NCBI GenBank assembly: GCA_040876345.1
Contig: JBBDPM010000006.1
Location: forward strand, 70,803-134,802
DNA length: 64,000 nucleotides
Direction: 5' to 3'
DNA from: Candidatus Woykebacteria bacterium
GTDB taxonomy: Bacteria > Patescibacteriota > Microgenomatia > Woykebacterales > RBG-16-39-9b
A model generated the notes under the pieces. That model was not told the DNA's origin and did no database searches. It worked only from the letters and a program-made list of their open reading frames with translations. The translations under genes were made by a program, and so were the position numbers. This document shows positions 1-64,000 of the stretch, piece by piece. How positions within the stretch are numbered: the first letter of the stretch is position 1; each line of letters begins with the position of its first letter.

Positions 1-1
1 T

Positions 2-541
2 CCTGTTGTTGTTGGTCATGACGCCTCTCTCGCTTGTCTTGCGGAATATACTTATGGGGAGCAAAAAAACAAAGATCCCCTTCTTTACATAACCGTTAGT
101 ACGGGTATTGGACTCGGAGTCGTTGAAGATGGAAAACTGCGCCACGGACTTTATTATCCCCACGCTGGGCACCAATTTTTAGGAGAAGGTGAAATAAAGT
201 GCTGGTGTGGTCAAGATTCTGACTTAGAAGCAAGCGTATCGGGCTGGTCCTTAAGAGAAAAAACTGGTAAAGCTCCAAGAGAAGTGGAAGGAACCCCTGT
301 TTGGTATAAAGCCATGGATATTCTTTCGAAAGGCATTTGTAACTTCATAATGAGTTACTCACCAGAAGTAGTTGTGATCGGTGGGGGAATGACAAATCAC
401 GGAGACATTTTTTTTAAACCGGTAAAAGAGGGAGTAAATAAATATTTAAAGATACTTCCGGTACCACCAATCCATCCAGCATCTTTGGAGGAACCAGGAA
501 TAGTAGGAGCACTTGAACTAGCAGAACAATCTCTGAATTGA
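2..541 (+). CDS. ROK-family sugar kinase/regulator, C-terminal part (5' end lies outside window)
   Basis: Frame open from window edge; translation PVVVGHDASLACLAEYTYGE...HAGHQFLGEGEIKCWCGQDSD...VVIGGGMTNHGD shows the ROK fold including the Cys-rich zinc motif; TGA stop at 539-541. Confidence 0.65.
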   Translation, partial: PVVVGHDASLACLAEYTYGEQKNKDPLLYITVSTGIGLGVVEDGKLRHGLYYPHAGHQFLGEGEIKCWCGQDSDLEASVSGWSLREKTGKAPREVEGTPVWYKAMDILSKGICNFIMSYSPEVVVIGGGMTNHGDIFFKPVKEGVNKYLKILPVPPIHPASLEEPGIVGALELAEQSLN

Positions 542-713
542 GGACAAAAGTACAGCTCACCTTGCTATCCAAATGTTGCCACCTGAAAACTCATGCGAGC
601 TTTCACAGAAGATGAACTGCCACTTCTTTTTACCCCTTTAAAACACCAACCGTCAACAAACAAGCAATAAAAGGAAGTTTTTTGATATTTTTGGGTCGTT
701 AAATTTATCAATA

Positions 714-1451
714 TTGAAATTGGTATGCATAAGGTATATCATTTACTCGATGCTAGAAAAAGAAGTTAGTGAGTCTTCTATAGTTGAATCCCCATACAGA
801 ATTTCTTGGAAAAGAATTGGTAAATTCGTAATACCCATATTGCTCTTAGCACTGGCATTTGCCATTTGGTTTATGTATTTTTATATCCCACCAAAACTTG
901 AACCAACTGATCCCCAGACCCCAACCCCAGACTTTGAACAAGCAACAGAGTCCGCCAAACCCGCAACTGGCTCTGCCAAAAAAGACGAAACAGCGGGTTG
1001 GGAAATTATAGTGAGTAAAAAGCAAGGCTTTTCTTTTAAATATCCTAAAGACCGTGTGTTAGCTGAAGTAGACGATGAAGGTAATGTGGGACTTGCTACC
1101 TCGCAAAAACTGCTAAAACAACAAGGTGGACCTCCAATGGGAACGTTAAATAGAAAAACTTCTGAAGTAAATAGCGGAAAAGAGGCTTTTGATGCAGAAA
1201 TTAACATTGCCGGGGATGTGGAATTCGAGGAGGTAACAATGAATAACGCTACTGGAGTTTGCGCTGTTGAAGAGGATAAATATAAACAAATGTTGGCTGA
1301 TTGCTATTTCAGTTCCGCAGATGGGAGTAAGATTGTTAGAATAGTGATAAACACCAGTAGAGGTGATAGCCCAACTGAGGAAGAAAAGAAAGCTGAGATC
1401 GAAGACTTTAAACTTTATAAAAAAATCCTCTCAACCCTCAAGTTCGACTAA
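714..1451 (+). CDS. membrane-anchored hypothetical protein, paralog 1 of a tandem triplet (N-terminal TM, P/T/S/K-rich linker, C-terminal ...STLKFD)
   Basis: 245-aa ORF; single N-terminal hydrophobic helix; linker ATESAKPATGSAKK; motif W-x-I-x(5)-GFSFKYPKD; ends LSTLKFD. Confidence 0.5.
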   Translation: MKLVCIRYIIYSMLEKEVSESSIVESPYRISWKRIGKFVIPILLLALAFAIWFMYFYIPPKLEPTDPQTPTPDFEQATESAKPATGSAKKDETAGWEIIVSKKQGFSFKYPKDRVLAEVDDEGNVGLATSQKLLKQQGGPPMGTLNRKTSEVNSGKEAFDAEINIAGDVEFEEVTMNNATGVCAVEEDKYKQMLADCYFSSADGSKIVRIVINTSRGDSPTEEEKKAEIEDFKLYKKILSTLKFD

Positions 1452-1522
1452 AGATCACTGCAAGCAAATTCCTGGATTAACTTCACCTTCCCTTTTACAC
1501 TGTTTTTAATTACAATGTAGCT

Positions 1523-2263
1523 ATGTCGGAAGAGCGGACTGTAAATGTCAGATATCCTCAGAAAAGAAAACCGCTGAAGATAAAACCAGCTTTTGCAATT
1601 GTCGTTTTAATCATTGTTCTCGCTTTAGTCTGGTTAATTTTCTTAAAACCAACACCTAAGGAGGAGTCAAAACCTGACGAGCAAAATCAGGAAGAAGCAA
1701 CGGAAAGTGCCAAGCGGGAAGTGGCAACAAGCTCTGCCTCCACAAAGCTCTCTACTTCAGATTGGTTTAAATACGCCGATGTAGAGGAGACTTTTTCGGT
1801 CCTCGTACCTGAAAGGTGGTTCTACGATAAAACGGCGAGGGGGATACGTGATCAAGGTAAAGTTTTAGGAGGGGCTGCAAACTTTAACTTTGTTGAAAGA
1901 AAGTTTGATCCTGAAAAGAATTTTATAGTCTATTTTGAGCAAGACATCCTTTCGTCTGACATTTCCTTAGAAAACTACGCTGCTAGAATCGCTTGCTTAA
2001 GAACGGGTGGTGAAGACTGCGAAAATGCTACACCACCAAAAACACAAAAGAAGGTAAAAGTGACGGGCAAAGACGCAGTCTGGCAAGAAATTCACACGGA
2101 AGACGAAGGGGTTGGCATAGAAGCCTACATTCCAAAAAGTAATACTGAAATATATGTACTTTACACCCAAGGCGGAATTGAAGAATCAGACAATAGTTTT
2201 AAAGTAAAGCAAGAGCTCATAGATATTGTGGGAGCGATGCTTACCAGTTTTAAATTTTTATAG
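1523..2263 (+). CDS. membrane-anchored hypothetical protein, paralog 2
   Basis: 246-aa ORF; same architecture (TM, linker ATESAKREVATSSAS, W-F-K-Y..., ends LTSFKFL). Confidence 0.5.
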   Translation: MSEERTVNVRYPQKRKPLKIKPAFAIVVLIIVLALVWLIFLKPTPKEESKPDEQNQEEATESAKREVATSSASTKLSTSDWFKYADVEETFSVLVPERWFYDKTARGIRDQGKVLGGAANFNFVERKFDPEKNFIVYFEQDILSSDISLENYAARIACLRTGGEDCENATPPKTQKKVKVTGKDAVWQEIHTEDEGVGIEAYIPKSNTEIYVLYTQGGIEESDNSFKVKQELIDIVGAMLTSFKFL

Positions 2264-2277
2264 TATAATCATTATCC

Positions 2278-2976
2278 ATGCCAACTCTACAAAACCAACA
2301 GTTACCTGCGTATCCAAATCAATCAACATCAGGAAAAGGAATTAACTGGGCAGCTGTCTCAGCTGTTTCTTCAATAATAATTTTTGTATTAATAATCGCG
2401 GTACTTGGATATTGGTGGTTAGTAATTCGTCCTGAAGTTGAATCCCAGCCACCAATCCAAGCGACCTCCACCAAACAAGCCTCACCATCCGCCAAACCCG
2501 CCACAAAATCTTCCGAGGTTGATGAGAAGGCGGACTGGAAAACTTATACAGACACTAAGACTGGATACACGTTAAAGTACCCTAAAGATTGGCTCTCTGG
2601 AACTTGCGAGGATAAATATCTTTTCTTGGCTCCAAGTAAAGATATTCTTGGAATATGTTCATCTGAATTTGGAGGTTTGATTAATATAACTTCTGGGGAA
2701 TCTGACTACAAAGATTATATTTCTCAATTTGACGATTTATCCTATTTTTATAATTCTTCTAAGAAGGAGATAACTATTTCTGGAAAAGATGCTATTAGAG
2801 TTTCAGGAAAATATAAGGAATCAAGTAATTATGTCCAAAAAGATGCTTTGAGAATTGAGTATGTTATTAATCAAGGAAAGGGAAAAATCCTAATTCTAAA
2901 TTATTACAGTAAACCACAATGGGGCGATTATTCAAAAGCCTTTGAAAAAATAGTCTCGACCTTCAGGTTCGACTAA
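2278..2976 (+). CDS. membrane-anchored hypothetical protein, paralog 3
   Basis: 232-aa ORF; TM, linker ATSTKQASPSAKPATKSS, W-K-T-Y-x(5)-GYTLKYPKDW, ends VSTFRFD; 3' flank shares GAAGCAAATTCCT with paralog 1. Confidence 0.5.
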   Translation: MPTLQNQQLPAYPNQSTSGKGINWAAVSAVSSIIIFVLIIAVLGYWWLVIRPEVESQPPIQATSTKQASPSAKPATKSSEVDEKADWKTYTDTKTGYTLKYPKDWLSGTCEDKYLFLAPSKDILGICSSEFGGLINITSGESDYKDYISQFDDLSYFYNSSKKEITISGKDAIRVSGKYKESSNYVQKDALRIEYVINQGKGKILILNYYSKPQWGDYSKAFEKIVSTFRFD

Positions 2977-3036
2977 CACTCGTTGGAAGCAAATTCCTCC
3001 TTGCCTCTTACATCCACCATCCTATATCTTATATTC

Positions 3037-3556
3037 ATGAAGGTCGCTGTTGGCTCGAAAAATCCAACTAAAATAAACTCTGTAGCAAGCCTTTGAAAAA
3101 GCTTTTGGAAAAATAGAAATTGTCTCCGTTAAAACAGACTCGGACGTGCGTGATCAACCTTTAAGCGACAAAGGATCAGTAAAAGGCGCGGCCAACAGAG
3201 CAAAGTCTGCGATGGGGAAAACCAAGGCGGATTTTGGAGTTGGCCTCGAAGGCGGAATTCAAGACCACGGTTTTGGTATATTCGAGTGTGGCTGGGAAGT
3301 TGTGCTCGATAAATCCGGAAAGAATGGAACAGGATCATCTGCAAAATTTGAAGTTCCTAAAAAAGTCTATACCGAAATAAAAAAAGGTAGAGAGCTAAAA
3401 GACATTTTCGATGAGCTCTCTGGTGTCGAAAATATCGGTGAAACAATTGGTGCTTTTGGAGTATTAACCAAAGGGGGCCTTAACCGAACTGACGCCTATG
3501 AGAACGCCGTTGCCTGTGCTCTGATGCCTTTTGTAGCTAGGGAATACTACAAATGA
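3037..3556 (+). pseudogene. YjjX-like inosine/xanthosine triphosphatase (non-canonical purine NTPase), interrupted by a +1 frameshift at about 3083-3096
   Basis: Frame 1 from ATG 3037 gives MKVAVGSKNPTKINSVASL then TGA at 3094. Frame 2 from 3086 continues QAFEKAFGKIEIVSVKTDSDVRDQPLSDKG...IGAFGVLTKGGLNRTDAYENAVACALMPF. Together these match the YjjX family end to end. Confidence 0.6.
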
Positions 3557-3855
3557 TAATAATTTATACTACTTTTTCGGATAAAAAATCAGCAAAACTA
3601 ACTACTAGAAAAATTCTTGAGCAAAAATTGGCAAGCTGTGTTCAGATTTTTCCAATCGAAAGTGCTTACTGGTGGAAAGGGAAGATTGAGGAAGCAGCTG
3701 AAACCGCCGTCTTTATCAAAACTAAAAAATCTCTTCAAAAGAGAGTGACTGACTTCATCTCCAAAAACCATCCTTACGAAGTTCCAGAGATTGTCTCTAT
3801 TACTCCGGCCGACGTAAACAAACCATACTTTGACTGGATCGAAGATTCAGTATAA
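3553..3855 (+). CDS. cutA: divalent-cation tolerance protein CutA
   Basis: 100 aa; ...SCVQIFPIESAYWWKGKIEE...NHPYEVPEIVSI is typical CutA1. Confidence 0.8.
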   Translation: MIIIYTTFSDKKSAKLTTRKILEQKLASCVQIFPIESAYWWKGKIEEAAETAVFIKTKKSLQKRVTDFISKNHPYEVPEIVSITPADVNKPYFDWIEDSV

Positions 3856-3877
3856 GATAGATATATAGACTGTCCAA

Positions 3878-4297
3878 ATGATTTTTCTTTTTATATTTCT
3901 AGACGTAACTTCAGTTCTTTTTGGTGTGTCACTTGGGGTACTAACCGGTGAAAAGCTTGGTGAAGAGCTGGTACCAAACATCCTTATTTTAGTTTTTGGG
4001 TTTTTCGCTGTCCGAACTCTTCTTTACTGGGTTTTGTTTAGATCGGTTGTCAACAGAGACATGCCTTGGAACAGAAATATCTTGCAGTCACTTTTTTTTC
4101 TGGCAATCCTGCCGCTTTTATTCTCAATTTTAGTGGCACTACCATCTGCACTCGTAAAACAAGGGTCCGGGATTTTCTCTGCCTTTCTTTTCTTCGCAAA
4201 TCTAAACGGATCAATTTTTTACTTTATTGTTGTGCCAGCGGTTGCCCTTGCAGCAAGCTTTGGAATCCACAAAATTTACAAAATTGAGAACTGGTGA
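3878..4297 (+). CDS. hypothetical multi-pass membrane protein
   Basis: 139-aa ORF, 4 predicted hydrophobic helices. Confidence 0.4.
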   Translation: MIFLFIFLDVTSVLFGVSLGVLTGEKLGEELVPNILILVFGFFAVRTLLYWVLFRSVVNRDMPWNRNILQSLFFLAILPLLFSILVALPSALVKQGSGIFSAFLFFANLNGSIFYFIVVPAVALAASFGIHKIYKIENW

Positions 4298-4355
4298 AAG
4301 AGCCTAATGGGCGATTTGACAACAAAGTTTTTTTCTTGTAGTATAGGCCCCTGTC

Positions 4356-4904
4356 ATGTCACAAATTTTTTTCGAAAAGCAAAGTGCGCAAGGTCAAACC
4401 CCGACTCGTAAGCGAACCTTTATCACGATAACTGCCGTAATTTTGGGCCTTCTAGTTATAGTTGTGGCGGGATATTTCGTTCGTAAAGAGTCAAGTGTTA
4501 CCGGCAAACCAGAGCAAGCCGTCTCCAAAATGCAAGAAAAGGGAAAAGTCACCACGGTGGAAACGCAAAACGGTCCTATAAAAATTGAGGAAGGTAAAGT
4601 GGCTGATGCTTTCCCAAAAGACGTTGCGATTTATGCAAATGCGAAGGTGGAAACTTCAACTGAGGCTTTCGACGGAGTCTCTCTTAAATTAAAAACAGCC
4701 GACAATGCTGATAAGATTACCGGGTTCTACAAAGACAAACTTTCAGAAAATGGTTGGACGGAAGTGGCCATAAATAATATGGAGGGCTCTTCCTTAATTA
4801 CCGCTAAAAAAGAAGGTCGAGAGCTTGTTATCACCTCAATATCAGAAGAGTCTAGCTCTGACACGTCTATCGCAATAGTAATTTTAAATCCCCAAAAAAC
4901 TTAA
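4356..4904 (+). CDS. membrane-anchored hypothetical protein
   Basis: 182 aa; N-terminal TM (ITAVILGLLVIVVAGYF) followed by a soluble domain. Confidence 0.45.
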   Translation: MSQIFFEKQSAQGQTPTRKRTFITITAVILGLLVIVVAGYFVRKESSVTGKPEQAVSKMQEKGKVTTVETQNGPIKIEEGKVADAFPKDVAIYANAKVETSTEAFDGVSLKLKTADNADKITGFYKDKLSENGWTEVAINNMEGSSLITAKKEGRELVITSISEESSSDTSIAIVILNPQKT

Positions 4905-4956
4905 ACATTTTGACTTAAGGCCCTCTCAACAGCTAAAATAAATACAATGGCCCTTC

Positions 4957-5820
4957 ATGAAAATCCACAGTGTTGATCCAAAGATTTGTAAACAGGAGAT
5001 AGTTGGAATTTCGTATTCCGGCGGTGGAAATAGAGGTATAGTCCACATTGGAGCCTTAAGAGCTTTTTTGGAGAAGAAAATTATCCCAACTCACATAGCC
5101 GGAGTCTCGGCTGGTGCTTTTGTAGCCGCTTTTCACGCGTATGATCCTCATACATTTAATTCTTTTACTGATCTAAAAATTCTTTTCTCCTATGTAAACA
5201 AAGCTTTTATTGGCCTTTCCGTTCCCCAAATTCTAGGAAAGCTCATCACCCAAGGATTGGGCGCAAAGAGCCTAGGAGACTCAAAGAAAATAGAGGCAAT
5301 TTTAGAAAAAAGGCTCCCGTTTAGAACCTTTGCGGGTCTCAAAGTACCGTTATTTATTGGGGCAACAAACGTTGAGTCTGGTCAAGACACCTGGTTTACT
5401 GAGGGGGAAATTATCCCTGCCTTGCTTGCGTCTGGGGCTACACCGGGAATTTTTCCACCAGTAGAAATTGGCGGGGAAGTCTACATTGATGGGGGAGTAA
5501 CCGACAATTTACCCCTTTTTAGGCTTTCCAAAGAGGGCTGCGGGGTAATCTACGCCGTAAATGCCGGCTATTCTGGAGAGAACAAAAAACCACCAAAAAA
5601 TTTCTTGGAGGCAATTGTCGATGCACGTGACATTGCCCAATATCAGACGAGTCGCTACGAAATAGAGCTAATCAAATGTTTGTACCCTGGAATAAAAATC
5701 ATCCCAGTTGAACCAAGAGCCGGCCTCAAAATGACCCCCTACGACTTCACCCCAGAAAAGGCCGATGAAGTAATCGAAGAAAGTTACCAAAGGACAAAGG
5801 AGATTTTGGATAAAAATTAA
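4957..5820 (+). CDS. patatin-like phospholipase (copy 1)
   Basis: SGGGNRG oxyanion box, GVSAG (GxSxG) nucleophile elbow, IDGGVTDNLP (DGG) motif. Confidence 0.8.
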   Translation: MKIHSVDPKICKQEIVGISYSGGGNRGIVHIGALRAFLEKKIIPTHIAGVSAGAFVAAFHAYDPHTFNSFTDLKILFSYVNKAFIGLSVPQILGKLITQGLGAKSLGDSKKIEAILEKRLPFRTFAGLKVPLFIGATNVESGQDTWFTEGEIIPALLASGATPGIFPPVEIGGEVYIDGGVTDNLPLFRLSKEGCGVIYAVNAGYSGENKKPPKNFLEAIVDARDIAQYQTSRYEIELIKCLYPGIKIIPVEPRAGLKMTPYDFTPEKADEVIEESYQRTKEILDKN

Positions 5821-5845
5821 AATTAAAAAAAAGGAGGTGAGAATT

Positions 5846-5986
5846 ATGATGTTCTATGGTTATGACCAAATGGGCGGGAGTTATGGCTTACACTTATTTT
5901 TAGCCTGGGTGACCTGGATATTAGTAGTCGTCGCTCTAATACTACTTATTGTTTGGCTTTGGAAACAGATTAATAAAGAAAAGTAG
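5846..5986 (+). CDS. small membrane peptide (46 aa) not in ORF track
   Basis: Perfect SD AAGGAGGTGA at 5831-5840, ATG 5846; MMFYGYDQMGGSYGLHLFLAWVTWILVVVALILLIVWLWKQINKEK; TAG stop 5984-5986; directly upstream of metal ATPase. Confidence 0.45.
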   Translation: MMFYGYDQMGGSYGLHLFLAWVTWILVVVALILLIVWLWKQINKEK

Positions 5987-5997
5987 GAATTTATCTC

Positions 5998-8211
5998 ATG
6001 AAAAAATACACATGTCCGATGCACCCGGAAGTAAAATCTGACAAAGCCGGTAGCTGCCCAAAGTGTGGTATGAGATTGGAGCCCTATGAAAAAGAAACTT
6101 CAGATGGGAACCATACTGTCCATTCTGAGCACGAAATGAAACCAACTTTAGAAATGGGCTGGTGGGAAAAGTTCAAAATGAGCATGAGCATGACGATGGG
6201 GATGGAACATACCGGTCTGGCTGGAAGAGAGATGGCGAGACTTATGGAATTGGATATTCGCAATAAGTTTTTCTTTTCCTTGATTATAACAATCCCGATC
6301 ATTGCTTACTCACCAGTCGGTGAAAAAATACTAGGACTAAAACTACCAACCCCAATTCCGGCCACATGGTTATTACTTATCTTAACCACCCCAGTTTTCT
6401 TTTACGCTGGTTGGATATTCCTTTACTCCACCTACAAGGCTTTACAAAAAAGAACTTTGAATATGGCGGTTCTGATTGCCGTTGGGATAACCGCCGCTTA
6501 CGCCTTTAGTATTATCCTTACCTTAATCGGTAGTGAAGACTCTTTTTACGAAGCAGCGACGATGTTAATAACTTTTGTACTTTTTGGTCACTGGATGGAA
6601 ATGAAAAGTAGAAGAGGAACGACAGATGCCTTACAAGCCCTTTTTAATCTAGTTCCGCCGCAAGCTAGAGTAGTCCGAGACGGCAAAGAGCAGCTCGTTC
6701 CAACCTCCGAAGTTAAGTTAAACGACATCGTTGTCCTCAAACCCGGCGATAAAGTTCCGGTCGACGGTGAAATACTCGAAGGAGAAACCGCCATCGATGA
6801 ATCTTTAGTTACCGGAGAATCTATCGCCGTTGCAAAGAAAAAGGGGGATCAAGTGATAGGTGGCTCTATCAACACCTCTGGATCAGTTAATTTTAAAGCG
6901 ACCAAAGTTGGCGAAGACACAGCTCTTGCCCAAATTGTCAAAATGGTTGAGACTGCTCAAAACTCAAAAGCTCCTGGTCAGAGGTTAGCTGATAGGTTTG
7001 CCAAATACTTAGTTATCGTTGCAGTTGGTGGTGGTTTGTTGACTTTTTCAGTTTGGTTTTTTATTCTCGGTCAACCACTTCTTTTTGCTTTAACCTTTGC
7101 TATATCTACTGTAGTAATTGCTTGTCCGGATGCCTTAGGACTTGCAACTCCAACAGCCGTAGCAGTCGGAACCAGTCTTGGAGCCAAGCATAATATTTTA
7201 ATTAAAGATGCGCCCACTCTTGAGCAAGTGTCGAGGATTCAAGCGGCAGTACTGGATAAAACAGGCACTTTAACTGAAGGAAAACCAAAAATTACCGCGG
7301 TCGCGACCGTAGAGGGTTTTGATGAAAACGAAGCCCTAAAGTTAATTGGAGCAGCTGAGGCTAAATCTTCTCATCCATTAAGTAACGCCGTGTTGGAAGA
7401 ATTAAAGAATCGAAAACTGGAAATATCCGCAAAAGTTGGCCAATTTGAGAACTTATCAGGGCTCGGGGTAAGAGCGACGGTTGAGGGTAAAAATGTTTTG
7501 GTAGGTACGGTCAAATTGATGAGGGAAAACAAGATAGATTTACAAAAACTTGATCCAAAAATTGATAACCTTCTTTCAAAAGGTAATACAATAATGGTTC
7601 TGGCGGTTGATAGCAGGGCAGTTGCCGTACTTAGTGCAGCGGACCCAATCAAACCAAATGCCAAACGCGCGGTTGAACGGTTAAACAAACTAGGTATAGA
7701 GACAGCGATGATTACCGGTGACAATCAAAAAACAGCGGAAGCTGTAGCAAAACATATTGGTGTTGAAAGAGTTTTTTCTGAAGTTTTGCCAGAGGATAAG
7801 GCAAAATACGTTAAGAGACTTCAGGAGGAAGGTAAATTTGTGGCTATGGTTGGGGACGGTGTTAACGATGCACCGGCGCTTGCTCAAGCTGATATCGGCA
7901 TCGCTATCGGTGCTGGCACAGATGTGGCTATCGAAACAGCTAAAGTAGTCTTGATGAAGTCCGATCCAGCTGACGTTTTAAGAGCGATTCGACTGTCAAA
8001 AGCTACAGTAACTAAGATGAAACAAAATCTTTTCTGGGCTTCGATTTACAATTTACTGGCAATACCGGTTGCAGCCGGAATTCTTTACCCTAGCTTTGGC
8101 ATATCTCTTCGGCCCGAAGTCTCCGCTCTTCTTATGAGTGCTTCCTCCGTGATTGTTGCCACCAACGCTGTTCTTCTCAACAGAGCCGAAAAAGACTTGG
8201 TAGCAATTTAG
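5998..8211 (+). CDS. heavy-metal (probably Cu+) translocating P1B-type ATPase
   Basis: N-terminal CPMHPE...CPKCGM metal-binding domain; Met-rich MSMSMTMGMEH segment; TM6 motif CPD (IACPDALGLATP); DKTGTLT, GDGVNDAPAL. Confidence 0.85.
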   Translation: MKKYTCPMHPEVKSDKAGSCPKCGMRLEPYEKETSDGNHTVHSEHEMKPTLEMGWWEKFKMSMSMTMGMEHTGLAGREMARLMELDIRNKFFFSLIITIPIIAYSPVGEKILGLKLPTPIPATWLLLILTTPVFFYAGWIFLYSTYKALQKRTLNMAVLIAVGITAAYAFSIILTLIGSEDSFYEAATMLITFVLFGHWMEMKSRRGTTDALQALFNLVPPQARVVRDGKEQLVPTSEVKLNDIVVLKPGDKVPVDGEILEGETAIDESLVTGESIAVAKKKGDQVIGGSINTSGSVNFKATKVGEDTALAQIVKMVETAQNSKAPGQRLADRFAKYLVIVAVGGGLLTFSVWFFILGQPLLFALTFAISTVVIACPDALGLATPTAVAVGTSLGAKHNILIKDAPTLEQVSRIQAAVLDKTGTLTEGKPKITAVATVEGFDENEALKLIGAAEAKSSHPLSNAVLEELKNRKLEISAKVGQFENLSGLGVRATVEGKNVLVGTVKLMRENKIDLQKLDPKIDNLLSKGNTIMVLAVDSRAVAVLSAADPIKPNAKRAVERLNKLGIETAMITGDNQKTAEAVAKHIGVERVFSEVLPEDKAKYVKRLQEEGKFVAMVGDGVNDAPALAQADIGIAIGAGTDVAIETAKVVLMKSDPADVLRAIRLSKATVTKMKQNLFWASIYNLLAIPVAAGILYPSFGISLRPEVSALLMSASSVIVATNAVLLNRAEKDLVAI

Positions 8212-8224
8212 AATACCCCAATAA

Positions 8225-8253
8225 TTGACAGGAACAATCTATACTAATAAAAT
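8225..8253 (+). promoter_or_regulatory. sigma70-like promoter TTGACA-17-TAAAAT
   Basis: TTGACA 8225-8230, 17-nt spacer, TAAAAT 8248-8253; about 50 nt upstream of small ORF at 8305. Confidence 0.3.
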
Positions 8254-8304
8254 CAACCAAGCAACGATCGGCCTGGGCAATCGAAAAGGGAAAGGAGATC
8301 CTGC

Positions 8305-8433
8305 ATGACATTCCGACCTGAAGGAAGCTGGGTGAAAGCCGGGGCAGTAGTCTTGAGTGTAATCATCACGATTATGCTTGGGTTTCTCCTTGGCACTAAG
8401 CCCACTACCGAAGCGACAGGAGGTGACGGATGA
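8305..8433 (+). CDS. small TM peptide (42 aa) in GC-rich islet
   Basis: SD GGAAAGGAG 8288-8296; MTFRPEGSWVKAGAVVLSVIITIMLGFLLGTKPTTEATGGDG; stop overlaps next ATG (ATGA). Confidence 0.35.
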   Translation: MTFRPEGSWVKAGAVVLSVIITIMLGFLLGTKPTTEATGGDG

Positions 8434-8765
8434 AGTCAACGTTTCGCACGGAGGGATTCTGGTCGTCCTTCGTCAATACATTCCTCATTGTGTCGGCGTT
8501 CGTTTGCGCTGTTGCAACCTTCATCCGATTCCTGATGGAGGATGAGCGCTCGACGTCGCGGGAGGTTCAGGAACAACGGGAAGATACCTGGGCTGAACAT
8601 GAGTACGTCTTCCACGGAGGCGCGGTAGGTGCAAGCCATAATGGGCAGCGAAAAACTGTCCTTCAGAGACCAACACACCATGATCCGCGCCAGCACGGAT
8701 TTCGTCGCGTACTACGCGGTAGACAGATCGTCGAACTTAATCCAACGGGAGGTGAGCTGAACTAG
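8430..8765 (+). CDS. hypothetical protein (111 aa) with N-terminal TM, translationally coupled to the 8305 ORF
   Basis: SD AGGAGGTG 8414-8421; ATGA overlap; local GC clearly higher than flanks. Confidence 0.35.
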   Translation: MKSTFRTEGFWSSFVNTFLIVSAFVCAVATFIRFLMEDERSTSREVQEQREDTWAEHEYVFHGGAVGASHNGQRKTVLQRPTHHDPRQHGFRRVLRGRQIVELNPTGGELN

Positions 8766-8826
8766 ACGGTTCCCATCAACCCACTAGAACTCGCGGAGAC
8801 CAAAAATCTTCGCGAGGTTTTAGAAC

Positions 8827-9972
8827 CTACTCAATCCTCAAACTTAAGAGATAACCTAAAATCACAACCGCAGCCGTTGCTAAGAAAGTGGTAGCCGGCC
8901 CCCAAACTTGGTAGAGCGAACCAACCACAATCGGGCTAACAAATCGAGAAAGGCTTCCAAATGAATTCAAAGTTCCTAAAGCCAAACCTTGATCCTTCGA
9001 CCTTTTAGAAATATACGAGTTGTTGGCCGGATTAATTAAAGCTGTTCCCACCGACATTATCGCCAAGACTCCGGCTGATAAAACTTCGCTAAATGCAAAC
9101 GCAACAAGAGCCATGGAGAGAAACATAAAAACAAGGCCGGCTCTCAACACCTTTGCCTCACCATATTTCTCGATAACCTTACCAACAATAAAGGCCTGTA
9201 TCAGGGCACTTACAAGCCCTGAAAAAGCGAATATGTAACCCACTTGTACTGGACCAAGGTTAAATCTTTCTAAGGCTAAAATTGGATAGGCAACTCCTAC
9301 AATTCCGAACGAAAGAAATGAGACTGAAGACATAAGATACATTGGTGCCAGCCTTGATTTCAGCGCCAGGAAAATACTTTCAAAAACAAACCCTTTAAAA
9401 AGATCGAGTTTTTTGGTTCTTTCTTTAATTGTCTCGGGAACCAAAAGGTAAACGAAAACAAGATTGGCAACGGCAATAGCAGCCGAGACGAAAAAAGGAA
9501 AGTGAATTGAAACCTGTGAAAGCACACCCCCGAAAGCAGGACCAGCCGCAATTGCAAGACTGAAAGAAGCAGCTAGTGTCGCCATAACATAGGCCCTTTC
9601 AGATTTGGTAGATATATCAGCACCAGCTGCCTGAGCTGCCGAAAATCCCGCCGCCGAGACAAGACCATGAATTAGTCTGATTAAAATTAGGTGCCAGTAA
9701 CTCTGGGCTAGTCCAAATAAAAAGAATGACAGAGCACTTCCCAAAAGCGAAAATAAGATTATTGGCTTGCGACCAATCCTGTCTGATATATCTCCCCATA
9801 GAGGGGAGAAAAGAAACTGCGTAAGCGGAAACGCCGCAAAAAGAATTGATATTTGAAGCGTGCTTGCTCCAAATTCTTTAGCGTAAAAAGGAAGCAGCGG
9901 AAAGACTATGGAAAAACCCAAGATAAGAGTGAAATTAGTTATAAATAGTAGCGGTAAAACTTGTTTTCGCAT
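8827..9972 (-). CDS. MFS transporter
   Basis: 381 aa, 12 TM; LLPFYAKEFGAS...GDISDRIGRKP (MFS motif A region). Confidence 0.8.
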   Translation of the reverse strand: MRKQVLPLLFITNFTLILGFSIVFPLLPFYAKEFGASTLQISILFAAFPLTQFLFSPLWGDISDRIGRKPIILFSLLGSALSFFLFGLAQSYWHLILIRLIHGLVSAAGFSAAQAAGADISTKSERAYVMATLAASFSLAIAAGPAFGGVLSQVSIHFPFFVSAAIAVANLVFVYLLVPETIKERTKKLDLFKGFVFESIFLALKSRLAPMYLMSSVSFLSFGIVGVAYPILALERFNLGPVQVGYIFAFSGLVSALIQAFIVGKVIEKYGEAKVLRAGLVFMFLSMALVAFAFSEVLSAGVLAIMSVGTALINPANNSYISKRSKDQGLALGTLNSFGSLSRFVSPIVVGSLYQVWGPATTFLATAAVVILGYLLSLRIE

Positions 9973-10081
9973 GAAGATAAATTCTAACGAAAAATTCTGT
10001 TCTTGGAAAGCGGTAGCTTGTTTGTTGAAAACTTCTCACTTGACAACTAAAATCCCCCTATACTATAACTATGGGCGCCAC

Positions 10082-10318
10082 ATGAGAAAGTTTAAAATCA
10101 GGAAAGTAAAAACCACAAAAATCTTCACTAGGCCACCTGAGCAAGATCGAGTTCAATTTTTAACTAACCTTACTTACGACCTTGGGCGCTATTCCACAGC
10201 AGAAATGCCGGAAATTGAGACAATTAAAGCCTGGGCGGACAAAGAGCTTAAGAAAAGCTTTACCAGATCTAAAGTCCAAAATCTCTTTTCACCACAGTCA
10301 AAATCCACGGTACATTGA
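10082..10318 (+). CDS. small basic hypothetical protein (79 aa)
   Basis: ATG 10082 is in frame with listed ORF 9908 but lies beyond the divergent MFS start; preceded by TTGACA(10040)-17/18-TATAAC; MRKFKIRKVKTTK... Confidence 0.3.
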   Translation: MRKFKIRKVKTTKIFTRPPEQDRVQFLTNLTYDLGRYSTAEMPEIETIKAWADKELKKSFTRSKVQNLFSPQSKSTVH

Positions 10319-10353
10319 CGAGACTTACCTCGTACAAGTAAAATACATTTAGT

Positions 10354-10632
10354 ATGGACGATCCAAAAACTCTCGATGATGGCTCCGTCAAAGAGGGGAT
10401 TGATAAAGAAATCGCTAAAGGAGAAAAGTACACCCAGACTTCACCAGAACTTTCGGCAGGGGATATTGACGCTAGTTGGGAAGACGCCGAAACTGAAGGC
10501 TCAGAACTTCCCGGTGGCGGAAACGAAACACCAGATGAAAGTAATGTTGATGAAATTGGAAAAGCCTTGGGTGAATCTTACGAAGAAAGTGAACCCCTTG
10601 ACCCTACTAAAAAAGAGCGCCAAGCCGATTAA
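10354..10632 (+). CDS. acidic (D/E-rich) hypothetical protein
   Basis: 92 aa, strongly acidic low-complexity sequence; preferred over overlapping frame 10376-10642. Confidence 0.35.
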   Translation: MDDPKTLDDGSVKEGIDKEIAKGEKYTQTSPELSAGDIDASWEDAETEGSELPGGGNETPDESNVDEIGKALGESYEESEPLDPTKKERQAD

Positions 10633-10697
10633 AACCCCCTAGTTGCCAAAAATTCCCAAAAAGAGTATGATGAGAAGTCCCTTCCCAAATTTACTCT

Positions 10698-11774
10698 ATG
10701 AGAATTGCACAACTAGCTCCTTTAATAGAACGGGTACCGCCTAAAAGATACGGTGGTACTGAACGAATCGTCCATTATCTGACCGAAGAATTAGTAAAAA
10801 GAGGTCATAGTGTAACCCTTTTTGCTTCTGGAGACTCTGAAACTAAGGCCAAGCTAGTGTCCTCAGCATCCCATTCCCTTAGGTCAATGTACACTTCTGA
10901 AGAAGCGGCCTTCACCATGCTAAACGTCGCCAAGGTATACAAGAGGGGAGAGGAATTTGACATAATCCACAATCATTCTGACTATTACGCTTTTCCAGCA
11001 GCCTACTCTTCCCAAACCCCAACGGTAACAACTTTCCACGGCGCTTTTACTCTGGAAAACAAAAACATCTACGATGAGTATAAAGACCTAAATTTTGTCT
11101 CCATTTCAAATTCCCAGAGAAAAGGACAACCATCATTAAACTGGCGCTCAACAATTTATCACGGTATTCCAGTCGAAAAATTTCCATTCAAAGAAAATCA
11201 TAAAGACTATCTTTTATTTGTCGGCCGAATATCCCTTGAAAAGGGGACTCACATCGCTATGGATATTGCCATGTCATTAGATAAAGAACTCATTATGGCC
11301 GCTAAGCTAGACAAATATGACGTCGACTACTTTAATAAATACGTTGCTCCCCGTCTTAGTAACGGAAAGATTCGCTGGGTTGGAGAAGTCGATGATAAAG
11401 AAAGGAATAAGTTGATGGCGGAAGCTTCCTGCCTCTTGCACCCGGTCACTTGGAGTGAGCCTTTTGGCCTGGGCATGATCGAAGCTATGGCGACCGGCTG
11501 CCCAGTAATCGCCTTCAACAAAGGCTCAATCCCCGAAATAATAATTGATAAGAAAACTGGCTTTATTGTAAAAGAAGAAAAGGAAATGATGAAAGCGATA
11601 GAAAAGATCGGCTCTATCTCAAGAAAAAGGTGCCGCGCCCACGTCGAAAAGAATTTTAATTTAAAAGGAATGGTAGATTCTTACGAAAAATTGTATTATG
11701 AAATTATAAATGGGGGACCAAACAAGCGAGAACCAAAATCAACCGCAAAAGAGCGAACTAGAATCCCTGTATAA
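10698..11774 (+). CDS. glycosyltransferase family 4 (GT-B, group 1)
   Basis: EPFGLGMIEAMATGCPVIAFNKGSIPEII (E-x7-E motif); N-terminal GGTERIV... Confidence 0.8.
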   Translation: MRIAQLAPLIERVPPKRYGGTERIVHYLTEELVKRGHSVTLFASGDSETKAKLVSSASHSLRSMYTSEEAAFTMLNVAKVYKRGEEFDIIHNHSDYYAFPAAYSSQTPTVTTFHGAFTLENKNIYDEYKDLNFVSISNSQRKGQPSLNWRSTIYHGIPVEKFPFKENHKDYLLFVGRISLEKGTHIAMDIAMSLDKELIMAAKLDKYDVDYFNKYVAPRLSNGKIRWVGEVDDKERNKLMAEASCLLHPVTWSEPFGLGMIEAMATGCPVIAFNKGSIPEIIIDKKTGFIVKEEKEMMKAIEKIGSISRKRCRAHVEKNFNLKGMVDSYEKLYYEIINGGPNKREPKSTAKERTRIPV

Positions 11775-13023
11775 CCTTGCCCATAAGGCAATCCTCGAAC
11801 TCGAAACTCCTTACGGAATCAATGCTTCAGGAAAAGAAGATCGATTTTCCGCTTTCTTTGGCAGAGACTCAATGATAACCTCCTTGAAACTCTTGAGAGT
11901 CTACAAGCGAAACAGAGATAAAGCTTTCTTCAGAATAATTACTAAATGTATCGAAACGGCGGTAAAACTCCAAGGAAAAAGAGTCAACCCCTTGTCTGGC
12001 GAAGAAACTGGAAAAATAATCCACGAATACAGAAAGAGCGGTTATGAGCATTTAGTAAGCCACCGAAATCCTTGGTACTTATACCCTGATAAAACCCTGC
12101 GAAATTACGACTCCATAGACTCAACCCCACTTTTTTTAATTCTGGTCGGTGAATTTTATAAATACACCAAAGATCAAGAATTCTTACAACAAATTCTACC
12201 AAGCGTTGGTGATGCATTTTTCTGGATTAATAACTACGGACATAAGAGGAGAGACGGTCTATTTTTAGAGTACCTACTGCAAAGATCAGACTCTTACGGA
12301 GGTTTGGTGAACCAGGGCTGGATGGATAGCCCCGACTCAATATTGATAAGCGGGGAGTCTCCAAAAGAACCAATTGCATTGGTCGAAGTGCAAGGCTACT
12401 ACTTTAAAGCCTTGAAGCTCTGGGCGTCAATTTACGAAAAAATCGATTCAGAAAAAAGTCGTGACTATCAGAAAAAAGCCCAAGATCTGAAAAAAACTTT
12501 TAACGAACTTTTCCTTCTTAAGACCGAGGAATTAAACTTTTTTGCCCAAGCTATTTTTGGAAGCAAGGCGCTTATTCTCGAAAGAAGGTCAAGCCCAGGG
12601 CATTGCCTGTGGGCTTCTTATGAAGAGGGTGGTAAATTTGAATCCATAATCGATGATAAATTTATACCCGACGTGGTAAAGAGACTTATGAGACCAGATC
12701 TTTTTTTACCTGGTGCCGGCATCCGCACTCTTACGACAAAGTCTAAATTTTTTAACCCTTTGAGCTATCATAATGGTTCTATCTGGCCCTTTGACAATGG
12801 GCTGGCCGCAGAAGGTTTTAACAACTTTGGCTTTTCTAATGAAGCAAAAAAAGTAAGAGACGCCGTGCTTTTGGCAATAAAACACTTTGGCACACCAGTC
12901 GAACTTTATTGCGCCAATTTAGATGGCGCCCTTAGTGAATACAAGGAGGAAGCTGGTCGTCACGGCACACTGGTGCAAGCTTGGACCGCCGCTACTATTC
13001 TTGATTTCACAACGGACTATTAA
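11710..13023 (+). CDS. amylo-alpha-1,6-glucosidase/GDE_C-like glycoside hydrolase
   Basis: 437 aa; FFGRDSMITSLKLL motif typical of debranching-enzyme-like (alpha/alpha)6 barrel hydrolases; overlaps upstream GT4. Confidence 0.6.
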   Translation: MGDQTSENQNQPQKSELESLYNLAHKAILELETPYGINASGKEDRFSAFFGRDSMITSLKLLRVYKRNRDKAFFRIITKCIETAVKLQGKRVNPLSGEETGKIIHEYRKSGYEHLVSHRNPWYLYPDKTLRNYDSIDSTPLFLILVGEFYKYTKDQEFLQQILPSVGDAFFWINNYGHKRRDGLFLEYLLQRSDSYGGLVNQGWMDSPDSILISGESPKEPIALVEVQGYYFKALKLWASIYEKIDSEKSRDYQKKAQDLKKTFNELFLLKTEELNFFAQAIFGSKALILERRSSPGHCLWASYEEGGKFESIIDDKFIPDVVKRLMRPDLFLPGAGIRTLTTKSKFFNPLSYHNGSIWPFDNGLAAEGFNNFGFSNEAKKVRDAVLLAIKHFGTPVELYCANLDGALSEYKEEAGRHGTLVQAWTAATILDFTTDY

Positions 13024-13045
13024 ACCTCTCTGCTATAATGAAGTG

Positions 13046-13774
13046 ATGATTTATCAAGATAAAGACTTGCCAAAAGGCAGCAGCCATAATCCTTTTATTT
13101 ACACCAACTTTGTGACAACGGTCGATGGAAAGGTGCAAGTATTAGAAAACTGGCGCTCATATTGGCCAATCGGTAGTAAGACTGACTACCAAACCCTACT
13201 GGAACTGCGCTCCTTTTCCGATTGTCTGATCCACGGCTCTTCAACTGCCAAAACTTTCAATTTTTCCAAAACTATAAATACGCAGAGTTTAAGAGACTTA
13301 AGAAAAAAACTTGGAAAAAAAGAAACTCTGCCTTACGTGGTTCTTTCAAATAATCCAGATAAAATCTTAGTTGAGAGTTTAAAGTCCAGAAACCAAGAAA
13401 AAACTTACCTAGTAACAAATAACAAAGCGGTCGTAAAAGAAGAAGTAAAGAGCGATGTTAATCTTGTCAGGGCAGGTAAGGAAAAAATAGACCTAAAAGA
13501 TCTAGTATTGTTTTTGGCAAAAAATCTCGGAGCAAAAAGAATTTTGGTGGAGGGTGGACCAAGTGTTTTAGGATCTTTCCTCTCGCAAGATCTGATCGAT
13601 GAAGTCTTTATAACAATCACTCCAAAAATCTTTGGTAACTTTCCCGGCAAAGCATTAACCATGGTAGAAGGTACTCTTTTCCCAGCAGATAAAGTCAAAC
13701 ACCTAAAGTTAATCTCGGCAAAATCAAAAAATGATGAAGTGTTCTTACGTTACCAAATAGTAAAATCCAAATGA
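13046..13774 (+). CDS. RibD C-terminal domain / dihydrofolate-reductase-like reductase
   Basis: Start moved to ATG 13046 after stop of previous gene; FVTTVDGKV...LIHGSSTAKTF...ILVEGGPSVLGSFLSQDLIDEVFITITPKIFG. Confidence 0.6.
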   Translation: MIYQDKDLPKGSSHNPFIYTNFVTTVDGKVQVLENWRSYWPIGSKTDYQTLLELRSFSDCLIHGSSTAKTFNFSKTINTQSLRDLRKKLGKKETLPYVVLSNNPDKILVESLKSRNQEKTYLVTNNKAVVKEEVKSDVNLVRAGKEKIDLKDLVLFLAKNLGAKRILVEGGPSVLGSFLSQDLIDEVFITITPKIFGNFPGKALTMVEGTLFPADKVKHLKLISAKSKNDEVFLRYQIVKSK

Positions 13775-14358
13775 AAGATATCTATTTGGTACGGCACGGA
13801 GAGGCGGCAGATGACGTTGAGGGGCTTTTTGGAGGAGCCGCCGATCATGAACCGACGGAAAAGGGTTTGAGAGATGCCGAAAAGTTTGCTATGAACTTCA
13901 AAAACAAAGAAATTGATATTGTAATTACAAGTCCATATAGAAGAGCCAAGGACCCAGCTAAAACTGTTGCCAAAAAACTCAATGTTCCCGTAGTTGAAAT
14001 AGAGGATCTTCGCGAGAGAAATCATTACGGTATCTTAACTGGAATGAGTCATGAGGGGGCAGCAAAAAAGCACCCGGACCTAGTTGAGGCGGTGAGAAAG
14101 CCAGCTTCCGAAATTGAAGGAGCGGAGCCAAATAAAGATTTTCGAAAAAGAGTGCCAGAAGCAATTGAAAAAATCTGGGAACGACCCGAGAAAAAGGCCT
14201 TAGTTTTTACCCACCTTGGCGTAATATTAGCAGCGCTAGATCTTCATTATGGCGACCTGGAAGTTGAGCATTATGGTTGGGTAAAAATTCAAAAAGAGAA
14301 CAAGGAGTGGAAGACACTAGAAAGCGAAAAAGTAATATTTAACAAGCAGGAGGTGTAG
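13771..14358 (+). CDS. histidine phosphatase family (phosphoglycerate mutase-like)
   Basis: YLVRHGEA (RHG catalytic motif) at N-terminus; 195 aa. Confidence 0.7.
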   Translation: MKDIYLVRHGEAADDVEGLFGGAADHEPTEKGLRDAEKFAMNFKNKEIDIVITSPYRRAKDPAKTVAKKLNVPVVEIEDLRERNHYGILTGMSHEGAAKKHPDLVEAVRKPASEIEGAEPNKDFRKRVPEAIEKIWERPEKKALVFTHLGVILAALDLHYGDLEVEHYGWVKIQKENKEWKTLESEKVIFNKQEV

Positions 14359-14360
14359 AG

Positions 14361-15233
14361 ATGCATATTCACGATCTTGATGTAAGTAAATGCCAAAAAG
14401 AAAAAATTGGAGTTTCCTACAGCGGTGGCGCAAATAGGGGGATCGTCCACCTCGGAATCGCTAAAGCCTTCATTCATCTTGGTATCAAGCCAGGCTTTAT
14501 CGTTGGAGTTTCTTCCGGCAGCATTGCCGCGGCGATTCACGCTTTTAATCCCGATAATTTTGACACAATAAGCCTGACAACAAGCATTATAAAAAAGCTT
14601 AAACGAGCCGACTTCGGCCTTTCCATTCCTCAAATTGTTATCCGAGTCTTAAAGGAGCGCCTTAACCTCCAATCCCTTGGCGACTTATCCGGCTTTAAAA
14701 AAATCGTTGCTGAAAATATTCCCTTTAAAAGCTTCGCGGAAGCAAAAGTCCCTTTTGCAATTGAGGCCGCTAATAGATTAAACAGTCAGCAAACTTGGTT
14801 TGAAGAAGGTCCGGTGATAGAGGCAATGATTGCTTCAAGCTCTTTACCCGTTGCTTTTCCACCTTACAAAATAAACTCCGAACTTTATGTTGATGGTGGG
14901 GTCACCGATGGTCTACCCCTTTTCAAACTAGCCGAAGAAGGCTGCGGGACAATTGTTGCTATTAACTTAGGCTACGCTGGTGAAACCAGAGAGCCACCAA
15001 AAAACCTACTTGAAAACCTTTTTGGCAGTATTGATATAGCCCTTTATCAATCTGATCGCTACGAAGTGGCTCTGGTAAAAGCTCTGTATCCAGATTTAAA
15101 CATAATTGAGGTTCGTCCCGAAGTTGCCTTTGATCTTCCGCCTTTTTCCTTTACTCCAGAAAAAATCGATCCTCTGGTGCAAGAAGCATTTGAAAAAAGT
15201 GTTGAGATTCTCAAGCCCCAATTTAAACTTTAA
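14361..15233 (+). CDS. patatin-like phospholipase (copy 2)
   Basis: SGGANRG, GVSSG, VDGGVTDGLP; SD AGGAGGTG 14345-14352; same length and motif spacing as copy 1. Confidence 0.8.
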   Translation: MHIHDLDVSKCQKEKIGVSYSGGANRGIVHLGIAKAFIHLGIKPGFIVGVSSGSIAAAIHAFNPDNFDTISLTTSIIKKLKRADFGLSIPQIVIRVLKERLNLQSLGDLSGFKKIVAENIPFKSFAEAKVPFAIEAANRLNSQQTWFEEGPVIEAMIASSSLPVAFPPYKINSELYVDGGVTDGLPLFKLAEEGCGTIVAINLGYAGETREPPKNLLENLFGSIDIALYQSDRYEVALVKALYPDLNIIEVRPEVAFDLPPFSFTPEKIDPLVQEAFEKSVEILKPQFKL

Positions 15234-15246
15234 ACAAAGTGTACCG

Positions 15247-15280
15247 CCAGACGGGCGCAACTTGTGATCACGCCCGTCTG
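15247..15280. terminator. bidirectional hairpin between convergent genes
   Basis: CCAGACGGGCG(15247-15257)-loop-CGCCCGTCTG(15271-15280), perfect 10-11 bp GC-rich stem. Confidence 0.5.
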
Positions 15281-15283
15281 AAA

Positions 15284-15754
15284 TTAAGCGAAGACACCTT
15301 GTCTTAGCTTGCTAAGCACTATACTCATTAGAAAAACCGCCAATGCCCCCACGACAGCCCCAGCTGCGTCGAACAAGAGATCGGAAACCTCAGCCCCATG
15401 CTCAGGCATCCAAATCTGTAAGACCTCAACCAGGAACCAGAAGATGGATGATACCGCCAACGCGAACAGCGCTAGAAGCCGGTGATCAGGGGTGGCCTCA
15501 AGCCTTCGCATAAATGAAAGTCCGATCACAACCGCCAGTCCAGATGAACCAGCCAAGTGACCCAGCGGAGAGAACTTTCGATCGAGAAAACCCAGCGACA
15601 GAGGCGCTATGGATAAAACGATAAGAATGCCCACTCCTATCACCGCCGCCCAGAAAAGGTTGCCCGCAATTTTCTCTCTCATAACGATCCCTCCCATCGA
15701 CTCCTTAGACGATCTTTGTACTTCCGGGTTTGTTAGTTTATACCAAAAAAGCAC
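15284..15754 (-). CDS. VanZ-like membrane protein (GC-rich islet)
   Basis: 4 TM; C-terminal DLLFDAAGAVVGAL resembles VanZ family motif; true start may be an internal Met. Confidence 0.4.
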   Translation of the reverse strand: MLFWYKLTNPEVQRSSKESMGGIVMREKIAGNLFWAAVIGVGILIVLSIAPLSLGFLDRKFSPLGHLAGSSGLAVVIGLSFMRRLEATPDHRLLALFALAVSSIFWFLVEVLQIWMPEHGAEVSDLLFDAAGAVVGALAVFLMSIVLSKLRQGVFA

Positions 15755-15911
15755 CGATCAAGCAAGACAAATCAGGGAACTTTTTCCCTGCAAAGATTTA
15801 TACAGTTTTACTTTAAAACTAAAACCTCGCCGGCACATTACATTGTTTGATAGGTGTATAATCTTCTCGCAAGTCGCTACTACCTACCATAATCACGAAA
15901 GGAGATCCGAG

Positions 15912-16781
15912 GTGAAGGTAGAGAGAGTCCAAACAGCACACTGGCTACTTCTGAGCTGGGCTCTTCCAGCCATGCTTGTAGCAGCCTTCGGCCTTTTTGC
16001 GCCCGACACCAAAACAAACAGACCGGGTTCTGGTGCCAACCACGAGGCACTGGGCACAGCCACATACCAACTCAAGCAAGGTCAATCCCTGTGGTCGGTA
16101 GCTACATTCCTGCTTGAGATGGAAGGGGTGAGGAACCCCCAAGAAAAGGGCCAGCTAGTCACGAATGACTATGTAAACGGGGTGACTGACGCCGTGCGCA
16201 GAATCGTAATTGAGAGTCAAAGGCGAGGGTTTCTACCCCTTGGATTTGACCCTTGGGGTCCGAGCCGCTTTACACTTCCGGTCGGTCAACATCTAGCTAT
16301 CACGATTGGTGGTACCCAAAAGGCGGATTCTGGGGAAAAACCCAAGCCAACAGCGTCGTTTATCTGCCCAACGCGTTCCATGAACAGCCTGGCGCAGGAG
16401 CTCTTCAACGCTGCTAACAATGAGCGGATGCAGCAAGACCTACCGGAACTAGCTGTGAGTGATTGTGCTACCTACGTGGCCCAAATCCGCTCGGAAGATC
16501 TGGCCGCGAACAGCTACTTCTCGCACACTAGCCCAAAGGGGGAGACGGCGTTTTCGCTGATGGATCACTACAACGTTCCCTACGGCTGGGCAGGCGAGAA
16601 TCTGGCCCGCAACAACTACCCCTCTAACAAGGCAGCGGCTGTGGCAATTAGCGATCTGATGAAGAGCCCAGGACACCGCGCCAACATCCTCAGTACCACC
16701 TACACGAGCATGGGGGTAGGGTACGCGGCAGGGAGAAACGGCATGCGCTACTTCACGATGGTTCTCATCGGACCCCCCTGA
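15912..16781 (+). CDS. secreted CAP/SCP (YkwD-like) domain protein
   Basis: GTG 15912 with SD AAAGGAGA 15898-15905; signal-like AHWLLLSWALPAMLVAAFGLFAP; C-terminal ...SPGHRANILSTTYTSMGVGY... CAP signature; GC-rich. Confidence 0.65.
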   Translation: MKVERVQTAHWLLLSWALPAMLVAAFGLFAPDTKTNRPGSGANHEALGTATYQLKQGQSLWSVATFLLEMEGVRNPQEKGQLVTNDYVNGVTDAVRRIVIESQRRGFLPLGFDPWGPSRFTLPVGQHLAITIGGTQKADSGEKPKPTASFICPTRSMNSLAQELFNAANNERMQQDLPELAVSDCATYVAQIRSEDLAANSYFSHTSPKGETAFSLMDHYNVPYGWAGENLARNNYPSNKAAAVAISDLMKSPGHRANILSTTYTSMGVGYAAGRNGMRYFTMVLIGPP

Positions 16782-16877
16782 CGAAAGGAGAAAACCAAAG
16801 GGCGTCACCCAAAGTACCCACCTTGAGTGACGCCTCCGAACTTGATCGCTAAATCTTTCAATGTTAAGATATTCAAG

Positions 16878-17210
16878 ATGATTTCTTATAATGATTTTGA
16901 AAAAGTAGATATTCGCCTTGGCAAAATAGTCAAAGCGGAAGATTTTCCAGAGGCCAGAAAGCCTTCGTACAAACTAACCATAGACTTTGGTCCTGAAATT
17001 GGTATCAAGAAGTCTAGTGCCAGGATAGTAGACCTCTACGATAAGAAAAATCTTGAGGGAAGCTACATATTAGGAGTAGTCAACATTCCACCCAAACAAA
17101 TCGGTCCCTTTGTTTCTGAGTGCCTTACTTTGGGAATCCCCAACAAGGAGGGTGGTGTAGTTTTGGTGCGGCCGGACAAAGAAGCAAAACTTGGCAGTAA
17201 ACTTTTTTAG
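16878..17210 (+). CDS. tRNA-binding (Myf/CsaA-like) domain protein
   Basis: MISYNDFEKVDIRLGKIVKAEDFPEARKPSYKLTIDFG is typical of the tRNA_bind domain; start at internal Met of listed ORF. Confidence 0.7.
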   Translation: MISYNDFEKVDIRLGKIVKAEDFPEARKPSYKLTIDFGPEIGIKKSSARIVDLYDKKNLEGSYILGVVNIPPKQIGPFVSECLTLGIPNKEGGVVLVRPDKEAKLGSKLF

Positions 17211-17215
17211 CTGCC

Positions 17216-17380
17216 TCAAGGTGATTTTTCTTGGGTAGTGGCACTTGGAGAAGAAATTGTCTCACCTGACCCCGTATTTACTGTTGGAGCAATAGTTTGT
17301 CTTTTTCCCATCATTAAATAGAAAACCGAAGATAGTAGAATCAATACCAAAACAACGATACCAAAAGTAACTTTGCTCAT
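17216..17380 (-). CDS. small membrane-anchored hypothetical protein (54 aa)
   Basis: MSKVTFGIVVLVLILLSSVFYLMM... single TM; weak. Confidence 0.25.
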   Translation of the reverse strand: MSKVTFGIVVLVLILLSSVFYLMMGKRQTIAPTVNTGSGETISSPSATTQEKSP

Positions 17381-17462
17381 TATTTCTAGTTTAGTCTTTT
17401 GCACTATTGTTGTCAAAAAGCCAAGTTTGGCCAAGATAAACAAAAAGTGCTATCATTAACTT

Positions 17463-17966
17463 ATGAAGTTCAGAGAAGTCACTTGGTACTCCAAACTACT
17501 GGCCTTAGCTTTATTTGTGGCTTTGCCATTTATGGGTTTCTGCGCGGGGATGAAATATCAAGAGGGTCTATATACTGGGCCAACAAACAATAATATAGCA
17601 ATCCCAGACCTACCTAAAAAAGATGCTTCGGATTCCTCAAAACCAAAAGACGACTCTAACACTGATAGCCGAACCCAAGTAAAGAAAATTAACAACGATA
17701 AATTATCTATATCAGTTATTCTAGACGATGGAAAACTCACCTACACTGGAACCGTGAAGGTGCCAACACCCTGTCACAGCGTAAAGCACGATGCCTTGGT
17801 GGCCGAATCCTACCCAGAACAAGTGCAGATTAAACTAACAACCCTTAACCCTGACCCAACCCAAGTCTGCGCCCAAGTGGTCGCCAACAAAAAATTCTCA
17901 GGTGAAGTTCAAGTTTCCTCCAAAGCAACTATTTCAATCTACCTAGATGGCAATAAGATTGATTAA
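17463..17966 (+). CDS. secreted hypothetical protein
   Basis: 167 aa, N-terminal signal/TM (LLALALFVALPFMGFCAG). Confidence 0.45.
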   Translation: MKFREVTWYSKLLALALFVALPFMGFCAGMKYQEGLYTGPTNNNIAIPDLPKKDASDSSKPKDDSNTDSRTQVKKINNDKLSISVILDDGKLTYTGTVKVPTPCHSVKHDALVAESYPEQVQIKLTTLNPDPTQVCAQVVANKKFSGEVQVSSKATISIYLDGNKID

Positions 17967-18589
17967 TGAAGACACTTCTTTTAACTTCCCAGGGTTTAAA
18001 CGTTAAAGATGAGATTTTGAAAATCTTACCTAAGCCTCCAAGAGAGCTAAGGGTTGCTCACATAACGACAGCTTCAAAGGATGAGAAAGACAAAAGTTAT
18101 GTCAACCGAGACACCAAGGAATTGGAAAGTCTCGGATTTGCGGTTAAAGAAATAAACATTGCCAATCTAGACGAAAAAAGACTAAGAGAAATACTTTCCA
18201 ACAAAGATATTATTTATGTCCAAGGTGGTAATACTTTTTACCTGTTAAAATGCACAAAAGAATCGGGTTTTGATAAGGTTGTAAAAGAGTTAATTGGAAA
18301 AGGAATAATTTATATTGGGAAAAGCGCCGGAAGTTATATTGCCTGCCCAACGATTGAGCAATCCAGCTGGACTCATGATCACAATATTTATGGACTGACT
18401 GATCTAACCGCTCTTTCATTAGTCCCCTTTGGACTATATGTTCATTATGTGCCCGCGGATAAAGCGATCCTGAAAGAGAAAATTTCTGAATTCAAATACC
18501 CACTTAAAATTCTTACCGACGATCAGGCCATTTTAGTAAAGGAAGACACTTATGAGCTAGTTGGAAAAGGTCCTGAAGTAAAACTCTAA
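17966..18589 (+). CDS. pepE: peptidase E / S51 family dipeptidase
   Basis: YVQGGNTFYLL, IGKSAGSYIACPT match the S51 Ser-His-Glu triad context. Confidence 0.75.
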   Translation: MKTLLLTSQGLNVKDEILKILPKPPRELRVAHITTASKDEKDKSYVNRDTKELESLGFAVKEINIANLDEKRLREILSNKDIIYVQGGNTFYLLKCTKESGFDKVVKELIGKGIIYIGKSAGSYIACPTIEQSSWTHDHNIYGLTDLTALSLVPFGLYVHYVPADKAILKEKISEFKYPLKILTDDQAILVKEDTYELVGKGPEVKL

Positions 18590-19152
18590 CCTAACCTCTT
18601 ATACATATGAACTTCGTCTAGCATTCCACCCCGGTATTCTATTGATTCAGGCAGACGGCCAAACTCGGTGTAACCCAGTTTTTTATAAAGAGCTAGTCCT
18701 GCCTTGTTCTCTCCAAAAACAATTAGATCGACTATCTTAATATCAAGAGTCTTTTTAGCTTCTTGTTCTGCCTGGCGAATTAACTGCTCACCAACCCCTT
18801 CACCTCTAAAATCCCTATCAATACCAATGTGCAGTGTTCCCACAAAGTGCTTACGGTATTCTTTCTTGCTTATTTCTACTTGACCAACAAGCTGATTCTT
18901 AAAATAGGCTTGAATAAAAACTGAGTTTCCCTTCTTAATTTTTTCCAATATACATTTGAGCCAATTTTCTTCTTGCTCCTGGGTTACGGGGTCTCTGTCC
19001 CTGAGAATATAAGTATCATCTTCAATCAATCGATTGAAAAAACCGGTCATATTTCCAGCATCAGATTCCTGAGGAGGGCGAATAATAACCTTTTTACCTT
19101 TCTTAGTGATAAATTCTTGCACCTTTAGATTATACCAATATTTGCCCATCAA
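18586..19152 (-). CDS. GNAT family N-acetyltransferase
   Basis: QLVGQVEI...IDRDFRGEGVGEQLIRQAE...ENKAGLALYKKLGY (acetyl-CoA binding motifs A/B). Confidence 0.8.
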   Translation of the reverse strand: MMGKYWYNLKVQEFITKKGKKVIIRPPQESDAGNMTGFFNRLIEDDTYILRDRDPVTQEQEENWLKCILEKIKKGNSVFIQAYFKNQLVGQVEISKKEYRKHFVGTLHIGIDRDFRGEGVGEQLIRQAEQEAKKTLDIKIVDLIVFGENKAGLALYKKLGYTEFGRLPESIEYRGGMLDEVHMYKRLG

Positions 19153-19177
19153 GCTATCAGATGTTAAAATTCATCCC

Positions 19178-19831
19178 ATGAAACCACTTAATGTGGCGTT
19201 GATACATCAAGAAAGAGGCTCAGTCGATTGTGGTCTGGCAACAGTCAATATGGTTACAAAATACTGGGAGTTACCCCTGACTTTCAATGATATTCAAAAA
19301 CATTTGAAGGTAGATAAACTTGGTATTTATTGCCCCCAAATGGGGTCGTATCTTATACAACAAGGATTTGATGTTGCCTTAGTTCATTTCAATCCAGGAC
19401 TCTTCACTTTAAATGAGGTTGGAAAGAGCGAAAAAGAAATAAAAACTCATCTGCAAAACTTACTTAAGAAAAAAAGAAAGAGGGGTGATAAAAAGGTTAT
19501 TCGTTATTTTTTGAAATTTCTAAAAGATGGCGGAAAGATGGAAGTAAAAATCCCGACTGAGGAAGATATTAGAGGGGAGCTAAATAACAATAGACCGGTG
19601 ATTGCTGTACTAACTTCAAATTTTTTAACAGCTTCCGTACCACGCTTTAATTTCCATTTTAATGTTATTACTGGAATTGATGATTAATATATCTATGCTA
19701 ACGACCCACTCTGGGATGAAAGGGGAGGGAAGCAGGAGTATAAAATCTCCGATTTTCTATTTGGAATGTATGCTTCCGGCGCCGGTGGTCTAGACAACCC
19801 TTCTCTAATTAAAATTAATAAGAAAGGATGA
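19178..19831 (+). pseudogene. C39-like (papain-fold) peptidase domain protein with in-frame TAA at 19685-19687
   Basis: SVDCGLATVNMVTKYW (Cys box) ...NFHFNVITGIDD-[TAA]-YIYANDPLWDERGG... Homology continues in the same frame for 47 codons after the stop, up to TGA 19829-19831. Confidence 0.55.
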
Positions 19832-19853
19832 CTGCTATAATTGTATTTATAAA

Positions 19854-20306
19854 ATGACACTAAAGAAACTCGTAGAAGACTATTTAAATGAAGCTAAAAT
19901 GATGCAACTAGCCACTGTAAGCGGAGACCAACCGTGGAGTTGCACCTTATATTATGTTGCAGATGAAAGCCTTAATCTTTATTGGATTAGTATGGAAAAC
20001 ACTAGACACAGCAAGGAAATTGGGCAACATGAAAAAGTTTCTGCATCCATACCAATTAAGTTTAAAGACCTAGTTGTGGTAGGAGTCCAAGCAGAAGGAG
20101 TTGCTGAGCTTGTCAAAAACACAGAGGAAATAAAGCGTATAATGAGTCTGTATACAAACAAATTCAACCGAGGTAAGGATTGGTATAAAAACTTCATCGA
20201 TGGGAAGAATGACCATAAACTTTATCGAATGAAACCAAGATCATTTGTAATTTATGACCGTGAAAATTTTCCAGATAACCCTAGAAGGGAGTTAGAACTA
20301 GCATGA
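19854..20306 (+). CDS. pyridoxamine 5'-phosphate oxidase-like FMN-binding (general stress protein 26-like)
   Basis: 150 aa; AKMMQLATVSGDQPWSCTLYYVAD...LYWIS pattern of PNPOx split-barrel. Confidence 0.55.
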   Translation: MTLKKLVEDYLNEAKMMQLATVSGDQPWSCTLYYVADESLNLYWISMENTRHSKEIGQHEKVSASIPIKFKDLVVVGVQAEGVAELVKNTEEIKRIMSLYTNKFNRGKDWYKNFIDGKNDHKLYRMKPRSFVIYDRENFPDNPRRELELA

Positions 20307-20980
20307 TAAAAAAAGCGATTGTTTTTGGACATTCGTCAGGACTGGGCAAGGCAATTACTGAATTGTTATTAAAAGAAGATTACGAAATACTTGGTATTGC
20401 TCGCACCAATCTTGAACATGATTCAAAAAATCTCACTAACTTAGTGGCTGATTTGGCTGATTCTAAGGAAGTCGAACGTATTGCCGAAACAATCAAAAAA
20501 CGTTTTGCGCAGTTCGCCGTTCTGATTTATTCCGCGGGAATCCTTTCTGCTCATGACATTGATTATTTGGACCCAAAAACACTTCAGCAAGTTTTTCGCG
20601 TTGACCTTTTCGCACCGATGATTATAGAATCACGTCTTCATAAACTAATTCGTTCCAATGGCGCTGATGTTGTTAACATCACCTCAAGTGCAATCGACGA
20701 CTACTATCCAAAATATGCCGAGTACACTCCCGCGAAAACTGCTTTTGCGAAATTTACTGATGATTTACGTCGCTCTTTGGAAAAAACCCCAGCCCGTGTG
20801 ATAGAAATTCGCCCCGCTGGCTTCGCAAGTAATATTTATGTTCAGATGATCGGTGATAAAGTAGATCGCGATGAGTCGCAAATGATACGGGCCGAGGATC
20901 TAGCCCGATTTATCCTGGATATTCTGAAGCTGCCAAAGCGAATCGAAGTCGGTCGTATCTTCATTAACCGCAAGCCATAA
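20303..20980 (+). CDS. short-chain dehydrogenase/reductase (SDR)
   Basis: AIVFGHSSGLGKA (TGxxxGxG-like), YTPAK (YxxxK). Confidence 0.7.
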   Translation: MIKKAIVFGHSSGLGKAITELLLKEDYEILGIARTNLEHDSKNLTNLVADLADSKEVERIAETIKKRFAQFAVLIYSAGILSAHDIDYLDPKTLQQVFRVDLFAPMIIESRLHKLIRSNGADVVNITSSAIDDYYPKYAEYTPAKTAFAKFTDDLRRSLEKTPARVIEIRPAGFASNIYVQMIGDKVDRDESQMIRAEDLARFILDILKLPKRIEVGRIFINRKP

Positions 20981-20994
20981 AACCATTTGAAAAT

Positions 20995-21678
20995 ATGTTC
21001 CAACAAAAAATAAAATTCAAAAATTCCTTGGGTTTAAATCTCTCAGCAATTTTTGAGGGGGAAAGTGAAAAAGATCCATTAGTGGTTCTTTGCCATGGGT
21101 ACAACAGCTCAAAAGATGGCATTTCAGCGGCTAGTTTATCTAAAAAGCTAATCGAAAACGGGTTGTCAGTTTTTAGATTTGATTTTACCGGTAATGGAAA
21201 GTCCGAGGGAAAATTATCTGATCTTACACCTCTACAGGGTTTAGACGACCTCCAATCTGCTGTTTCTCACCTTGGAGTAGAGCACTTTGGCCTTTGTGGC
21301 TCTAATTTTGGAGGCCACGTTGCCCTTATGTATGCTGCTAAAAACCCTGTTCTCGCTCTCGCTTTAAAAGCACCGGTATCCGACTATCTTTGGGTGATAG
21401 GCAAAGAGGAGCCAAGTGGGCGAAGACAAAGATTTATCAAAGTTCTTGAAGGACTCGATATTTACAAGGAAGCCAAAAAGATTAAAGCGCCAGTGCTAAT
21501 AGTTCATGGAGATAAGGACGATGTAGTGCCAGTTGAACAAAGCAAAAAACTTTTCGATTACTTAGGAGGAGAGAAACAACTTGAAATAATCAAGGGCGCC
21601 TCCCACCAATTCCGTGATGACTACTTGGAAAAAGTAAACAACCTAATTGCTGATTTTTTTGAAGAACGGCTAAAGTAA
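20995..21678 (+). CDS. alpha/beta hydrolase (esterase/dienelactone hydrolase-like)
   Basis: LCGSNFGGHVA nucleophile region, VLIVHGDKDDVVP. Confidence 0.65.
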   Translation: MFQQKIKFKNSLGLNLSAIFEGESEKDPLVVLCHGYNSSKDGISAASLSKKLIENGLSVFRFDFTGNGKSEGKLSDLTPLQGLDDLQSAVSHLGVEHFGLCGSNFGGHVALMYAAKNPVLALALKAPVSDYLWVIGKEEPSGRRQRFIKVLEGLDIYKEAKKIKAPVLIVHGDKDDVVPVEQSKKLFDYLGGEKQLEIIKGASHQFRDDYLEKVNNLIADFFEERLK

Positions 21679-21805
21679 TCGCATCCCACTTTGACAAACT
21701 AACACCTTTACACCATTTAACTAGTTAGATGAACTACTAACCCTTTTTTTAATTACCAAGGTGGTCGCATATTGGGTGGAGGGTGGTAGGTTCCCAACCA
21801 CCCTC

Positions 21806-22694
21806 CTAGACAACGACGTTCGCTCCCACCCAAGCAGACCAGACTACTAGAGATAGGAACAGGACGTACTTCAAGTTCGTGGCGTGAGACACAGCCTCGT
21901 TTTGTCTTGCAACCCAGACCCGAAGACTCATAATGAGATACAAGACAACGAGTACAAGGAAGGCGATACTCCCCGAGTTGAAAAGGGTGAGACTGATCAG
22001 ACCGGCTATTAAGCTTGTCCCCAGCAGAGACAATGCTGAAATCTGGTAAGAGCGGGTCGCGCCAAACTCAATCGGGAGAGTCCTTTTTCCCAAGTCCCCA
22101 TCGAAGTCCATATCCGCTATGTCCTTCACGATTTCTCGTGAAAACAGAAGCAGTGAGAGCAGGACGCCGGCGAGGACGATGGTCACAAGCCGCTCGGCTG
22201 GTGGGTTCGTAACGATACCAGACGTCAGAGCAACGCTGCACAAGACACTGGTCAGTACGTTTCCCGCCAGACCCGATCTCCTCTTTACCGAGGAGTACGC
22301 GATCACTAATACCGCCACAATCGTGGCAACTGCGACTCCAACGATGCCCAGAAAGAAGGATAGAATGACCCCCCCCCACAATCATCACGTAGGCTTGGAT
22401 CTGGGCCTGACGAGTCGTGATCTCGCCCCTTACGATGGGACGATTTGGGTGGGCTTTTTTGTCGACTTCTAGGTCATAGACGTCATTGAGCGGGTAAACT
22501 GCTGTACCCACTAGTAACACCACCGCCACAGCTATGGCAAGCGACTCCCAGTCCACATTTCCTTCCTGAGCAGAGAGGAAGGAGAGGACGACGGCTGCTG
22601 CCAAAGCAAAGGCGGCCCACAATCGCAGAATACGAATGCGGGCAAGGATCGACTGAAAAGCCGCCCCTGCCAGCAGACTTTCCTGTTTGGCCAC
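21806..22694 (-). pseudogene. UbiA-family prenyltransferase split by frameshift in a G8 (coding strand) homopolymer at 22366-22373
   Basis: Upstream ORF has NDVYDLEVDKKAHPNRPIVRGEIT (first Asp-rich motif). Downstream ORF has DMDFDGDLGKRTLPIEFG (second motif). They join at VGGG; GC-rich. Confidence 0.65.
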
Positions 22695-22852
22695 GGCTCT
22701 ACTCCTTCCTTTGAAACTCTAATACTTACGCCCGGGTAAGTAATATTTGTTATGTTAGCAATGTCGTAGATAATAAGCAATTAAAAGTAGATTTAGGAAA
22801 ATTGGCTGTCTTTTTGTTGACCGGTTAAATTACAAAGAGTAGTATTGGCTCT

Positions 22853-24130
22853 ATGACAGATTCAAGGCCCTTGGCAGATAGAATGCGGCCGCAAACGCTG
22901 GCGGATTTTGTTGGCCAAGAACATCTTGTCGGAAGAGGGAAAATAATCTCTTCACTTTTGAGACAAGATAAAATTCCAAGCTTAATTTTTTGGGGCCCGC
23001 CAGGAAGTGGAAAAACTACTTTAGCCAAAATAATTGCTAATGAGACAAAAAGCGCTTTTGTCTTTTACTCTGCAGCTGAGGTTGGCGTCACCGAAATTAA
23101 AAAGGCTACTAAAGAGGCGGGAGAGAGGTTAGAAAACAGCGCTCAGAAGACCATACTCTGTATTGACGAGATTCACCGCTGGAACAAATCCCAACAAGCT
23201 TATCTCCTGCCACATGTGGAGGACGGGACTGTAATTTTAATCGGCGCCACTACTGAAAATCCATCTTTCGAGGTGATCGGCCCCTTACTATCTAGAAGTA
23301 AAGTGCTACTTCTAAACCGCCTTGAAGAAAAAGACATTAAAGAAATAGTCGAGGGAGCCCTGAAAAACAAAGAAAAAGGACTGGGCAAAGAGAAAATAAA
23401 AGTTGATAATGATGCGTCCCGAATTCTTCTTGAATCCTCCAATGGCGACGCTCGGGCCGCCCTTAACGCTTTGGAGATAGCAGCTGACCTTACCCACGCA
23501 AAGGACGGAGTGAAGTTGATAAATCGCGAAAAAGTGGCCCAAGCCTTTGGCTCCAAAAGGCTTCTTTTTGATAAAGCTGGGGAAGAACACTACAACACAA
23601 TATCGGCTTTTATAAAATCTATTCGGGGCTCCAGCCCCGATGGAGCAATTTATTATTTGGCCAGACTCCTGGAAGCGGGGGAGGATCCTGAGTTTATTGC
23701 CAGACGCATGGTAATTTCTGCTTCCGAAGACGTCGGCAATGCCGATCCTAAAGCTTTGCAGTTAACCGTAGCCGCTGCCCACGCTCTGCAATTTGTCGGT
23801 TTGCCAGAGGCCGCTTTAAACTTGGCCCAAGCAGCAACTTATCTAGCTAGTGCTCCAAAATCCAACGCTTCCTATCTAGCCATGAAAAAAGCCAAGGGGG
23901 ACGTAAGACACACCCTTAATGAGCCTGTGCCACTACATCTAAGAAATTCGGTAACACCTCTTATGGCCAAGGTTGGCTATGGAAAAGGCTACAAGTACGC
24001 CCATGATTTTGAAGGGGGTTGGGTGCCTCAAGAATTCCTACCGGAAAAACTGAAAGGAAGAAAATACTACGAGCCCAAAGAGATTGGGTATGAGAAATAT
24101 ATAAAAGAGCATTTGGAAAAGCTGCGCTAG
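22853..24130 (+). CDS. rarA: replication-associated recombination protein A (AAA+ ATPase)
   Basis: LIFWGPPGSGKTTLAKIIA, CIDEIHRWNK, full-length 425 aa. Confidence 0.85.
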   Translation: MTDSRPLADRMRPQTLADFVGQEHLVGRGKIISSLLRQDKIPSLIFWGPPGSGKTTLAKIIANETKSAFVFYSAAEVGVTEIKKATKEAGERLENSAQKTILCIDEIHRWNKSQQAYLLPHVEDGTVILIGATTENPSFEVIGPLLSRSKVLLLNRLEEKDIKEIVEGALKNKEKGLGKEKIKVDNDASRILLESSNGDARAALNALEIAADLTHAKDGVKLINREKVAQAFGSKRLLFDKAGEEHYNTISAFIKSIRGSSPDGAIYYLARLLEAGEDPEFIARRMVISASEDVGNADPKALQLTVAAAHALQFVGLPEAALNLAQAATYLASAPKSNASYLAMKKAKGDVRHTLNEPVPLHLRNSVTPLMAKVGYGKGYKYAHDFEGGWVPQEFLPEKLKGRKYYEPKEIGYEKYIKEHLEKLR

Positions 24131-24176
24131 TCTTTAGATATTGACAGACGATAATTTTTAAAGTAATTTTGAAGCA

Positions 24177-24563
24177 ATGTTTCTGCTCGTCTCTTGGATA
24201 ATTAACGCCATCGCCCTTTACGTAACGGTAGCACTTGTCCCCGGAATTGATGTGGACAAGACTTCGACTTTGATTCTTGCCGCCCTTGTTGTCGGTCTAG
24301 TAAACACTTTAATTAAACCAATCGTCCAAATCATTTCTTTACCAATAACAATTCTGACTTTTGGTATTTTTGCCCTAGTAGTAAATGCCGCCATGCTGGG
24401 GTTAGCCGCCGCTCTTGTACCTGGATTTGGTATTGATGGGTTTCTCTCTGCCTTTTTAGGAGCGATTGTCTTATCGATCATCAGCGCAATCCTGAATTCT
24501 TTCCTAAAATCAAACAAAGTTAATCATTCCGCGCCATACCCAAACCCAAGCTCAAACGAGTGA
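24177..24563 (+). CDS. DUF360 / phage_holin_4_2-family small membrane protein
   Basis: 128 aa, 4 TM, ...LVPGIDV...LVNTLIKPI...LVPGFGIDGFLSAFLGAIVLS. Confidence 0.55.
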   Translation: MFLLVSWIINAIALYVTVALVPGIDVDKTSTLILAALVVGLVNTLIKPIVQIISLPITILTFGIFALVVNAAMLGLAAALVPGFGIDGFLSAFLGAIVLSIISAILNSFLKSNKVNHSAPYPNPSSNE

Positions 24564-25436
24564 TTGACAAAGACTCCACCCTTTGTCATATTATTAATCT
24601 CCATGGGATCTTCTTTCTTAATAACACTGCGCGAAGGCGTTGAAGCTGCTTTAATAGTAGCCATTGTTCTTGCGTATCTTCGGACTATAAAAAGGACTGA
24701 TCAGTTTAAATTTGTTTATATAGGAGCTGTCCTTGGTGTTTTAGTTTCTTTGCTAGCGGCAGTAATAATATTTATATTCATTGGAGGCCTTGAAGGAAGA
24801 GCTGAACAAATTACTGAGGGGATAGTTAGTGTCGCCGCTGCCGGGGTATTAACATGGATGATATTTTGGATGAAAAAACAATCCCGAACAATCGGTCAGG
24901 ACTTGCGAAATAGAGTAGACAGAGCCTTAACAAGTGGGGTGGCCTTTGGAGTAACCTCGGTGGTTTTCGTTGGCGTGCTTCGCGAAGGAATAGAGACAAG
25001 CCTTTTTCTAGTGGCGGTTTTTCTCGGCAGTAATTTATTAACTTCTGGTCTCGGAGCAATGCTTGGACTTTTGGCCGCGGTCTTAATTGGCGTTGCTTTC
25101 TACACGGGAAGTAAAAAAATTAACATCAAACTTTTTTTCCAATTAACTGGGGCTTTTGTGATAATAGTAGCCGCCGGCCTTCTATCAAAGGGTGTCCATG
25201 AATTCCAAGAAGCCGGCCTAATTAATTTTTACTCCTGGACCGCTTGGGACTTAACTAGCCTTCCAATAATTGGGGAGGGACAAATTTCCGAGTTTATGAA
25301 AAGCCTTGTTGGCTGGACGCCAACCCCATCTGCTGGTCAAGCACTGGCTTGGACCGTGTATCTCACCACAACTACATTACTATTCTATTCAAGTAAAGAC
25401 TTTCTCCAAAGACTCTCTACCAACAAAGACAGGTGA
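24564..25436 (+). CDS. FTR1/EfeU-family iron permease
   Basis: Two REGxE motifs (LREGVEAAL, LREGIETSL), 7 TM; probable true start ATG 24606. Confidence 0.7.
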   Translation: MTKTPPFVILLISMGSSFLITLREGVEAALIVAIVLAYLRTIKRTDQFKFVYIGAVLGVLVSLLAAVIIFIFIGGLEGRAEQITEGIVSVAAAGVLTWMIFWMKKQSRTIGQDLRNRVDRALTSGVAFGVTSVVFVGVLREGIETSLFLVAVFLGSNLLTSGLGAMLGLLAAVLIGVAFYTGSKKINIKLFFQLTGAFVIIVAAGLLSKGVHEFQEAGLINFYSWTAWDLTSLPIIGEGQISEFMKSLVGWTPTPSAGQALAWTVYLTTTTLLFYSSKDFLQRLSTNKDR

Positions 25437-25463
25437 GATTAGTCAATCGGGGTTTATATAATC

Positions 25464-27326
25464 CTATTTACCGTTTGAATCAGGGGCGTGAGTAAGGCCA
25501 AGCTCTTTAAACTTATCAAACTCTGGCTCAATCTTTTCTCCTTTTACCGGTATGCTAAAACTAAAAGTACTGCCGACCCCAGGAGTTGACTCTACCCAGA
25601 TTTTTCCTTTATGCATCTCCACAATTGCCTTAGATATGTAAAGCCCAAGACCAGTGCCTTTAGATCCTTGTTCAAGAACACCTGAGACTCTAAAGAATTT
25701 GGTGAAAAGTTTGGGTAGGGCATCAGGTGGTATCCCTTCCCCAGTATCTTTAACATAGGTAACTACGTGATCTCCATCAAGACCGGAGGATACTTCAACG
25801 CTTCCACCGGCCTCAGTGTGAGTAAGGGCATTATCAATTAGATTGTACAAGACTTCACTAATTCTAAATTTGTCGACGTAAATTTTTGGTAATTTTTTTT
25901 CTGGGGTCTTAAAATATATATCGATCTCTCTTCCTTTAGCCCTGACGAGATAAGTGGTTACAATGCTTGAAACAAGTTCCTCCCAATCGACGGAGGATTT
26001 TTCAAGCTGCATTGCTCCTCTTTCAATCCGAGAAACTGACAAAAGATTTTCCACTAGAGCCTCAAGTTGATTAGATGAGATAAAGGCTTTATCTAAGAAA
26101 GAGCTCTGTTCTTCACTAATCTTGCCTTTTACCTCTTCCTGAAGTACCGAAAGATAGCCTCTAATTGAAGTGAGGGGGGTACGAAGTTCGTGGGCAGCGA
26201 TTGAGACAAAATCAAGTTTCATTTGTTCGAATTCTTCCTCTTTAGCTAAGTTCCGGGCTAAACCAACGATAGAGATAAGCCCACCAATATCCTTCAAAGA
26301 AACCCCTGAGAAACTGACAGGTACCGTTTTCCCTTCCTTAGTTTTAAACTTTGTTTTAAAATTTAAAACTAAGTCTTTTTCCCGCAAAGGCTTAAGTACA
26401 ACTTCCCTAAAATCGTTCCAAGTCTCATCATCTGGCATAATTCTTTGAATGTTTGCTCCAATAAGTTCATTCTTTTTCAGGCCGATTAGATCAATGGTGG
26501 CTTTATTAACTTGTTCAATTAATTGATTGGGCCGAATAACTAAAAGGGCTTCGGAGATAGTGTCGATAATTGTGCTGGCAGCAAGAGTAGGACTGACAAC
26601 AAATAAGCTGTAGCGAATTATTGTGTAGGTGACGCTAATAGTCATCGCCGTTGTCAGAATTATTGCAATTGGCACTATTTGAATTCCAAGGATTGGAAAA
26701 ATTGCATCGGTGAAAATTCCGCCAATAATAGGGATTAAAAAAGCACCCATTATAAAAAGAGCCTGTCTTCTTTTAATTAAGTCACTCGCACCTAAGTAAA
26801 ACCTTGTTAAAAGCACAACTGAGGCCGTTAAAAATAAAATAAATAAGAGAGTGAATACTTCAAAAAAGCTACCAAGAGGGGTAATACTCCATCCGTAATA
26901 AACTCGATGATGAGCCGAAATATCGTTATTTATTATAAGGTTAGTATTCCAAGAAAAAAACAATACTAGTATAAATGGGCCAAAGATAAGAAGTTGATTA
27001 AATCTATTTTTCAAAATATTTTCTTGCCCGACAAAATGTAAAGCAAAGCCGAAAAGCACCGGGGTAACTAAAATCCACCCCGGCCTGCCTACATAATCCC
27101 AAAAAAGTGAAGCGATTTGACTAGCACTGTTGCGATCTAAAAATTCTGAGATTCCCCAGATAATAAGAAGTATAAGAACTAAGATGAACCAATTAGTAGA
27201 TTCATTCTTTGGACCTTTTGCCCGAACTAAAACTAGGAGAAATAGGTTAATTATTACCGAAAGAAGAGAGGTTAGGGAAAACACGTTCCACTGAAAATCG
27301 AAAATTAGGGAAAGGTCAGTAAACAT
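25464..27326 (-). CDS. sensor histidine kinase (7TM N-terminal sensor, PAS, HisKA, HATPase_c)
   Basis: FVSIAAHELRTPLTSIRGYLSVLQEE (H-box), G-boxes GTGLGLYISKAIVEMH. Confidence 0.85.
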   Translation of the reverse strand: MFTDLSLIFDFQWNVFSLTSLLSVIINLFLLVLVRAKGPKNESTNWFILVLILLIIWGISEFLDRNSASQIASLFWDYVGRPGWILVTPVLFGFALHFVGQENILKNRFNQLLIFGPFILVLFFSWNTNLIINNDISAHHRVYYGWSITPLGSFFEVFTLLFILFLTASVVLLTRFYLGASDLIKRRQALFIMGAFLIPIIGGIFTDAIFPILGIQIVPIAIILTTAMTISVTYTIIRYSLFVVSPTLAASTIIDTISEALLVIRPNQLIEQVNKATIDLIGLKKNELIGANIQRIMPDDETWNDFREVVLKPLREKDLVLNFKTKFKTKEGKTVPVSFSGVSLKDIGGLISIVGLARNLAKEEEFEQMKLDFVSIAAHELRTPLTSIRGYLSVLQEEVKGKISEEQSSFLDKAFISSNQLEALVENLLSVSRIERGAMQLEKSSVDWEELVSSIVTTYLVRAKGREIDIYFKTPEKKLPKIYVDKFRISEVLYNLIDNALTHTEAGGSVEVSSGLDGDHVVTYVKDTGEGIPPDALPKLFTKFFRVSGVLEQGSKGTGLGLYISKAIVEMHKGKIWVESTPGVGSTFSFSIPVKGEKIEPEFDKFKELGLTHAPDSNGK

Positions 27327-27363
27327 TATCTAATTAAATGATATCAATTAATATACTTAAAAT

Positions 27364-29661
27364 CTAGGAAGCTTTTTTACCGTTTTTGACAAAACTTCTT
27401 TTGACCCTTGGAGCAAGAACTAACGCCCCTGATGCAGCTGGCAAAGTCTCCTTAGACTCCCCAACACTAGATTCTTCTGCTTTTAGCGGAATGCTAAAGC
27501 TAAAAGTACTGCCCTTACCAAGGGTGGATTTTACCCAAATTCGGCCTGAGTGCATCTCAACAATTGCTTTAGATATGTAAAGCCCAAGACCAGTGCCTTT
27601 AGATCCTTGTTCAAGAACACCTGAGACTCTAAAGAATTTGGTGAAAAGTTTGGAAAGGGCTTCTTCAGGTATACCTTGACCAGTGTCTCCAACACTGGTT
27701 ACTAGATCTCCACCTTTAACTTCGATAGTCACCGTTACTTTTCCGCCCGGGCCCGTATAACTAAGAGCGTTGCCGATCAAATTGGAAAGAACTTCACCCA
27801 TCCTGAATTTATCGGCAAGGGCCGCCACACCTTTTTCCTTTTCTTGTACGAACTCAAGAGTGATACCTTTCTGTCTTGCTTGATCTAAATAGTTAGTGAC
27901 CACCTCGTTCACAAGTTCAACCCAATCAACAGAGCTTTTTTGAACTTTCATTCTGCCTCTTTCAATTCTGGAGACCGACAAGAGATTTTCCACCAAACCG
28001 GCAAGTTGGGTTGAAGAAATAAACGCCTTACTCAAAAATGAAAGCTGCTCCTCACTCACCTTGCCTCTAATTTCTTCCTGAAGAACAGAGAGGTACCCCC
28101 TAATTGAAGTTAAAGGCGTTCTAAGCTCGTGTGCTGCCATAGAAACAAAGTCTAGTTTCATCTCTTCAAGCTCATGTTCTTGCGATACATCGTGCATAGT
28201 AACTATTGCCCCCAAATCTATATCTTCGTTCTCCGCGATTGTGGATACAGTCAAATCAACGTAAAATGGGCTACCGTCTCTTTTAACCACCTTAATATTC
28301 TTCTTGGTAGCAAGTATTCGATCTTCAGCAACCCTTTCTCTCGGCAGAAGATCTAATATTGAAAGTCGATTTTCTCCTTCAACCATGTAGATAACTTCGT
28401 CGGCTCCTTTTCCTAAAACTTTATCTTGATCAATTTCCAGCTGCCTCTCCATGGACGGGCTAAAAAGCACTAATCTTCCTCCTTTATCCACCGCAAAAAC
28501 CCCATCAACAATTCCACCCAAAGTAACTCCCATCTTGTTTCTCTCGGCGGTTATGCGATTTATCAGTTTTCTCACTTCTCGTATGTCCCTGGCTAAACCA
28601 ACAATCCCTAGAAGATGGCCTTTATCTAAGAGTGACGTTGCCGAAAAACTAACCGGTATTCGGATACCTCCTTTTGTTTTAAAATCTATTTCCAAACCAG
28701 CAACCGATCCTTTTCTCTTAAGGGGTACTAAAACTCTTTTTAAAAACTTATCCCAAGACTCAACATCGGGAATTATCCAGCGCACATTTTTTCCTAAAAG
28801 CTCACTTTCTTTAAACCCAAGAAGAGACAGGATTGATCTATTTACCTGCTCAATTGTGTGATAAGGACCAATAACTAACAAAGCTTCTGACATCGTGTCG
28901 ATTATGGTATCTGAGGTAACTTTGGGACTGATGACAAAGAGAGAGTATTTAACAATTCCATAGGTCATTATGATGCTAAGAGCTGAGGTGAAAAGGATTG
29001 CCACCGGCAAAACTTCAATCCCCAATATAGGCAAAAATGCATCGGTGAGTGAGCCGCCAACAATAGGTATTAAAAGGGCCACTATTGTGGTTAGTGTTTG
29101 TTTCTTCCTTATTGGGTCAGTGGTTTTAAAATAAAATCTGGTCAGTAAGGCCAGGGAGCCAATTAGAAAAGCCTCCAGCCAAACTATAAAAACCCAAAAG
29201 TAGTCGGCCACCGGGGAAATATTCCATCCCCAAGGACTTCTGCCGATATCAGAAAGGTGGTTGTTAGATATTAAATTAGTATTCCAAGAAAGAAATAGAA
29301 ACAAACAAGGCGGGCCAAAAATAAGAATTTGAGCCAATTTGTTCTTTAAAAGGGCCTCTTTTCCGATAAAATTCAGCGTAAAACCAAAAACTAAGGTAGG
29401 AATAAAAATCCATCCGGGCCGACCAAGATACCCCCAGAAAAGTGACGCTTGCGGACTCGCGCTAAGGCGATCTAGAAATTCTGAAGCACCCCATAAAATA
29501 AGAGCAAGGAGAAAGACGGTGAACCAATTATTTGCTTCACTCCTTGCCCCCTTGGTTTGAACCCAAATTAGCAAAGTCAGGTTAATTATAATTGCCGAAA
29601 GTGAAAAAAGGGCAAAATAATTAAACCTAAAATCAATTATCAGGGCAAGGTTTTCAAACAT
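27364..29661 (-). CDS. sensor histidine kinase paralog (7TM sensor, two PAS, HisKA, HATPase_c)
   Basis: FVSMAAHELRTPLTSIRGYLSVLQEE; same N-terminal multi-TM domain as 25464-27326. Confidence 0.85.
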   Translation of the reverse strand: MFENLALIIDFRFNYFALFSLSAIIINLTLLIWVQTKGARSEANNWFTVFLLALILWGASEFLDRLSASPQASLFWGYLGRPGWIFIPTLVFGFTLNFIGKEALLKNKLAQILIFGPPCLFLFLSWNTNLISNNHLSDIGRSPWGWNISPVADYFWVFIVWLEAFLIGSLALLTRFYFKTTDPIRKKQTLTTIVALLIPIVGGSLTDAFLPILGIEVLPVAILFTSALSIIMTYGIVKYSLFVISPKVTSDTIIDTMSEALLVIGPYHTIEQVNRSILSLLGFKESELLGKNVRWIIPDVESWDKFLKRVLVPLKRKGSVAGLEIDFKTKGGIRIPVSFSATSLLDKGHLLGIVGLARDIREVRKLINRITAERNKMGVTLGGIVDGVFAVDKGGRLVLFSPSMERQLEIDQDKVLGKGADEVIYMVEGENRLSILDLLPRERVAEDRILATKKNIKVVKRDGSPFYVDLTVSTIAENEDIDLGAIVTMHDVSQEHELEEMKLDFVSMAAHELRTPLTSIRGYLSVLQEEIRGKVSEEQLSFLSKAFISSTQLAGLVENLLSVSRIERGRMKVQKSSVDWVELVNEVVTNYLDQARQKGITLEFVQEKEKGVAALADKFRMGEVLSNLIGNALSYTGPGGKVTVTIEVKGGDLVTSVGDTGQGIPEEALSKLFTKFFRVSGVLEQGSKGTGLGLYISKAIVEMHSGRIWVKSTLGKGSTFSFSIPLKAEESSVGESKETLPAASGALVLAPRVKRSFVKNGKKAS

Positions 29662-29938
29662 GATCTGAGTTTATTTTAGCAATTTCTAGGGGAAAAATAA
29701 ATATGCCTAAGTTGACCAGTTACCCAAAAGGTGTATTATATTTTTACAGGACAGGATCGCTCACACCAGCTCGTTTCGGGAGCAGGGAGGTGATACCGAT
29801 GACCCAAAGCAGTCCGGAACCCATAATTCGGGTAGCGCATAACTTTTCGATGGCGAGAGAGTTAACCCAACGTACGCTTGAGCTTTCACCACTGCGAGCT
29901 CTCTCTGCGGCGTTCAGCCTGAGCAGTACGCTTGGCAG

Positions 29939-30580
29939 TTGGGAACTTTCGATGAGCATTCCGGCCTTGCGATGCCAAGCGTAACGGTCGCTCCGATCGA
30001 AGCACAAGCGCTCCGCCACGGTTTTCTCCCAATACCCTCAGGCATTGTGAATAACGTCGGCTGCCCAGACCAAACTGCCGACCGCCTCGCATTGATCACG
30101 CGCTGGGCTGTGTCCTTAACAGGCAAACCAATCTGCTACTCAGGCCACAGTCTAGGAGGCTTAATTGCCAAGGCGGTGAGCAGACGTGTTCCACAAGGCT
30201 ACGTGTCTGGAGTCGTCTCTATGGGAACACCTATGAGTGATGTTTGCGTGAACCCACTAATGGATCAGGCAACCATGATCCTAGGGCTCGCGAACGAACT
30301 TGCGTTGGCAAGAAGTGGATGTTTCCGAGGAACGTGTGGATGTCGTTTCGTCGATGATGCACGAAGTGATCTACTCGACGATGTGACGTACTTCTCCTTC
30401 TTCACGAGAGACGACCAAGTTGTCGAACCCGAGGGCTGCCTACTACCGGAAAGCCACAACTGTCAAAACATCGAGGTGGCGGGGACACACTCTGGGCTAC
30501 CGGATAACCCCCAGGTGCTGGCTCAATTACCAACAGTTCTCGCAGCAATCTTCCAAAGAAGACCTAGGATAACCGCCTGA
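29939..30580 (+). CDS. lipase/esterase-like alpha/beta hydrolase (GC-rich islet); start uncertain
   Basis: LRHGF (oxyanion HG) and YSGHSLGGLIAKAV (GxSxG); surrounded by overlapping antisense ORFs typical of high-GC DNA. Confidence 0.5.
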   Translation: MGTFDEHSGLAMPSVTVAPIEAQALRHGFLPIPSGIVNNVGCPDQTADRLALITRWAVSLTGKPICYSGHSLGGLIAKAVSRRVPQGYVSGVVSMGTPMSDVCVNPLMDQATMILGLANELALARSGCFRGTCGCRFVDDARSDLLDDVTYFSFFTRDDQVVEPEGCLLPESHNCQNIEVAGTHSGLPDNPQVLAQLPTVLAAIFQRRPRITA

Positions 30581-30759
30581 CCTTGTGCATGCGTGGGGTT
30601 AGGCGGTTCGCATTTATCTAATCTTTAGTTAGTATTGAAAAATGAGATCAGATTTACCCGAGATGAGGTTTAGATATGATAATATCCCAAAATATCATAC
30701 CACATCAGTAAACTCCCCTGCAGACTTTAACTGACTAACCACTAGAATAGATATCTTGT

Positions 30760-31683
30760 ATGAAACCTTCAAAAGGAACTTATCGTATTAGAGTTCCTGC
30801 CTCAGCTGCAAACCTCGGTCCTGGGCTAGACACTCTTGCCCTTGCTTTGTCACTACATTTAGAAGTGGCGATCAAGATATCCAAAAAATTCAAGATCGAA
30901 GTAGCTGGAATTGGCCAAGAACAAATACCGACAACTAAAGAGGCCAATCTTGTCTATAAAGCCTTTTCGGCTCTGTGCCAAAAAATGAAGGATAAAACCC
31001 CAGAACTTGAAATCTTGATTCAAAATGATATACCGCCCGCTCGGGGGATAGGAAGTAGCGCCAGTGGTATCGTCGCCGGCCTCTTGGCAGCAAATTCAAT
31101 CATGGGATACAAGTTAAATCGCAGCGACCTTCTGCAAACCGCTGCCCAGGTAGAAGGCCACGCCGATAACCCGGCTGCTTCCTTATTTGGTGGTTGCGTG
31201 GTCGTAACCCGCGAAAACGACCGAATTTTTTGGGGTAGGGTGAGTACCCCTCCCCAACTCAAGGTAGTTCTTTTTATACCTGATTTTGAGATACCCACCC
31301 AAAAAGCCCGAAAAATACTGCCTAAAAATGTCCCGCTTGAGGACGCTGTTTTTAATGTCCAAAGGGCCGCCCTCTTAGTCTCTAGTCTTGCGGAGTCAGA
31401 TTTTGAGATGTTGAAACTTTCAACTAAAGACAGGTTACATGAAGATACCAGAGTAAAAGCTTTTTACCCTAGAGTTTATGATCTAGCTTACGCTGCTAAA
31501 GATGCCGGAGCCAAAGGAGAATTTCTGTGTGGATCAGGATCGAGTATTGGTGCTTTTGCGGTCGAAAAACCAGACTACATTGCAAACATAATGGAAGAAA
31601 AGGCCGCCGAAATTGGAATAGCCGGAACCACAACTATCGTTTCCCCAGATACAGTGGGAGCAGTCGTAGAAGAAATAGACTAA
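30760..31683 (+). CDS. thrB: homoserine kinase
   Basis: RVPASAANLGPGLD..., PPARGIGSSASGIVAG (GHMP kinase motif). Confidence 0.8.
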   Translation: MKPSKGTYRIRVPASAANLGPGLDTLALALSLHLEVAIKISKKFKIEVAGIGQEQIPTTKEANLVYKAFSALCQKMKDKTPELEILIQNDIPPARGIGSSASGIVAGLLAANSIMGYKLNRSDLLQTAAQVEGHADNPAASLFGGCVVVTRENDRIFWGRVSTPPQLKVVLFIPDFEIPTQKARKILPKNVPLEDAVFNVQRAALLVSSLAESDFEMLKLSTKDRLHEDTRVKAFYPRVYDLAYAAKDAGAKGEFLCGSGSSIGAFAVEKPDYIANIMEEKAAEIGIAGTTTIVSPDTVGAVVEEID

Positions 31684-31724
31684 ACTGCTTGATTTTTACT
31701 TCCCCTTAAATCAAAATAGATATA

Positions 31725-32321
31725 ATGACCACTACTATCTACTTTGTCCGGCATGGCCAAGTGGATAACCCAGGTAAAATAGCCTACGGCCGAATGAGTG
31801 GATTTCATCTCTCCCAGGCAGGTAAGGAACAGGCCGCAAAAACAGGGAAATATTTTAAAGATAAAAATATTTCCAGAATTTATACGTCACCACTAGAGCG
31901 TACCTTTGAGACAGCCAATATAATTTCTGATTATTTGAAAAAAACGGTTAGGATCGTTCACAAATATGAACTGATTGAAATTGATGCTCATAAGTGGCAA
32001 TCTCTGCCACTTTCAGAACTTTTTCAAAATAAATATTTTGAGTCCTTTGTAAATGATGAAAACTCAGTTGAAGTCGGGGAGAATCTCTCTGTCCTAGCAT
32101 CTCGGCTAGAAAATTTTGCAATGAAAGTTTGTGGGGAACATAAAGGTGAAGAAGTTATTTGCGTCTCTCACGAATACCCAATCTTAGCAGTGAGATTGAA
32201 GTTGGAAGGAAAACCTCTAAAGCTTTTAAAAAACTCCTACGCCGAAACAGCATCGATCACAACCTTTGTACTCAACGAAAATTGTAAGATACGAGAAGTT
32301 ACTTATACAGAACTGCAGTGA
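31725..32321 (+). CDS. histidine phosphatase family protein
   Basis: IYFVRHGQVDN (RHG motif). Confidence 0.7.
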   Translation: MTTTIYFVRHGQVDNPGKIAYGRMSGFHLSQAGKEQAAKTGKYFKDKNISRIYTSPLERTFETANIISDYLKKTVRIVHKYELIEIDAHKWQSLPLSELFQNKYFESFVNDENSVEVGENLSVLASRLENFAMKVCGEHKGEEVICVSHEYPILAVRLKLEGKPLKLLKNSYAETASITTFVLNENCKIREVTYTELQ

Positions 32322-32332
32322 ATTTGGTTTGT

Positions 32333-32671
32333 CTAGGCCTTAATTTCGTCGATTTTTGCCGCTAGAATGAAATCGTTTTCGTGCAAACCACTAATCGCGT
32401 GGGTATAGTTAACCAGAGTGACACGATTATAGTGAATATGAATATCAGGGTGATGCCCTTCACCCTCAGCAATTTTACCCACTGTATTTACAAAATCCAG
32501 AGACTCCCTAAAGTTTTTAAACTTGAACGTCTTCGAGATTTGTTTATGCCCATCCTCTTCTTCAAGATTCCAACCGACGACCTTTGTAATAAACTCTTTA
32601 ACTTCTTCGTCTTTAAGAGAGGGGACGCCGCCCTCACAAGGAACACATTTTTTATTTGCTAGATTTTCCAC
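32333..32671 (-). CDS. pterin-4a-carbinolamine dehydratase (PCD/DCoH)
   Basis: EGHHPDIHIHYNRVTLVNYTH signature. Confidence 0.8.
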   Translation of the reverse strand: MENLANKKCVPCEGGVPSLKDEEVKEFITKVVGWNLEEEDGHKQISKTFKFKNFRESLDFVNTVGKIAEGEGHHPDIHIHYNRVTLVNYTHAISGLHENDFILAAKIDEIKA

Positions 32672-32742
32672 CGGATTTAGCTTATGATTTAAAAGTAAGG
32701 TCCATATTTATTTTACCATCAAAGTAAAAACTTAGTCAGTAA

Positions 32743-33984
32743 ATGATTAAAGAAGTAAAGCCGGAAAAAGCGAGTCTTGAAAATTACAAAAAAATTGTAA
32801 AACCAAAAGAGTATGAAGAGGTGCTTGACCTTGCAAAAAAATTAAAAGGGGCCTCAATCATCCACTTAAACGCGACTGCATCTGGTGGGGGAGTAGCCGA
32901 AATACTAAACTCTCTTATCCCACTTCTCTCTTCCGTAGGACTCTCCCCAAAATGGTATTTTATAAAAAAGGTCTACAAATTTTTTGAAATTACTAAAGAG
33001 ATCCACAACCTTCTACAAGGAAAGGCTGGGGACCTTACAAAGGAGCAGAAAGATTTTTACCTAGCAATTAACGAAGAGATTGCGAAAGAAATGAGAGACT
33101 TAAAACCAGACGTTTGGGTCATGCACGATCCGCAGCCGGCAGCTTGCCTTCAGTTTTTACCAACTATTGCAAAAACAAAAAGTATCTGGCGCTGCCATAT
33201 TGACACTTCAAAAACCAATGCTAAAGTTTGGCGGTGGTTTTCACCATCTCTAAAAAAGTATGATCGCTACATATACTCCGTCCGCCGCTACATTGGCGAA
33301 GGGCTTGATTACAAAAAATGTGTGATAATCCCACCGGCTATTGACCCCTTAAACCAAAAAAACTCCGAGATGGATCCTCTTTTCGCCAAGCAAGTTGTGG
33401 CAAGATTCAAAATTGACACTGAAAGGCCGCTACTATCCCAAATATCAAGATTCGATCCCTGGAAGGATCCGTGGGGAGTGATAGACTCCTACCGAATCGC
33501 CAAAAAGAAATTTCCAAATCTTCAGCTTGCGCTTATCGGCTCTTTCTCCGTTGATGATCCGCAGGCCTATGATGTAAAAGAAGAGCTGAAAGTTTACGCA
33601 AACGGGGATAAGGATATCCACATTCTTTCGAACCTCGACGGTATACAGGCTCTTGAAGTAAATGCTTTCCAAAGAGTCTCGGACGTTATCATTCAAAAAT
33701 CAATTAGAGAAGGCTTCGGGCTTACTGTCGCCGAAGCAATGTGGAAAGGAAAACCAGTGATTGGCGGAAGAGCCGGCGGAATCCTTGAGCAAATTGAAGA
33801 CGGCGTGAACGGATTTTTAGTTACAACCGCCGCCCAAGCAGCCGAGCGAATAACCCAACTCCTAGATGATGAGAATTTTGCCAGAAGAATAGGGGAGAAG
33901 GGGAAAGAGTCTGTCCGAAGCCGATTTCTGATAACCAGGCTTCTTCGCGATCACCTCAAGCTCTATAACGACCTCCTTTCATAG
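32743..33984 (+). CDS. GT4 glycosyltransferase, TreT/trehalose-synthase-like
   Basis: N-terminal IIHLNATASGGGVAEILNSLIPL and C-terminal GT-B EX7E-type region (EGFGLTVAEAMWKGKPVIGG). Confidence 0.65.
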   Translation: MIKEVKPEKASLENYKKIVKPKEYEEVLDLAKKLKGASIIHLNATASGGGVAEILNSLIPLLSSVGLSPKWYFIKKVYKFFEITKEIHNLLQGKAGDLTKEQKDFYLAINEEIAKEMRDLKPDVWVMHDPQPAACLQFLPTIAKTKSIWRCHIDTSKTNAKVWRWFSPSLKKYDRYIYSVRRYIGEGLDYKKCVIIPPAIDPLNQKNSEMDPLFAKQVVARFKIDTERPLLSQISRFDPWKDPWGVIDSYRIAKKKFPNLQLALIGSFSVDDPQAYDVKEELKVYANGDKDIHILSNLDGIQALEVNAFQRVSDVIIQKSIREGFGLTVAEAMWKGKPVIGGRAGGILEQIEDGVNGFLVTTAAQAAERITQLLDDENFARRIGEKGKESVRSRFLITRLLRDHLKLYNDLLS

Positions 33985-34531
33985 AGATAATTGAATAAAC
34001 AAGTTAGTATGGGTGATGGTAGGTTGGGACGAAACAGGCTACCTCTCCCCAACCCTTTTGAACTCCGCCATCAACCCGTGGTCTTTGGTGGTCGGAGGGA
34101 CATCTGAACAGCAAAGTGGGCGTCATCGATGTCAACCAGAAACTCGTGAAACCACTAATCATCGGAGTTGACGACGAATCGGTGGAACTTCACTATTTCG
34201 GTCTCTATCCACCCGAACGACACTGTATTAGACTCTGGAGTGATCGCACACTCCACCACCCATCGTGCCGAGTCCTCACCGTACTTCACGTCTCTCGCTG
34301 TTTGCTAGCCGCCGCATCCGGTCCACAGGTCACAAAGGTCAGATCCGCCTCCGTGAGTGTATTACCAATTCCGACTTTTGTTCTCACTGCCTTCAGCCTC
34401 CTTTTGCATAAGCGCGCCCACAAGTTGGGCTCATTCCACCAAAACCCATAGTCTGGTGTCAAGCCGTAAACAAGCACAATCCTCGCTTGCGCAAGGATGA
34501 CTAAGGTGGGGGATTATGCTAAACTAGGTTT

Positions 34532-34894
34532 ATGCAGCCAAAGGTATCTGCCGCTCCTTACGTGGCAAGTTTGCCAGTTTATGTCATTTCCTGGTGGTTT
34601 CTAGAAAGCCCAAAATTGATCCTAAAGATTTTGACTTTCTTTTTTTCTCTAGTATCTCATCAACTAGGCTACCGCTCCCTTTTTAAAACTTTTTTCAAAC
34701 CTTGGAAAAACGAATACCGCGAAGGTTTGGTAGGTTTTTCGATCTATATGGGCATGTTTATGAAAAGTCTGATAATATTTGTGGGTTCTTTAATACTTTT
34801 TACACTGTTAGTCGCCGAGGTTTTTATTTTTTTGGCATGGGTATTTTTACCATTTATTGCACTATGGTGGGTATATGTTGGCCTTTTCACCTGA
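34532..34894 (+). CDS. hypothetical multi-pass membrane protein
   Basis: 120 aa, strongly hydrophobic; overlaps start of Clp ATPase ORF. Confidence 0.35.
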   Translation: MQPKVSAAPYVASLPVYVISWWFLESPKLILKILTFFFSLVSHQLGYRSLFKTFFKPWKNEYREGLVGFSIYMGMFMKSLIIFVGSLILFTLLVAEVFIFLAWVFLPFIALWWVYVGLFT

Positions 34895-37328
34895 ATTTTC
34901 AAAAATTTTTAAAGAAGCAGCGCTCGTAAATCTTTTTTCTTCGCCTTTGGTGGTGATTGTTCGACTACTTATTGTTATCTCTCTTAGCCTTCCTACAATT
35001 TATTCCTTTGCCAACGGGAGCAAAATGTCTTATCTTTGGGCTGCGTTGTTAACATGCGTCTTTATGCTTGAAGTCTTCTACCACTATAAAGTTCTAGAAG
35101 CTAAACCCTCAAAAACAGTGGAGGAGAGCGCCGAAAATTTAGCGGACTACGTGGATCTTTCACTTGCTAAAACTTTACTAAAAGCTAACGACTTAAATAA
35201 CCCATCAGTGATTTTTAATGCTATGAGAAAGGATTCAAAAATTACTTCCTTTTTTAACAAAGGAAATATAGGCTCCGGGGAAATTTCCTCTTTAGAAGCA
35301 GCCCTTGCAAAAGAAAATCTCGATCCCTCAAGACTTTTGTTAAAATCCAAAGAGTTTGCAGAGAAGGAGAATAGAGACTACATTGACAATCTAGATCTAC
35401 TTTTATCACTATTTTCACAAAGTTCGGCATTTTCTCAAGCGGCGTTAACAGTAAATTTAAAAGAAGACGATCTACTTAACATTGCTTACTTGGTGAGGCA
35501 CTTGTTTGAGAAAGAAGCGACCCATTTCTGGGAAAGAGCACCTACCTCTTTTGGCATTGGTCTTGCATCTCTCTGGGAAGGAGGCTGGACTTTAGAAACA
35601 GAGAAATACACAACAAACATCTCAAATTCTTTGTTAAGAAGGCAAGTGAGTCATAAACTAATTGGTCGCGCCGAAATAATAGATCAAGTTGAGGGAATCT
35701 TATCAAGAGAAGGTAAAAGAAACGTAATTTTGACAGGAGAACCAGGAGTGGGAAAGACCTCGATTGTTTATGCATTAGCTTCCTCTTCTGCCCACGGCCA
35801 GCTTCCAGAATCCCTAAAGTACAAAAGATTTTTAGAGTTTGACCTAACGTCCTTGTTGTCTGGCAGGGAGGCAGGAGTTTTAGCGGAAAGATTAAATAAT
35901 ATAATTTCAGAGATTTCTCACGCCAAAGATGTAGTTTTATTCATTCCGGAGATTGAATATTTAGCTTCCGGAGAGGGTGGGGGAGCCGATATCAGTGGGT
36001 TGATCCTAGAAACCCTAAAAAGTGGTAGCTTACAGATTATTGGAACCACCACCAAAGAATCATACAAAAAATTTATTGAAGGAAAGGGTGCATTTGCTGA
36101 AAGTTTTGAGACCATTGAAGTACCAGAACCAAGCACCACTGAGTCGATAAGAATCCTTGAGGAAGCCGCCACAAAAATCGAACCAAAAGAAAAAATAAAT
36201 GTGTCTTACAAGGCAATCGAAAAAGCAGTGGAGCTTTCTAAAAAATACATGGTTGATAGAGTCCTTCCCGGAAAAGCAATCGATCTTTTGGATGAAGCCT
36301 CTTCTTTTGCTCATCTTCACGATGAAAAAATATTGACAGTCGAGATCATCGAAAATATTGTTTCCCAAAAAACTAAAGCTCCAGTAAGAGTGGCGAGCGG
36401 CGCCGAAAAAGAACAACTTTTGCATCTTGAGGAAGAGTTACATAGAAGGATCGTCGACCAAGAGGAAGCGGTAAAGTCGATATCTCAGGCAATTCGTCGA
36501 GCAAGAGCTCTAAACCGGGAAACGAAACGCCCAATTGGGGTTTTTCTTTTCTTGGGCCCAACCGGGGTCGGGAAGACAGAAACTGCCAAAGCCCTATCCG
36601 CAATTTACTTTGGAAGCGAAGAAAAAATAATTAGAATTGATATGAGCGAGTTTCAAGAAGAGAACTCAATTAACAGGTTAATTGGAGCACCCCCGGGAAG
36701 CAAGGATTTTGGCACTGGCGGGCAATTCACCGAAAAGATTAGAGAAAATCCATTTACCACTGTTCTTCTTGATGAAATGGAAAAAGCTCACCTGAAAATC
36801 CAAGAAGCCTTTCTTCCAGTACTCGACGAGGGAGTACTGACAGACTCTTCAGGTAAAGAAATTATTTTTACCAATACTATTATAATAGCCACCTCAAACG
36901 CCGGGGCAGAATTTATCCGCGAATCCATTCAAAACAATGCACCACTCGACACCGTCAAAAAAGAGCTTTTAGAAAATCTTCAGCGAGATGGCGTATTTAA
37001 ACCGGAGTTTCTAAATCGTTTTGACGACATCATTGTTTATAAACCGCTATCGCAAGAAGACCTAAAACAAATAATTAAATTTATGACCAGTAATCTTTCA
37101 AAGAGAATGGAAAAACAAGACGTCGCCGTCTTGTTTGACGAATCGGCTCTGTCTTGGCTTGCCCAAAAAGGCTACGATCCAACATATGGCGCCCGGCCTC
37201 TAAGAAGAGTCATCCAAAACGAAATCGAAGCCCGTCTTGCTGAAAAAATTCTTTCGGGAGAAATTGGTAGAGGTAAAAAAGTAAACGTCAAAGTAGCCGG
37301 AGACAACCTGATCTTTGAATCTGTTTAA
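34857..37328 (+). CDS. Clp/Hsp100 AAA+ ATPase (ClpA/ClpC-like, two NBDs) with N-terminal transmembrane helices
   Basis: GEPGVGKTS (D1 Walker A), LGPTGVGKTETAKALS (D2), ...GARPLRR; N-terminus has two hydrophobic helices before Clp_N-like repeats. Confidence 0.8.
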   Translation: MHYGGYMLAFSPEFSKIFKEAALVNLFSSPLVVIVRLLIVISLSLPTIYSFANGSKMSYLWAALLTCVFMLEVFYHYKVLEAKPSKTVEESAENLADYVDLSLAKTLLKANDLNNPSVIFNAMRKDSKITSFFNKGNIGSGEISSLEAALAKENLDPSRLLLKSKEFAEKENRDYIDNLDLLLSLFSQSSAFSQAALTVNLKEDDLLNIAYLVRHLFEKEATHFWERAPTSFGIGLASLWEGGWTLETEKYTTNISNSLLRRQVSHKLIGRAEIIDQVEGILSREGKRNVILTGEPGVGKTSIVYALASSSAHGQLPESLKYKRFLEFDLTSLLSGREAGVLAERLNNIISEISHAKDVVLFIPEIEYLASGEGGGADISGLILETLKSGSLQIIGTTTKESYKKFIEGKGAFAESFETIEVPEPSTTESIRILEEAATKIEPKEKINVSYKAIEKAVELSKKYMVDRVLPGKAIDLLDEASSFAHLHDEKILTVEIIENIVSQKTKAPVRVASGAEKEQLLHLEEELHRRIVDQEEAVKSISQAIRRARALNRETKRPIGVFLFLGPTGVGKTETAKALSAIYFGSEEKIIRIDMSEFQEENSINRLIGAPPGSKDFGTGGQFTEKIRENPFTTVLLDEMEKAHLKIQEAFLPVLDEGVLTDSSGKEIIFTNTIIIATSNAGAEFIRESIQNNAPLDTVKKELLENLQRDGVFKPEFLNRFDDIIVYKPLSQEDLKQIIKFMTSNLSKRMEKQDVAVLFDESALSWLAQKGYDPTYGARPLRRVIQNEIEARLAEKILSGEIGRGKKVNVKVAGDNLIFESV

Positions 37329-37412
37329 CCTGAAATAAAGACTACGAAAGAATTATTTGTAATATTTTTCTTTACCCCTCGTAACAATTTAAAAGCACTT
37401 TTCAAGTTGGAC

Positions 37413-37441
37413 TTGACAAATTGGGTTTTCTTTCGGATAAT
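37413..37441 (+). promoter_or_regulatory. near-consensus sigma70 promoter TTGACA-17-GATAAT
   Basis: TTGACA 37413-37418, 17-nt spacer, GATAAT 37436-37441. Confidence 0.45.
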
Positions 37442-37490
37442 AGATTTTCATTAGTTCTAGTTAAAAGACTAGACTACCATAAACATAAAA

Positions 37491-37517
37491 TTCTGCCTGC
37501 TAGCTGCTAGCAGGTTT
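37491..37517 (+). terminator. GC-rich hairpin plus T-run (terminator/attenuator-like) immediately before the next gene start
   Basis: CCTGCTAGC-T-GCTAGCAGG palindrome 37493-37511 followed by TTTTTG. Confidence 0.4.
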
Positions 37518-37532
37518 TTGATTGGAATAACA

Positions 37533-38117
37533 ATGGTTGAATATTTAAGTACACTCGGTGCAAAAGCTGCAACATCAAATAGAAGGTCCTTAAGGATACC
37601 AGCCTTCGTGAAAAAATTAAGAATTCCAATCATTATCTTTATCTTCCTCATTGTCTTAACCACCTTAGCTCTCTGGGCCCAATCAGGAATTAGTAGCAAA
37701 CCAGAGGCCAAAATAAACCAAGAATTCTCAATCCAAGCAAGAACTAAAGATAAGTTAAGAGTAAGAGATGCAACCCTAGCTATAAACTTAGTAGATGCTC
37801 AAGAAGCCGACAACTTATTGGTCCAGGGCAAAAGGGCAAGAACCAGAGACGGTAAAACTTTCCTTATTATAAATATGGAAGTAGAAAATTCCTACTCAGT
37901 CCCTTTATACACTTTTCCAGTTGATCTAATGAGGCTCGTTAGAGAAGATGGTAAAAAAGTTGCTCCAAGTGTTCACCAGGGGACAGTTGAAGTACGCCCA
38001 ATATCAACCAAGAAAAGCAATGTCGGGTTTGTCGTTGATCCAAGTGAAAAGAATTTCAAGATTGAATTTGGTGAACTAAACGATGAAAAGAAAATTTTAG
38101 ATATTTCTTTTAAATAG
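37533..38117 (+). CDS. DUF4352-like membrane-anchored protein
   Basis: N-terminal TM; ...RTRDGKTFLIINMEVENSYSVPLYTFPVDLMRLVREDGKKV resembles DUF4352 beta-sandwich domain; ATG 37533 preferred over TTG 37518. Confidence 0.5.
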   Translation: MVEYLSTLGAKAATSNRRSLRIPAFVKKLRIPIIIFIFLIVLTTLALWAQSGISSKPEAKINQEFSIQARTKDKLRVRDATLAINLVDAQEADNLLVQGKRARTRDGKTFLIINMEVENSYSVPLYTFPVDLMRLVREDGKKVAPSVHQGTVEVRPISTKKSNVGFVVDPSEKNFKIEFGELNDEKKILDISFK

Positions 38118-38120
38118 CTT

Positions 38121-38342
38121 ATGGTTGACGAATACTCAACGGACGAAATAAGCGAAGCATTAATAGCTACCATTAAAGAATCCTTGAACGGTAAGCAGTA
38201 CGGATCGGTCGAAATTTACATCGAGGGAGGGCGGGTGGCCCAAATTACTGAACGGGTAATAAAGAAAACGGCTAAACTTAACGAGACTCAAGACAAAAAA
38301 AGTGAAGTTGTTTATTGGAGACCGATAAAAAATCGTAAATGA
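38121..38342 (+). CDS. DUF2292 (YezD-like) small protein
   Basis: YGSVEIYIEGGRVAQITERVIKK matches YezD family core. Confidence 0.55.
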   Translation: MVDEYSTDEISEALIATIKESLNGKQYGSVEIYIEGGRVAQITERVIKKTAKLNETQDKKSEVVYWRPIKNRK

Positions 38343-38366
38343 CGCGTGTTAAAGTTAGATAGGGGA

Positions 38367-38396
38367 TTGACAAAGAATTTGAGGCTGACTTATAAT
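38367..38396 (+). promoter_or_regulatory. sigma70 promoter TTGACA-18-TATAAT
   Basis: TTGACA 38367-38372, TATAAT 38391-38396; 188 nt upstream of ATG 38585. Confidence 0.45.
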
Positions 38397-38584
38397 CATT
38401 AAGAAAGTAATATTCCTTGCCCAAGTAAAAACAAAATAATTTTGAGAGCCTACCTCCTGCCACATTAGGCTCTCAGGCCGACCGCAAACGGAGGCAGCTC
38501 TTCAAAAATGAAGTGGCTGCCTTTTTTGGTGTTAAAGATAATTTTTAAATTGATTTCTAATTAAACTCGAAAGGGGGTGAAAAA

Positions 38585-39685
38585 ATGGACAAGCAAAAAC
38601 TACTTTACGGTACAGCTAGTGCTTTTGCAGCACTTGCTTTCTCACTTACACCAGCCATCGCGACGGAGGCTTCGAACAGCCAAACTGGTCAAGACTCTGA
38701 CAACGATGCAACTGTTAATGTCTCCAACGACGTAGACATATTGCAGGAGAACGACTTAGACGTCGACAACAATATTAATATCTACGTTGGAACTGGAGGC
38801 AACAGCGCTGACAAGAACACTGGTGACGGTTCTGTCAAAACAGGAGATGCAAAGAGCTCTGTGAGTTTGAAAACCATGGGGAACAAGAACTCACTTTCCG
38901 TCAGCATGTCTGACAACGGCGGATCTTCTGCTTCTAACGACAACACTGGTCAAGACTCTGACAACGATGCCGATGTAGATCTTGATAATGATTTTGATTT
39001 GACTCAAAAGAATGACGCTGATGTCGACAATGATGTTGACGTAGACGTTGACACAGGAGACAACAGCGCTGACAAGAACACTGGTGACGGTTCTGTTTCC
39101 ACTGGAGACGCAACCGCTTCTGTTTCAATTGAGACTATACTCAATGAAAACGAAGCTGAAGTCGATCTTGGAAACGGCGGTGATGCATCTGCTTCCAACA
39201 GTCACACTGGTCAAGACTCTGACAACGCTGCAAGTGTAGACGTTGACAACGACGTAGATATCTTGCAAGACAACGATCTTGATGTCGACAATGATGTTGA
39301 CGTAGACGTTGACACAGGAGACAACAGCGCTGACAAGAACACTGGTGACGGCAATGTTGACACCGGAGATGCTGAAGTCGATGTAGAAGTTTCTACTAGT
39401 GGCAACAGCAACTCTGCTGATGTTAATGTTCCATCAGATTCTGATGTTGCGGTAGAAAACGACAACACTGGTCAAGACTCTGACAACGATGCAAGTGTAG
39501 ACGTTGACAACGACGTAGATATTTCTCAAGAGAATGATTCTGACGTTGACAACGATGGTGATGTTGACGCCGACACAGGCGACAGCAGTTCCGATAAAAA
39601 CACTGGTGATGGTGATGTCGAAAGTGGTGGCTCAGACGTTGACGTTGAGGTATCAACCGATCTTAACAACAACGAGCTGAACTAA
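38585..39685 (+). CDS. secreted Asn/Asp-rich tandem-repeat protein (4 x 87 aa)
   Basis: SD AAGGGGGTGA; signal peptide; four 261-nt repeats (ACTGGTCAAGACTCTGA recurs at 38684, 38945, 39206, 39467), each with ...TGQDSDND...TGDNSADKNTGDGSVxTGDA. Confidence 0.7.
   Translation: MDKQKLLYGTASAFAALAFSLTPAIATEASNSQTGQDSDNDATVNVSNDVDILQENDLDVDNNINIYVGTGGNSADKNTGDGSVKTGDAKSSVSLKTMGNKNSLSVSMSDNGGSSASNDNTGQDSDNDADVDLDNDFDLTQKNDADVDNDVDVDVDTGDNSADKNTGDGSVSTGDATASVSIETILNENEAEVDLGNGGDASASNSHTGQDSDNAASVDVDNDVDILQDNDLDVDNDVDVDVDTGDNSADKNTGDGNVDTGDAEVDVEVSTSGNSNSADVNVPSDSDVAVENDNTGQDSDNDASVDVDNDVDISQENDSDVDNDGDVDADTGDSSSDKNTGDGDVESGGSDVDVEVSTDLNNNELN
38675..39685 (+). repeat. coding tandem repeat, 4 copies, period 261 nt
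   Basis: exact 261-nt spacing of conserved 17-mers. Confidence 0.8.
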
Positions 39686-39823
39686 CACCGGTACTTATCT
39701 CGGGCTCCCTCGTCCCGACTCACTTGGGACAGGGACCCGGATAAGTGAAATTTAAAAACCAAATAAAATTGCAGACAGACAAGAGTCCAAGTAAATTCTT
39801 GCCTGTCTACAAAAAATAAAAAT

Positions 39824-41890
39824 ATGATTAAAAAAATCTTTTCAAAAAACTTAATAATTTTATTAGCAGTTTTTGCAATTATTCTTTATCCACTATTAAC
39901 TTCTAATCAGGCAGTTTTCGCTGCTCCTGAAACACCTCAGACACCAGACTTACCATCAACTGCGACTCAGAATCCAGGCGACCAGATCATCCAAAACCCA
40001 AATATTGAAGAGCCCCAACCTCAAACTCCAGAGGTCAGCCCAGAAGAAGCCGAGAGGCAACGTCAAAGAGAAGAAAGGCGGGCAGCAAGAAGGCTTGCCA
40101 GAGAACAAGCAGCGCTAGCTGCGATAAATAGCCAGCCTTCCCAAGAACCAAGTGTTGGCTCTCCAAACCCGGCCGTAACAAATATTGGAACAGCTGAAAA
40201 CTCAGGCGAGGAAGTCAGCTTGGAAACGCTTTCCGCCGCCAATTCTGACACTGGATCTGACTCCGAGAACAATGCAAATTCTAACCTAGAAAATAATTTG
40301 GGGACCGAGATCAACAACGACTTAAATGTTGATAACGGCGCGTATATAAATGTCGACTCCGGTCACAACGGTGCTGACAAAAATACCGGGGACGGGGAAG
40401 TTGTCTCTGGTGATGCCGATCTCATGCTTACCGCCCTGAACGTTGGCAACAACGTTGGTGTTGGTACCCAGGTATTTAACATCTTTGATGATCAAACAGG
40501 AGACGTAATACTCGATTTTGACGATGTAACTCCAGTTTCTCTTGGAACTCTCTGCAGCGACTCAACTAGTGCTAATCAAACAACCGGGTCTTATTCTGAA
40601 AATGATGCCAGCACCACTTGCACCAGCAACAATACAATATTAGTAGATAACAACGGTAACATCGTTAACGATTATTATTTAAGCGCTGACACTGGCCACA
40701 ATAGCGCTAGCAAAAACACGGGGGATGGATCAGTTACCACGGGTGATGCCAATGTTGTTCTAAACGTAATTAATTTCTTTAATAACACTTTTCTGGGAGG
40801 AGCCGGTGAACTCTTACTTGGAATTGTAAATGTTTTCGGAAACCTTTCCGGTGATATTGTCCTTAATATGCCCAGTTCCGGGGATGAATTCTTTGTCGCT
40901 GGCACGGATGGCAACGCAGCTAATTCTACAACCGGGTCTTACTCGGATAATAACGCTGGCACTAACACAACAAATAATACTAATGTTTCTTTAACAAACA
41001 GCGCCGATATATTAAACAACCTTATGCTTTTTGGTGACACTGGCGGAAATGATGCCTCGAAAAACACTGGTTCAGGATCGGTATTGACCGGGGGCGTAAA
41101 TGCAAATCTTAACGTCACAAACATTAGTAACACAAACGCCGTCGGGGATGCAGGTACTCTTTGGCTTGTGCTGGTAAACAATCTAGGTGAGTGGACAGGC
41201 CAAATATGGGGCTTTGACAGCACCGGCACAGCATCTCCCTTCTTCACATTTTCGATCGGGGAAGATGGCTCATTCAACGCGGGCACCGGTGAAGACTCTA
41301 CCAATAATGCCTCCACCTCAACAACCAACAATACAGGCATCGATGTAAATAATAGGGCGAATCTGACCAACAATGTCTACATAAACGCGAACACCGGCGG
41401 AAATAGCGCTTCAATGAACACAGGCTCCGGAATAATAAAATCAGGGGACGTAAATGTAGCCGCAAACATTATGAACATTCTAAACAACAACTTCGTCGCT
41501 TCGCGATTTGTAATTACGATTGTCAATGTGTTTGGCAGCTTCTTCGGGGACGTTTTCCCAGGTGGGGAAGAACAAAAGGCGGATGTTGAGGCCAATGAGG
41601 ACACTTCGGTTGCAACCGGGCCAGGAAAAACTGTTGTAGCTAGCAATAATAATCAAGGAACAGGGTTTGGTGGCTCTAAATCAAACATCTCTGCCAACAA
41701 CGACAACCAAGGATCGGCTCTATCCACAAACATTTTAGGGCCCGATGAAAGTAGAGTAGAAGGTATAACAAAAGTAATCGGAAAAGACAGTAAGAACATA
41801 ACCGACTATTGGTGGATTGCTATCCCATTATTATTAATAGCCGCCGGTACTGCCGCCGCAAAAAGGAGGCAACTATGGAAGGCAGGCTAA
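39824..41890 (+). CDS. large secreted repeat protein (Pro-rich and coiled N-region, 4-5 longer repeats with TGxN(S/D)ASKNTG(D/S)G core, C-terminal TM + KRR)
   Basis: 688 aa; signal/TM at N-terminus; repeats ADTGHNSASKNTGDGSVTTGDANVVLNV...; C-terminal WWIAIPLLLIAAGTAAAKRR. Confidence 0.7.
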   Translation: MIKKIFSKNLIILLAVFAIILYPLLTSNQAVFAAPETPQTPDLPSTATQNPGDQIIQNPNIEEPQPQTPEVSPEEAERQRQREERRAARRLAREQAALAAINSQPSQEPSVGSPNPAVTNIGTAENSGEEVSLETLSAANSDTGSDSENNANSNLENNLGTEINNDLNVDNGAYINVDSGHNGADKNTGDGEVVSGDADLMLTALNVGNNVGVGTQVFNIFDDQTGDVILDFDDVTPVSLGTLCSDSTSANQTTGSYSENDASTTCTSNNTILVDNNGNIVNDYYLSADTGHNSASKNTGDGSVTTGDANVVLNVINFFNNTFLGGAGELLLGIVNVFGNLSGDIVLNMPSSGDEFFVAGTDGNAANSTTGSYSDNNAGTNTTNNTNVSLTNSADILNNLMLFGDTGGNDASKNTGSGSVLTGGVNANLNVTNISNTNAVGDAGTLWLVLVNNLGEWTGQIWGFDSTGTASPFFTFSIGEDGSFNAGTGEDSTNNASTSTTNNTGIDVNNRANLTNNVYINANTGGNSASMNTGSGIIKSGDVNVAANIMNILNNNFVASRFVITIVNVFGSFFGDVFPGGEEQKADVEANEDTSVATGPGKTVVASNNNQGTGFGGSKSNISANNDNQGSALSTNILGPDESRVEGITKVIGKDSKNITDYWWIAIPLLLIAAGTAAAKRRQLWKAG

Positions 41891-42708
41891 AAAAGCTTAC
41901 CTTTAAAATTTCTTTAACAACTGCCGCTTTCGGAGCATCGCTTTTAATTGCTCCCGGAGCACTTGCTCAAACTGCCCAAAACCAAAGTACTGGAGCAGAC
42001 TCTAGTAATACCGCGGAGGTTAAGGTTGAAAATGATTTAAATGTGTCTTCAAATAACACTGCTAATATCAACAATAACCTTAAGATAAGCGCTAACACTG
42101 GTGGGAACAGCGCTTCGAAGAACACTGGAGACGGAACTGTTAAGACAGGCGACATAACCGGCCGTGTTAGCATTGTAAATGATGTTAACTCTAACAGTCT
42201 AAACGATTCGAACTTTGACTGCAGCAGTCTTTGCACGGTGAGTTGGGACATCAAAGCTTCAAACTCCCACACGGGTGCAGATTCTGAAAACAGCGCCACT
42301 GTGAACGTTGAGAACGATGTCGATATAACTCAGAATAACGACCTGGATATCGACAACAACTTAGACGCCGATCTTAACACGGGCGACAACGAAGCCGATA
42401 AAAACACTGGCGACGGCAGCGTGAAATCAGGCGATATAGACTTTGATGTCAGTATCGTAAACGAAGGGAATAACAACAGTATTGGTGGGCCGGTGGAAGA
42501 TCCAAAATCTCCACCACCAGCAGGACCAAAGACTCCAACACCTGGCAAGCCTTCCGAAAAAGGCAGGGTATTGGCAGCAACCAAAGGTCTACCCGTAACC
42601 GGTGGTAACCTACCAGTAGTGCCCGCTTTAGCTCTAATTTTGGCCGGACTCTTTTTAAGAAGGATGGAAGAAGTCTTAAGAGGCCGATTTCTTACCGAGA
42701 AAAGCTAA
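41875..42708 (+). CDS. LPXTG-anchored repeat surface protein (2 repeats, PT-rich stalk, LPVTG)
   Basis: SD AAGGAGG 41863-41869; signal peptide; ...NTGDNEADKNTGDGSVKSGD...; PPPAGPKTPTPGKP; LPVTGG + hydrophobic segment + RR. Confidence 0.7.
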   Translation: MEGRLKKLTFKISLTTAAFGASLLIAPGALAQTAQNQSTGADSSNTAEVKVENDLNVSSNNTANINNNLKISANTGGNSASKNTGDGTVKTGDITGRVSIVNDVNSNSLNDSNFDCSSLCTVSWDIKASNSHTGADSENSATVNVENDVDITQNNDLDIDNNLDADLNTGDNEADKNTGDGSVKSGDIDFDVSIVNEGNNNSIGGPVEDPKSPPPAGPKTPTPGKPSEKGRVLAATKGLPVTGGNLPVVPALALILAGLFLRRMEEVLRGRFLTEKS

Positions 42709-42732
42709 GATTTGATTCAACTCTTTAGTGAA

Positions 42733-42765
42733 AAGACCTCCGAGAACTCGGGGGTCTTTTCTTTA
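42733..42765 (+). terminator. rho-independent terminator after surface-protein cluster
   Basis: AGACCTCCGAG-AAC-TCGGGGGTCT stem followed by TTTTCTTT. Confidence 0.7.
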
Positions 42766-43096
42766 TCTGCCCCAATAGTTTGTATTCAGCTTCAATTTCT
42801 GCTAGAATATACAAGCTTTTGCCAGACCTTAAAGACAGCGAGGTAGTTGAAGGGGAGGGAGAACCTATGAAACCCAACAGATCCCTAATCAGGGTAAAGA
42901 ACCCCTGGAGATTGTTGACAGCTGAGATCACAGCTGTCTACCTGTCCCTAGTTCAAAGGAAAAGAATTGATTGAAATAGTAAAGAGGCCTTTTGGGGATG
43001 TTCTCAACATGGTGTTAAACGGAGAAATCACCCACACCGGAAGTGTAGTTTCAATTCTGAAAATTGCCCGCCTTAAAGGTTTATAGAACCTTTTGA

Positions 43097-43540
43097 TTAG
43101 ACCCAAGCACCTATAATTGCTCCCATAACGACAAATTCGATTAAGTGGCTTCCAACATTCAAGAGATAAAGATTCTTTGGCTTATCTTCAAAAGATGCGT
43201 GAACAAGCAATGTTGTTGCTACAAACCCTAGCCAAACCCAAAAACCAACAACTGCTCCTTCTTGCCAAGTACTAGCCTGTGCATAACTTGATATATAGGC
43301 AAGAACATAGGCAGTTACAAGAGCGGAGACGGCAGCAATAACCATTGCCTGGACAGCTCCTTTTCTCACACTCTCTTCTGTTTTTCCAACCAATTGTCTC
43401 CAAGTTTTACCAAAAAGTGGCCCATACCAAACAGAGCCAGTAACCATGCTAACAATAGCAGCTACAAGTATTGCAAGATAATTTACATCGACCGCTAGCA
43501 CATTTATCACCTCCTTTTTAACCCTCTCTAGATTTGACAA
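43097..43540 (-). CDS. DUF1761-like small membrane protein
   Basis: 147 aa, 4 TM. Confidence 0.4.
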   Translation of the reverse strand: MSNLERVKKEVINVLAVDVNYLAILVAAIVSMVTGSVWYGPLFGKTWRQLVGKTEESVRKGAVQAMVIAAVSALVTAYVLAYISSYAQASTWQEGAVVGFWVWLGFVATTLLVHASFEDKPKNLYLLNVGSHLIEFVVMGAIIGAWV

Positions 43541-43741
43541 AAAGAGGGTTTAACTTTATACGCAACCATATTAAATCCTGGGTAAAGAATACGCAACCAT
43601 CAGTTTTTACTTAAATTCTGAAAAATATTAATATAAATTTGACTCCGTTTGGTAGAATTAACTAACGCTACGAAGTCGCTGATGGTCTCAGTGCAAAAAC
43701 GACGGAGATAGGAGTTCTGCGATGAGAGAGCCGCCCCGCAA

Positions 43742-43873
43742 AGAAGGTGCGACTATGGGGGAGTTCAAGACGATTCTCATCCTCGTAGTAGTCGCAATCG
43801 GACTAAGCACAGCAGTCTGCTTTCGGGCCCAAATCTTCGGCTTGCTCTTCTAGTATCTTGTGTCCGAACTTAA
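43742..43873 (+). CDS. small hydrophobic peptide (43 aa) in GC-rich patch
   Basis: SD-like TAGGAG 7 nt upstream; MREPPRKEGATMGEFKTILILVVVAIGLSTAVCFRAQIFGLLF. Confidence 0.25.
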   Translation, partial: RRCDYGGVQDDSHPRSSRNRTKHSSLLSGPNLRLALLVSCVRT

Positions 43874-44590
43874 GACGCCAGGCTGGCAAACCTTGGTATC
43901 CAAGAGAGGCCAGCTTTCTCACTTATAAATCCTTTATTTGTGAACCTAAAAGTGCCATTTTTGCTTGATATATCAGCCATTTATAGTCCTATAGCGCTTA
44001 CTTGACAAGAGGGCCAGGGAGGTGGCAGTTTAGTGTATAAACTGCTATTATTGACTGCCATATCAGCCTTTTTGGGGTTTTTATGGAAAGGAATTTCCGG
44101 GGAATTTTTACAAAACGAATAAAAATAGAGTACGGGGCAACTTAGAGGAGAAAATAAATGATCTATAGAGCGAAGAAGAAAGGAGAAAAACAAATACTTT
44201 GCCCGGCAGGGAGGCTGGCGTGACGTCGCATAACCATCATTGTGCGACGTAACATTAAATCAAGGCTAGGGCTCTAAAAGACCAGTGCGTACACTTCTAG
44301 AGTGGTGCGGAAAAATAAGGGGCAAAACTTTTTTTCTAAACTTTTTCTCCACTACTAAGTAACCATCTACATTATTAAAACGTCTTCTAGGGCATTATAG
44401 CGCCTTGCCCCAAGGTTACAAATCGGTCCTTATAAATCCCATCTACATTCCTAAACCCAAGTTCCTGAATAATTCCAATTTTGCTTGATATAACATTCAA
44501 TAATTTACCTTTTAGGTTCAATTTTGGTTAGGTTTTTTTTCTATATAAACCTAGAGAGAGAGAGGTAGCACTCTACCTCGGAGTGCGCAA

Positions 44591-44618
44591 AGACCGAAAG
44601 TCTTTCGGGTTTTTTTTG
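44591..44618 (+). terminator. rho-independent terminator inside 1.3-kb non-coding region
   Basis: CCGAAAG-T-CTTTCGG stem then G-TTTTTTTT; preceded by second hairpin GCACTC-TACCTCG-GAGTGC. Confidence 0.5.
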
Positions 44619-44877
44619 ATTGGACCCTAATTTAGCAGACGGTACTACACCCTATAGTTTTGGACTTTCCACACGTGGAAATACTGTATCAAACTATATC
44701 AACAAACTTTGTTTCTCATATCAAAATCCCCTGAAAAGGGGACTTTGCTACTACACTTCTCTACCCTAGCTGGTTGGTTGCCAAATTTTTTTGAGCCTTG
44801 ATAATTAGTTTACTAAAATCAACTTGACTGCAGAGTAATCGTTATTCTATTTTAAATAGTACAGTTTTAATTACTTA

Positions 44878-45651
44878 CTACCCTCTCCAACTAGTCGTTA
44901 CCAAAAGAAAAACCATCACCGCTACTCCAACGAAAATATACTCAAGCACCGTTGACTTTTTTAAATCTTTTTTTACATCATGCTGCAAGATTCCGAGCAA
45001 AACGTAAACTGCGGCCGTCAGGGCAAGACCAACCTTGGCTGGGTTTAGGGGCCAGAAGGAAAAGGCTAACGCAATCTCTCCGAGAACTAAACCTAAAACA
45101 AAAGACGAAATAGTGACGTGCGGGCTTGGGGTTTCTTCCAATTCAATTTTCCAAAGAGCTTGAGTAAAAAGCAAGATTCCGATAGTAGCCACCAAAGCTG
45201 CAAAAAGCCAAAAATCTAACCCCACACCAAAAAGCAAAGAAAAAATTGAAAATGAAACAAACAAAGTACCCAAATATGAGACTGTGTTAGCAGCTCTAAT
45301 AAGCGGAATATTACGCTCGGCCGAGACGTTAAAAATATTTTCGGAAAGAAGCAAAATATACATAACAAATCCAAAGACAACGCATAAAACAAGTCTCACC
45401 AGGTTTTCCGGTTCAAATTGGTAGACAAAACCAGCGAAGCTTGTCGTTAAAAATATTGGCAAAACAAACAGTGTTAAAAACTCAAATCCGGAAACATCTC
45501 TGAAAAGAGACCAAAGGGATAATGCATAACTTGCAGCGATTATTCCAGCCAGAAGCCAAATCCTTAAGTCTTCCGGTGCAGCTGAGGAAAAGTAAATGCT
45601 TGCGGACAGCAAAAAACTTGTGATCACAATTTTTTGCCTTTTGGTCAACAT
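44878..45651 (-). CDS. hypothetical polytopic membrane protein
   Basis: 257 aa, about 8 TM. Confidence 0.5.
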   Translation of the reverse strand: MLTKRQKIVITSFLLSASIYFSSAAPEDLRIWLLAGIIAASYALSLWSLFRDVSGFEFLTLFVLPIFLTTSFAGFVYQFEPENLVRLVLCVVFGFVMYILLLSENIFNVSAERNIPLIRAANTVSYLGTLFVSFSIFSLLFGVGLDFWLFAALVATIGILLFTQALWKIELEETPSPHVTISSFVLGLVLGEIALAFSFWPLNPAKVGLALTAAVYVLLGILQHDVKKDLKKSTVLEYIFVGVAVMVFLLVTTSWRG

Positions 45652-45663
45652 GAAGGGCTAATT

Positions 45664-46209
45664 TTATACCATGAGGTTTTGCTTTGACAAGTGGCACAGT
45701 GCGGCGGCAACGGCGTCATAAGCATCGTCTCTAAAACGATTTACCTGCTTTCCATCCTGATCGCGTGGAACTCTAATATTTGTTACACCCAACAAGCGTT
45801 TTACGGCTTTACGAACAGCATGTTTATCCGATCTACCATGATTTGCTACCTCTAGCTTAATTTCTAGACCCGTATATTCATGGAATGGGGTTTTAGTCTC
45901 GGCAGCAACTAGCATCACTACACCCCTTGCTTGCCCCACCGCCATTGCCGTTCGAGAGTTTACCCCAAAGAAAAGTTTTTCCACTACTAAACCTTGCGGT
46001 TTGTGTTTATCTAAAACCTTTTTCAACTCTCGTCTCAAAATCAGAAGTCTCTTCGGCATCTCCTCCTCCGCCTTAGTCAATATACACCCAAAATCCAATA
46101 GTCTTAATCCGTTTCCCTTGTTGTTTTTAATTTCTAGTTTTTCGCCTTTAATTTCCACCGCTCCCCACCCCGTAGTGGCAGTGCCAGGATCTATTCCAAC
46201 AATTATCAT
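45664..46209 (-). CDS. ruvC: Holliday junction resolvase RuvC
   Basis: MIIVGIDPGTATTGWGAV...; adjacent to yebC as in canonical yebC-ruvC arrangement. Confidence 0.8.
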   Translation of the reverse strand: MIIVGIDPGTATTGWGAVEIKGEKLEIKNNKGNGLRLLDFGCILTKAEEEMPKRLLILRRELKKVLDKHKPQGLVVEKLFFGVNSRTAMAVGQARGVVMLVAAETKTPFHEYTGLEIKLEVANHGRSDKHAVRKAVKRLLGVTNIRVPRDQDGKQVNRFRDDAYDAVAAALCHLSKQNLMV

Positions 46210-46250
46210 ATGAACAAAAAATGAACCTAAAAAAGGTATATTTATACCTT

Positions 46251-46562
46251 TTATACTAGGTCAAATTCCCCTTTCTTTCGCCTATTATCAATTTCTTTTA
46301 AAACTTTTGGATACTCTTCTTCTAGATCAATTTTGTAGTGGGCCGCTACAAGGAATATAGAAAAAAGAACATCACAGACGCTATCGACAAGCTCTGATTT
46401 AGACCGGTTCTTTGTTTTAAACCCCTCTGTAACTTGAATAGCATTTGCTAGTTCTCCAACTTCTTCAACCAAATCATTGAATCTTTGGTATATCTCCCAT
46501 TTTGGTGGCGGCATAGAATTGGCTACTTTTTTAGTTTCCAAAACCGCTTCGTTAAGTTTCAT
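46251..46562 (-). CDS. MazG-like nucleotide pyrophosphohydrolase domain protein
   Basis: 103 aa; EEVGELANAI... EExxE metal-binding pattern. Confidence 0.55.
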   Translation of the reverse strand: MKLNEAVLETKKVANSMPPPKWEIYQRFNDLVEEVGELANAIQVTEGFKTKNRSKSELVDSVCDVLFSIFLVAAHYKIDLEEEYPKVLKEIDNRRKKGEFDLV

Positions 46563-47317
46563 GCAGCTTCCCTCTCAAGGATTTCTTCCGGGATATCAAA
46601 ATTTGCGTAAACTTTCTGAACGTCTTGTAGTTCTTCCAGTTTATCCATTAATGATAATACCTTGGCCGCCTTTTCCGCTTCCTCAATTCTTACTACATTT
46701 TTGGGTTTCATGGTAATTTCTGAACCGGTAATTTTTAGACCACGGCCCTCAAGCACTTTCTTTATTTTATCAAGGTTTGACGTCGCACAATATATTAACG
46801 CTGATTCTTCCGAAAGATCGACATCGTCTGCTCCGGCATCAGCGGCAGCTGAAAGTAGATCATCTGGACTAACTGCGCCACCTACCTCGACATCTATTTC
46901 GCCAGTCTGGGAAAATAAGTAGGCAACGCTCCCTGGAGCTCCTAAGGTGCCTCCACCTCGATCAAACGTAGTTCTCACCTCTTGAGCAGTTCTCAAACGA
47001 TTGTCAGTGACTGCTACAACTACTACTCCCACACCGGCTGGTCCAAAGCCTTCATAAATAACTTCTTCCAATTTTGCAGCCTCACTTCCCTTCCCAACTC
47101 CTCTATCTACAGCCCTCTCAATATTATCCTTAGGCATATTTAGCCTCTTAGCAGCTTCTATCGCTAGCCTTAGCTTAAAATTTGAATCGGATGAGGCGCC
47201 ACCTTCACGGGCGGCAAGGGTGATAGCGTTAGCTACCCTTGTAAAAGCCTGACCCCGCTTCGCATCGGTAACTCCTTTTTGCCGCTTTATAGTCGACCAC
47301 TTGGAATGACCTGACAT
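46559..47317 (-). CDS. yebC: YebC/PmpR family transcriptional regulator
   Basis: MSGHSKWSTIKRQKGVTDAKRGQAFTRV...; start set at conserved Met (47317) rather than ORF-track 47374. Confidence 0.85.
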   Translation of the reverse strand: MSGHSKWSTIKRQKGVTDAKRGQAFTRVANAITLAAREGGASSDSNFKLRLAIEAAKRLNMPKDNIERAVDRGVGKGSEAAKLEEVIYEGFGPAGVGVVVVAVTDNRLRTAQEVRTTFDRGGGTLGAPGSVAYLFSQTGEIDVEVGGAVSPDDLLSAAADAGADDVDLSEESALIYCATSNLDKIKKVLEGRGLKITGSEITMKPKNVVRIEEAEKAAKVLSLMDKLEELQDVQKVYANFDIPEEILEREAA

Positions 47318-47400
47318 ATAAGAAATTTTATCACAAAATGAAGCTAAAAACGAGATCGGAAGTTTGCGACCCAATTGACTAACGGGTTAATAAATGTTGC

Positions 47401-47805
47401 CTAATTTGATAATTCGGGTAAACCCTCAACCTCTTCTTTAAACTTTGGTATATCTTCTTGGATTGTTTTCCAAACCCTCTTGAGATTAACTTGAAAATAT
47501 TAGTGGACAATAATATCTCTCATACCGGCAATCTCTTTCCACTCTATTCCTGGGTGTTTGTCTCTGTATGCTTGCGGCACATTCTTTACTGCTTCACCAA
47601 TAATCGCAAACCTTCTTAAAACCCCATCTTGGATTAACTGATTTGTGTAAAAATCATCCTCCCCCAGATCGTCAGTGTATTCTTGTATATGCGTAATACT
47701 TTCAGAAATATCATCTAAATATAGACCGGCGTCTCTTTTTTCTTCTTTCATAAAATGGGAGCTTGAGAGCTTAGTATTCGCTCTTTGAATGGTAGCAATT
47801 TTCAT
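47401..47805 (-). pseudogene. HepT (DUF86) RNase-toxin homologue with in-frame TAA (47500-47502) at the x of the R-x4-H-x-Y motif
   Basis: ...IIGEAVKNVP...EWKEIAGMRDIIVH-[TAA]-YFQVNLKRVWKTIQEDIPKFKEEVEGL; homology continues 33 codons past the stop to TAG 47401-47403; no MntA partner adjacent. Confidence 0.6.
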
Positions 47806-48003
47806 CTTAAAGATATTAAATCAACTTGAAGGATTCTTGATACAATTATCGCTCAAGAGTTTCCTAATCTATTGCCAGAAACATAACAACCTTATAGATC
47901 GTATCCATACTCCTCCCCTCAACCACACAAGCTACTAATTTTACCTTGAGCGTTTAACTTTTCAAATTCAAAAGAAAGGGCTGATTGATTAACAGCCATA
48001 TCT

Positions 48004-48020
48004 TTGTCAAGACTTGACAA
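48004..48020. promoter_or_regulatory. 17-bp perfect palindrome TTGTCAAG-A-CTTGACAA (operator-like) in divergent intergenic region
   Basis: perfect 8-bp inverted arms; embeds TTGACA -35-like hexamers on both strands. Confidence 0.35.
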
Positions 48021-48063
48021 ACCCCATAAATTTTCACATATACTTAGTTCTTAGAGGATTACT

Positions 48064-48912
48064 ATGTCTGATTCAAGCTTAGATCCAAAAACTCAAGAAG
48101 CTATTGATGCAGCCCTTTCCGCCGATTGGGAAAAAGCCCTCTCTCTTAACAGGGAGCTCTCGGAAAAATACCCACAGGACACTGAAACTTTAAATAGAGC
48201 AGCTCGTGCCTATCTTGAGCTTGGAGACGTGATTAAGGCTAAAACAAATTATAGAAAAGTTTTGAAAATTGACCCTTACAACTCCATCGCCACCAAAAAT
48301 CTAAACCGACTCGAAAACATAAGCAAGGCCTCACTAATGGGGACTAGCACAAAGCCTGAAAATTTCAATCCCGAGATTTTCTTGGAGGAGCCTGGCAAAA
48401 CTAAAATATTAACTCTGGAGGCTCTCCCCCGAACATCTATACTCGCTTCTCTTAGTATTGGGGACGCGGTCGAATTTGAGACAAAAAGAGATGGTGTTAT
48501 CGTTTTATCAACATCTGGTAAAATGCTTGGGAAAGTAAGCGAAGAGTGGTCCAAAGGCCTCTCTGAAGCTATGAGAGCCGGTAGCAAGTTCGTAGGCTTC
48601 GTAAAGTCGGTCCACCTTAAAGACAGCTCAAAACAAAGTGCTCTTTCCATTTTTGTGAAAGAAATTGAACGCTCTCCAGATCTCCCGCAACCAGTATTCC
48701 CCGCTTCTTCAAACAACTTTACCCCTTACGTGCGCGAGGAGACTTTAGGACTTTTATCTGATAAACCCCTCAATACAGAGCTGGGCGGCGGCGAGGAGTT
48801 AGAGGAAGCCGACAGCGGGAAAGAAGATTTTGACAGTAACCACCAAACAAGTTCTTTAGAGACTCTTGCTGAAAAAGAAATCACCGAAGACCACGAATTT
48901 GAAGAAGAGTGA
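48064..48912 (+). CDS. TPR-repeat protein with acidic C-terminus
   Basis: 282 aa; TPR-like helical repeats (AARAYLELGDVIKAKTNYRKVLKIDPYN). Confidence 0.55.
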   Translation: MSDSSLDPKTQEAIDAALSADWEKALSLNRELSEKYPQDTETLNRAARAYLELGDVIKAKTNYRKVLKIDPYNSIATKNLNRLENISKASLMGTSTKPENFNPEIFLEEPGKTKILTLEALPRTSILASLSIGDAVEFETKRDGVIVLSTSGKMLGKVSEEWSKGLSEAMRAGSKFVGFVKSVHLKDSSKQSALSIFVKEIERSPDLPQPVFPASSNNFTPYVREETLGLLSDKPLNTELGGGEELEEADSGKEDFDSNHQTSSLETLAEKEITEDHEFEEE

Positions 48913-48931
48913 TTTATCAACTCCCGACTGC

Positions 48932-49732
48932 TTAGCTAAGCTCTTCTTCCTCTTCAGGAACAACTTGGGGTTTTTCTTTTGGTTTGGGTATTTCTTGAGG
49001 ATCTTGAAAAACTTGCAAATCCGGCGCTTTAGGCGCTTCTTTTACTTCTTCTTTAACTTCGGACGGAGCCTCTTCTACTTTTTTTGCCTCTTCTTTTATC
49101 ACCTGTCTTTCCCTAACCTTTTTGACAGGCTTAGAGGGTTTAACTTCTTGCTTTCTCTCATCCTCTTCATTCTTTTTTTCTTCTAGCAGCGGCTCTTCTT
49201 TTGACTTTGGCGGAATGTCCTTGTTTTTTTCTTCACCCTTTACTTGCGACTCAAGGGCTGCCCAAGAAGCAGTCAAATTTTGAGCTGGCAGCCAAATACT
49301 AACCTCAACCCCCACGCTCGCACCAGAGTGCTCCACGGCGGCAGGAAGCACTTTGTAAGAGCCTTCCGGGGCTACAACGTGAAACTTACCATCCTTTTTT
49401 GTAAGCACCCCTCTGGTCTTGAGCCTTTTTACGTGCTCAATTTGCTTGAACTTTTTCTCACCCCTCTCATCAACCATCTTCAATGTATCTCCAACCACAA
49501 GAGCGCTTTTTGAGGCGTAATTTGAAGGTACTGGGAACTTTTCACCGGATTTTGTAACCATATTTTCCCCATCAAAAGTTCCGATCACTCCGGAAAATAC
49601 CTTTTTCTCCCCTCGGGCAATATCGTCACTACCCTTACCACTATCAACATCGGCTAGGAGTTGCTTCGCGAGCCCGATGCTTGACTCGGCAGCTGAAAGT
49701 GCTTGTCTAATAAGTTCGATTTGTTTTGACAT
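48932..49732 (-). CDS. hypothetical protein with K/E-rich C-terminal tail
   Basis: 266 aa; immediately downstream (same strand) of the large ATPase. Confidence 0.45.
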   Translation of the reverse strand: MSKQIELIRQALSAAESSIGLAKQLLADVDSGKGSDDIARGEKKVFSGVIGTFDGENMVTKSGEKFPVPSNYASKSALVVGDTLKMVDERGEKKFKQIEHVKRLKTRGVLTKKDGKFHVVAPEGSYKVLPAAVEHSGASVGVEVSIWLPAQNLTASWAALESQVKGEEKNKDIPPKSKEEPLLEEKKNEEDERKQEVKPSKPVKKVRERQVIKEEAKKVEEAPSEVKEEVKEAPKAPDLQVFQDPQEIPKPKEKPQVVPEEEEELS

Positions 49733-49815
49733 TTTTACCTCCTTTTAAATTGTTTATTATTTGGGAGTTTCCAGTCTAATAGCTAGTAACTCCAAAATCA
49801 AAACTAAACTTCTCG

Positions 49816-52536
49816 TTAAGAGCCTCCCTTTGGAAAATTCTCAGCAACCACATTTTCTTTAGGTTCTTCCTCAAGGCTAGATTCCTGGCCGACTTGAGTT
49901 CTTTCAGACTTAGAAGGCAGCGGAAAATGCAATATTTCCACTTCCTCACCCTCCAGTAGCTTGGAGACGCTGGGGGTATTTTCCCGGTTGAATTCGGGTG
50001 GCTTTGGACTTTCTCCACCAAGTGTGGCCTCAGTCGAAACTTGGTAAATTTCTTTTTGTACAGGCTCCCCATCCACTGGTACTTCCTGCAATTTCTTCTC
50101 TTCCTGAACCGCCCAAGCGGGTGGTTCAGGAAGTTGGCCTGGACGAAACTTGGTCTCGGTCCACTTCTTGATAACTTTTTCCACTCTTTCCACAGGCTTA
50201 GAATAACTGGCTCTTGAAAAGCTAACCGCTTTGTCTCTTAAACCAGCCGCATCGGTAAATGGTGGTAGTGACCTAGCTGAGAAAGGTTGCGAAGCTTGAT
50301 CATCCACTTGAAGCTTTAAGTACATCTCATACCGACCCAGATTAATGATGTCATTTTCCAAGAAAATCGGTGTGAATTCCCTTTCTAAGAAGTGGGCGTC
50401 AGTTGGGCCAACTGTAAAACTAATAAGAGTACCCACGTTGCCAAAAATAGCGTCTTTAACAGCGTCTGGCATTTGCTCAATATATTGATGAGTCACTATA
50501 AGATCAAGACGATACTTTCTAGCCTCAGAAAGGACTACAGCGAAAGAATCAGTAGCAAAGTTCTGAAACTCGTCTGCGTAAAGGAAGAAATCTCGTCTAG
50601 ATTCCTCCGAGACATCAACTCGGCGCATCGCTGCAAATTGCAGCTGGGATACAATCATTGCCCCAAGCAGGGAAGAGTTATTCGTTCCGATTCTTCCGGC
50701 GGCAAGGTCTACGAAGAAGATTTTTCCAGAATTAATAATTTCATCAATCTTAATTGAACTTTTAGGTTGGCCAACTATATTCCTAATCAGCTCAGAGTTT
50801 AGAAACTGCCCGACTTTATTTTGGATTGGGCTAATCGCCTCGGTAATTAAACGCTCATTACCTTCCATTCTCGTATACTCATTATTCCAATAGGCTTTCA
50901 TTTGGGGATCACTAATTAAGCCAACGATATATTTTCGGTAATCTTTATCAGTGAGAAGCCTGGTTATTGATAAAAGAGACGTGTTGGGCACCTCAAGAAG
51001 AGTAAGGATGCTGTTTTTCAAGATGTATTCAAGACGAGGACCCCAGCTTTCGGCAAAGTATTTTTTGAATACATCGACTAAGGCATCTCCCATTAAAGTT
51101 CTCTGCCTTGGATCCACCATTTCAAGCATGTTAAGCGAGACTGGGTAGTCAGCGTCGGCTGGATTAAAGATAACCACATCGGAAAGCCTGTTTTCAGGAA
51201 CAAACTCCAACAGTTCATCAATAAGTTGCCCGTGCGGATCAAGGACAGCCACACCCTCACCGGCTCTCATGTCTTGGATAATCATATTCTTGATCAAAGT
51301 GCTTTTTCCGGTACCTGTTTTACCAATAATGTACATATGTTTTCTTCGATCGGGCTTCCTAATACCAAACTTAGTACTGGTGTCGCGAAAGATAGTCTCA
51401 CCGATGATAGTTGCTTTATCTGAGGGTAAATTAAGGGGTGGCTCCCCCTTTTTTGCTCTCGTCCAAGAAATTGTTGGCGTCTCAACTGAGATGTTCGGAA
51501 GGTGAAATATTGAAGCTAGCTCCTCAATGTTTAAAATATAGTCTCCCGATTCTCCCTCGGTAAAGAGCCTCCTTTGATAGGCGGTAAGAAGGGATGCTGG
51601 ACCAGCGGCCTCAGGATCGGCCACAAAACCATTTAAACTTGCCGTTGTGAATTGTTTAAATGAAGCTACGATAGAAGCGAGTTTTTGGGCTGCTTCCGCC
51701 TGAGTGCTTCCAAGAGTGACAATTCTAACTCTTGCCTCAAACCCAAGTTTAGAAAGTTTGTTTTCAATCATTTTAAGATCCAGCTCTTGACCGGCCGAAA
51801 GCCTGGGAGGAGGAGCTGGACGGGCCAGCTCAACTGGCTGGGGCCCACTAACCATATAAGGGAAGATATTCGCCCCTACTGAAACGATGTGTTTACCGAC
51901 ATCTACGATAATATCTCTAGGATTAACACTAACTGGGGAGATACCTTCCCGAACCATTTTTACATATTCATGGCCCCTTTCCTGCCAAAAATCGTCTACC
52001 GGCCTAACTAAATACTGCACCCAAACTTGCTCACCAACTCTTTGGGTTGCGATTGCACTGGTAACAGCCGCCAGAGGGTCCACTTCAAAATCTCTAAATG
52101 TCTTAATTGGGAAAGTAAAATCTTTTGCTAGAGTAAGCTCAGTGGCGGCTGCTTTGGAGGTTGACCCAACGCTCTTGGTGTAATCCAAGGCTTCGCGAAT
52201 CTCCGCATCTGGATATTGGGCATAAACTTGCGATTCAACAAAATTCTTAAAATGCCTTGGTGTAAAAACGTAAAAATTTACTCCATCAACTGAAGAGGCT
52301 ATCTCAAGGGATAGGTGCTCTTGAACTCCTGGAGTAAAGCGCAAAAGTCCGTGTAAAGAAGCAAACATTTGCTCAGCGGCTATAGGAAGTCTTTCGTTCT
52401 CGCGGGGAAGTTGAATAGACAGAAGTACACCCTCATCGATGTCGGGCTTTCTAACTCCTATCTCTAGCTTTCTTGCTGCTCTCCATGCCAGCAAGAAAGA
52501 GAAAAAAATTACGGCGGCAATTATTATTACGAACAT
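49816..52536 (-). CDS. membrane-anchored P-loop NTPase of the TraG/TraD/VirD4 (T4SS coupling protein)/HerA-like superfamily
   Basis: N-terminal TM; Walker A YIIGKTGTGKST, VAVLDPHGQL, Walker B FFLYADEFQNF, ...THQYIEQ; disordered C-terminus. Confidence 0.55.
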   Translation of the reverse strand: MFVIIIAAVIFFSFLLAWRAARKLEIGVRKPDIDEGVLLSIQLPRENERLPIAAEQMFASLHGLLRFTPGVQEHLSLEIASSVDGVNFYVFTPRHFKNFVESQVYAQYPDAEIREALDYTKSVGSTSKAAATELTLAKDFTFPIKTFRDFEVDPLAAVTSAIATQRVGEQVWVQYLVRPVDDFWQERGHEYVKMVREGISPVSVNPRDIIVDVGKHIVSVGANIFPYMVSGPQPVELARPAPPPRLSAGQELDLKMIENKLSKLGFEARVRIVTLGSTQAEAAQKLASIVASFKQFTTASLNGFVADPEAAGPASLLTAYQRRLFTEGESGDYILNIEELASIFHLPNISVETPTISWTRAKKGEPPLNLPSDKATIIGETIFRDTSTKFGIRKPDRRKHMYIIGKTGTGKSTLIKNMIIQDMRAGEGVAVLDPHGQLIDELLEFVPENRLSDVVIFNPADADYPVSLNMLEMVDPRQRTLMGDALVDVFKKYFAESWGPRLEYILKNSILTLLEVPNTSLLSITRLLTDKDYRKYIVGLISDPQMKAYWNNEYTRMEGNERLITEAISPIQNKVGQFLNSELIRNIVGQPKSSIKIDEIINSGKIFFVDLAAGRIGTNNSSLLGAMIVSQLQFAAMRRVDVSEESRRDFFLYADEFQNFATDSFAVVLSEARKYRLDLIVTHQYIEQMPDAVKDAIFGNVGTLISFTVGPTDAHFLEREFTPIFLENDIINLGRYEMYLKLQVDDQASQPFSARSLPPFTDAAGLRDKAVSFSRASYSKPVERVEKVIKKWTETKFRPGQLPEPPAWAVQEEKKLQEVPVDGEPVQKEIYQVSTEATLGGESPKPPEFNRENTPSVSKLLEGEEVEILHFPLPSKSERTQVGQESSLEEEPKENVVAENFPKGGS

Positions 52537-52664
52537 TATATTTTATCAGCCAACCAAATCAAGGCCGGCCAGACCTCCCTTATGCTTTCAAAACCAGGAA
52601 ACAAAATATCCCTGATCTTCTGACAAATTCTACCCTTTTACGGCTGAAAAGTCAACAAATAGGT

Positions 52665-52696
52665 CTAAAAACAAGAAAGGCCCCGCGAACGGGGCC
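52665..52696 (-). terminator. rho-independent terminator (minus strand) after LCP gene
   Basis: GGCCCCG-CGAA-CGGGGCC hairpin 52679-52696; U-run on minus strand (A-run 52665-52678 on plus). Confidence 0.55.
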
Positions 52697-52822
52697 CTTC
52701 TCATTCGTTAGGAGCGGCTAATTTGGCCACTCCTCGGAAGAAAGGAGAGAGATCAAGAGTATATTAGCACAAAAAACGGCAAAAGTCAAGCAAAAAACCA
52801 GGCGCTCTACTCGTAGAGAAGC

Positions 52823-53893
52823 TCATTTTCCATAAAACTTTTCGCTAAAATCCTCTCCAATTATCACTCTTACATCAACTCCACCCTCAAGATCCTCCTT
52901 TTCAACTTCAGTATTAAGAAACTTTGCCACTCTTTCGGCAACAAAATTTTTGTTACTGCCCAAAATTACTCTGGTTACAGAATTTTTCCCCACTTTTCCA
53001 AGATTTACGGTTGAAGCACCAAGATTGTTAACTAACCTCTCGACCACTTGGCCAAAGTACTCTTCTTCGGTAGAGTGGACAATTTCCACCACCCCCTTTT
53101 CATTTGCAATCGAGCTATCCAAGGATTGCTCTTTGATTAAAGTATCCCCCTTTTGAAAGCTAATTTTCTTATCTTCAGCGCTTTCTTCCAAATCCAGAAA
53201 AACTATTCTTTCCGGGCTCATTTGTTTATAACTCCAGGATAGATTCGCAATCTCTTTGACAGAGTAGCCTGTTTTCATATTGGTATCAAGCCATTTTTTC
53301 AATCCCAAAAATCCAAAGAAGAAACTCGGCGAGAAGATTTTGTTTTTAACTTCTTTTACTTGCCCATCATCAAACTCTAAACCTGTTTGGTTGAATACAA
53401 AATAACCGTCGATCGGTAGAGCCAAGGTTTCTTTAGTAATTGACAAGAGCGAATCAAGGCTTGAATCTTGATAAACCTTAGAAAAATAGGCAGCTCCCAA
53501 ACTTATATATTGATCAGACCCAAAAGTATAAATTTTAGTGGCTACCGGAACTCTTAAAATCGAAAGTGACTTTTTATTAGAGCTAAAAGACGCTAAAACC
53601 ACATCTTGAAGACTATCTCTCTCCGATAAGGAGACGATCATAATATTTGTTCTATACTTATCATTTACACTGCTGCCTTTGATAATGTTACTTTGTATTT
53701 TTTCAAAGGGTTTATTGACATTATCGATAAAAGAGGGAATTTTAAGAGATAGGTTTACAAGCGCCAGTAAAAGAACAGAAAGGAGGAAAAGTCTAATTAT
53801 CTTGGTTACAAATAGTCTCTTGTTTTCCCGTTTCCAAAGGCTAAGTCTATTATTAGCATGATGGTCAAATTTGATTTTTCTAGGCTCTCGCAT
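52823..53893 (-). CDS. LytR-CpsA-Psr (LCP)-like protein with LytR_C domain
   Basis: N-terminal TM; RTNIMIVSLSERDS...; C-terminal VEIVHSTEEEYFGQVVERLVNNLGASTVNLGKVG (LytR_C-like). Confidence 0.5.
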   Translation of the reverse strand: MREPRKIKFDHHANNRLSLWKRENKRLFVTKIIRLFLLSVLLLALVNLSLKIPSFIDNVNKPFEKIQSNIIKGSSVNDKYRTNIMIVSLSERDSLQDVVLASFSSNKKSLSILRVPVATKIYTFGSDQYISLGAAYFSKVYQDSSLDSLLSITKETLALPIDGYFVFNQTGLEFDDGQVKEVKNKIFSPSFFFGFLGLKKWLDTNMKTGYSVKEIANLSWSYKQMSPERIVFLDLEESAEDKKISFQKGDTLIKEQSLDSSIANEKGVVEIVHSTEEEYFGQVVERLVNNLGASTVNLGKVGKNSVTRVILGSNKNFVAERVAKFLNTEVEKEDLEGGVDVRVIIGEDFSEKFYGK

Positions 53894-53938
53894 ATATACA
53901 CTTTAAATCTCTTTTATCAATATGTTTTATTCGCAATA

Positions 53939-55633
53939 TTAAACTTCAAGCTTGGCTCTCTCCTCCATCTCTTCAAGATGTTTCTTTTTAAATTCACCAG
54001 AAACAAGTTTGTCAAAATTGGATTCAGCTAAAATGTGATTTACATAGTAACTACTTAAAATCCTCGGGACTATTACATAGCTTGCTCCTCTTTCATAAAA
54101 TCTGACTGCCAAAGAAGGATCAGCTGCCGTGACAACAATAGGTACATTTATATTTTTTTCTTTAATTAGACCAAGCAGCTCGTCAGTATCACCAGGATCA
54201 AACATAGTTGAAATAATAATTCTTGCTTTTTGCAAATTTAATTTTTCAAAAATATCCTCATCATTAATGTCGCCAAAAATTACTTTAACTTCACGATCAA
54301 CCAAATCTCTAACAATTCTTGGGTTAAAATCCACTACGACAACTTCATTCCCAGAGTTTTTTAAATTTTTTAATATTTCTCCCCCGAGACGACCACTCCC
54401 TATCAAAACCACATGATCGGAAAACTCCTTTTCAAAAGTGAAGGTCTTTTCTAAATCGCTACCCTTTTCAAAGAAATTGAGATATTTTGATATTTTTCGA
54501 TAAATTTTTGAGCTATTTAAAATAACGTAGGAGGAGCCTGTAATTGTAATAATCCCAACAAGCGTAACCAGGTTTACTATATCCTGACCAATGTGGGAAA
54601 CCTTTAAACCGAGGGCAACAATAATCAGCGAAAACTCCGAGATTTGGGCAACTGTAACACTTGCCAAGAAAGAAGTTCTTTTTTTAAATCCTAGACGGCT
54701 CATGATAAACATGACTATCAAAGGATTACCAACCAAAACAAATGCGGATAGTAAGACAGCTGGCAAAAAGTTGGCAACAATACCGGAAAGAGAGATTTTT
54801 AAACCAAGAGTTATAAAAAATATAACAATAAAAAGATCCCTAAGGGGCCGTACTCTCGCAGCTATTTGATACTCTTCCCTTGTAGCAGAGAGTCCAACAC
54901 CGGCTAAAAAGGATCCTATCTCAATTGAAAAACCAAAGGAATGGGCTAAAGAGGCAAAAATCATTGCCCAGGCAATTGAAAAAAGAAAAAGAAGCTCCGT
55001 GTTATCCGCTACCCGATCAAAGATCCAGCCCGCTAAATACTTACTAATAAGGTAAGTAAATGCAACAAAAAAGCCACCGACTATTAAGTTTAATAAAAGA
55101 TCGAAGGCTGAAAAATCTCCCTGACCCACTCCGGCAATGACAATTAGGGCTAAGATAGCCATTAAATCTTGAACTAACAAAAATCCGACGGCTACCTTTC
55201 CATAAAGTGAATCTAAATCTCGCTTTTCAGTGAGAAGCTTTACAACAATAATTGTGCTTGAAAAAGTAAGAGCAACGGCAATGTAAATGGACTCCAAACT
55301 ACCAAATCCTAAAAGTTTGGAAAGAATAAATCCAATAACACTTGTAAAAACTATCTGGCCAACTCCAGTATAAAAGGCAATTTTTCCAAGGTAGCGAACT
55401 TCGTCAATCTTGAGTTGAAGACCAACTAGAAAAAGAAGAAAAGCAATACCAAGTTCAGAGAAAAGATCTAGTGTCGCGTGCAGCTGTGCGTCTTGAAAAG
55501 CCCCAAGTGAGGCAGCAATTATTCCAACAAATATGTAAGCCAGGACTAAAGGTTGTCTAAACTTAGAAGCGACCGCACCAAGAAGTGAAGCAGCTGCAAT
55601 TATTATGCCAACCGAAAAGAAGGTAGCGGACAT
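53939..55633 (-). CDS. CPA2 monovalent cation:proton antiporter with C-terminal TrkA-N (RCK) domain (Kef-like)
   Basis: 12-13 TM exchanger domain; VVLIGSGRLGGEILKNL Rossmann motif. Confidence 0.8.
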   Translation of the reverse strand: MSATFFSVGIIIAAASLLGAVASKFRQPLVLAYIFVGIIAASLGAFQDAQLHATLDLFSELGIAFLLFLVGLQLKIDEVRYLGKIAFYTGVGQIVFTSVIGFILSKLLGFGSLESIYIAVALTFSSTIIVVKLLTEKRDLDSLYGKVAVGFLLVQDLMAILALIVIAGVGQGDFSAFDLLLNLIVGGFFVAFTYLISKYLAGWIFDRVADNTELLFLFSIAWAMIFASLAHSFGFSIEIGSFLAGVGLSATREEYQIAARVRPLRDLFIVIFFITLGLKISLSGIVANFLPAVLLSAFVLVGNPLIVMFIMSRLGFKKRTSFLASVTVAQISEFSLIIVALGLKVSHIGQDIVNLVTLVGIITITGSSYVILNSSKIYRKISKYLNFFEKGSDLEKTFTFEKEFSDHVVLIGSGRLGGEILKNLKNSGNEVVVVDFNPRIVRDLVDREVKVIFGDINDEDIFEKLNLQKARIIISTMFDPGDTDELLGLIKEKNINVPIVVTAADPSLAVRFYERGASYVIVPRILSSYYVNHILAESNFDKLVSGEFKKKHLEEMEERAKLEV

Positions 55634-56131
55634 TAGATTAGCGATTAGTCACACTAATAAACAATCACTGATTTAATTTTAACAGAAGCTTGGAAAAAGA
55701 AAAACGACCCGGATGGTCATATAAACTCACCACTTTGGGTCATTTCTCTTCCAAAGAAAACCAACCATTATTGATTTGCTTAGGATCTGAGGAAGCGTAG
55801 CGGAATCATTTGTTTGTCCGCTTTCTCATCTTTTCAGATGCTTCTCTCACGGCGTCTGACGACGCTTATTCAGGTCGGTCAATGCAGGCGGCCTCTCAAC
55901 TCGCACAGAAACAGCCGACCATGATGACAAGCCATACCCACAGCTACGACCCCAGCTACTGTGACCCCAATCACGGTGTCACTTAAGAAACAAGTCGTGT
56001 AAAGATGGCCCCATCACGTTCAACAACAAGTCTCTAATTATCCCCTTCTCCTTTACCACTTCAAAGTGAACTACTCTTACAGCGAGTGCCCACTAAGCAG
56101 TGTTGTGCAAGGATAGCTTGCCAGTAGATCA

Positions 56132-56494
56132 CTAAGAAGCGGCCCGAGCTCGCTCCTCTTTGACTGAACTACTGTACCTCGCAAACCTTCCGCCGGACCA
56201 CCTCCAAACTTCGCTGCCACCTGGCAGTCTGTACGTTATTTGCCCCGGCTCAAACTCCTTGTCTCCAACCCTGGTCACGGAAAAGGAGCCACCGAGTACC
56301 TGGTGCCTAGTATCGTCCCTCATTCTGAACTCGAAGGTGATATCATCACCATCGGTTCGCGTGTTGGTTAAGAACGGAAGAATGTCGATCGCGCCACACG
56401 ATAGCGCCTCTCCAAGTGTCATCACCAACTCCTCCTTGAGTTCTCGGATTCTGCTCCGATCCCACTGCATAACTAGCGTGATCAATTTTAACAA
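56132..56494 (-). CDS. hypothetical protein (GC-rich islet)
   Basis: 120-aa ORF, no recognisable family; flanked by about 430 bp GC-rich non-coding DNA. Confidence 0.3.
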   Translation of the reverse strand: MLKLITLVMQWDRSRIRELKEELVMTLGEALSCGAIDILPFLTNTRTDGDDITFEFRMRDDTRHQVLGGSFSVTRVGDKEFEPGQITYRLPGGSEVWRWSGGRFARYSSSVKEERARAAS

Positions 56495-56514
56495 AGTGAC
56501 CTATGGATGTCAAA

Positions 56515-57429
56515 CTATGGGTTTTGTTGGTTGCGTTCGCCTAGCCTATCAAAAATTATTTGGAGATCCGGAGGTAGCTTGCTTTCAAAATGGATTCTAA
56601 TGCCCGTTTTTGGGTGGGTAAACTCAAGGTAACTTGCATGGAGGAATTGGCGCCTGCCAAGGGCTTTCCCACCATACAGTCGATCACCAACAATTGGATG
56701 GCCAATGTGGGAAAGATGAACACGGATTTGGTGAGTGCGACCTGTTTTTGGCGCAGCCTCCAAAAGATCAAACTTTTCACCTACATGACTAATCAGACTA
56801 TATTTAGTCATCGCCTCTCGACCCTCTTTATCAACTGCAAATTTTTTGCGATTAACTACGTGCCGACCGATTGGGGCATCGATAGACCCAAAGGTCTTCT
56901 CAACTCTACCCTGCACTAGACAAGTGTATTTTTTAACTACGCTTCTTTCTTTAAACTGTTTCTTCAAAGACTCTAGCGATTTCTCATTTTTGGCTACTAC
57001 TATCAATCCACTAGTTCCTTTATCGAGGCGGTGGACAATACCAGGCCTTAGTGACTCTCCAGAGCCTGGAACGCTCTTAAGATAAAAAAGAACAGCGTTG
57101 ACCAAAGTACCTGAGGGATGATCCAGTGTGGGATGAGTAACTAACCCTGCCTCTTTATCAATTACTAATATACCTTTGTCTTCATAAACTATTTTTAAGG
57201 GAATATTTTCTGGTCTAACTTCTGTTGTTCTGGGCAGTGGAATTTCAAGAGTAATAACGTCGCCTCTTGTTGGTTTATGGTCTGACGTTGTAGGTTGACT
57301 GTTTACCTTAATATTTTCTTCGTGGATAAGTTTTTTTATTTGACTTCTAGAAAGGGACTTTACCTTTGCAGCTAAGAACTGGTCTAGACGGCGCTCTTTA
57401 GGGGTAACTTTAAGCTCTATCTTCCTCAC
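56515..57429 (-). CDS. rluD: RluA-family 23S rRNA pseudouridine synthase (RluD-like) with S4 domain
   Basis: HRLDKGTSGLIVVAKN catalytic motif; N-terminal S4 RLDQFLA... Confidence 0.8.
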   Translation of the reverse strand: MRKIELKVTPKERRLDQFLAAKVKSLSRSQIKKLIHEENIKVNSQPTTSDHKPTRGDVITLEIPLPRTTEVRPENIPLKIVYEDKGILVIDKEAGLVTHPTLDHPSGTLVNAVLFYLKSVPGSGESLRPGIVHRLDKGTSGLIVVAKNEKSLESLKKQFKERSVVKKYTCLVQGRVEKTFGSIDAPIGRHVVNRKKFAVDKEGREAMTKYSLISHVGEKFDLLEAAPKTGRTHQIRVHLSHIGHPIVGDRLYGGKALGRRQFLHASYLEFTHPKTGIRIHFESKLPPDLQIIFDRLGERNQQNP

Positions 57430-57815
57430 TACTTACCTTTATTCAAAAAGACTTTTACCTCGTTGAGTACTTGGTCAGGATTCATGGCACTCTTGACCAA
57501 ATAACCGGAAGCTCCAAGGGAAAAGCCTTCTTTAATTATTGAGTCCTGACCCAAATTTGTCAGCAACACTACTGGACCATTTTTTGGTTTTTTATCTTGA
57601 GCACGGCGCAAGATTTCCAAACCATCAATTTTGGGAAGCATTATGTCAAGCAAAACTAAGCTGTAACCACCTTCAAGAAACTTGTCCAATCCGTCTTGTC
57701 CGTTAGAAGCAAGCTCAACTTCGTAGCCTTCTCCCTTAAGAAGCTCTTCATAAAGCTCTCTTAAAAATTGATCGTCTTCTATAACTAAGATTTTTTGTCC
57801 TTTATCTTCAGCCAT
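57429..57815 (-). CDS. stand-alone response-regulator receiver (CheY-like)
   Basis: KILVIEDD...LVLLDIMLPKIDGLEIL...GASGYLVKS. Confidence 0.8.
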   Translation of the reverse strand: MAEDKGQKILVIEDDQFLRELYEELLKGEGYEVELASNGQDGLDKFLEGGYSLVLLDIMLPKIDGLEILRRAQDKKPKNGPVVLLTNLGQDSIIKEGFSLGASGYLVKSAMNPDQVLNEVKVFLNKGK

Positions 57816-57858
57816 ATATTAATTTTAACATATGCCAAGTATTTATAAAAAGTGAGGT

Positions 57859-58200
57859 CTACCTCCTAACCTTACCTTCGCACCCAACGTGATAAGCTGC
57901 GGTTGGCATGGCCTTGAGGCGCTCTTCAGAAATTTCTTTACCACATTTTTTACATGTCCCGTATTTCCCCTCTTCGATTCTCAAAAGAGCCCCCTCTACT
58001 TCAGAAAGACGCTGCTTCAAATTTAGTCTTGTAGCGACAATCCGGTCATGGCCTTCGGTTTCCGTAATATCGTCATCCACAGTATTTGTTGTGGCTCTAT
58101 CGGGCAGAAGATACGGATCCTCCTTTTTATAGTAGTCAAGTTCTTTAATAAGCTGCTCCTTTTCCGCGGAGAGTTTCTTTTCAATTTCTTTTAAATCCAC
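57859..58200 (-). CDS. DksA/TraR-family C4 zinc-finger protein
   Basis: CKKCGKEISEERL...YHVGCEG (Cys4), coiled N-terminus. Confidence 0.7.
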   Translation of the reverse strand: MDLKEIEKKLSAEKEQLIKELDYYKKEDPYLLPDRATTNTVDDDITETEGHDRIVATRLNLKQRLSEVEGALLRIEEGKYGTCKKCGKEISEERLKAMPTAAYHVGCEGKVRR

Positions 58201-58212
58201 AACTGTTCCTTT

Positions 58213-59034
58213 CTAGATTCTTAATCTTCTCAAAACCCTACCATTTACAGACAGAATAAACTTCAAAAATCCTCGTAAGTCCTCTTTTAAATTTCTCAAG
58301 TTTAGATAGTATAAAGTAAAAAGGCTAACTAAGGCAACCAATAGACTAACTATCTGGGCAGATTTCATTCCAAAAATGTAAATAGAGTCGGCACGGAAGA
58401 GTTCAAATACAAAACGCCCAGAGGAGAGAAAAAACAAACCCTGCAAAAACACTTTACCACTTTTTATCTCCCTCTCTTTTAAGTTGTCCTCATAAACTTT
58501 TTTAAAAATTACAAAAAGCAGCACCGCATACCCTGCTTCATATAATTGGACGGGGTGGCTCTCTCCCAGTAAACTTGAGGCTTGAGTTGCCCAGGGTAGC
58601 GAAGAAGCAGTACCGTACTCAACTCCAGCTAAAAAAGCACCTGTCTTGGCAAAAATTAAAGCCACAAGAGCGGCTAAAAAGGAAAAATCGGCGACTTGAA
58701 GGGTTGTCCATTTCCAACGTCTGGTAAACACTAACCCAACACTTATTACCCCAAATAAAGCTCCAAAAAAATGTAAATCTCCTCTCCAAAATGCTAAAAG
58801 TGAGAGTGGATCATCAAAGGCACTACCAAGGTCAAATAAAAAGCCATAAAGCCGGCCACCAACTAAAGCAGCGATTAAGGATAGAAGAGAAAGATCCAAA
58901 AGTTTTTCACTTTGGTAACCTTGACGTCTGCCTTCCCGCCAAAAAATAAAAGTACCGACAATGTAGGCAGCCACCAAGAAAAATCCGTAGGAATAAATTG
59001 TTACTGGCCCTAGTTTTAAAAGTACGGGAAACAT
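58213..59034 (-). CDS. lgt: prolipoprotein diacylglyceryl transferase
   Basis: GGRLYGFLFD...FWRGDLHFFGALFG Lgt signature region. Confidence 0.8.
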   Translation of the reverse strand: MFPVLLKLGPVTIYSYGFFLVAAYIVGTFIFWREGRRQGYQSEKLLDLSLLSLIAALVGGRLYGFLFDLGSAFDDPLSLLAFWRGDLHFFGALFGVISVGLVFTRRWKWTTLQVADFSFLAALVALIFAKTGAFLAGVEYGTASSLPWATQASSLLGESHPVQLYEAGYAVLLFVIFKKVYEDNLKEREIKSGKVFLQGLFFLSSGRFVFELFRADSIYIFGMKSAQIVSLLVALVSLFTLYYLNLRNLKEDLRGFLKFILSVNGRVLRRLRI

Positions 59035-59078
59035 ATTAAATCTTAACTATAATGGTGAGTTTTTCCGCTTTTTATAAA

Positions 59079-60563
59079 TTATTTCTCCAACTCTTCAATT
59101 AATTTAACTAGGGTCCTTACTCCCACCCCAGTTGGTCCTTTGGCTATATATGGCTTTTCATTTCCTTGCCAGGCAGTCGCGCCAATATCCATGTGGATCC
59201 AAGGATTTTTATTCTCAATAAATTGTTCTAAAAACATTGCCCCCGCAATAACATCGGCTGCCCGAGTTGGCGGAATATTGGCCATATCCGCAATGTCGCT
59301 TCGCAAAAGATCTGTGTACTCCGGATAAAGTGGTAGCTGCCAGGCTCTCTCACCCACTTTTTCCCCAGATTCTATTACAGAATCAACCCATACTTGGGGT
59401 TTACCCATAATACAACTTGCTTCCTCCCCTAAAACAACTGTTGTCGCTCCAGTTAAAGTGGAAAACTCAAAAATCTTTTTTGCCCCAAGTTTTTGAGCCC
59501 AAACTAGAGAGTCTGAAAGCACTACCCTACCCTCCGCATCAGTGTTTAAAATCTCAATTGTTTTTCCGTTCAAAGCTTTAACTACATCCCCTGGTTTTGT
59601 GGCTCTTCCAGAAGGCATATTCTCCGTCAAAGGCACCACTGCCACAATATTTATCTTTGGTTTTAGTTCCCCAACTACCTTCATAAATCCTAAAGTTGCG
59701 GCCGCGGCCGCCATATCCATTTTCATATCATGCATTTTATCCCCGGGCTTAAGGGAAATCCCACCAGTATCAAAAGTTATTCCCTTACCGACAACTCCCA
59801 AAGTATTTTCATCCTTTACCTTACCGCCTTTATACTTTAAAGCAACGATAAATGATGGCTCTTCACTCCCCTTTGCAATCGCTCCAAAGCCTCCCATGCC
59901 TCTCTTCTTAGCTTCACCTTCATCCAAAACTTCGATATCATAGTGATATTCTTTTGCCAATTTTCGCGCTTCCTGAACAAGATAAGAAGGCGTCATTACA
60001 TTAGCTGGCTCAGCAACAAGGTGGCGGGCCCAATTTGTAGCTTCACAAACTGCTTGAGAGTGTTTAAGCAGCTTCTCGTCAACCTTGCCAGTAATAATTA
60101 ACTCCTCAAGTTTGTTCTCGTTTTTCTTAGTTTTGTAAATTCCCGGATCAAAGATCCCAAGAAGGGCTCCTTCGATAACTTCTCCGGCCGTTTCCCCCTT
60201 TTCCAAGCAAAAAGCTAAAGAGACGGCGCCAATTTTTTGGGCGCGTCTGGCCGCAGTCCCAGCCAAGTTTCTGGCAATTCGAGGTGAAAAATCAGCTTTC
60301 TTACCGCCCCCAATCAAAAGAACTCTGATTGAGGGGATTTTGCCATGGGTGAAAATAGAGGTAACTTCGTAGAGTTTTCCCTTAAATTCTTTCAGGCGAA
60401 TAACTTCAGATATAGAGCCACTGATCTTTTTGTCAAGCTCGTCAATAGCCCCTTGAGGCTTTTCACCATCAAATAAAACTATGGCCAAAGCATCGGCCTT
60501 TACTTTATCCAAAGGTTGATCAGTGGTTAAGATTTTCATAACAATGGATTGTATCAAATTCAA
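59079..60563 (-). CDS. pepA: leucyl aminopeptidase (M17)
   Basis: NTDAEGRVVLSD signature, 494 aa. Confidence 0.85.
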   Translation of the reverse strand: MNLIQSIVMKILTTDQPLDKVKADALAIVLFDGEKPQGAIDELDKKISGSISEVIRLKEFKGKLYEVTSIFTHGKIPSIRVLLIGGGKKADFSPRIARNLAGTAARRAQKIGAVSLAFCLEKGETAGEVIEGALLGIFDPGIYKTKKNENKLEELIITGKVDEKLLKHSQAVCEATNWARHLVAEPANVMTPSYLVQEARKLAKEYHYDIEVLDEGEAKKRGMGGFGAIAKGSEEPSFIVALKYKGGKVKDENTLGVVGKGITFDTGGISLKPGDKMHDMKMDMAAAAATLGFMKVVGELKPKINIVAVVPLTENMPSGRATKPGDVVKALNGKTIEILNTDAEGRVVLSDSLVWAQKLGAKKIFEFSTLTGATTVVLGEEASCIMGKPQVWVDSVIESGEKVGERAWQLPLYPEYTDLLRSDIADMANIPPTRAADVIAGAMFLEQFIENKNPWIHMDIGATAWQGNEKPYIAKGPTGVGVRTLVKLIEELEK

Positions 60564-60662
60564 GATAGGTTTGACAAGAAAAAGTCGGGTCGTGAGGCAG
60601 ACGCTTCGGACGATTCAACGTCTGCCCCACAAAATCGTGATCTCTCAAGACCCGGTCGGGTG

Positions 60663-60983
60663 TTATCCGAGCTTGACCGCCAAACATGTCGTCGTCCGGT
60701 CGACACCCTCGATATTCTGGATTTCCCCAGTAATACAGTTACCGAGGCGATCAAGATCGTCAGACTGAAGCTGGACGATCAAATCGTATGGGCCGGTGAC
60801 GGTGTCAGTGGATACGACCTTCGCAAAGTCGCTGTCCAGTGCTTGGATCTTCTCACCAACACTCTTGGCCCTTCCTACCTCTGCCTCGATCAGCACGTAC
60901 CCTCTTACCATCGTGGGAACTCCTTTCTTCAACTCCGATGGCTTGCTTGCCCGTGTTGGGAATATTACTACTACACCAGCCAA
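60663..60983 (-). CDS. stand-alone Lrp/AsnC ligand-binding (RAM) domain protein (GC-rich islet)
   Basis: VRGYVLIEAEVGRAKSVGEKIQALDSDFAKVVSTDTVTGPYDLIVQLQSDDLDRLGNCITGEIQNIEGVDRTTT; probable start at internal Met (about 60911). Confidence 0.5.
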   Translation of the reverse strand: MAGVVVIFPTRASKPSELKKGVPTMVRGYVLIEAEVGRAKSVGEKIQALDSDFAKVVSTDTVTGPYDLIVQLQSDDLDRLGNCITGEIQNIEGVDRTTTCLAVKLG

Positions 60984-61016
60984 AAATCAAATTGCACCGG
61001 ATTTTTATCTTAAAAA

Positions 61017-62156
61017 TTAAACAATAAGAAAGTCGATATCTTTAGGAGCTTCGGTGAGAATTTGCGGCCCATTTTTGGTAACGACTACAATATCTTCCAA
61101 TCTCACCCCTCCCCACCCCGGTATATAAATCCCCGGTTCTACTGTTAGCACTTGGCCCTCTTGAAGTTTATTCTTCGCGTTAACACTAAGTCGTGGTAGT
61201 TCATGTACTTCCAGACCAACTCCATGGCCAAGAGAATGACGGTAAAAATGTTTGGTTTTCGTCTCAAGTAATGATCTCACCTTTTGATCAACCAAGTAGG
61301 CAGATCGTCCTTGCTCTATCAAACTTATCCCCAATTTTTGCGCTTCAAATACCAAGTTGTAAATTTTCTTTTGTTCTTCACTTGGTTTCCCAACAAAAAA
61401 CACTCTGGAAGTGTCGGAGTGGTAACCATTGACCACACATCCGTAATCGACTAGGACCATGTCACCCTTTTTAATCTTTGTGTCTCCAGCTGCCCAATGT
61501 GCCATTGAAGCGTGGGGTCCAGTTGCTACAATAAAAGGGTCCCAAGCCATTTTTTCGGCTCCCTGCTCTCTCATAAACTTTTCCATCTCCCAAGAAATTT
61601 CTTTCTCGGCCATTCCAGTCTTTACAAAATTTAGAATATGTTCGAATGCTTTATCGGCAATTTCCACCGCTTTTTTGATTTGGTCAACTTCCCATGTATC
61701 CTTGACCAAACGTGATTCTTCAACCAAATGGGATACTGGAATAAGTTTTAAGTGAAGGCAGAATTTTTTCAACCGCATCAAGTTGAAAACGGAAAGATTA
61801 TGGGATTCAAAACCAACTCGGGTGAATTTTAACTTTTTTGATAAATCACCAAAGAAGGTAGGTAGTGAAGATTCGTACTCTAATACTTCGAAACCTTTGG
61901 CTGCGGAGATTGCGTGCTCAGTGTAACGGAAATCAGTAAGGATATAAACTTTGTCTAAAGTAATGAGGATCCAACCGCTTTCAAAATCTCCTAGCCAACC
62001 AGATATATAATAACGGTTAGGAGCGGCGGTTATTATAAACGCGTCAAGTCTGTTTTCTTTAAGTCTCTGCTGAACCAGGGCTAACCTCTTTGCGAGGACG
62101 ACCTCTAGGTCGTTTTGTTTTTGGCTCTTCAATAGTAATTTTCCTTGGTCGGCCAC
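61017..62156 (-). CDS. Xaa-Pro aminopeptidase (M24B)
   Basis: HSLGHGVGLEVHELP; GTG start; possible alternative TTG at 62132. Confidence 0.8.
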   Translation of the reverse strand: MADQGKLLLKSQKQNDLEVVLAKRLALVQQRLKENRLDAFIITAAPNRYYISGWLGDFESGWILITLDKVYILTDFRYTEHAISAAKGFEVLEYESSLPTFFGDLSKKLKFTRVGFESHNLSVFNLMRLKKFCLHLKLIPVSHLVEESRLVKDTWEVDQIKKAVEIADKAFEHILNFVKTGMAEKEISWEMEKFMREQGAEKMAWDPFIVATGPHASMAHWAAGDTKIKKGDMVLVDYGCVVNGYHSDTSRVFFVGKPSEEQKKIYNLVFEAQKLGISLIEQGRSAYLVDQKVRSLLETKTKHFYRHSLGHGVGLEVHELPRLSVNAKNKLQEGQVLTVEPGIYIPGWGGVRLEDIVVVTKNGPQILTEAPKDIDFLIV

Positions 62157-62718
62157 GTTTTCTAACCTCCTGTCGTGGAAACTTTGGCAAACGAATCCTT
62201 TTTAGTAAAGATAAAAGACGGGTTCCAATTTTTTCGCCTGTCGCTTCAGACAACTCTACAACTTCAGAAACTTTAGAGGCTAGCGAGCCCCTTTGAGCTG
62301 AGGCGCAATACGGACAAAAATCCCAGGAAAGGTTTATGGCCCTCTTACAATTTTCACATTCTTTGCGAACCTGTAACCCGCAATTTACGCAATAGATAAA
62401 TTCAGGATCGGCTACCTCACCACAGTTTTGACAAAGGGAAAGCCTCCCTTGAGATTCCAAAATTTTCTCTTCCAGTAATTTCAATCTTGCTTCCCCCTTA
62501 TTTAGGGACGGGCGGACCATTAAATAAACTGCAAACCCAACTATCGCCCCAACTGCCACCAAAACCACAGCGATAAATCTTAACAAAAAATTATCTGTTC
62601 GAGAAGAAATATCAAACCATGTCCAAATAGTTAATCCTGCCCAAAGAGCGAACACATAAAATAAAAGAATACTAATTGTATTTGCTTGCGATAAAAAATT
62701 TATAACATCTGCTACCAT
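62059..62718 (-). CDS. membrane-anchored zinc-ribbon protein with two C-terminal AT-hook (GRPRK) motifs
   Basis: 2 TM; CQNCG...CVNCG...CENCKRA...CPYC; KRGRPRKITIEEPKTKRPRGRPRKE; 3' end overlaps M24 peptidase start. Confidence 0.5.
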   Translation of the reverse strand: MVADVINFLSQANTISILLFYVFALWAGLTIWTWFDISSRTDNFLLRFIAVVLVAVGAIVGFAVYLMVRPSLNKGEARLKLLEEKILESQGRLSLCQNCGEVADPEFIYCVNCGLQVRKECENCKRAINLSWDFCPYCASAQRGSLASKVSEVVELSEATGEKIGTRLLSLLKRIRLPKFPRQEVRKRGRPRKITIEEPKTKRPRGRPRKEVSPGSAET

Positions 62719-62768
62719 AAGTTAAGTTTTGACAAAATATACCACAAACGTTTAAAATTTCAAGTTGT

Positions 62769-63203
62769 ATGCTTTCAACCCCGCATATCTTAGTTGGCGC
62801 AGCTATTGTAAAAGTAATTCCAAACCCAGCGATCAGCCTCCCGCTTGCCTTTTTAAGCCACCTGTTATTTGACGCCATTCCTCATTGGGATTTCTCCCCC
62901 ACCCTTGCTCCAAAAACCCTTTTCAAAATCTTTTTGGATTATGCACTCGGGATGCTATTAGTTTTTCTACTTACTTTGGGAAGCGAAAATCAAATTTTAA
63001 TTTTACTAGGTGGAGTGGCCGCAACAGTTCCTGATTTTATTCTTGCCAGTTTCAGGCTTTTTAATTTGCAATTTCTAAATTTCTGGCCCTTATCAGTCTT
63101 TAATAAATTTCACCTTGACATCCAAAACCGGGTGTCGCCTCTGTGGGGAGGACTCGTCTCATTTGTAACTGTTTTAATCTGTGCTTTTATACTCCTAAAG
63201 TGA
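62769..63203 (+). CDS. DUF457/YdjM-like membrane-bound metal-dependent hydrolase (tentative)
   Basis: 144 aa, 4 TM, LSHLLFDAIPHWDF (H-x3-D-x3-H). Confidence 0.4.
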   Translation: MLSTPHILVGAAIVKVIPNPAISLPLAFLSHLLFDAIPHWDFSPTLAPKTLFKIFLDYALGMLLVFLLTLGSENQILILLGGVAATVPDFILASFRLFNLQFLNFWPLSVFNKFHLDIQNRVSPLWGGLVSFVTVLICAFILLK

Positions 63204-63218
63204 AGTTTCAGTTTAGAA

Positions 63219-63782
63219 TTACGACTTGGCCCGTTCCACATACTCTCCAGTTCTAGTATCAACTCTAACCAGATCGCCAATTTTGATGAACATAGGCACA
63301 TTAACCATTAACCCGTTTTCTAAAGTAGACGGCTTGTAGACGCTGGAAACTGTATCCCCTTTTACACCAGGACCAGTCTCGATAACTTTCAAAACCGTCT
63401 GTTTAGGAAGTTCCGCTGAAAGAGCAGCGCTACCGGCTAACAAAACTTCATAAACCTCTCCTTCTTTGAAATATTTCTCTCTCCCTACTAAAGACTGTAG
63501 AGGGATTGATACCTGCTCAAAGGTATTCTGATCCATAAACGAAGCACTTTCTGCATCTAAATACAAAAACTGAAGCTTCTTCTTCTCGGTCTCAGCTTCC
63601 TCCACCCTAGCACCAGACATAAAAGTTTTTTCCAAAAGTTGTCCAGTTTTTAAGTTACGAGCTTTTATTTTTATATTAGCTGAGCCCCGACCGATTTTTG
63701 TGTGTTGATAAGAAACCACTTCAAAAATATCGTTTTCTTCTTTAAAATTTGTACCGGCTCTAAGTTCATTTACAGGGATCAT
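63219..63782 (-). CDS. efp: elongation factor P
   Basis: full-length EF-P domains; loop HTKIGRGSA has Arg at the position of E. coli Lys34. Confidence 0.85.
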   Translation of the reverse strand: MIPVNELRAGTNFKEENDIFEVVSYQHTKIGRGSANIKIKARNLKTGQLLEKTFMSGARVEEAETEKKKLQFLYLDAESASFMDQNTFEQVSIPLQSLVGREKYFKEGEVYEVLLAGSAALSAELPKQTVLKVIETGPGVKGDTVSSVYKPSTLENGLMVNVPMFIKIGDLVRVDTRTGEYVERAKS

Positions 63783-63785
63783 AGT

Positions 63786-63814
63786 TTGCCTCGAGGTATT
63801 TTATCAGGTATAAT
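63786..63814 (+). promoter_or_regulatory. sigma70 promoter TTGCCT-17-TATAAT for tRNA-Leu
   Basis: TTGCCT 63786-63791, TATAAT 63809-63814, about 20 nt before tRNA 5' end. Confidence 0.5.
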
Positions 63815-63835
63815 GTGAACCTGTAAAGTTGACCG

Positions 63836-63923
63836 GGGCAAGTGGCGGAACTGGTATACGCGTAGGTCTCAAAAACCTATGGTGGCAACACCTTGTGGGT
63901 TCGACTCCCACCTTGCCCACCAA
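63836..63923 (+). tRNA. tRNA-Leu (anticodon CAA), class II with long variable arm, CCA encoded
   Basis: Acceptor GGGCAAG/CTTGCCC, D-arm, anticodon stem TAGGT/ACCTA with loop CTCAAAA, long variable arm, T-arm GTGGG-TTCGACT-CCCAC, discriminator A + CCA. Confidence 0.8.
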
Positions 63924-64000
63924 CTAGGCTCTGGCTCTATCAACGCCAAAAAATCTTCTCTTTTCACCAACAAAGCGAAGGTCAATTTCGCCCAGTGGAC

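What the first reader, a model, noticed from the sequence alone, without database searches (positions are those of the whole stretch)
8220..61010. Mosaic of eight short GC-rich islets carrying foreign-looking, partly decayed genes
Eight discrete segments of about 55-60% GC are embedded in about 40% GC DNA. They lie at about 8.2-8.8 kb (small peptides) and 15.2-16.8 kb (VanZ-like and CAP-domain proteins). Further ones lie at 21.8-22.7 kb (UbiA prenyltransferase, frameshifted), 29.7-30.6 kb (lipase, GHSLGG) and 34.0-34.5 kb (multi-frameshift remnant). The remaining ones are at 43.7-43.9 kb (small peptide), 55.7-56.5 kb (non-coding plus a 120-aa ORF) and 60.5-61.0 kb (stand-alone Lrp/AsnC RAM domain). 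None is flanked by integrase or transposase. The pattern suggests repeated small horizontal acquisitions from a high-GC donor, followed by decay. This would be expected for an epibiont of a high-GC host. The alternative is assembly chimerism.
Basis: partly seen in the sequence, partly recalled or inferred. Interest (0 to 1): 0.6.

Follow-up and report, generated by a model that had tools for sequence, protein, structure and literature searches.

The report
Foreign GC-rich gene islets in CPR genome
Seven short GC-rich patches in this small-genome Woykebacteria (CPR) chromosome are real, are not assembly errors, and are best read as gene- or domain-sized pieces of foreign DNA, some already decaying; for one of them (a CAP domain) the source lineage can be named as Chloroflexota.

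Summary
A two-state GC model finds seven islets (8257-8801, 15337-16838, 21756-22709, 29747-30611, 34011-34512, 55840-56468, 60584-60960), each 53-55% GC in a 40.9% background. The eighth (43.7-43.9 kb) is marginal. Islet ORFs have GC3 of 0.53-0.72, against 0.29-0.44 for backbone genes.

Chimerism is rejected. Two independent per-run Logan assemblies are 100% identical to the window across islets 2, 3, 4, 5, 7 and 8.

The genome is a Candidatus Woykebacteria MAG (GCA_040881185.1). One relative has empty sites where islets 4 and 5 sit. Other relatives carry their own GC-rich CAP and lipase-like genes.

The CAP domain is closest to Chloroflexota proteins (61-71% aa). In a sister contig, a 424-nt CAP-domain segment is 91% nt-identical, without gaps, to a 65%-GC Chloroflexi gene. 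It is fused in frame to a CPR-type N-terminus.

Decay is shown for UbiA (frameshift at the window's only C9 run) and for the lipase (N-terminus lost).

A single donor is not supported: UbiA looks archaeal-like, and the lipase's nearest relative is in another Patescibacterium. Some islets are old and syntenic rather than recent. HGT into Patescibacteria is already documented, so this is a new member of a known kind, with a useful host lead.

The parts
8257..8801 (.). Islet 1. GC-rich (54%) spacer between the convergent copA-type ATPase (5998-8211, +) and an MFS transporter (8827-9972, -). It holds two overlapping small ORFs, 8305-8433 (42 aa) and 8430-8765 (111 aa), that share the start motif TFR(P/T)EG(S/F)W followed by a hydrophobic helix. 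PGAP calls no gene here.
   Evidence: HMM; ORFs; GC3 0.57; coding-like 3-periodicity for 8452-8800; no Pfam or PHROG hit in any frame; no fold signal (z -1.6 and -0.2); no gene called in L179
15337..16838 (.). Islet 2. It holds a VanZ-like membrane protein (15284-15682, minus strand) and a CAP/SCP (YkwD-like) secreted or anchored protein (15912-16781, plus strand). The CAP protein is a chimera. Its N-terminal module is seen only in Woykebacteria-like contigs. Its C-terminal CAP domain (about 16368-16781, GC3 0.72) is closest to Chloroflexota.
   Evidence: identical in Logan assemblies
21756..22709 (-). Islet 3. A UbiA-family prenyltransferase pseudogene (21806-22694) split into two ORFs by a +1 frameshift inside a C9 run (G9 on the coding strand) at 22369-22377. 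Removing one G restores a 295-aa protein.
   Evidence: the phase switch is visible in the frame plot; the same frameshift is present in three assemblies
29747..30611 (+). Islet 4. A lipase-like alpha/beta-hydrolase (GHSLGG) ORF at 29939-30580. It lacks the N-terminal ~70-86 residues of its family, including the oxyanion-hole strand. The upstream 29662-29960 carries stop-interrupted or shifted remnants. PGAP does not call it as a protein.
   Evidence: empty site in L096; intact syntenic ortholog in L178; identical in a Logan assembly
34011..34512 (.). Islet 5. A 548-bp GC-rich spacer between TreT-type glycosyltransferase (ends 33984) and the 120-aa membrane protein gene (starts 34532). No gene is recognisable. 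The same junction is 40 bp in L096 and ~110 bp in L004. In L010 it holds a different GC-rich insert (an ICMT-like ORF plus a CAP gene).
   Evidence: fold z +0.40; periodicity only in the first ~150 nt
43688..43935 (+). Islet 6 (marginal, not called by the HMM). A 43-aa ORF at 43722-43853 with a Flp-prepilin-like G/ATMGEF motif, inside a 1.3-kb gene-poor stretch.
   Evidence: (Flp1_like E=0.016, below cutoff)
55840..56468 (-). Islet 7. An orphan 112-aa ORF (56132-56470, minus strand; called by PGAP; GC3 0.62) plus ~290 nt of GC-rich non-coding DNA upstream of the Kef-type antiporter gene.
   Evidence: AF2 pLDDT 72.7 with a helix plus six-stranded sheet and no significant PDB match; fold z about -3.2 on both strands; no Rfam hit
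60584..60960 (-). Islet 8. A stand-alone RAM (AsnC/Lrp ligand-binding) domain protein, 60663-60983 (106 aa, or 82 aa from an internal start), between the pepP and pepA genes.
   Evidence: best PDB matches are 75-92-aa stand-alone RAM proteins 2djw, 2cvi, 2e1a, 2zbc; identical in Logan assemblies

Best explanation
The islets are gene-sized or domain-sized segments of foreign DNA embedded in the AT-biased chromosome of a Candidatus Woykebacteria (CPR/Patescibacteria) bacterium.

They were inserted at intergenic junctions, or swapped in frame into a resident gene in the case of the CAP domain. No mobile-element machinery is associated with them. The most likely route is uptake of environmental or neighbour DNA followed by illegitimate or homeologous recombination; this step is inferred.

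Once resident, they drift towards AT and lose function. UbiA is broken at a homopolymer, the lipase has lost its N-terminus, and islets 1, 5 and part of 7 retain nothing recognisable.

The sources are several. Chloroflexota is shown for the CAP domain. An archaeal-type lineage is suggested weakly for UbiA. The others are unknown.

The same two families (CAP and lipase-like) are GC-rich in every Woykebacteria-like relative that carries them, including at syntenic positions across saturated synonymous divergence. The best-fitting dynamic is therefore source-sink turnover: repeated re-import or replacement from GC-rich genomes, decay, loss and re-import. A single old wave of transfers fits less well.

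The cargo is dominated by envelope or secreted proteins: CAP, VanZ, lipase, a membrane prenyltransferase, a pilin-like peptide and small membrane peptides. This is what one expects for surface or partner-interaction functions, but that reading is inferred.
For: Real and non-random composition.

Not chimeric: per-run Logan assemblies of SRR27977658 and SRR27977662 are 100% identical to the window over 12853-25659, 27624-38829 and 46515-64000.

Organism: the RarA relatives at 74-76% identity are Woykebacteria MAGs.

Insertion polymorphism: L096 has the same flanking genes but gaps of <=130 bp and 40 bp where the window has islets 4 and 5. L004 also lacks islet 5. L010 has a different GC-rich insert there.

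Foreign origin of CAP:
- The best named homologs are Chloroflexi/Dehalococcoidia (61-71% over the domain). Patescibacterial hits score lower.
- In Chloroflexi the gene sits beside core ribosomal or SRP operons in 65% GC contigs.
- The NJ tree places the window, L176 and L010 CAP domains with different non-CPR sequences.
- L176 carries a 424-nt segment, running from the first CAP-domain codon to the stop codon, that is 91.3% nt-identical and ungapped to Chloroflexi MAG GCA_022562415.1. It lies between unrelated AT-rich flanks. Third-position differences are 14 GC->AT against 3 AT->GC.

Decay.

Renewal rather than legacy: window vs L178 four-fold-type sites are saturated (0.30-0.40 identity) in the backbone and in the lipase. 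Even so, lipase GC3 is 0.53/0.49 against backbone 0.37/0.29, and CAP GC3 differs by copy: 0.81 in L176, 0.72 in the window and 0.57 in L178.

No mobility genes and no shared repeats.

Prior knowledge: HGT and genomic islands are common in Patescibacteria, and competence or pili are proposed as a route (PMC12455944).
Against: A donor is demonstrated for only one islet component, the CAP domain. The strongest evidence for it (91% nt identity) comes from a sister contig, not from the window, whose own CAP domain is only 71.6% nt-identical to the sampled Chloroflexi gene.

UbiA, lipase, VanZ, RAM and the orphan ORFs have no close GC-rich homolog in the searches run. The closest lipase is patescibacterial.

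The lipase and CAP genes are syntenic between the window and L178. This also fits vertical inheritance with some force (selection or GC-biased gene conversion) holding GC up.

The NJ trees are unbootstrapped and star-like. The integration mechanism is not observed. No read-level data were available. Taxon names of MAGs are taken from the depositors.
Confidence: 0.72

Rival explanations
1. Assembly or binning chimera: GC-rich reads from another organism were stitched into a CPR contig.
For: The source is a MAG. The islets are short and compositionally foreign.
Against: The NCBI MAG contig and two Logan per-run assemblies are 100% identical, without gaps, across 12 of the 14 borders of the seven HMM-called islets, and they share the same UbiA frameshift. 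The flanks of islet 1 are also reproduced in a Logan contig. Homologous islets occur at syntenic sites in independent MAGs from other studies (L178, L010, L176). In-frame fusion of the CAP domain to a CPR-type N-terminus is seen in two genomes.
Confidence: 0.02
2. Resident, vertically inherited genes whose GC content is held high by an intrinsic force. Candidates are GC-biased gene conversion at recombination hot spots, or selection on codon or mRNA properties of envelope genes. On this reading the islets are not imports.
For: Lipase and CAP occupy conserved positions in the window and in L178. They are GC-rich in both genomes despite saturated synonymous divergence. The window and L178 lipases are sisters in the tree. 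No close GC-rich donor was found for the lipase, UbiA, VanZ or RAM genes.
Against: There is direct evidence of import for the CAP domain. Empty sites for islets 4 and 5 exist in relatives. Islets 5, 7 and most of 1 have no function on which selection could act. Pseudogenisation of UbiA and the lipase argues against strong selection. The CAP domains of the three CPR genomes are not monophyletic.
Confidence: 0.15
3. The gene-less islets (1, 5 and the non-coding part of 7) are GC-rich structured non-coding RNA genes, as in the classical GC-island signal of ncRNAs in AT-rich genomes.
For: They are GC-rich, intergenic and have no protein family in any frame. Islet 7 folds better than shuffles, with z of -3.3 to -3.6.
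Against: Rfam gives no hit even at E<=1. Islets 1 and 5 fold no better than shuffles (z -1.6, -0.2 and +0.4). The islet 7 signal is the same on both strands (z -3.25 and -3.13), which points to local palindromes rather than a strand-specific RNA. Islet 5 is absent from three relatives. No homologous sequence is available to test covariation.
Confidence: 0.05
4. The islets are the eroded remains of one or a few larger mobile elements (prophage, ICE or plasmid insertions) that were later fragmented by deletion and rearrangement.
For: The backbone is rearranged relative to L004 and L010. The cargo has an accessory-gene flavour. The CAP gene has a PHROG 'moron' hit.
Against: There are no integrase, transposase, phage structural or conjugation genes next to any islet. 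There are no shared terminal repeats. The islets are separated by conserved, syntenic housekeeping genes. The best-resolved event (L176) is a 424-nt in-frame domain swap, not an element insertion.
Confidence: 0.05

Closest known systems
Horizontally transferred genes and genomic islands in Patescibacteria (Gios et al. 2025, mSystems, PMC12455944)
   Same: CPR genomes carry compositionally deviant, horizontally acquired segments covering up to 13% of genome length. Donors include non-CPR phyla. Competence and pili are proposed as a route. Here the islets cover 8.4% of the window.
   Different: The islets here are much smaller (0.4-1.5 kb, one gene or one domain) than the islands found by island-prediction tools. 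They are GC-richer than the host genome, lack mobility genes, and several are pseudogenised. Chloroflexota does not appear in that paper's text or in its donor table.
Amelioration model of horizontally acquired DNA (Lawrence and Ochman 1997; from my own knowledge)
   Same: Imported GC-rich DNA drifts towards the recipient's AT-biased composition. The L176 CAP segment shows the expected excess of GC->AT changes at third positions.
   Different: Syntenic lipase and CAP copies stay 13-20 GC3 points above the backbone across saturated divergence. One import plus amelioration cannot produce this. Renewal or a maintaining force is needed.
CAP/SCP/YkwD-family secreted proteins of bacteria (Pfam PF00188; PDB 4ifa)
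   Same: The C-terminal 120-140 residues match the CAP profile (E 7e-16) and the YkwD subfamily domain model (100 bits).
   Different: The score is below the NCBIfam YkwD cutoff (171 bits). The N-terminal half is a module found only in Woykebacteria-like contigs, where the Chloroflexi proteins have a Pro/Thr-rich linker.
Archaeal-type UbiA prenyltransferases (DGGGP synthase group; NCBIfam PRK12884/PRK12882)
   Same: These are the best profile matches. The closest database relatives sit next to PcrB (GGGP synthase) and RadA in archaeal-looking contigs.
   Different: Identity is only 34-42%, and scores (117-133 bits) are far below the equivalog cutoffs (269-296). The gene is frameshifted in a G9 run.
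Stand-alone RAM domain proteins (e.g. Thermus thermophilus 2djw, Pyrococcus 2cvi/2e1a)
   Same: It is 82-106 aa, contains an AsnC_trans_reg domain only, and has no HTH.
   Different: Nothing unusual apart from its GC-rich composition in this genome.

Membership tests
Horizontally acquired compositional islet | Base and codon composition deviates from the resident genome beyond chance | tested here: met
   Seven HMM islets against 0.8 in 100-bp block shuffles. GC3 is 0.53-0.72 against 0.29-0.44.
Horizontally acquired compositional islet | Presence/absence polymorphism at an otherwise conserved junction in relatives | tested here: met
   Islets 4 and 5 are absent from L096 and islet 5 from L004. 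L010 has a different insert at the islet-5 site. Not testable for islets 1, 2, 3, 7 and 8 because no syntenic relative was fetched.
Horizontally acquired compositional islet | The gene's closest relatives lie outside the recipient's lineage | tested here: inconclusive
   Met for the CAP domain (Chloroflexota). Weakly met for UbiA (archaeal-type context, 34-42% identity). Not met for the lipase, whose closest relative is patescibacterial at 46%.
Classical genomic island / integrative element | Integrase or transposase, a tRNA or other att site, and flanking direct repeats | tested here: not met
   No such Pfam families occur in any neighbour. The only tRNA is at 63836. No repeats are shared by or flank the islets.
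Assembly chimera | Junctions are not reproducible in independent assemblies | tested here: not met
   The window is 100% identical to two Logan per-run assemblies across islets 2, 3, 4, 5, 7 and 8. Read-level coverage could not be tested with these tools.
Structured ncRNA (GC island in an AT-rich genome) | Match to a known family, or folding energy and covariation beyond controls | tested here: not met
   No Rfam match at gathering score or at E<=1. z is -1.6, -0.2 and +0.4 for islets 1 and 5. Islet 7 gives z about -3.2 on both strands, which is inconclusive. No homologs are available for covariation.
Phase-variable contingency locus (UbiA islet) | A homopolymer tract inside the ORF whose length sets the reading frame | tested here: met
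   The C9 run at 22369-22377 is the only G/C run of 7 or more bases in 64 kb. It lies exactly at the frame switch, and a G8 run would restore a 295-aa ORF.
Phase-variable contingency locus (UbiA islet) | Tract length varies within or between populations | not testable with these tools
   All three assemblies show nine bases. Read-level length distributions are not available.
CAP/SCP superfamily | Pfam PF00188 above the gathering score | tested here: met
   59.6 bits against a cutoff of 21.1. PDB 4ifa SCP domain, E 1.4e-10.
UbiA prenyltransferase family | PF01040 match over the full profile in one intact ORF | tested here: not met
   Profile positions 4-80 and 80-247 are matched by two different ORFs in different frames, so the gene is interrupted.

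The most novel reading that the evidence does not exclude
Woykebacteria repeatedly capture cell-envelope protein modules, above all the CAP/YkwD domain, from Chloroflexota by in-frame, domain-precise replacement onto their own N-terminal anchor. The GC-rich islets would then be a turnover record of DNA taken from a physically associated high-GC partner (source-sink import, decay and re-import). If so, the islets name the otherwise unknown host lineage of this CPR group. They would also point to molecular mimicry or host-tracking of a surface protein.
Probability: 0.25. Interest if true: 0.7.

Novelty: new member of a known kind. Interest (0 to 1): 0.45.

Why it matters
Hosts of most CPR lineages, Woykebacteria included, are unknown, and cultivation is rare. 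Small, compositionally foreign islets that can be traced to a donor phylum give a sequence-only lead to the partner organism. Here the lead is a 424-nt CAP-domain segment, 91% identical to a Chloroflexi gene, fused in frame into a CPR gene of a sister lineage.

The data also show that a streamlined genome can take up foreign DNA one gene or one domain at a time, without mobile elements. They show that such imports decay quickly. And they show that a GC anomaly can outlast synonymous saturation, so composition alone cannot be read as recency.

As a general phenomenon, HGT into Patescibacteria is already documented, so the finding refines existing knowledge rather than overturning it.

Tried and rejected
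- Shared repeats or a common mobile element among the islets: none found.
- Rfam at gathering score and at E<=1: only tRNA-Leu and one chance hit outside the islets.
- RNA folding of islets 1 and 5: no signal. Islet 7 gives a modest signal that is symmetric between strands.
- Six-frame Pfam scans of islets 1, 5, 6 and 7 at E<=1: nothing credible.
- PHROGs for ten islet ORFs: only the CAP domain hits a 'sporulation protein' moron family.
- tblastx and blastx of the gene-less islets against all fetched loci and proteins: no match. Islet 5 is therefore not a recognisable remnant of the CAP/ICMT cassette that occupies the same site in L010.
- Metagenome scan with a TreT alignment: only one close relative (L096). 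The other 79 loci were distant.
- LysM identity of the CAP N-terminal module, which looked LysM-like by eye: not supported by Pfam, so it is not claimed.
- Structure of the orphan ORF112: a confident-enough fold but no significant PDB neighbour.
- PDB search for the lipase: no hit.
- Single-donor idea: rejected because the affinities differ between CAP, UbiA and the lipase.
- Plasmid and phage nucleotide searches were not run, as they were judged low-yield.

Full report

The window is 42.0% GC, and 200-bp windows vary more than binomial sampling allows (sd 0.054 vs 0.035). A two-state HMM (40.5% vs 55% GC) calls seven segments:
- 8257-8801
- 15337-16838
- 21756-22709
- 29747-30611
- 34011-34512
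- 55840-56468
- 60584-60960

Each is 52.8-54.9% GC. Together they cover 5374 bp (8.4% of the window), and the rest of the window is 40.9% GC. Shuffling 100-bp blocks leaves on average 0.8 segments and 400 bp.

The eighth (43.7-43.9 kb) reaches only 48% over 305 bp and is not called, although its 43-aa ORF has GC3 of 0.66. The stated 55-60% applies to 200-bp peaks, not to segment means.

The anomaly is not an amino-acid effect. Third-position GC of islet ORFs is 0.53-0.72 (one 42-aa ORF is at 0.49), against 0.29-0.44 for about 60 backbone ORFs.

- VanZ and CAP in islet 2.
- UbiA split over two frames in islet 3.
- A GHSLGG alpha/beta-hydrolase in islet 4.
- A RAM domain without an HTH in islet 8.

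No integrase or transposase lies near any islet. The islets share no repeats.

**2. Origin of the sequence, and the chimera alternative**

Exact-protein look-ups place the window on contig JBBEDR010000006.1 (586 kb) of GCA_040881185.1. The closest RarA relatives in the species-representative genome set are Candidatus Woykebacteria MAGs, at 76% and 74% aa identity. The organism is therefore a CPR/Patescibacteria bacterium.

Two Logan assemblies made independently from single runs (SRR27977658 and SRR27977662) are 100% identical to the window, with no gaps, over 12853-25659, 27624-38829 and 46515-64000. That covers both borders of islets 2, 3, 4, 5, 7 and 8, and the UbiA frameshift. The flanks of islet 1 are also reproduced in a Logan contig. 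Chimerism is rejected. Read-level coverage could not be examined.

**3. Comparative anatomy**

Five Woykebacteria-like loci were obtained. L004 and L010 are labelled Woykebacteria and L178 is labelled Patescibacteria group. L096 and L176 are unlabelled, and their assignment rests on synteny and protein similarity.

- **L096** (37% GC) has the same gene order as the window: kinase, GHMP kinase, His_Phos, TreT, 120-aa membrane protein, ClpB-like. Its junctions are <=130 bp and 40 bp where the window has 1098 bp (islet 4) and 548 bp (islet 5).
- **L004** also lacks islet 5.
- **L010** carries a different GC-rich insert at that same junction: an ICMT-like ORF plus a CAP gene.
- **L178** (backbone about 35% GC) has an intact 277-aa lipase at the same position as islet 4, divergent from the orthologous 765-aa kinase. 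It also has a CAP gene next to the tRNA-binding protein gene. Both are about 49% GC.

The same HMM calls islets in L010 (the lipase and the CAP domain only), in L178 (CAP, a non-coding patch and the lipase) and in L176 (the CAP domain). It calls none in L096 or L004.

GC-rich islets are therefore a feature of the lineage. They are variable between genomes, and they repeatedly involve the same two families.

**4. Where the DNA came from**

*CAP.* Among 5.8 billion proteins, the best named homologs of the window CAP protein are Chloroflexi/Dehalococcoidia. They are 61-71% identical, but only over the C-terminal CAP domain. Patescibacterial hits are lower.

In Chloroflexi the gene lies next to rpsL-rpsG-fusA or ffh-rpsP-rimM, in 65% GC contigs, with GC3 of 0.81-0.85. 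It is therefore at home there.

The only full-length homolog (P0002, on contig L176) shares the window's N-terminal module. That module is absent from the Chloroflexi proteins.

L176 is decisive:
- Its flanks are 34-37% GC.
- Its right-hand neighbour is a homolog of window 24177-24563.
- Its N-terminal half has GC3 of 0.41.
- A 424-nt block running from the first CAP-domain codon to the stop codon is 91.3% identical, ungapped, to Chloroflexi MAG GCA_022562415.1.
- There is no similarity on either side of that block.
- Third-position differences are 14 GC->AT against 3 AT->GC.

That is a recent, domain-precise transfer from Chloroflexi to the CPR lineage, and it is already ameliorating.

The window's own CAP domain is older, or comes from an unsampled donor. 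It is 71.6% nt-identical to that Chloroflexi gene and has GC3 of 0.72. In an unbootstrapped NJ tree, the window, L176 and L010 CAP domains each sit with different non-CPR sequences.

*UbiA.* The reconstructed protein has only 34-42% identical relatives. The best of them are next to PcrB and RadA in about 50% GC, archaeal-looking contigs. The best NCBIfam models are DGGGP-synthase-type, but scores are far below their cutoffs.

*Lipase.* The word-based search found only a 31% identical Nocardioidaceae hydrolase. The exhaustive HMMER search found 496 relatives. The closest (46%) is the L178 protein from a Patescibacteria MAG.

A single high-GC donor is not supported.

**5. Decay**

*UbiA.* The two halves meet at a C9 run (22369-22377). 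This is the only G/C homopolymer of 7 or more bases in 64 kb. Deleting one base gives an uninterrupted 295-aa protein, and the codon-phase plot switches at that point. All three assemblies carry nine bases. Whether this is phase variation or a fixed lesion cannot be decided here.

*Lipase.* The ORF aligns to its relatives only from their residue ~70-87 onward. It therefore lacks the strand that carries the oxyanion-hole motif. The upstream sequence is interrupted by stops or shifted in frame, and PGAP calls no protein there.

*Islets 1, 5, 6 and 7.* None gives a Pfam hit in any frame.
- Islet 5 keeps coding-like periodicity for only about 150 nt.
- Islet 1 holds two small membrane-peptide ORFs.
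- Islet 7 holds a 112-aa ORF with clear periodicity and a plausible predicted fold. Both remain orphans.

**6. Age of the islets and the dynamic**

Between the window and L178, four-fold-type sites are saturated in the backbone genes (0.30-0.40 identity) and in the lipase (0.40). Lipase GC3 is nevertheless 0.53 and 0.49, against backbone values of 0.37 and 0.29.

Under a simple mutation-bias model (my own calculation, so an inference), saturation implies that less than about 10% of an initial GC3 excess should remain. A single ancient import cannot explain the excess that is observed.

Two possibilities remain. The copies are renewed from GC-rich sources, as the CAP domain visibly is: its GC3 is 0.81, 0.72 and 0.57 in three genomes. 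Alternatively, an intrinsic force such as gBGC or selection keeps GC high. I favour renewal (source-sink turnover) for three reasons: it is directly seen for CAP, empty sites exist, and several islets are dead. The rival is not excluded for the lipase.

**7. Mechanism**

No mobility genes, tRNA targets or flanking repeats accompany the islets. The best-resolved event is a 424-nt in-frame swap.

The most economical route is uptake of foreign DNA, then illegitimate or homeologous recombination, then selection for in-frame products. Competence and pili are widely reported in Patescibacteria (PMC12455944). This step is inferred and not shown. No competence genes were looked for outside the window.

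**8. Rival readings**

- The ncRNA reading fails on Rfam and on folding controls. Only a weak, strand-symmetric signal in islet 7 remains.
- The eroded-mobile-element reading lacks any supporting gene.

**9. Comparison with what is known, and verdict**

HGT and genomic islands in Patescibacteria are documented (PMC12455944). In kind, this finding is therefore a new member of a known class. Four things are less ordinary:
- The very small, gene- or domain-sized grain of the imports.
- Their GC-rich rather than AT-rich character.
- The recurrent involvement of CAP and lipase-like envelope proteins.
- The Chloroflexi link, which gives a testable lead to the unknown partner of Woykebacteria.

Interest is moderate (0.45).

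Noticed in passing
window 43541-44877: Gene orientation switches here: plus-strand genes lie to the left and minus-strand genes to the right. Cumulative GC skew falls steadily from this point, as at a replication-terminus-type convergence. The 1.3-kb gene-poor stretch carries a 35-nt inverted repeat (43941-43975 / 44486-44520) and three copies of a 37-nt repeat (43948, 44038, 44468)..
   Followed up: no
window 25464-29661: Two tandem paralogous HisKA_7TM-PAS histidine kinases share 72-83% nt-identical blocks (25536-25765 / 27475-27704 and 25972-26242 / 27911-28181). Both Logan contigs break at 25659, inside the first block..
   Followed up: partly
window 38585-42708: Three consecutive ORFs (366, 688 and 299 aa) with no Pfam family, built from 261-nt (87-aa) repeat units. 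The same repeat proteins occur in the Woykebacteria relatives L004 and L010..
   Followed up: no
window 22369-22377: This C9 run is the only G/C homopolymer of 7 or more bases in 64 kb, and it sits exactly at the UbiA frameshift. It is a candidate slipped-strand switch, or simply the lesion that killed the gene..
   Followed up: partly
window 43722-43853: A 43-aa ORF with a Flp-prepilin-like motif (G/ATMGEF followed by a hydrophobic stretch). Pfam Flp1_like gives E=0.016, below the cutoff. GC3 is 0.66..
   Followed up: partly
window 8305-8765: Two overlapping small ORFs (42 and 111 aa, joined by an ATGA overlap) begin with the same motif TFR(P/T)EG(S/F)W followed by a transmembrane-like helix. 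They look like a tandem pair of related small membrane peptides with no known family..
   Followed up: partly
L176 655-1078 vs L177 4517-4940: A 424-nt CAP-domain segment is 91.3% identical between a Woykebacteria-like contig (ENA ERZ27267408 k141_1084309) and a Chloroflexi MAG (GCA_022562415.1). It is bounded exactly by the domain start and the stop codon. The locus-tag prefixes (IIB21 for the Chloroflexi MAG, IID23 for the Patescibacteria MAG of L178) suggest both MAGs come from the same submission batch..
   Followed up: yes
window 4957-5820 and 14361-15233: There are two patatin-like phospholipase paralogs. The first is the ortholog of the single patatin gene next to His_Phos-RarA in L004 and L010 (74-76% identity), and the second is only 42-46% identical. 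The window backbone is rearranged relative to those relatives, with RarA moved about 17 kb away..
   Followed up: no
window 49816-52536 and 47500-47805: A 906-aa DUF87/TrwB_AAD_bind (HerA/VirB4/TraG-like) ATPase and a HepT-like toxin ORF lie in the backbone. Neither is adjacent to an islet..
   Followed up: no
L178 2910-3429: The relative L178 has its own non-coding GC-rich patch (48.5% GC against a ~35% backbone) between the holin-like gene and the kinase gene. It has no counterpart in the window..
   Followed up: no

Follow-up and report, generated by a model that had tools for sequence, protein, structure and literature searches.

The 64-kb window, by which we mean the whole stretch of DNA analysed, belongs to a MAG of Candidatus Woykebacteria (CPR/Patescibacteria) and carries three adjacent genes on the + strand, P1, P2, and P3, which encode four, four, and two copies, respectively, of one core of ~75 aa (Table 1). 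The genes are co-directional and each product begins with a signal peptide, bearing out the three tandem secreted repeat proteins described in the first-pass annotation. The Candidatus Woykebacteria hypothetical protein NCBI WD231_03625 matches P2 at 100% identity. The ORF list placed the start of P3 at TTG 41809; the true start is ATG 41875, which is preceded by an AAGGAGG Shine-Dalgarno sequence and overlaps the P2 stop by 16 nt. Of the two genes immediately upstream, the DUF4352-like one matches Pfam PF11611 only weakly (E 1e-4, 23 bits, under the cut-off of 25.9).

Table 1. Features of the P1-P2-P3 cluster and its surroundings, in window coordinates.
Feature	Position	Strand	Remarks
Upstream neighbour, 199 aa	37518-38117	+	N-terminal TM segment and DUF4352-like domain
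DUF2292 (YezD-like) small protein, 73 aa	38121-38342	+	Pfam PF10055, 24.3 bits vs cut-off 22
Cluster promoter	38367-38396	+	TTGACA, 18-nt spacer, TATAAT
Leader, ~190 nt	38397-38584	+	hairpins 38442-38476 and 38492-38522; Shine-Dalgarno GAAAGGGGGTGAAA
P1	38585-39685	+	366 aa
P1 units	38675-38935, 38936-39196, 39197-39457, 39458-39682	+	
Hairpin 1, strong, GC-rich	39692-39747	+	directly 3' of P1 stop codon
Hairpin 2, intergenic	39769-39812	+	just 5' of P2 start
P2	39824-41890	+	688 aa
P2 signal peptide	39824-39922	+	
P2 Pro-rich segment	39923-40039	+	
P2 Arg/Glu helix	40040-40132	+	
P2 four enlarged units	40241-40573, 40574-40921, 40922-41275, 41276-41578	+	
P2 linker, ~73 aa, low-confidence	41579-41797	+	
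P2 C-terminal TM helix	41798-41863	+	then KRRQLWKAG tail
P3	41875-42708	+	277 aa
P3 units	41980-42261, 42262-42483	+	two units, preceded by signal peptide
P3 P/T/K-rich stalk	42484-42588	+	
P3 LPVTG	42589-42603	+	then hydrophobic stretch, basic tail
Cluster intrinsic terminator	42730-42761	+	14-bp stem, 7 GC pairs, T-run

Within the P1 gene, four direct repeats of 261 nt start at positions 38682, 38943, 39204, and 39465 and share 72-77% nucleotide identity; an 85-nt core occurs eight times over the P1, P2, and P3 genes. Tandem Repeats Finder reported no repeats between positions 38000 and 43500 because the copies are too diverged. In the P1 protein, autocorrelation at a lag of 87 residues gave z = 23.7 relative to shuffled sequences, and periodicities at lags of 2, 8, and 16 were also significant. 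P1 does consist of the four 87-aa units first described, and the longer or variant units attributed to P2 and P3 share their core: all ten align without gaps over ~75 residues, of which 15 never vary (N, G, T, S, and A), and an HMM of the unit matched P1, P2, and P3 only in the 64-kb window. The core motif originally proposed holds in a relaxed version, which fits 10/10 units, but not as an exact expression, which fits only about five of the ten; the exceptions, P1 unit 4, P2 units 1, 3, and 4, and P3 unit 2, differ from it at one to three positions. That the tandem copies might be an assembly artefact, a concern raised at the outset, is ruled out; the copies have diverged, and the four-unit architecture is kept in 80 homologues (362-434 aa). 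Within a single P1 the units are 0.48 identical, vs 0.38 when units in the same position are compared across proteins; the P1 units are homogenised within a protein while their number stays at four.

Pfam and NCBIfam searches with P1, P2, and P3 gave no match at E<=1 save a meaningless 7-bit one to ClfA, neither P1, P2, nor a profile of the unit matched any PDB sequence, and no description of this repeat was found in the literature on Patescibacteria/CPR; the initial statement that it could not be assigned to a known family thus stands. Its fold class is predicted to be a beta-solenoid, as had been suggested. The AF2 model of P1 has a pLDDT of 88.4 and a pTM of 0.78, and the repeat cores of P2 have pLDDT values >90 (AF2); for rung geometry and end capping, only DSSP strings and sequence were used. 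Asn and Gly account for nearly all invariant columns of the P1 and P2 families, as would be expected for the Asn ladders and Gly turns of solenoids. Foldseek found nothing significant in the PDB, the best structural neighbours being fibre or rod proteins. The flattened right-handed beta-helix of SufD/SufB resembles the models in geometry only (sequence identity ~9-12%), and these cytoplasmic Fe-S assembly proteins come from an unrelated context.

The three proteins differ in what accompanies the repeats. P1, secreted and anchorless, consists solely of a signal peptide and four units; caps, additional domains, and an LPxTG sorting signal are all absent. Unlike the Woykebacteria P1, most P1 homologues carry an amphipathic tail at the C-terminus, and the mode of attachment may therefore differ here. 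P2 has larger units (101-118 aa), each with an additional hydrophobic hairpin, and its previously noted Pro-rich region, Arg/Glu segment, and TM + KRR end are all present; the TM + RRR ending is kept across the P2 family, and LPxTG is absent from P2 itself and from the 31/31 P2-homologue C-termini inspected in the alignment. The PT-rich stalk and LPVTG ascribed to P3 are likewise found. Its sorting signal reads LPVTG-GNLPVVPALALILAGLFL-RRMEEVLRGRFLTEKS, giving P3 the signal peptide, LPXTG, hydrophobic stretch, and positive tail of a sortase substrate. LPxTG is kept in 7/8 P3 homologues examined, as LPVTG (L001, P0339, P0356), LPITG (L003), LPNTG (L007), or LPATG (L008, L009). From the N-terminal signal peptides, the TM anchor of P2, and the LPVTG of P3, a surface location is predicted for all three.

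No sortase was detected in the 64-kb window by tblastn with a CPR sortase query, in line with the earlier remark that none lies nearby. In 3/3 distant loci examined (L004, L008, L009), a sortase gene (185 aa) lies directly 3' of P3 and overlaps it by 1-11 nt, and its product exceeds the TIGR01076 cut-off. Because a sortase directly follows the P3 homologue in these distant relatives, its absence near the Woykebacteria cluster is, on this comparison, a local loss of linkage and not an anomaly. A sortase in this position, together with a three-gene layout superficially like a pilus islet, is what a Gram-positive-type pilus of three covalently linked, sortase-polymerised pilins might look like. 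However, the linked sortases, whose best similarity (sub-threshold) is to class C or D, fail every class-specific cut-off (35-64 bits vs 160 for class C), LPxTG occurs in P3 only while P2 ends in a plain TM + RRR, and the P1 family, with the consensus DNTGG, does not conserve the repeat-core loop Lys. Neither CnaA/CnaB or Ig-like pilin domains (Pfam) nor a pilin motif was found. Since pilin domains are missing and only one protein carries LPXTG, the pilus reading was rejected, and we regard it as hardly credible.

Composition sets P1 apart, in that Asp makes up 21.9% of its residues and its net charge is -82 (family median -69). Together with the three TGD turns in each unit, this would suit a polyanion, mainly soluble or associated with the wall, whose role is to bind or buffer cations, or to bind ice or mineral, and not to serve as a structural subunit. 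We consider this very improbable; P1 has no RTX nonapeptide and no match to Pfam HemolysinCabind, and a polyanion would leave the conserved coupling to anchored paralogues and a sortase unexplained. Ca2+-dependent beta-rolls and beta-helices, namely RTX repeats and the Marinomonas antifreeze/adhesin domain RIV, differ further from the present proteins: the GGxGxDxUx motif/PF00353 is absent here (Pfam, NCBIfam), the RTX sub-period is 9 residues vs 8, and RTX/RIV use type I secretion, whereas Sec signal peptides are found here.

The cluster has the promoter, structured leader, terminator, and intergenic hairpins that the first-pass annotation had assigned to it. The promoter matches the sigma-70 consensus at 12/12 positions, and alignment of the upstream regions of five loci shows no variation in the TTGACA and TAnAAT hexamers. 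The leader folds with z = -2.1, has a T-run after its second hairpin, and contains a conserved block, GCCGACCGCAAACGGAGGCAGCTCT...GCTGCCTTTT, shared by the window, L007, and L005; its Shine-Dalgarno sequence is kept in 4/5 loci. An Rfam search of the leader and intergenic region returned no family, only a chance miRNA match (E 0.73). The 138-nt P1-P2 spacer folds at -52.7 kcal/mol (z = -8.5), and a hairpin follows P1 at the same position in L001, L003, L005, L007, and L009 (z -4.8 to -8.3), such that across six loci including the window the structure is conserved and the sequence is not. This hairpin probably acts as a partial terminator or stabilises the 3' end of the mRNA; it has no clear U-tract, so that attenuation is presumptive. 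The consensus promoter, the conserved post-P1 hairpin, and the P2/P3 overlap together suggest that P1 is made in excess, a pattern fitting P1 >> P2 ~ P3.

The consensus promoter and long structured leader recall those of highly expressed S-layer genes, and P1 is very acidic. The cluster could accordingly encode an S-layer-like two-dimensional coat, in which P1 forms a cation-dependent lattice held by P3 at the wall and P2 at the membrane; the CPR envelope has, moreover, been explicitly described as unresolved (PMC5220378). We nevertheless think such a coat quite improbable. No SLH, CWB2, or other known anchoring module was found in Pfam or NCBIfam, the model of the small P1 shows an elongated repeat and not a multi-domain lattice former, and the fibre or rod proteins are its best structural neighbours, albeit none is significant.

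The repeat defines ~2,900 protein clusters (at 50% identity), and among the matches seen all named members are CPR; the additional domains of family members are of surface type (dockerin, DUF11). The gene order DUF4352-like/DUF2292/P1/P2/P3 is conserved across Microgenomates. P1-P2-P3 order is kept in at least seven distinct loci, down to ~35% identity and including Levybacteria and unclassified Patescibacteria, and P2 and P3 overlap or abut in all loci. A DUF4352-like homologue lies directly 5' of the cluster in L001, L003, L004, L005, L007, and L009, and the DUF2292 protein occupies the same position in L004, L005, L007, and L009. In the wider family the number of units varies from 2 to 10, and free-standing secreted members with three units exist, as might be anticipated if P1, P2, and P3 were independent paralogous adhesins, each a rod-like beta-solenoid binding module acting alone in the manner of L. 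reuteri SRRP or S. pneumoniae PfbA, P1 being a released soluble form and clustering reflecting only tandem duplication. This alternative is unlikely, yet it carries some weight. Set against it are the strict 1:1:1 gene order and fixed 4/4/2 units across very divergent lineages, the translational coupling of P2-P3(-sortase), and the conserved P1-proximal hairpin. Together these features favour a co-functioning set over redundant paralogues in genomes of ~0.6-0.9 Mb.

The reading that we prefer, and to which we would give about an even chance, is a conserved, sortase-linked surface assembly of Microgenomates-type CPR in which three paralogues share one predicted beta-solenoid module and P1 associates with P2 and P3. 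All three would be exported by Sec. P2, held at the membrane by a C-terminal TM helix that follows a long flexible linker, would form a membrane base, and P3, joined to peptidoglycan by sortase through LPVTG behind its Pro-rich stalk, a wall base. The anchorless and extremely acidic P1, probably made in excess, would be the major non-covalent subunit; its free solenoid modules may bind the homologous modules of P2 and P3 by strand-to-strand stacking at uncapped solenoid ends, by lateral contacts, or by both, with divalent cations probably neutralising the Asp/Asn-rich faces. In this scheme P2 and P3 would serve as bases or nucleators, and P1 would be the major subunit of a fibre or coat with a role in envelope structure or attachment. 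Co-assembly, stoichiometry, cation dependence, and biological role are all inferred; the first-pass annotation had likewise named an adhesin or S-layer-like system only as candidates.

Such an assembly would be functionally like CsgB/CsgA curli moved to a single-membrane envelope. Curli, like P1, have secreted subunits made solely of imperfect Asn/Gly-rich repeats, and like the cluster they pair an anchorless major protein with a cell-bound paralogue in the same operon (CsgA/CsgB). The curlin turn GxGNxA resembles TGGNSA here by eye only; there was no Pfam Curlin_rpt PF07012 match in P1, P2, or P3 (E<=1), and comparison of the P1-family alignment with E. coli CsgA by hhalign gave a probability of 0.4%. 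The curlin unit is ~22 aa vs 87 aa with an 8/16-residue sub-period here, and CsgG/CsgE/CsgF-like genes were not found among the cluster neighbours in the window or related loci. Curli also differ in that the present host is a monoderm CPR with anchoring by a TM helix and sortase, and amyloid-type polymerisation is hypothetical for the present proteins. In a bolder form of the preferred reading, the cluster encodes the main protein structure on the surface of Microgenomates-type CPR. Its beta-solenoids would polymerise non-covalently into a curli-like fibre or coat nucleated on the sortase-anchored P3 and the membrane-tethered P2. This structure would be an independently arisen monoderm functional analogue of CsgA/CsgB, would explain part of the CPR envelope or appendages, and would mediate attachment to hosts or surfaces. 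We hold this stronger claim to be unlikely.

A large part of bacterial diversity belongs to the CPR/Patescibacteria, which are mostly uncultured and, as epibionts, depend on surface structures. To our knowledge, the only CPR surface structures identified molecularly are type IV pili and, as a very recent addition, Pam pili. Pam pili are CPR-restricted, previously unannotated filaments that are present in Microgenomatia and encoded by a conserved operon (bioRxiv 10.64898/2026.03.03.709456), features shared with the present cluster; they differ in that Pam pilins have Ig-like folds with donor-strand exchange and chaperone-like proteins and lie near ATP synthase genes (bioRxiv 10.64898/2026.03.03.709456), whereas the present proteins have repeats of predicted solenoid fold, use TM and LPXTG anchors, and are encoded in another neighbourhood. 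The cluster is a concrete candidate for a major CPR surface component, drawn from a repeat family of ~2,900 clusters that has no Pfam, NCBIfam, or PDB entry, lies in a conserved operon with strong expression signals, and is sortase-linked in several lineages. We propose P3 as a principal substrate of the sortase family that is reported to be near ubiquitous in Microgenomates (PMC6744442). The repeat may also offer a new modular beta-solenoid scaffold in free, membrane-anchored, and wall-anchored versions. LPXTG-anchored beta-solenoid adhesins are known from Firmicutes, examples being L. reuteri SRRP-BR and S. pneumoniae PfbA, whose repeat family is different and without sequence similarity to the present one; those are single large proteins, whereas here a trio of free, membrane-anchored, and wall-anchored paralogues is encoded.

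P1, P2, and P3 are all co-directional ORFs; their coordinates, with those of the other features discussed, are collected in the table below. The credible start of P3 is the ATG, which lies 16 nt within the end of P2, rather than the listed TTG. A repeat search found four direct repeats of 261 nt in P1, which share 72-77% of their nucleotides, and a core of 85 nt that occurs eight times across P1, P2, and P3 together; Tandem Repeats Finder reported no repeats in the cluster, the divergence of the copies being too great. When the proteins were divided at the motif N-x-x-T-G-x-[DY]-S-x-N, ten units resulted, four each in P1 and P2 and two in P3, with lengths of 87 aa in P1 (the fourth being truncated to 75), 101-118 aa in P2, and 74-94 aa in P3. 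All ten align without gaps across ~75 residues, 15 of which are invariant (N1, T4, G5, S8, N10, A12, N26, N32, G41, N48, T49, G50, G52, G57, and N70). The first-pass annotation had thus correctly described three tandem repeat proteins, four 261-nt repeats in P1, and longer or variant units in P2 and P3; the core pattern that it wrote out matches 10/10 copies in a relaxed form and about half of them in its exact form. Within the 64-kb window, an HMM of the unit matched P1, P2, and P3 only.

Features of the repeat-protein cluster, of related loci (L004, L007, and L009, each in its own coordinates), and of the surrounding window
Feature	Coordinates	Strand	Remarks
Promoter-like site	37413-37441		Separate site of the DUF4352-like/DUF2292 pair
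DUF4352-like + DUF2292 pair	37518-38342; L004 3014-4002; L009 4699-5641; L007 8665-9479
Promoter TTGACA-18-TATAAT	38367-38396	+	Perfect consensus
Leader hairpin and T-run	38442-38528	+	GGCAGCTCTTCAAAAATGAAGTGGCTGCC then TTTTTT; downstream of consensus promoter
P1	38585-39685	+	ORF, 366 aa
P1 units	38675-39682
P1-P2 spacer hairpins	39692-39747 and 39769-39812	+	Fold z = -8.5
P2	39824-41890	+	ORF, 688 aa
P3	ATG 41875 start (listed TTG 41809)	+	AAGGAGG Shine-Dalgarno site; 277 aa
Terminator	42730-42761	+	Strong; terminator of the cluster
Broken P1-like gene	L004 4412-5639
Secreted protein, one repeat copy	L009 11221-11583	-	120 aa
RTX-type repeat protein	L009 11596-12543	-	315 aa
Tandem histidine kinases	25464-29661	-
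TrwB/VirD4-like ATPase	49816-52536	-	906 aa

No catalogued family accounts for the repeat cluster. Pfam-A gave no match at E<=1 for P1, P2, or P3, the sole NCBIfam match to the three proteins (ClfA, 7 bits) was meaningless, and neither P1, P2, nor the unit profile matched any PDB sequence, in agreement with the first pass, which could not assign the repeat to a known family; a full-text literature search found no description of it either. P2 is 100% identical to NCBI WD231_03625, a 'hypothetical protein' on a 586-kb contig of a Candidatus Woykebacteria MAG, which belongs to the CPR/Patescibacteria. The close homologues, ~300 of P1 and ~180 of P2, are all 'hypothetical' and, apart from a few with dockerin, have no Pfam domain. 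When the unit profile was searched against 1.84 billion representative proteins, 2,913 clusters matched at E<=1e-3, of which 1,766 reached 1e-10 and 418 reached 1e-30, with 2 to 10 units per protein; long members seldom have additional domains, and those that occur are of surface type (dockerin, DUF11). The named members seen all come from CPR, namely Woykebacteria, Woesebacteria, Daviesbacteria, Levybacteria, the Microgenomates group, the Parcubacteria group, and candidate division CPR2.

The AlphaFold2 model of P1, built from an 81-sequence alignment, is an all-beta repeat (mean pLDDT 88.4, pTM 0.78), and that of P2 (75 sequences) has pLDDT > 90 in every repeat core, with disordered linkers and two modelled terminal helices. 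The lag-87 autocorrelation of P1 was 23.7 sd above shuffles, and lags 2, 8, and 16 were also significant. The invariant columns are almost entirely Asn and Gly, and the repeat has a strong period-2 alternation and an 8/16-residue sub-period, all of which fit a solenoid in which Asn residues form ladders and Gly residues the turns. Models and sequence features together support the beta-helix or beta-solenoid fold suggested at first pass; its rung length and end capping we infer. The structural comparison list includes the beta-helices of autotransporter, TPS, tailspike, RsaA, SRRP, and PfbA, none of them close.

Sorting signals were read directly from the sequence, and by these P1, P2, and P3 are three exported paralogues that share one module and differ in fate: free, membrane-tethered, and wall-anchored. 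P1 consists of a signal peptide (MDKQKLLYGTASAFAALAFSLTPAIA) and four units, with nothing else and no anchor. It is 21.9% Asp, contains no Arg, and has a net charge of -82; that P1 is mainly a cation-binding polyanion strikes us as very unlikely. In P2, the signal peptide is followed by a Pro-rich stretch, by an Arg/Glu helix at residues 73-103, and by four enlarged units, each with an additional hydrophobic hairpin; then come a low-confidence Gly/Ser/Asn linker of ~73 residues, a TM helix, and KRRQLWKAG. P3 has a signal peptide, two units, a 35-residue P/T/K-rich stalk, and then LPVTG, after which come a hydrophobic stretch and a basic tail. The P2 and P3 elements listed at first pass (Pro-rich region, Arg/Glu segment, and TM + KRR; PT-rich stalk and LPVTG) are all present. 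P3 is the sole credible LPXTG-type protein in the window. With LPXTG in one protein only and no pilin domains, a sortase-polymerised pilus can be given almost no weight.

We consider there to be an even chance that P1 co-assembles with P2 and P3 into a fibre or coat. P2 and P3 would present their solenoid modules distally (N-terminally) on flexible C-terminal tethers, the 73-residue linker and the 35-residue stalk, and the anchorless, uncapped, and strongly acidic P1 would bind these modules and other P1 molecules by end-stacking of solenoids, laterally, or both, probably with the assistance of cations. Such a working would resemble that of CsgB/CsgA in curli, but the P1-P3 system falls outside curli when tested for membership, and no homology of curlin to the P1 family was detected (hhalign 0.4%). 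That the three proteins are independent adhesins is rather unlikely, and an S-layer-type lattice, an idea that partly coincides with co-assembly, somewhat more so. The cluster had been correctly interpreted at first pass. On its known side, it is best classed with beta-solenoid surface proteins that are targeted in conventional ways, by Sec, TM, and sortase; its three-tier architecture and restriction to CPR are unusual. The CPR envelope is described as unresolved (PMC5220378), and the cluster offers a tangible candidate for one of its major surface components.

The number of units in the P1 family stays at four, with lengths of 362-434 aa. Identity between units of one protein averages 0.48 and is 0.67 in the window P1; between proteins, units at the same position share 0.38, slightly more than units at different positions (0.335). 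Even against its two closest orthologues (P0121 and P0122), same-position units of the window P1 reach 0.54-0.64, below the value within the protein. Higher identity within than between proteins, with four units kept, indicates that the units undergo concerted evolution, with intragenic homogenisation (gene conversion), at a fixed copy number. An assembly artefact, a check raised at first pass, was ruled out as the source of the tandem copies by the divergence pattern and fixed copy number. Most P1 homologues in the family alignment have an acidic amphipathic hydrophobic C-terminal tail (e.g., FEFDWDxLLxWLGL or WWMLFFGYSS) and many have pairs of Cys between their units; neither feature occurs in the Woykebacteria subfamily, to which the window P1 belongs, which suggests a lineage-specific difference in P1 retention or capping.

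The promoter, structured leader, terminator, and intergenic hairpins ascribed to the cluster were all found. Five loci have the promoter hexamers without variation. The P1 leader (~190 nt) matches no Rfam family and has hairpins, with a T-run after one of them; a block of the leader, GCCGACCGCAAACGGAGGCAGCTCT, is kept in the three closest loci (window, L007, and L005). The T-run hairpin could attenuate transcription or stabilise the mRNA at its 5' end. The P1-proximal spacer hairpin recurs at the equivalent position in 6/6 loci tested (z -4.8 to -8.6) with a different sequence, and P2 and P3 overlap or abut in every locus. These signals fit a high level of P1 expression, with P2 and P3 expressed in a coupled way.

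In the Woykebacteria-type loci compared, L001 (L006 marks the same place), L003, L005, and L007, the order is ClpB-like/DUF4352-like/(DUF2292)/P1/P2/P3, with no adjacent sortase. In three distant loci, L004, L008 (Patescibacteria), and L009 (Levybacteria), where P2 is about 35-43% identical to that of the window, it is DUF4352-like/DUF2292/P1/P2/P3-like/sortase; the L008 contig starts just before P2, placing the upstream genes outside it. The sortases there are of 185 aa, overlap the P3-like gene by 1-11 nt, and score above the general TIGR01076 cut-off and below every class-specific one; that of L009 lies at 10552-11109. P3 homologues retain LPxTG (LPVTG, LPITG, LPNTG, or LPATG) with the sole exception of the L004 protein, and every P2 homologue examined has a TM helix and RRR at its C-terminus and no LPxTG. 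The absence of a nearby sortase, remarked on at first pass, holds for the window, where tblastn with a CPR sortase gave no match. A sortase family is reported to occur almost throughout Microgenomates (Méheust et al., PMC6744442), and a complete Microgenomates genome is reported to have a sortase gene (PMC7143001); as the gene also adjoins P3 in relatives, its absence here is a lineage-specific loss of linkage and no puzzle. Linkage of P1-P3 is tight and ancient, and that of the sortase ancestral or recurrent.

The DUF4352-like TM protein and the small DUF2292 (YezD-like) protein are encoded immediately upstream of P1, in the most distant loci as well; they may act with the cluster in its assembly or regulation. 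In L004, the P1-like gene is broken across several frames, with fragments of 49-96 aa carrying repeat motifs, and is either a pseudogene or the product of assembly frameshift errors; the P3-like protein of this locus lacks a canonical LPxTG, yet a sortase follows. Adjacent to the cluster-linked sortase of L009 are genes for a secreted protein with one repeat copy and for a protein whose calcium-binding GGxGxD repeats are of RTX type (NCBIfam Ca_rpt/RTX). L007 (OZ246414.1), a 915,171-bp chromosome titled 'uncultured Gammaproteobacteria bacterium', has the entire Woykebacteria-type syntenic block, with a protein identity of 52-66%, in a genome of < 1 Mb; its label is probably wrong. The window neighbours are ordinary housekeeping genes, including those for a ClpB-like ATPase, RuvC, YebC, TreT, and histidine kinases. 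Two of the latter are tandem paralogues with an N-terminal 7TM (HisKA_7TM) sensor region and PAS domains; they, and a TrwB/VirD4-like coupling-protein ATPase, are unlinked to the cluster.

Follow-up and report, generated by a model that had tools for sequence, protein, structure and literature searches.

The plasmid sites cer and psi carry, on one side of their Xer core, a few hundred base pairs of non-coding DNA with repeated protein-binding-like motifs, and this accessory DNA abuts the core site at a fixed phase. Among dif sites, difSL lies immediately upstream of xerS, as do the type-B sites described below relative to their recombinase gene. The same arrangement is reported for difH, immediately upstream of xerH, in a study that also quotes the E. 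coli dif consensus, GGTGCGCATAATGTATATTATGTTAAAT (PMC3325230). The locus analyzed here shares with these dif/Xer systems (E. coli dif-XerCD, difH-XerH, and difSL-XerS) a site of the same size (28 bp), with 11-bp inverted arms and a 6-bp centre, which is likewise located where the replichores converge. The site was found in a 1.3-kb gap (43541-44877) of a 64-kb stretch of DNA (hereinafter referred to as the window), and it is very probable that this gap represents the replication-terminus/dif locus of a Woykebacteria-like (Microgenomates, CPR) chromosome. The features of the locus are listed in Table 1.

The gap is flanked by genes encoding DUF1761 (43097-43540) and DUF5656 (44878-45651) proteins, which confirmed the original prediction that it lies between two minus-strand genes, and the NCBI annotation of the gap, in the record to which the window was assigned (GCA_040881185.1, contig JBBEDR010000006.1), contains zero genes. 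Homologues of the DUF5656 protein came from named Woykebacteria (50-53% identity) and Daviesbacteria (39%). The statement that no ORF of at least 60 aa exists in the gap was right as to its non-coding nature and did not hold strictly, since a TTG-start ORF of 70 aa is present at 43981-44193 on the minus strand; no Pfam match was obtained for it. Scanning of the window for tRNA and tmRNA genes with ARAGORN detected tRNA-Leu (63836-63922) only, and this tRNA-Leu at 63836 was also the sole match in the window to Rfam 15. Nearly every large ORF in the window is encoded by the plus strand as far as 42708 and by the minus strand from 43097 onwards, and the GC skew was around zero or positive until 43 kb and negative beyond. 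Because gene orientation and GC skew both switch at approximately 43 kb, a replication terminus was assigned to this region; this call, as well as the single-copy claim for the dif-type site, is local and drawn from 64 kb of genome. The original prediction had not recognised the terminus.

Table 1. Features in and around the gap. Positions refer to the window.
Feature	Position	Strand	Remarks
43-aa hydrophobic ORF	43722-43853	plus	unconserved, probably not a gene
Hairpin GCTGGC...CTTGG-N-CCAAG...GCCAGC	43882-43914		common to L003 and L009
CTTATAAATCC	43922 and 44429		two copies
Module copy A	43948-43984		far side of dif; perfect palindrome TGATATATCA at 43966-43975
ATATCAGCC	43970 and 44060		two copies
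TATAGCGC	43990 and 44396		two copies
Hairpin GCAGTTTA/TAAACTGC	44025-44045		8-bp stem
29-aa hydrophobic ORF	44033-44122	plus	GTG start, GGAGG upstream; probably not a gene
Module-like copy B, ..GACTGCCATATCAGCC..	44038-44074		followed by TTTGGGGTTTTTATGG, a 77% copy of the terminator tail
dif-type Xer site (predicted)	44223-44250		28 bp, 11-6-11, inverted repeat; minus strand reads ACGTCGCACAA-TGATGG-TTATGCGACGT
Conserved box CAAGGCGCTATAATGCCCTAGAAGACGTTTTAA	44375-44407	minus	contains TATAGCGC
Module copy C, ..CAATTTTGCTTGATATAACA.. (plus)	44468-44504		contains the originally described ATTTTGCTTGATATA repeat
Pyrimidine box CCTCTCTCTCTCT	44553-44565	minus	
Hairpin GCACTC-N7-GAGTGC	44568-44586		minus-strand GAGTGCTAC box conserved in the clade of the window
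Intrinsic-terminator-like CCGAAAG-T-CTTTCGG, then G and T8	44594-44617	plus	hairpin 44594-44608
Near-invariant 55-bp core	44649-44702		from alignments of related loci; one copy in the window
Core part AACTATAGGGT	44649-44659	minus	minus-strand reading
TATAGT, -10-like	44653-44658	plus	within core
Candidate small RNA of ~90 nt	44665-44750	plus	5' palindrome hairpin, single-stranded ACUGUAUCAAACUAUAUCA, hairpin CCCCUGAAAAGGGG
Core palindrome TTTCCACGTGTGGAAA	44666-44681	minus	minus-strand reading
Core part TGATATAGT-T-TGATACAGT	44683-44701	minus	minus-strand reading
Hairpin CCCC-TGAAAA-GGGG	44728-44741		between DUF5656 and core
Purine box GGGTAGAGAAG	44756-44766	minus	conserved form RGRGUAGAGGAG, located 16-121 nt past the DUF5656 stop

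The two arms of the dif-type site are nearly identical, and the site is 1.1-1.5 kb from the plus-to-minus gene switch and the sign change of GC skew in the window, where its 28-mer occurs once. The pair ACGTCGCA/TGCGACGT, previously described as a hairpin, corresponds to this recombination site and not to an RNA hairpin. Compared by eye with the E. coli dif consensus, 18 of 28 positions matched, including 16 of the 18 in the inner CGCAnAATGTATnTTATG. In each of the 17 related loci whose sequence extends 510 nt or more past the core (see below), a dif-type site was present 390-511 nt downstream. Nine of them were of type A, with 26-28 of 28 positions identical, and eight were of type B, in which the outer arm bases change in concert (ATCGAG/CTCGAT, ACCGAG/CTCGGT, and ACTGAG/CTCAGT). 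A type-A site was also found in Daviesbacteria-like loci. The central 6 bp read TGATGG in the window versus TGTATC in relatives. In the eight type-B loci, all from one clade, the site was directly upstream of a XerC/D-like recombinase gene, between a promoter (TTGACA-N17-TAGGAT) and a 313-aa ORF with Phage_integrase and SAM-like domains; the best NCBIfam matches of this ORF were XerC (3e-60) and XerD (1e-58), both under the equivalog cut-offs. No xer gene or other recombinase homologue was identified within the 64-kb window. The near-identical arms imply one recombinase and not a XerC and XerD pair; a single Xer-type tyrosine recombinase would bind both of them and resolve chromosome dimers there. 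The assignment of this sequence as a dif-type site is regarded as firm.

A non-coding block of approximately 0.5 kb lies between DUF5656 and dif, at the same place in all relatives examined. The block was found 16-121 nt past the DUF5656 stop codon in 20 metagenome loci and in all three genomes that had been retrieved through the protein alone; the 20 loci were obtained with a core pattern fixing ACCCTATAGTT and part of the palindrome, so that the invariance of the core among them is partly due to ascertainment. The block was also recognisable (nhmmer E = 1.8e-21) in locus L026, reached via a 42%-identical DUF5656 homologue, and, degenerated, in L030 and L031; the core versions of these three loci were divergent. 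The core, containing two TGATATAGT repeats, the palindrome TTTCCACGYGTGGAAA, and AACTATAGGGT, is almost identical among loci while the flanking protein has diverged to approximately 50% identity. Sequence conservation of this strength normally marks essential machinery.

Outside the core, the minus-strand view of the intrinsic-terminator-like element is an invariant box, A8CCCGAA (block motif A6-7CCCGAA), and 22 of the 23 aligned sequences contained TTCGGGTTTTTT, corresponding to a T-run with TTCGGG on the plus strand, the exception being L017 with ACCGAA. The spacing from this box to the core was fixed at 46 +/- 1 nt, and the spacer itself was unconserved. In the alignment, relatives retained one or two copies of module C between the core and dif, and the CTGATA..CAG block past dif, in the region of module-like copy B, was conserved as well. 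Comparative alignment, which had been suggested as a check, showed a conserved stretch from dif to DUF5656, and the left part of the gap (43541-43880) displayed no conservation in the related loci. A literature search for the block motifs yielded no relevant paper and no description of the block, and no paper was found on structured RNAs of these CPR lineages. The block did not match plasmid or phage collections, and its position was fixed in all relatives; an identity as a mobile element or IMEX was therefore rejected.

Most of the duplicated motifs and hairpins in the original prediction do exist, with coordinates that were approximately 17-22 nt too high (corrected in Table 1), and the cluster of GCACTC/GAGTGC, CCGAAAG/CTTTCGG, and T8 had been placed properly (44568-44617). 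For the 15-mer ATTTTGCTTGATATA, an exact copy is present at 44477 only, and the supposed second copy at 43957 reads ATTTTTGCTTGATATA. The stem TGGCAGT...ACTGCCA, thought to nest the 8-bp stem, overlaps it and would be an alternative pairing. The ATTTTGCTTGATATA module, the terminator, the GCACTC hairpin, and the ACGTCGCA palindrome were conserved in related genomes, and conservation in relatives was absent for CTTATAAATCC, the 8-bp hairpin, and the small ORFs. Single two-copy 8-11-mers in the gap were at chance level, and terminator-like elements in the gap numbered 3 versus 2.6 expected from shuffles, that is, without excess. TGATAT/ATATCA was enriched in the gap (6 observed versus 0.79 expected, P = 1.7e-4).

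For the suggestion of one or more small RNAs in the gap, which may or may not hold, speak recurring plus-sense terminators; against it were the lack of an Rfam match, of a conserved fold, and of covariation. Seven of 20 relatives had a counterpart of the terminator at 44594-44617, a plus-sense hairpin with a T-run, located at 63-83 nt on the dif side; its 5' arm was missing in most type-B loci. Second plus-sense terminators were found in nine of 23 sequences, 45-69 nt from the palindrome in the direction of DUF5656, versus 0.16 expected from shuffles. Plus-sense terminators thus bracket the core, which fits a plus-strand transcript of approximately 90 nt. The fold of the plus-strand RNA 44664-44756 had a z-score of -3.0, and the DUF5656-side hairpin was significantly stable on the plus-sense strand only (z = -1.43, P = 0.0008, versus -0.32 on the other strand). 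TATAGT (TATAAT in L026) is situated approximately 7 nt before the palindrome, with a T-run at -50 to -55. No conserved -35 element upstream of TATAGT was found in the anchored plus-sense alignment, and two distant relatives, L027 (TATAAC) and L030 (CATAGT), had the hexamer altered at critical positions. In the window, the plus-sense 3' hairpin had a poor U-tract, and the terminator tool called this hairpin a minus-strand terminator; a T-run follows the CCCC-TGAAAA-GGGG hairpin on the minus strand in the window and on the other strand in variant-B relatives. In L031 and L027 the palindrome 5' arm was lost but GTGGAAA-like motifs persisted, which points to recognition of sequence and not to pairing.

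With low confidence, we propose that the block comprises small convergent transcription units, neither a folded RNA nor a toxin gene. The core would combine a promoter, with the -10-like TATAGT on the plus strand and the T-run at fixed spacing upstream of it, and the 5' half of the RNA, composed of a 5' hairpin and a repeated ACUAUAUCA motif. Transcription of the RNA would proceed towards DUF5656 and end at a terminator hairpin, and the terminator at 44594-44617 would close a preceding plus-strand unit. Judged from the DNA sequence, this small-RNA reading has a chance approaching even. A terminus/dif locus together with small transcription units in the neighbouring block, taken as one explanation, is somewhat probable. 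It is rather unlikely, albeit conceivable, that the block is an undescribed Microgenomates-specific element tied to dif, either a new small-RNA family or a dif-accessory or terminus-organising DNA site.

The original prediction also considered a type I toxin-like peptide with an antisense RNA, and two short hydrophobic ORFs, of 43 and 29 aa, the latter preceded by GGAGG, are indeed present in the gap. The 43-aa ORF exists at a position other than the one originally given; it had no tblastn match in approximately 30 related loci, and the left part of the gap is wholly unconserved. In L015 the 29-aa frame is broken by a stop codon, and L003 contains nothing matching it at the corresponding position. 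Pfam matches of the small ORFs were below threshold. As neither ORF is conserved in relatives, they are probably not genes, and a type I toxin-antitoxin or small membrane peptide locus is extremely improbable. Another possibility is that the block encodes one large (~220-500 nt) structured minus-strand non-coding RNA, co-transcribed with DUF5656 and representing a new OLE-, RNase P-, or ROOL-like RNA. The block directly follows DUF5656 on the same strand, sometimes 16-28 nt past the stop codon, and its size and mix of conserved boxes and variable spacers resemble those of large RNAs. Its purine and pyrimidine boxes, approximately 200 nt apart, can pair, the minus-strand duplex being the stronger (-16.1 versus -12.0 kcal/mol), and the variable blocks were mildly stabler than shuffles (z = -0.66 and -0.95, P ~0.002). 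Further, the proposed core helices were 94.9% paired versus 41-61% with partners slid, and a few G-U-compatible changes occurred in distant relatives. The C-to-U changes in the palindrome were discounted as G-U evidence for a minus-strand RNA, because the search pattern fixed the other arm and a GC-to-AT mutation bias predicts the same pattern. Pairing itself was not specific: the closing helix between the purine box and any of three downstream pyrimidine stretches forms everywhere, and was rejected along with the GGGU(R)UAG/CUAC(C) helix, since non-cognate partners paired just as well as cognate ones (P = 0.76 and 0.25, respectively). RNAalifold yielded 10 consensus pairs with 0 compensatory changes in 23 sequences, the structure conservation index (SCI) was 0.08, or 0.30 within the closest clade (range over the tests 0.05-0.30), and the covariation score was at shuffle level. 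MFE z-scores were merely -1.3, and hairpins were not kept even between fairly close relatives. The Rfam scan, proposed originally as a check, gave no match for the gap at E <= 10 and none for 20 related loci at the gathering score. A large structured RNA is accordingly considered very doubtful, less so than a toxin locus.

A third reading dispenses with an RNA product: the block would be an array of protein-binding sites, namely TGATATA half-sites in direct and inverted orientation, the 16-bp palindrome, and G/A-rich boxes, which organises the terminus, possibly as Xer accessory sites, a polar fork-arrest site, or a terminus-anchoring site. Much of the pattern of conservation agrees with it, as the block is conserved as primary sequence with covariation absent, the unconserved spacer is kept at 46 +/- 1 bp, and GTGRAAA direct repeats persist in distant relatives that have no palindrome. 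Perfect loop-less palindromes (TTTCCACGCGTGGAAA and TGATATATCA) typical of protein-binding DNA, direct TGATATAGT repeats 10 bp apart, reuse of the enriched TGATAT in both orientations, and module copies on both sides of dif in the clade of the window are likewise in its favour. However, the core-to-dif distance ranges from 216 to 511 bp, a range not easily squared with a phased recombination-accessory complex, and there is a single oriented core copy and hence no symmetric trap. No candidate binding protein was found for such an element, and the strand-specific terminator hairpins flanking the core are left unexplained by it. We regard this reading as possible but doubtful, and retain small transcription units beside dif as the preferred explanation.

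Several further identities were examined. RNase P RNA was rejected: GGAAAGUCC...CUAUAGGG and four further boxes seem to follow the order of CR-I to CR-V, but a permissive cmscan was negative even on 551 nt, GGAAAGUCC varied in relatives (GGAAAGUUU or GGAAAGAUU, and absent in L027), GUCC was not conserved, GGAAAG was lost in L027, and no consistent P4 pairing was obtained. A tmRNA was likewise dismissed (ARAGORN negative, no T-arm), as was a pseudogene remnant of a 102-aa ORF in L003, to which there was no tblastn similarity. Analysis of the G/A-rich boxes as FtsK-orienting (KOPS-like) motifs was uninformative because k-mer skew over 64 kb reflects coding-strand bias only. Likenesses to CIRCE (GCACTC-N7-GAGTGCTAA here versus TTAGCACTC-N9-GAGTGCTAA), to parS, to a DnaA box (TGTGGATAA in L009 and L027), and to an extended -10 element (TGATATAGT) we take to be leads only, the spacing or the sequence being different.

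The predicted dif site may serve as a fixed terminus landmark for Woykebacteria- and Daviesbacteria-like CPR genomes, which are mostly fragmented metagenome bins, and its near-identical arms suggest that the Xer system uses a single recombinase and has two co-varying arm families. If the proposed Microgenomates element is real, it would tie a dedicated factor, acting in cis or in trans, to the termination of replication or the resolution of dimers. As a small RNA, it would constitute a new family in a lineage where no described regulatory RNAs were found; as a DNA site, it would add a new component to the biology of the terminus.

Compared with trans-acting small-RNA genes, the candidate predicted from the sequence is alike in being an intergenic, terminator-bounded unit of approximately 90 nt with a conserved promoter and 5' half and a variable 3' half. 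It differs from them in having neither a -35 element nor an Rfam family, and its loop-less 16-bp palindrome and direct repeats are more operator-like. OLE RNA (with oapA) and RNase P RNA are similar to the block in size, and the block also adjoins a gene for a multi-pass membrane protein. The likeness of RNase P CR-I (AGGAAAGUCC) to GGAAAGUCC...AUAGGG is superficial, and both RNAs differ from the block, in which there was no Rfam match, P4-type long-range pairing, or covariation. The block resembles the accessory DNA of cer and psi in its position beside an Xer core and in its repeated motifs; unlike these plasmid sites, the site here is chromosomal, is separated from the core of the block by a spacing of 216-511 bp, and has no recognised PepA/ArgR/ArcA-type motifs in the block. 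With regard to dif itself, the inner arm bases are those of dif (..CAnAA-N6-TTATG..), whereas the near-identity of the arms sets the site apart from E. coli dif-XerCD. To our knowledge, an adjoining conserved non-coding block is no known feature of dif loci. The present locus thus departs from described dif systems in that two arm families, type A and type B, occur within one bacterial class and that the site always lies 0.2-0.5 kb from such a block.

The gap at 43541-44877 was flanked by two minus-strand genes for membrane proteins, DUF1761 and DUF5656, and contained no annotated gene in the public annotation (JBBEDR010000006.1, 586 kb, GCA_040881185.1). Nearly all large ORFs of the window were plus-strand as far as 42708 and minus-strand from 43097 onward, and at 43 kb GC skew, until then close to zero or positive, became clearly negative; gene convergence together with a skew switch of this kind is the typical appearance of a replication terminus. 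DUF5656, RuvC, and YebC placed the window in the candidate phyla radiation (CPR), with DUF5656 homologues of 50-53% identity assigned by name to Candidatus Woykebacteria and those of 39% to Daviesbacteria. The window and several, though not all, relatives had a MazG-like gene separating yebC from ruvC. The sole Rfam or ARAGORN match in the 64-kb window was tRNA-Leu(CAA). Immediately to the left of the terminus, two large Asn/Gly/Thr/Asp-rich repeat proteins without a Pfam match were encoded; the one of 299 aa had a C-terminal end of ..LPVTGG.., a hydrophobic stretch and RRMEE, resembling a sortase (LPXTG) cell-wall anchor.

Within the gap, an 11 + 6 + 11 bp element, the inverted arms of which are almost the same in sequence, occurred only once in the 64-kb window, and is very probably a chromosome dimer-resolution site (dif). 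The version found in relatives (..CACAA-TGTATC-TTATG..) shared 18 of 28 positions with the E. coli dif consensus, GGTGCGCATAA-TGTATA-TTATGTTAAAT (PMC3325230), 16 of them among the inner 18. The original prediction had listed this element among the hairpins of the region. All 17 related loci whose sequence extended 510 nt or more past the core, a near-invariant 55-bp element, had a dif-type site 390-511 nt downstream of it. Nine of these sites belonged to the same arm family as that of the window (type A) and eight to another (type B; ATCGAGTATAA-TCACCA-TTACACTCGAT). The outer arm bases of type B varied in concert (ATCGAG/CTCGAT, ACCGAG/CTCGGT, ACTGAG/CTCAGT), a pattern that recognition of both arms by one protein would produce. 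Type B was placed between the promoter TTGACA-N17-TAGGAT and an ORF of 313 aa with Phage_integrase and SAM-like domains, whose best NCBIfam matches were XerC (3e-60) and XerD (1e-58) over the full length. Type A was also found downstream of DUF5656 in Daviesbacteria-like genomes. No xer gene was present inside the 64-kb window, the dif site of which appears to be served by one single Xer recombinase.

The centre of the window's site, TGATGG, differed at four of six bases from the TGTATC of all other type-A sites, with unchanged arms. In L026, a Woykebacteria genome, the centre apparently had the same ..TGG end, with part of the site masked by a run of N (L026:3881-3891), and genes for a LAGLIDADG homing endonuclease and a DUF6602 protein were located just beyond dif (L026:4234-4740). 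In the Daviesbacteria-like L027-L030, a gene of the 23S_rRNA_IVP family (PF05635) was encoded directly beyond dif on the opposite strand (e.g., L027:5514-5831, L030:5898-6284); this four-helix-bundle family also takes in Avd proteins of diversity-generating retroelements. Homologues of the window's repeat proteins were found beyond dif in L003, L009, and L021.

Between DUF5656 and dif, about 0.5 kb of non-coding DNA (the block) was conserved. Each of three genomes found solely through the similarity of its DUF5656 protein (74%, 51%, and 49% identity) had a gap after DUF5656 that was alignable with that of the window. On the minus strand, the core read TGATATAGT-N-TGATATAGT, TTTCCACGYGTGGAAAG, and N4-6 plus AACTATAGGGT, after which A6-7CCCGAA followed a spacer of 46 ± 1 nt without sequence conservation. 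An exact-pattern metagenome scan with part of the core yielded 20 loci with the core 120-220 nt past the DUF5656 gene and YebC-(MazG)-RuvC-DUF5656 synteny throughout; these provide no independent support for the fixed bases, because the search pattern imposed them. Among more distant relatives retrieved by protein (L026, L027, L030, L031), the block was present in L026 (nhmmer E = 1.8e-21), and L031, L030, and L027 retained two copies of TGATATAG, a YTATRGG element (mostly CTATAGGGT), ACCCGAA, and the purine box, with the 5' arm of the palindrome lost in L031 and L027. Module copies beyond dif, found in the window's clade, were kept in L003, L009, L014, L021, and L022. The MAGs L003 (OZ246414.1) and L004 (DASVHF010000007.1) are titled 'Gammaproteobacteria' and 'Nanoarchaeia', labels that look wrong, since their YebC-RuvC-DUF5656 gene order and identities of 51-74% to the window point to CPR bacteria of the Microgenomates type.

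Features of the gap, the conserved block and their surroundings (window positions unless stated otherwise)
Feature	Position	Strand	Remark
Two repeat proteins	39824-41890; 41809-42708	plus	
DUF1761 gene	43097-43540	minus	
43-aa ORF	43722-43853		
Module copies beyond dif	43948-43984; 44038-44074		
70-aa ORF	43981-44193	minus	TTG-initiated; no family match
8-bp hairpin	44025-44045		window-specific
29-aa ORF	44033-44122		hydrophobic
dif site (very probable)	44223-44250	minus	reads ACGTCGCACAA-TGATGG-TTATGCGACGT; originally a ACGTCGCA/TGCGACGT hairpin
Terminator cluster	44568-44617		
Core	44649-44702		
Purine box GGGTAGAGGAG	16-121 nt past DUF5656 stop codon		conserved in block
AAAATCCCC with hairpin			conserved box of block
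GYGCTAC, then pyrimidine box			conserved in block
Modules (..TATAACAAGCAAATTT..)			one or two copies in block; originally the ATTTTGCTTGATATA repeat
GAGTGCTAA			conserved box of block
CAAGGCGCTGTAAGGCCCTAGAA.CGTTTTT			conserved box of block
DUF5656 gene	44878-45651	minus	
MazG-like gene	46251-46562	minus	103 aa
tRNA-Leu(CAA)	63836-63922	plus	

The repeats and hairpins of the original prediction were present, most of them at coordinates 17-22 nt too high, and its terminator cluster was correctly placed; the 70-aa ORF contradicts its statement that no ORF of 60 aa or more exists. Single short repeats and the terminator-like count were each at chance level in the gap, and TGATAT/ATATCA was enriched (6 vs 0.79 expected, P = 1.7e-4). 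Which gap features are real emerged from comparison with relatives: the block was conserved, 43541-43880 was not, and the 8-bp hairpin and CTTATAAATCC were confined to the window. The proposed type I toxin-antitoxin was unsupported, as the small hydrophobic ORFs lacked conservation. The 43-aa ORF and a 102-aa ORF of L003 had no counterparts in each other's genomes, and the 29-aa ORF, which overlapped a conserved nucleotide module, had a stop codon in L015 and no match at the equivalent place in L003. The original finding was real but misread, the locus being very probably a terminus/dif locus.

That the DUF5656 strand encodes a large folded RNA in the block is very unlikely, because tests of folding, structure conservation, covariation, and cognate pairing were negative. 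MFE z-scores of its first 220 nt were -1.3 (minus strand) and -1.7 (plus strand). RNAalifold on 23 sequences gave only two helices, both invariant (the palindrome and GGGU/ACCC; -4.6 kcal/mol), with no compensatory pairs, and the structure conservation index was 0.08/0.05, rising to 0.30/0.27 in the window's own clade. A proposed 23-pair core had 94.9% of cells paired, with covariation equal to that of shuffles, and cognate did not exceed non-cognate pairing for the purine/pyrimidine helix (P = 0.76) or a second candidate helix (P = 0.25). Neither the window's gap nor the 20 related loci matched an Rfam 15 family, and RNase P RNA and tmRNA identities were rejected.

Small transcription units on the plus strand, antisense to DUF5656, have nearly an even chance of being what the block holds. 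In a uniform terminator scan, 9 of 23 sequences (0.16 from shuffles) had a plus-sense hairpin with U-tract 45-69 nt DUF5656-ward of the palindrome, and only two, the window among them, had a minus-sense one on that side. A second plus-sense set was located 63-83 nt dif-ward in 7 of 20, including 44594-44617 of the window. The DUF5656-side hairpin had G-U pairs only on the plus strand, where alone it was significantly stable (z = -1.43, P = 0.0008, vs -0.32). Read on the plus strand, the invariant ACCCTATAGTT contained a -10-like TATAGT about 7 nt before the palindrome (TATAAT in L026), and an invariant T-run lay at -50 to -55; the fixed 46-nt unconserved spacer would be promoter geometry. The predicted RNA of the window (44664-44756) would fold (z = -3.0) with a hairpin at each end and ACUGUAUCAAACUAUAUCA left open between them. 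However, no -35 element was conserved, L027 had TATAAC and L030 CATAGT as the -10-like hexamer, the U-tract at the 3' end was poor in the window itself, and the invariance is partly ascertainment. A protein-binding DNA site is a possible but less probable identity of the block. Several features are typical of such DNA: perfect palindromes without spacer (TTTCCACGCGTGGAAA; TGATATATCA at 43966-43975), TGATATAGT repeats at 10-bp spacing, TGATAT half-sites used again in either orientation and on each side of dif, and GTGRAAA motifs that remain as direct repeats where the palindrome has gone. The strand-specific terminators are left unexplained by this reading. The core-to-dif distance varied from 216 to 511 bp, and therefore a phased Xer-accessory complex is disfavoured. 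Plus-strand units and a binding site are compatible, because promoter/operator DNA can adjoin an RNA product. In addition, the terminator tail TTTCGGGTTTTTTTTGATTGGA (44603-44624) recurred as the 77% copy TTTGGGGTTTTTATGGAAAGGA (44071-44092), which with module copy A (43948-43984) suggests a partial duplicate of a 'module ... terminator' unit across dif.

The block had no match in plasmid and phage collections, and its motifs were absent from the searchable literature. Exact DnaA-box-like 9-mers, TGTGGATAA, were found between the core and A6CCCGAA in L009 and L027, and the palindrome half-site TGTGGAAAG matched this 9-mer at 7 of 9 positions; such boxes are unexpected so close to a terminus, and chance may account for them. 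The CIRCE/HrcA operator is TTAGCACTC-N9-GAGTGCTAA. GCACTC-N7-GAGTGCTA(C/A) of the window (44568-44586) resembles it, and several relatives match the half-site on the right exactly over 9 nt, whereas the spacer is 7 instead of 9. GAGTGCTAA boxes were present in L005, L012, L016, L021, and L024, and AAGTGCTAA in L026 and L027. The strongly conserved 0.5-kb non-coding block joined to the dif locus is undescribed; terminus/dif loci themselves are an established type of site, represented here by what appears to be a single-recombinase version with two families of arms.
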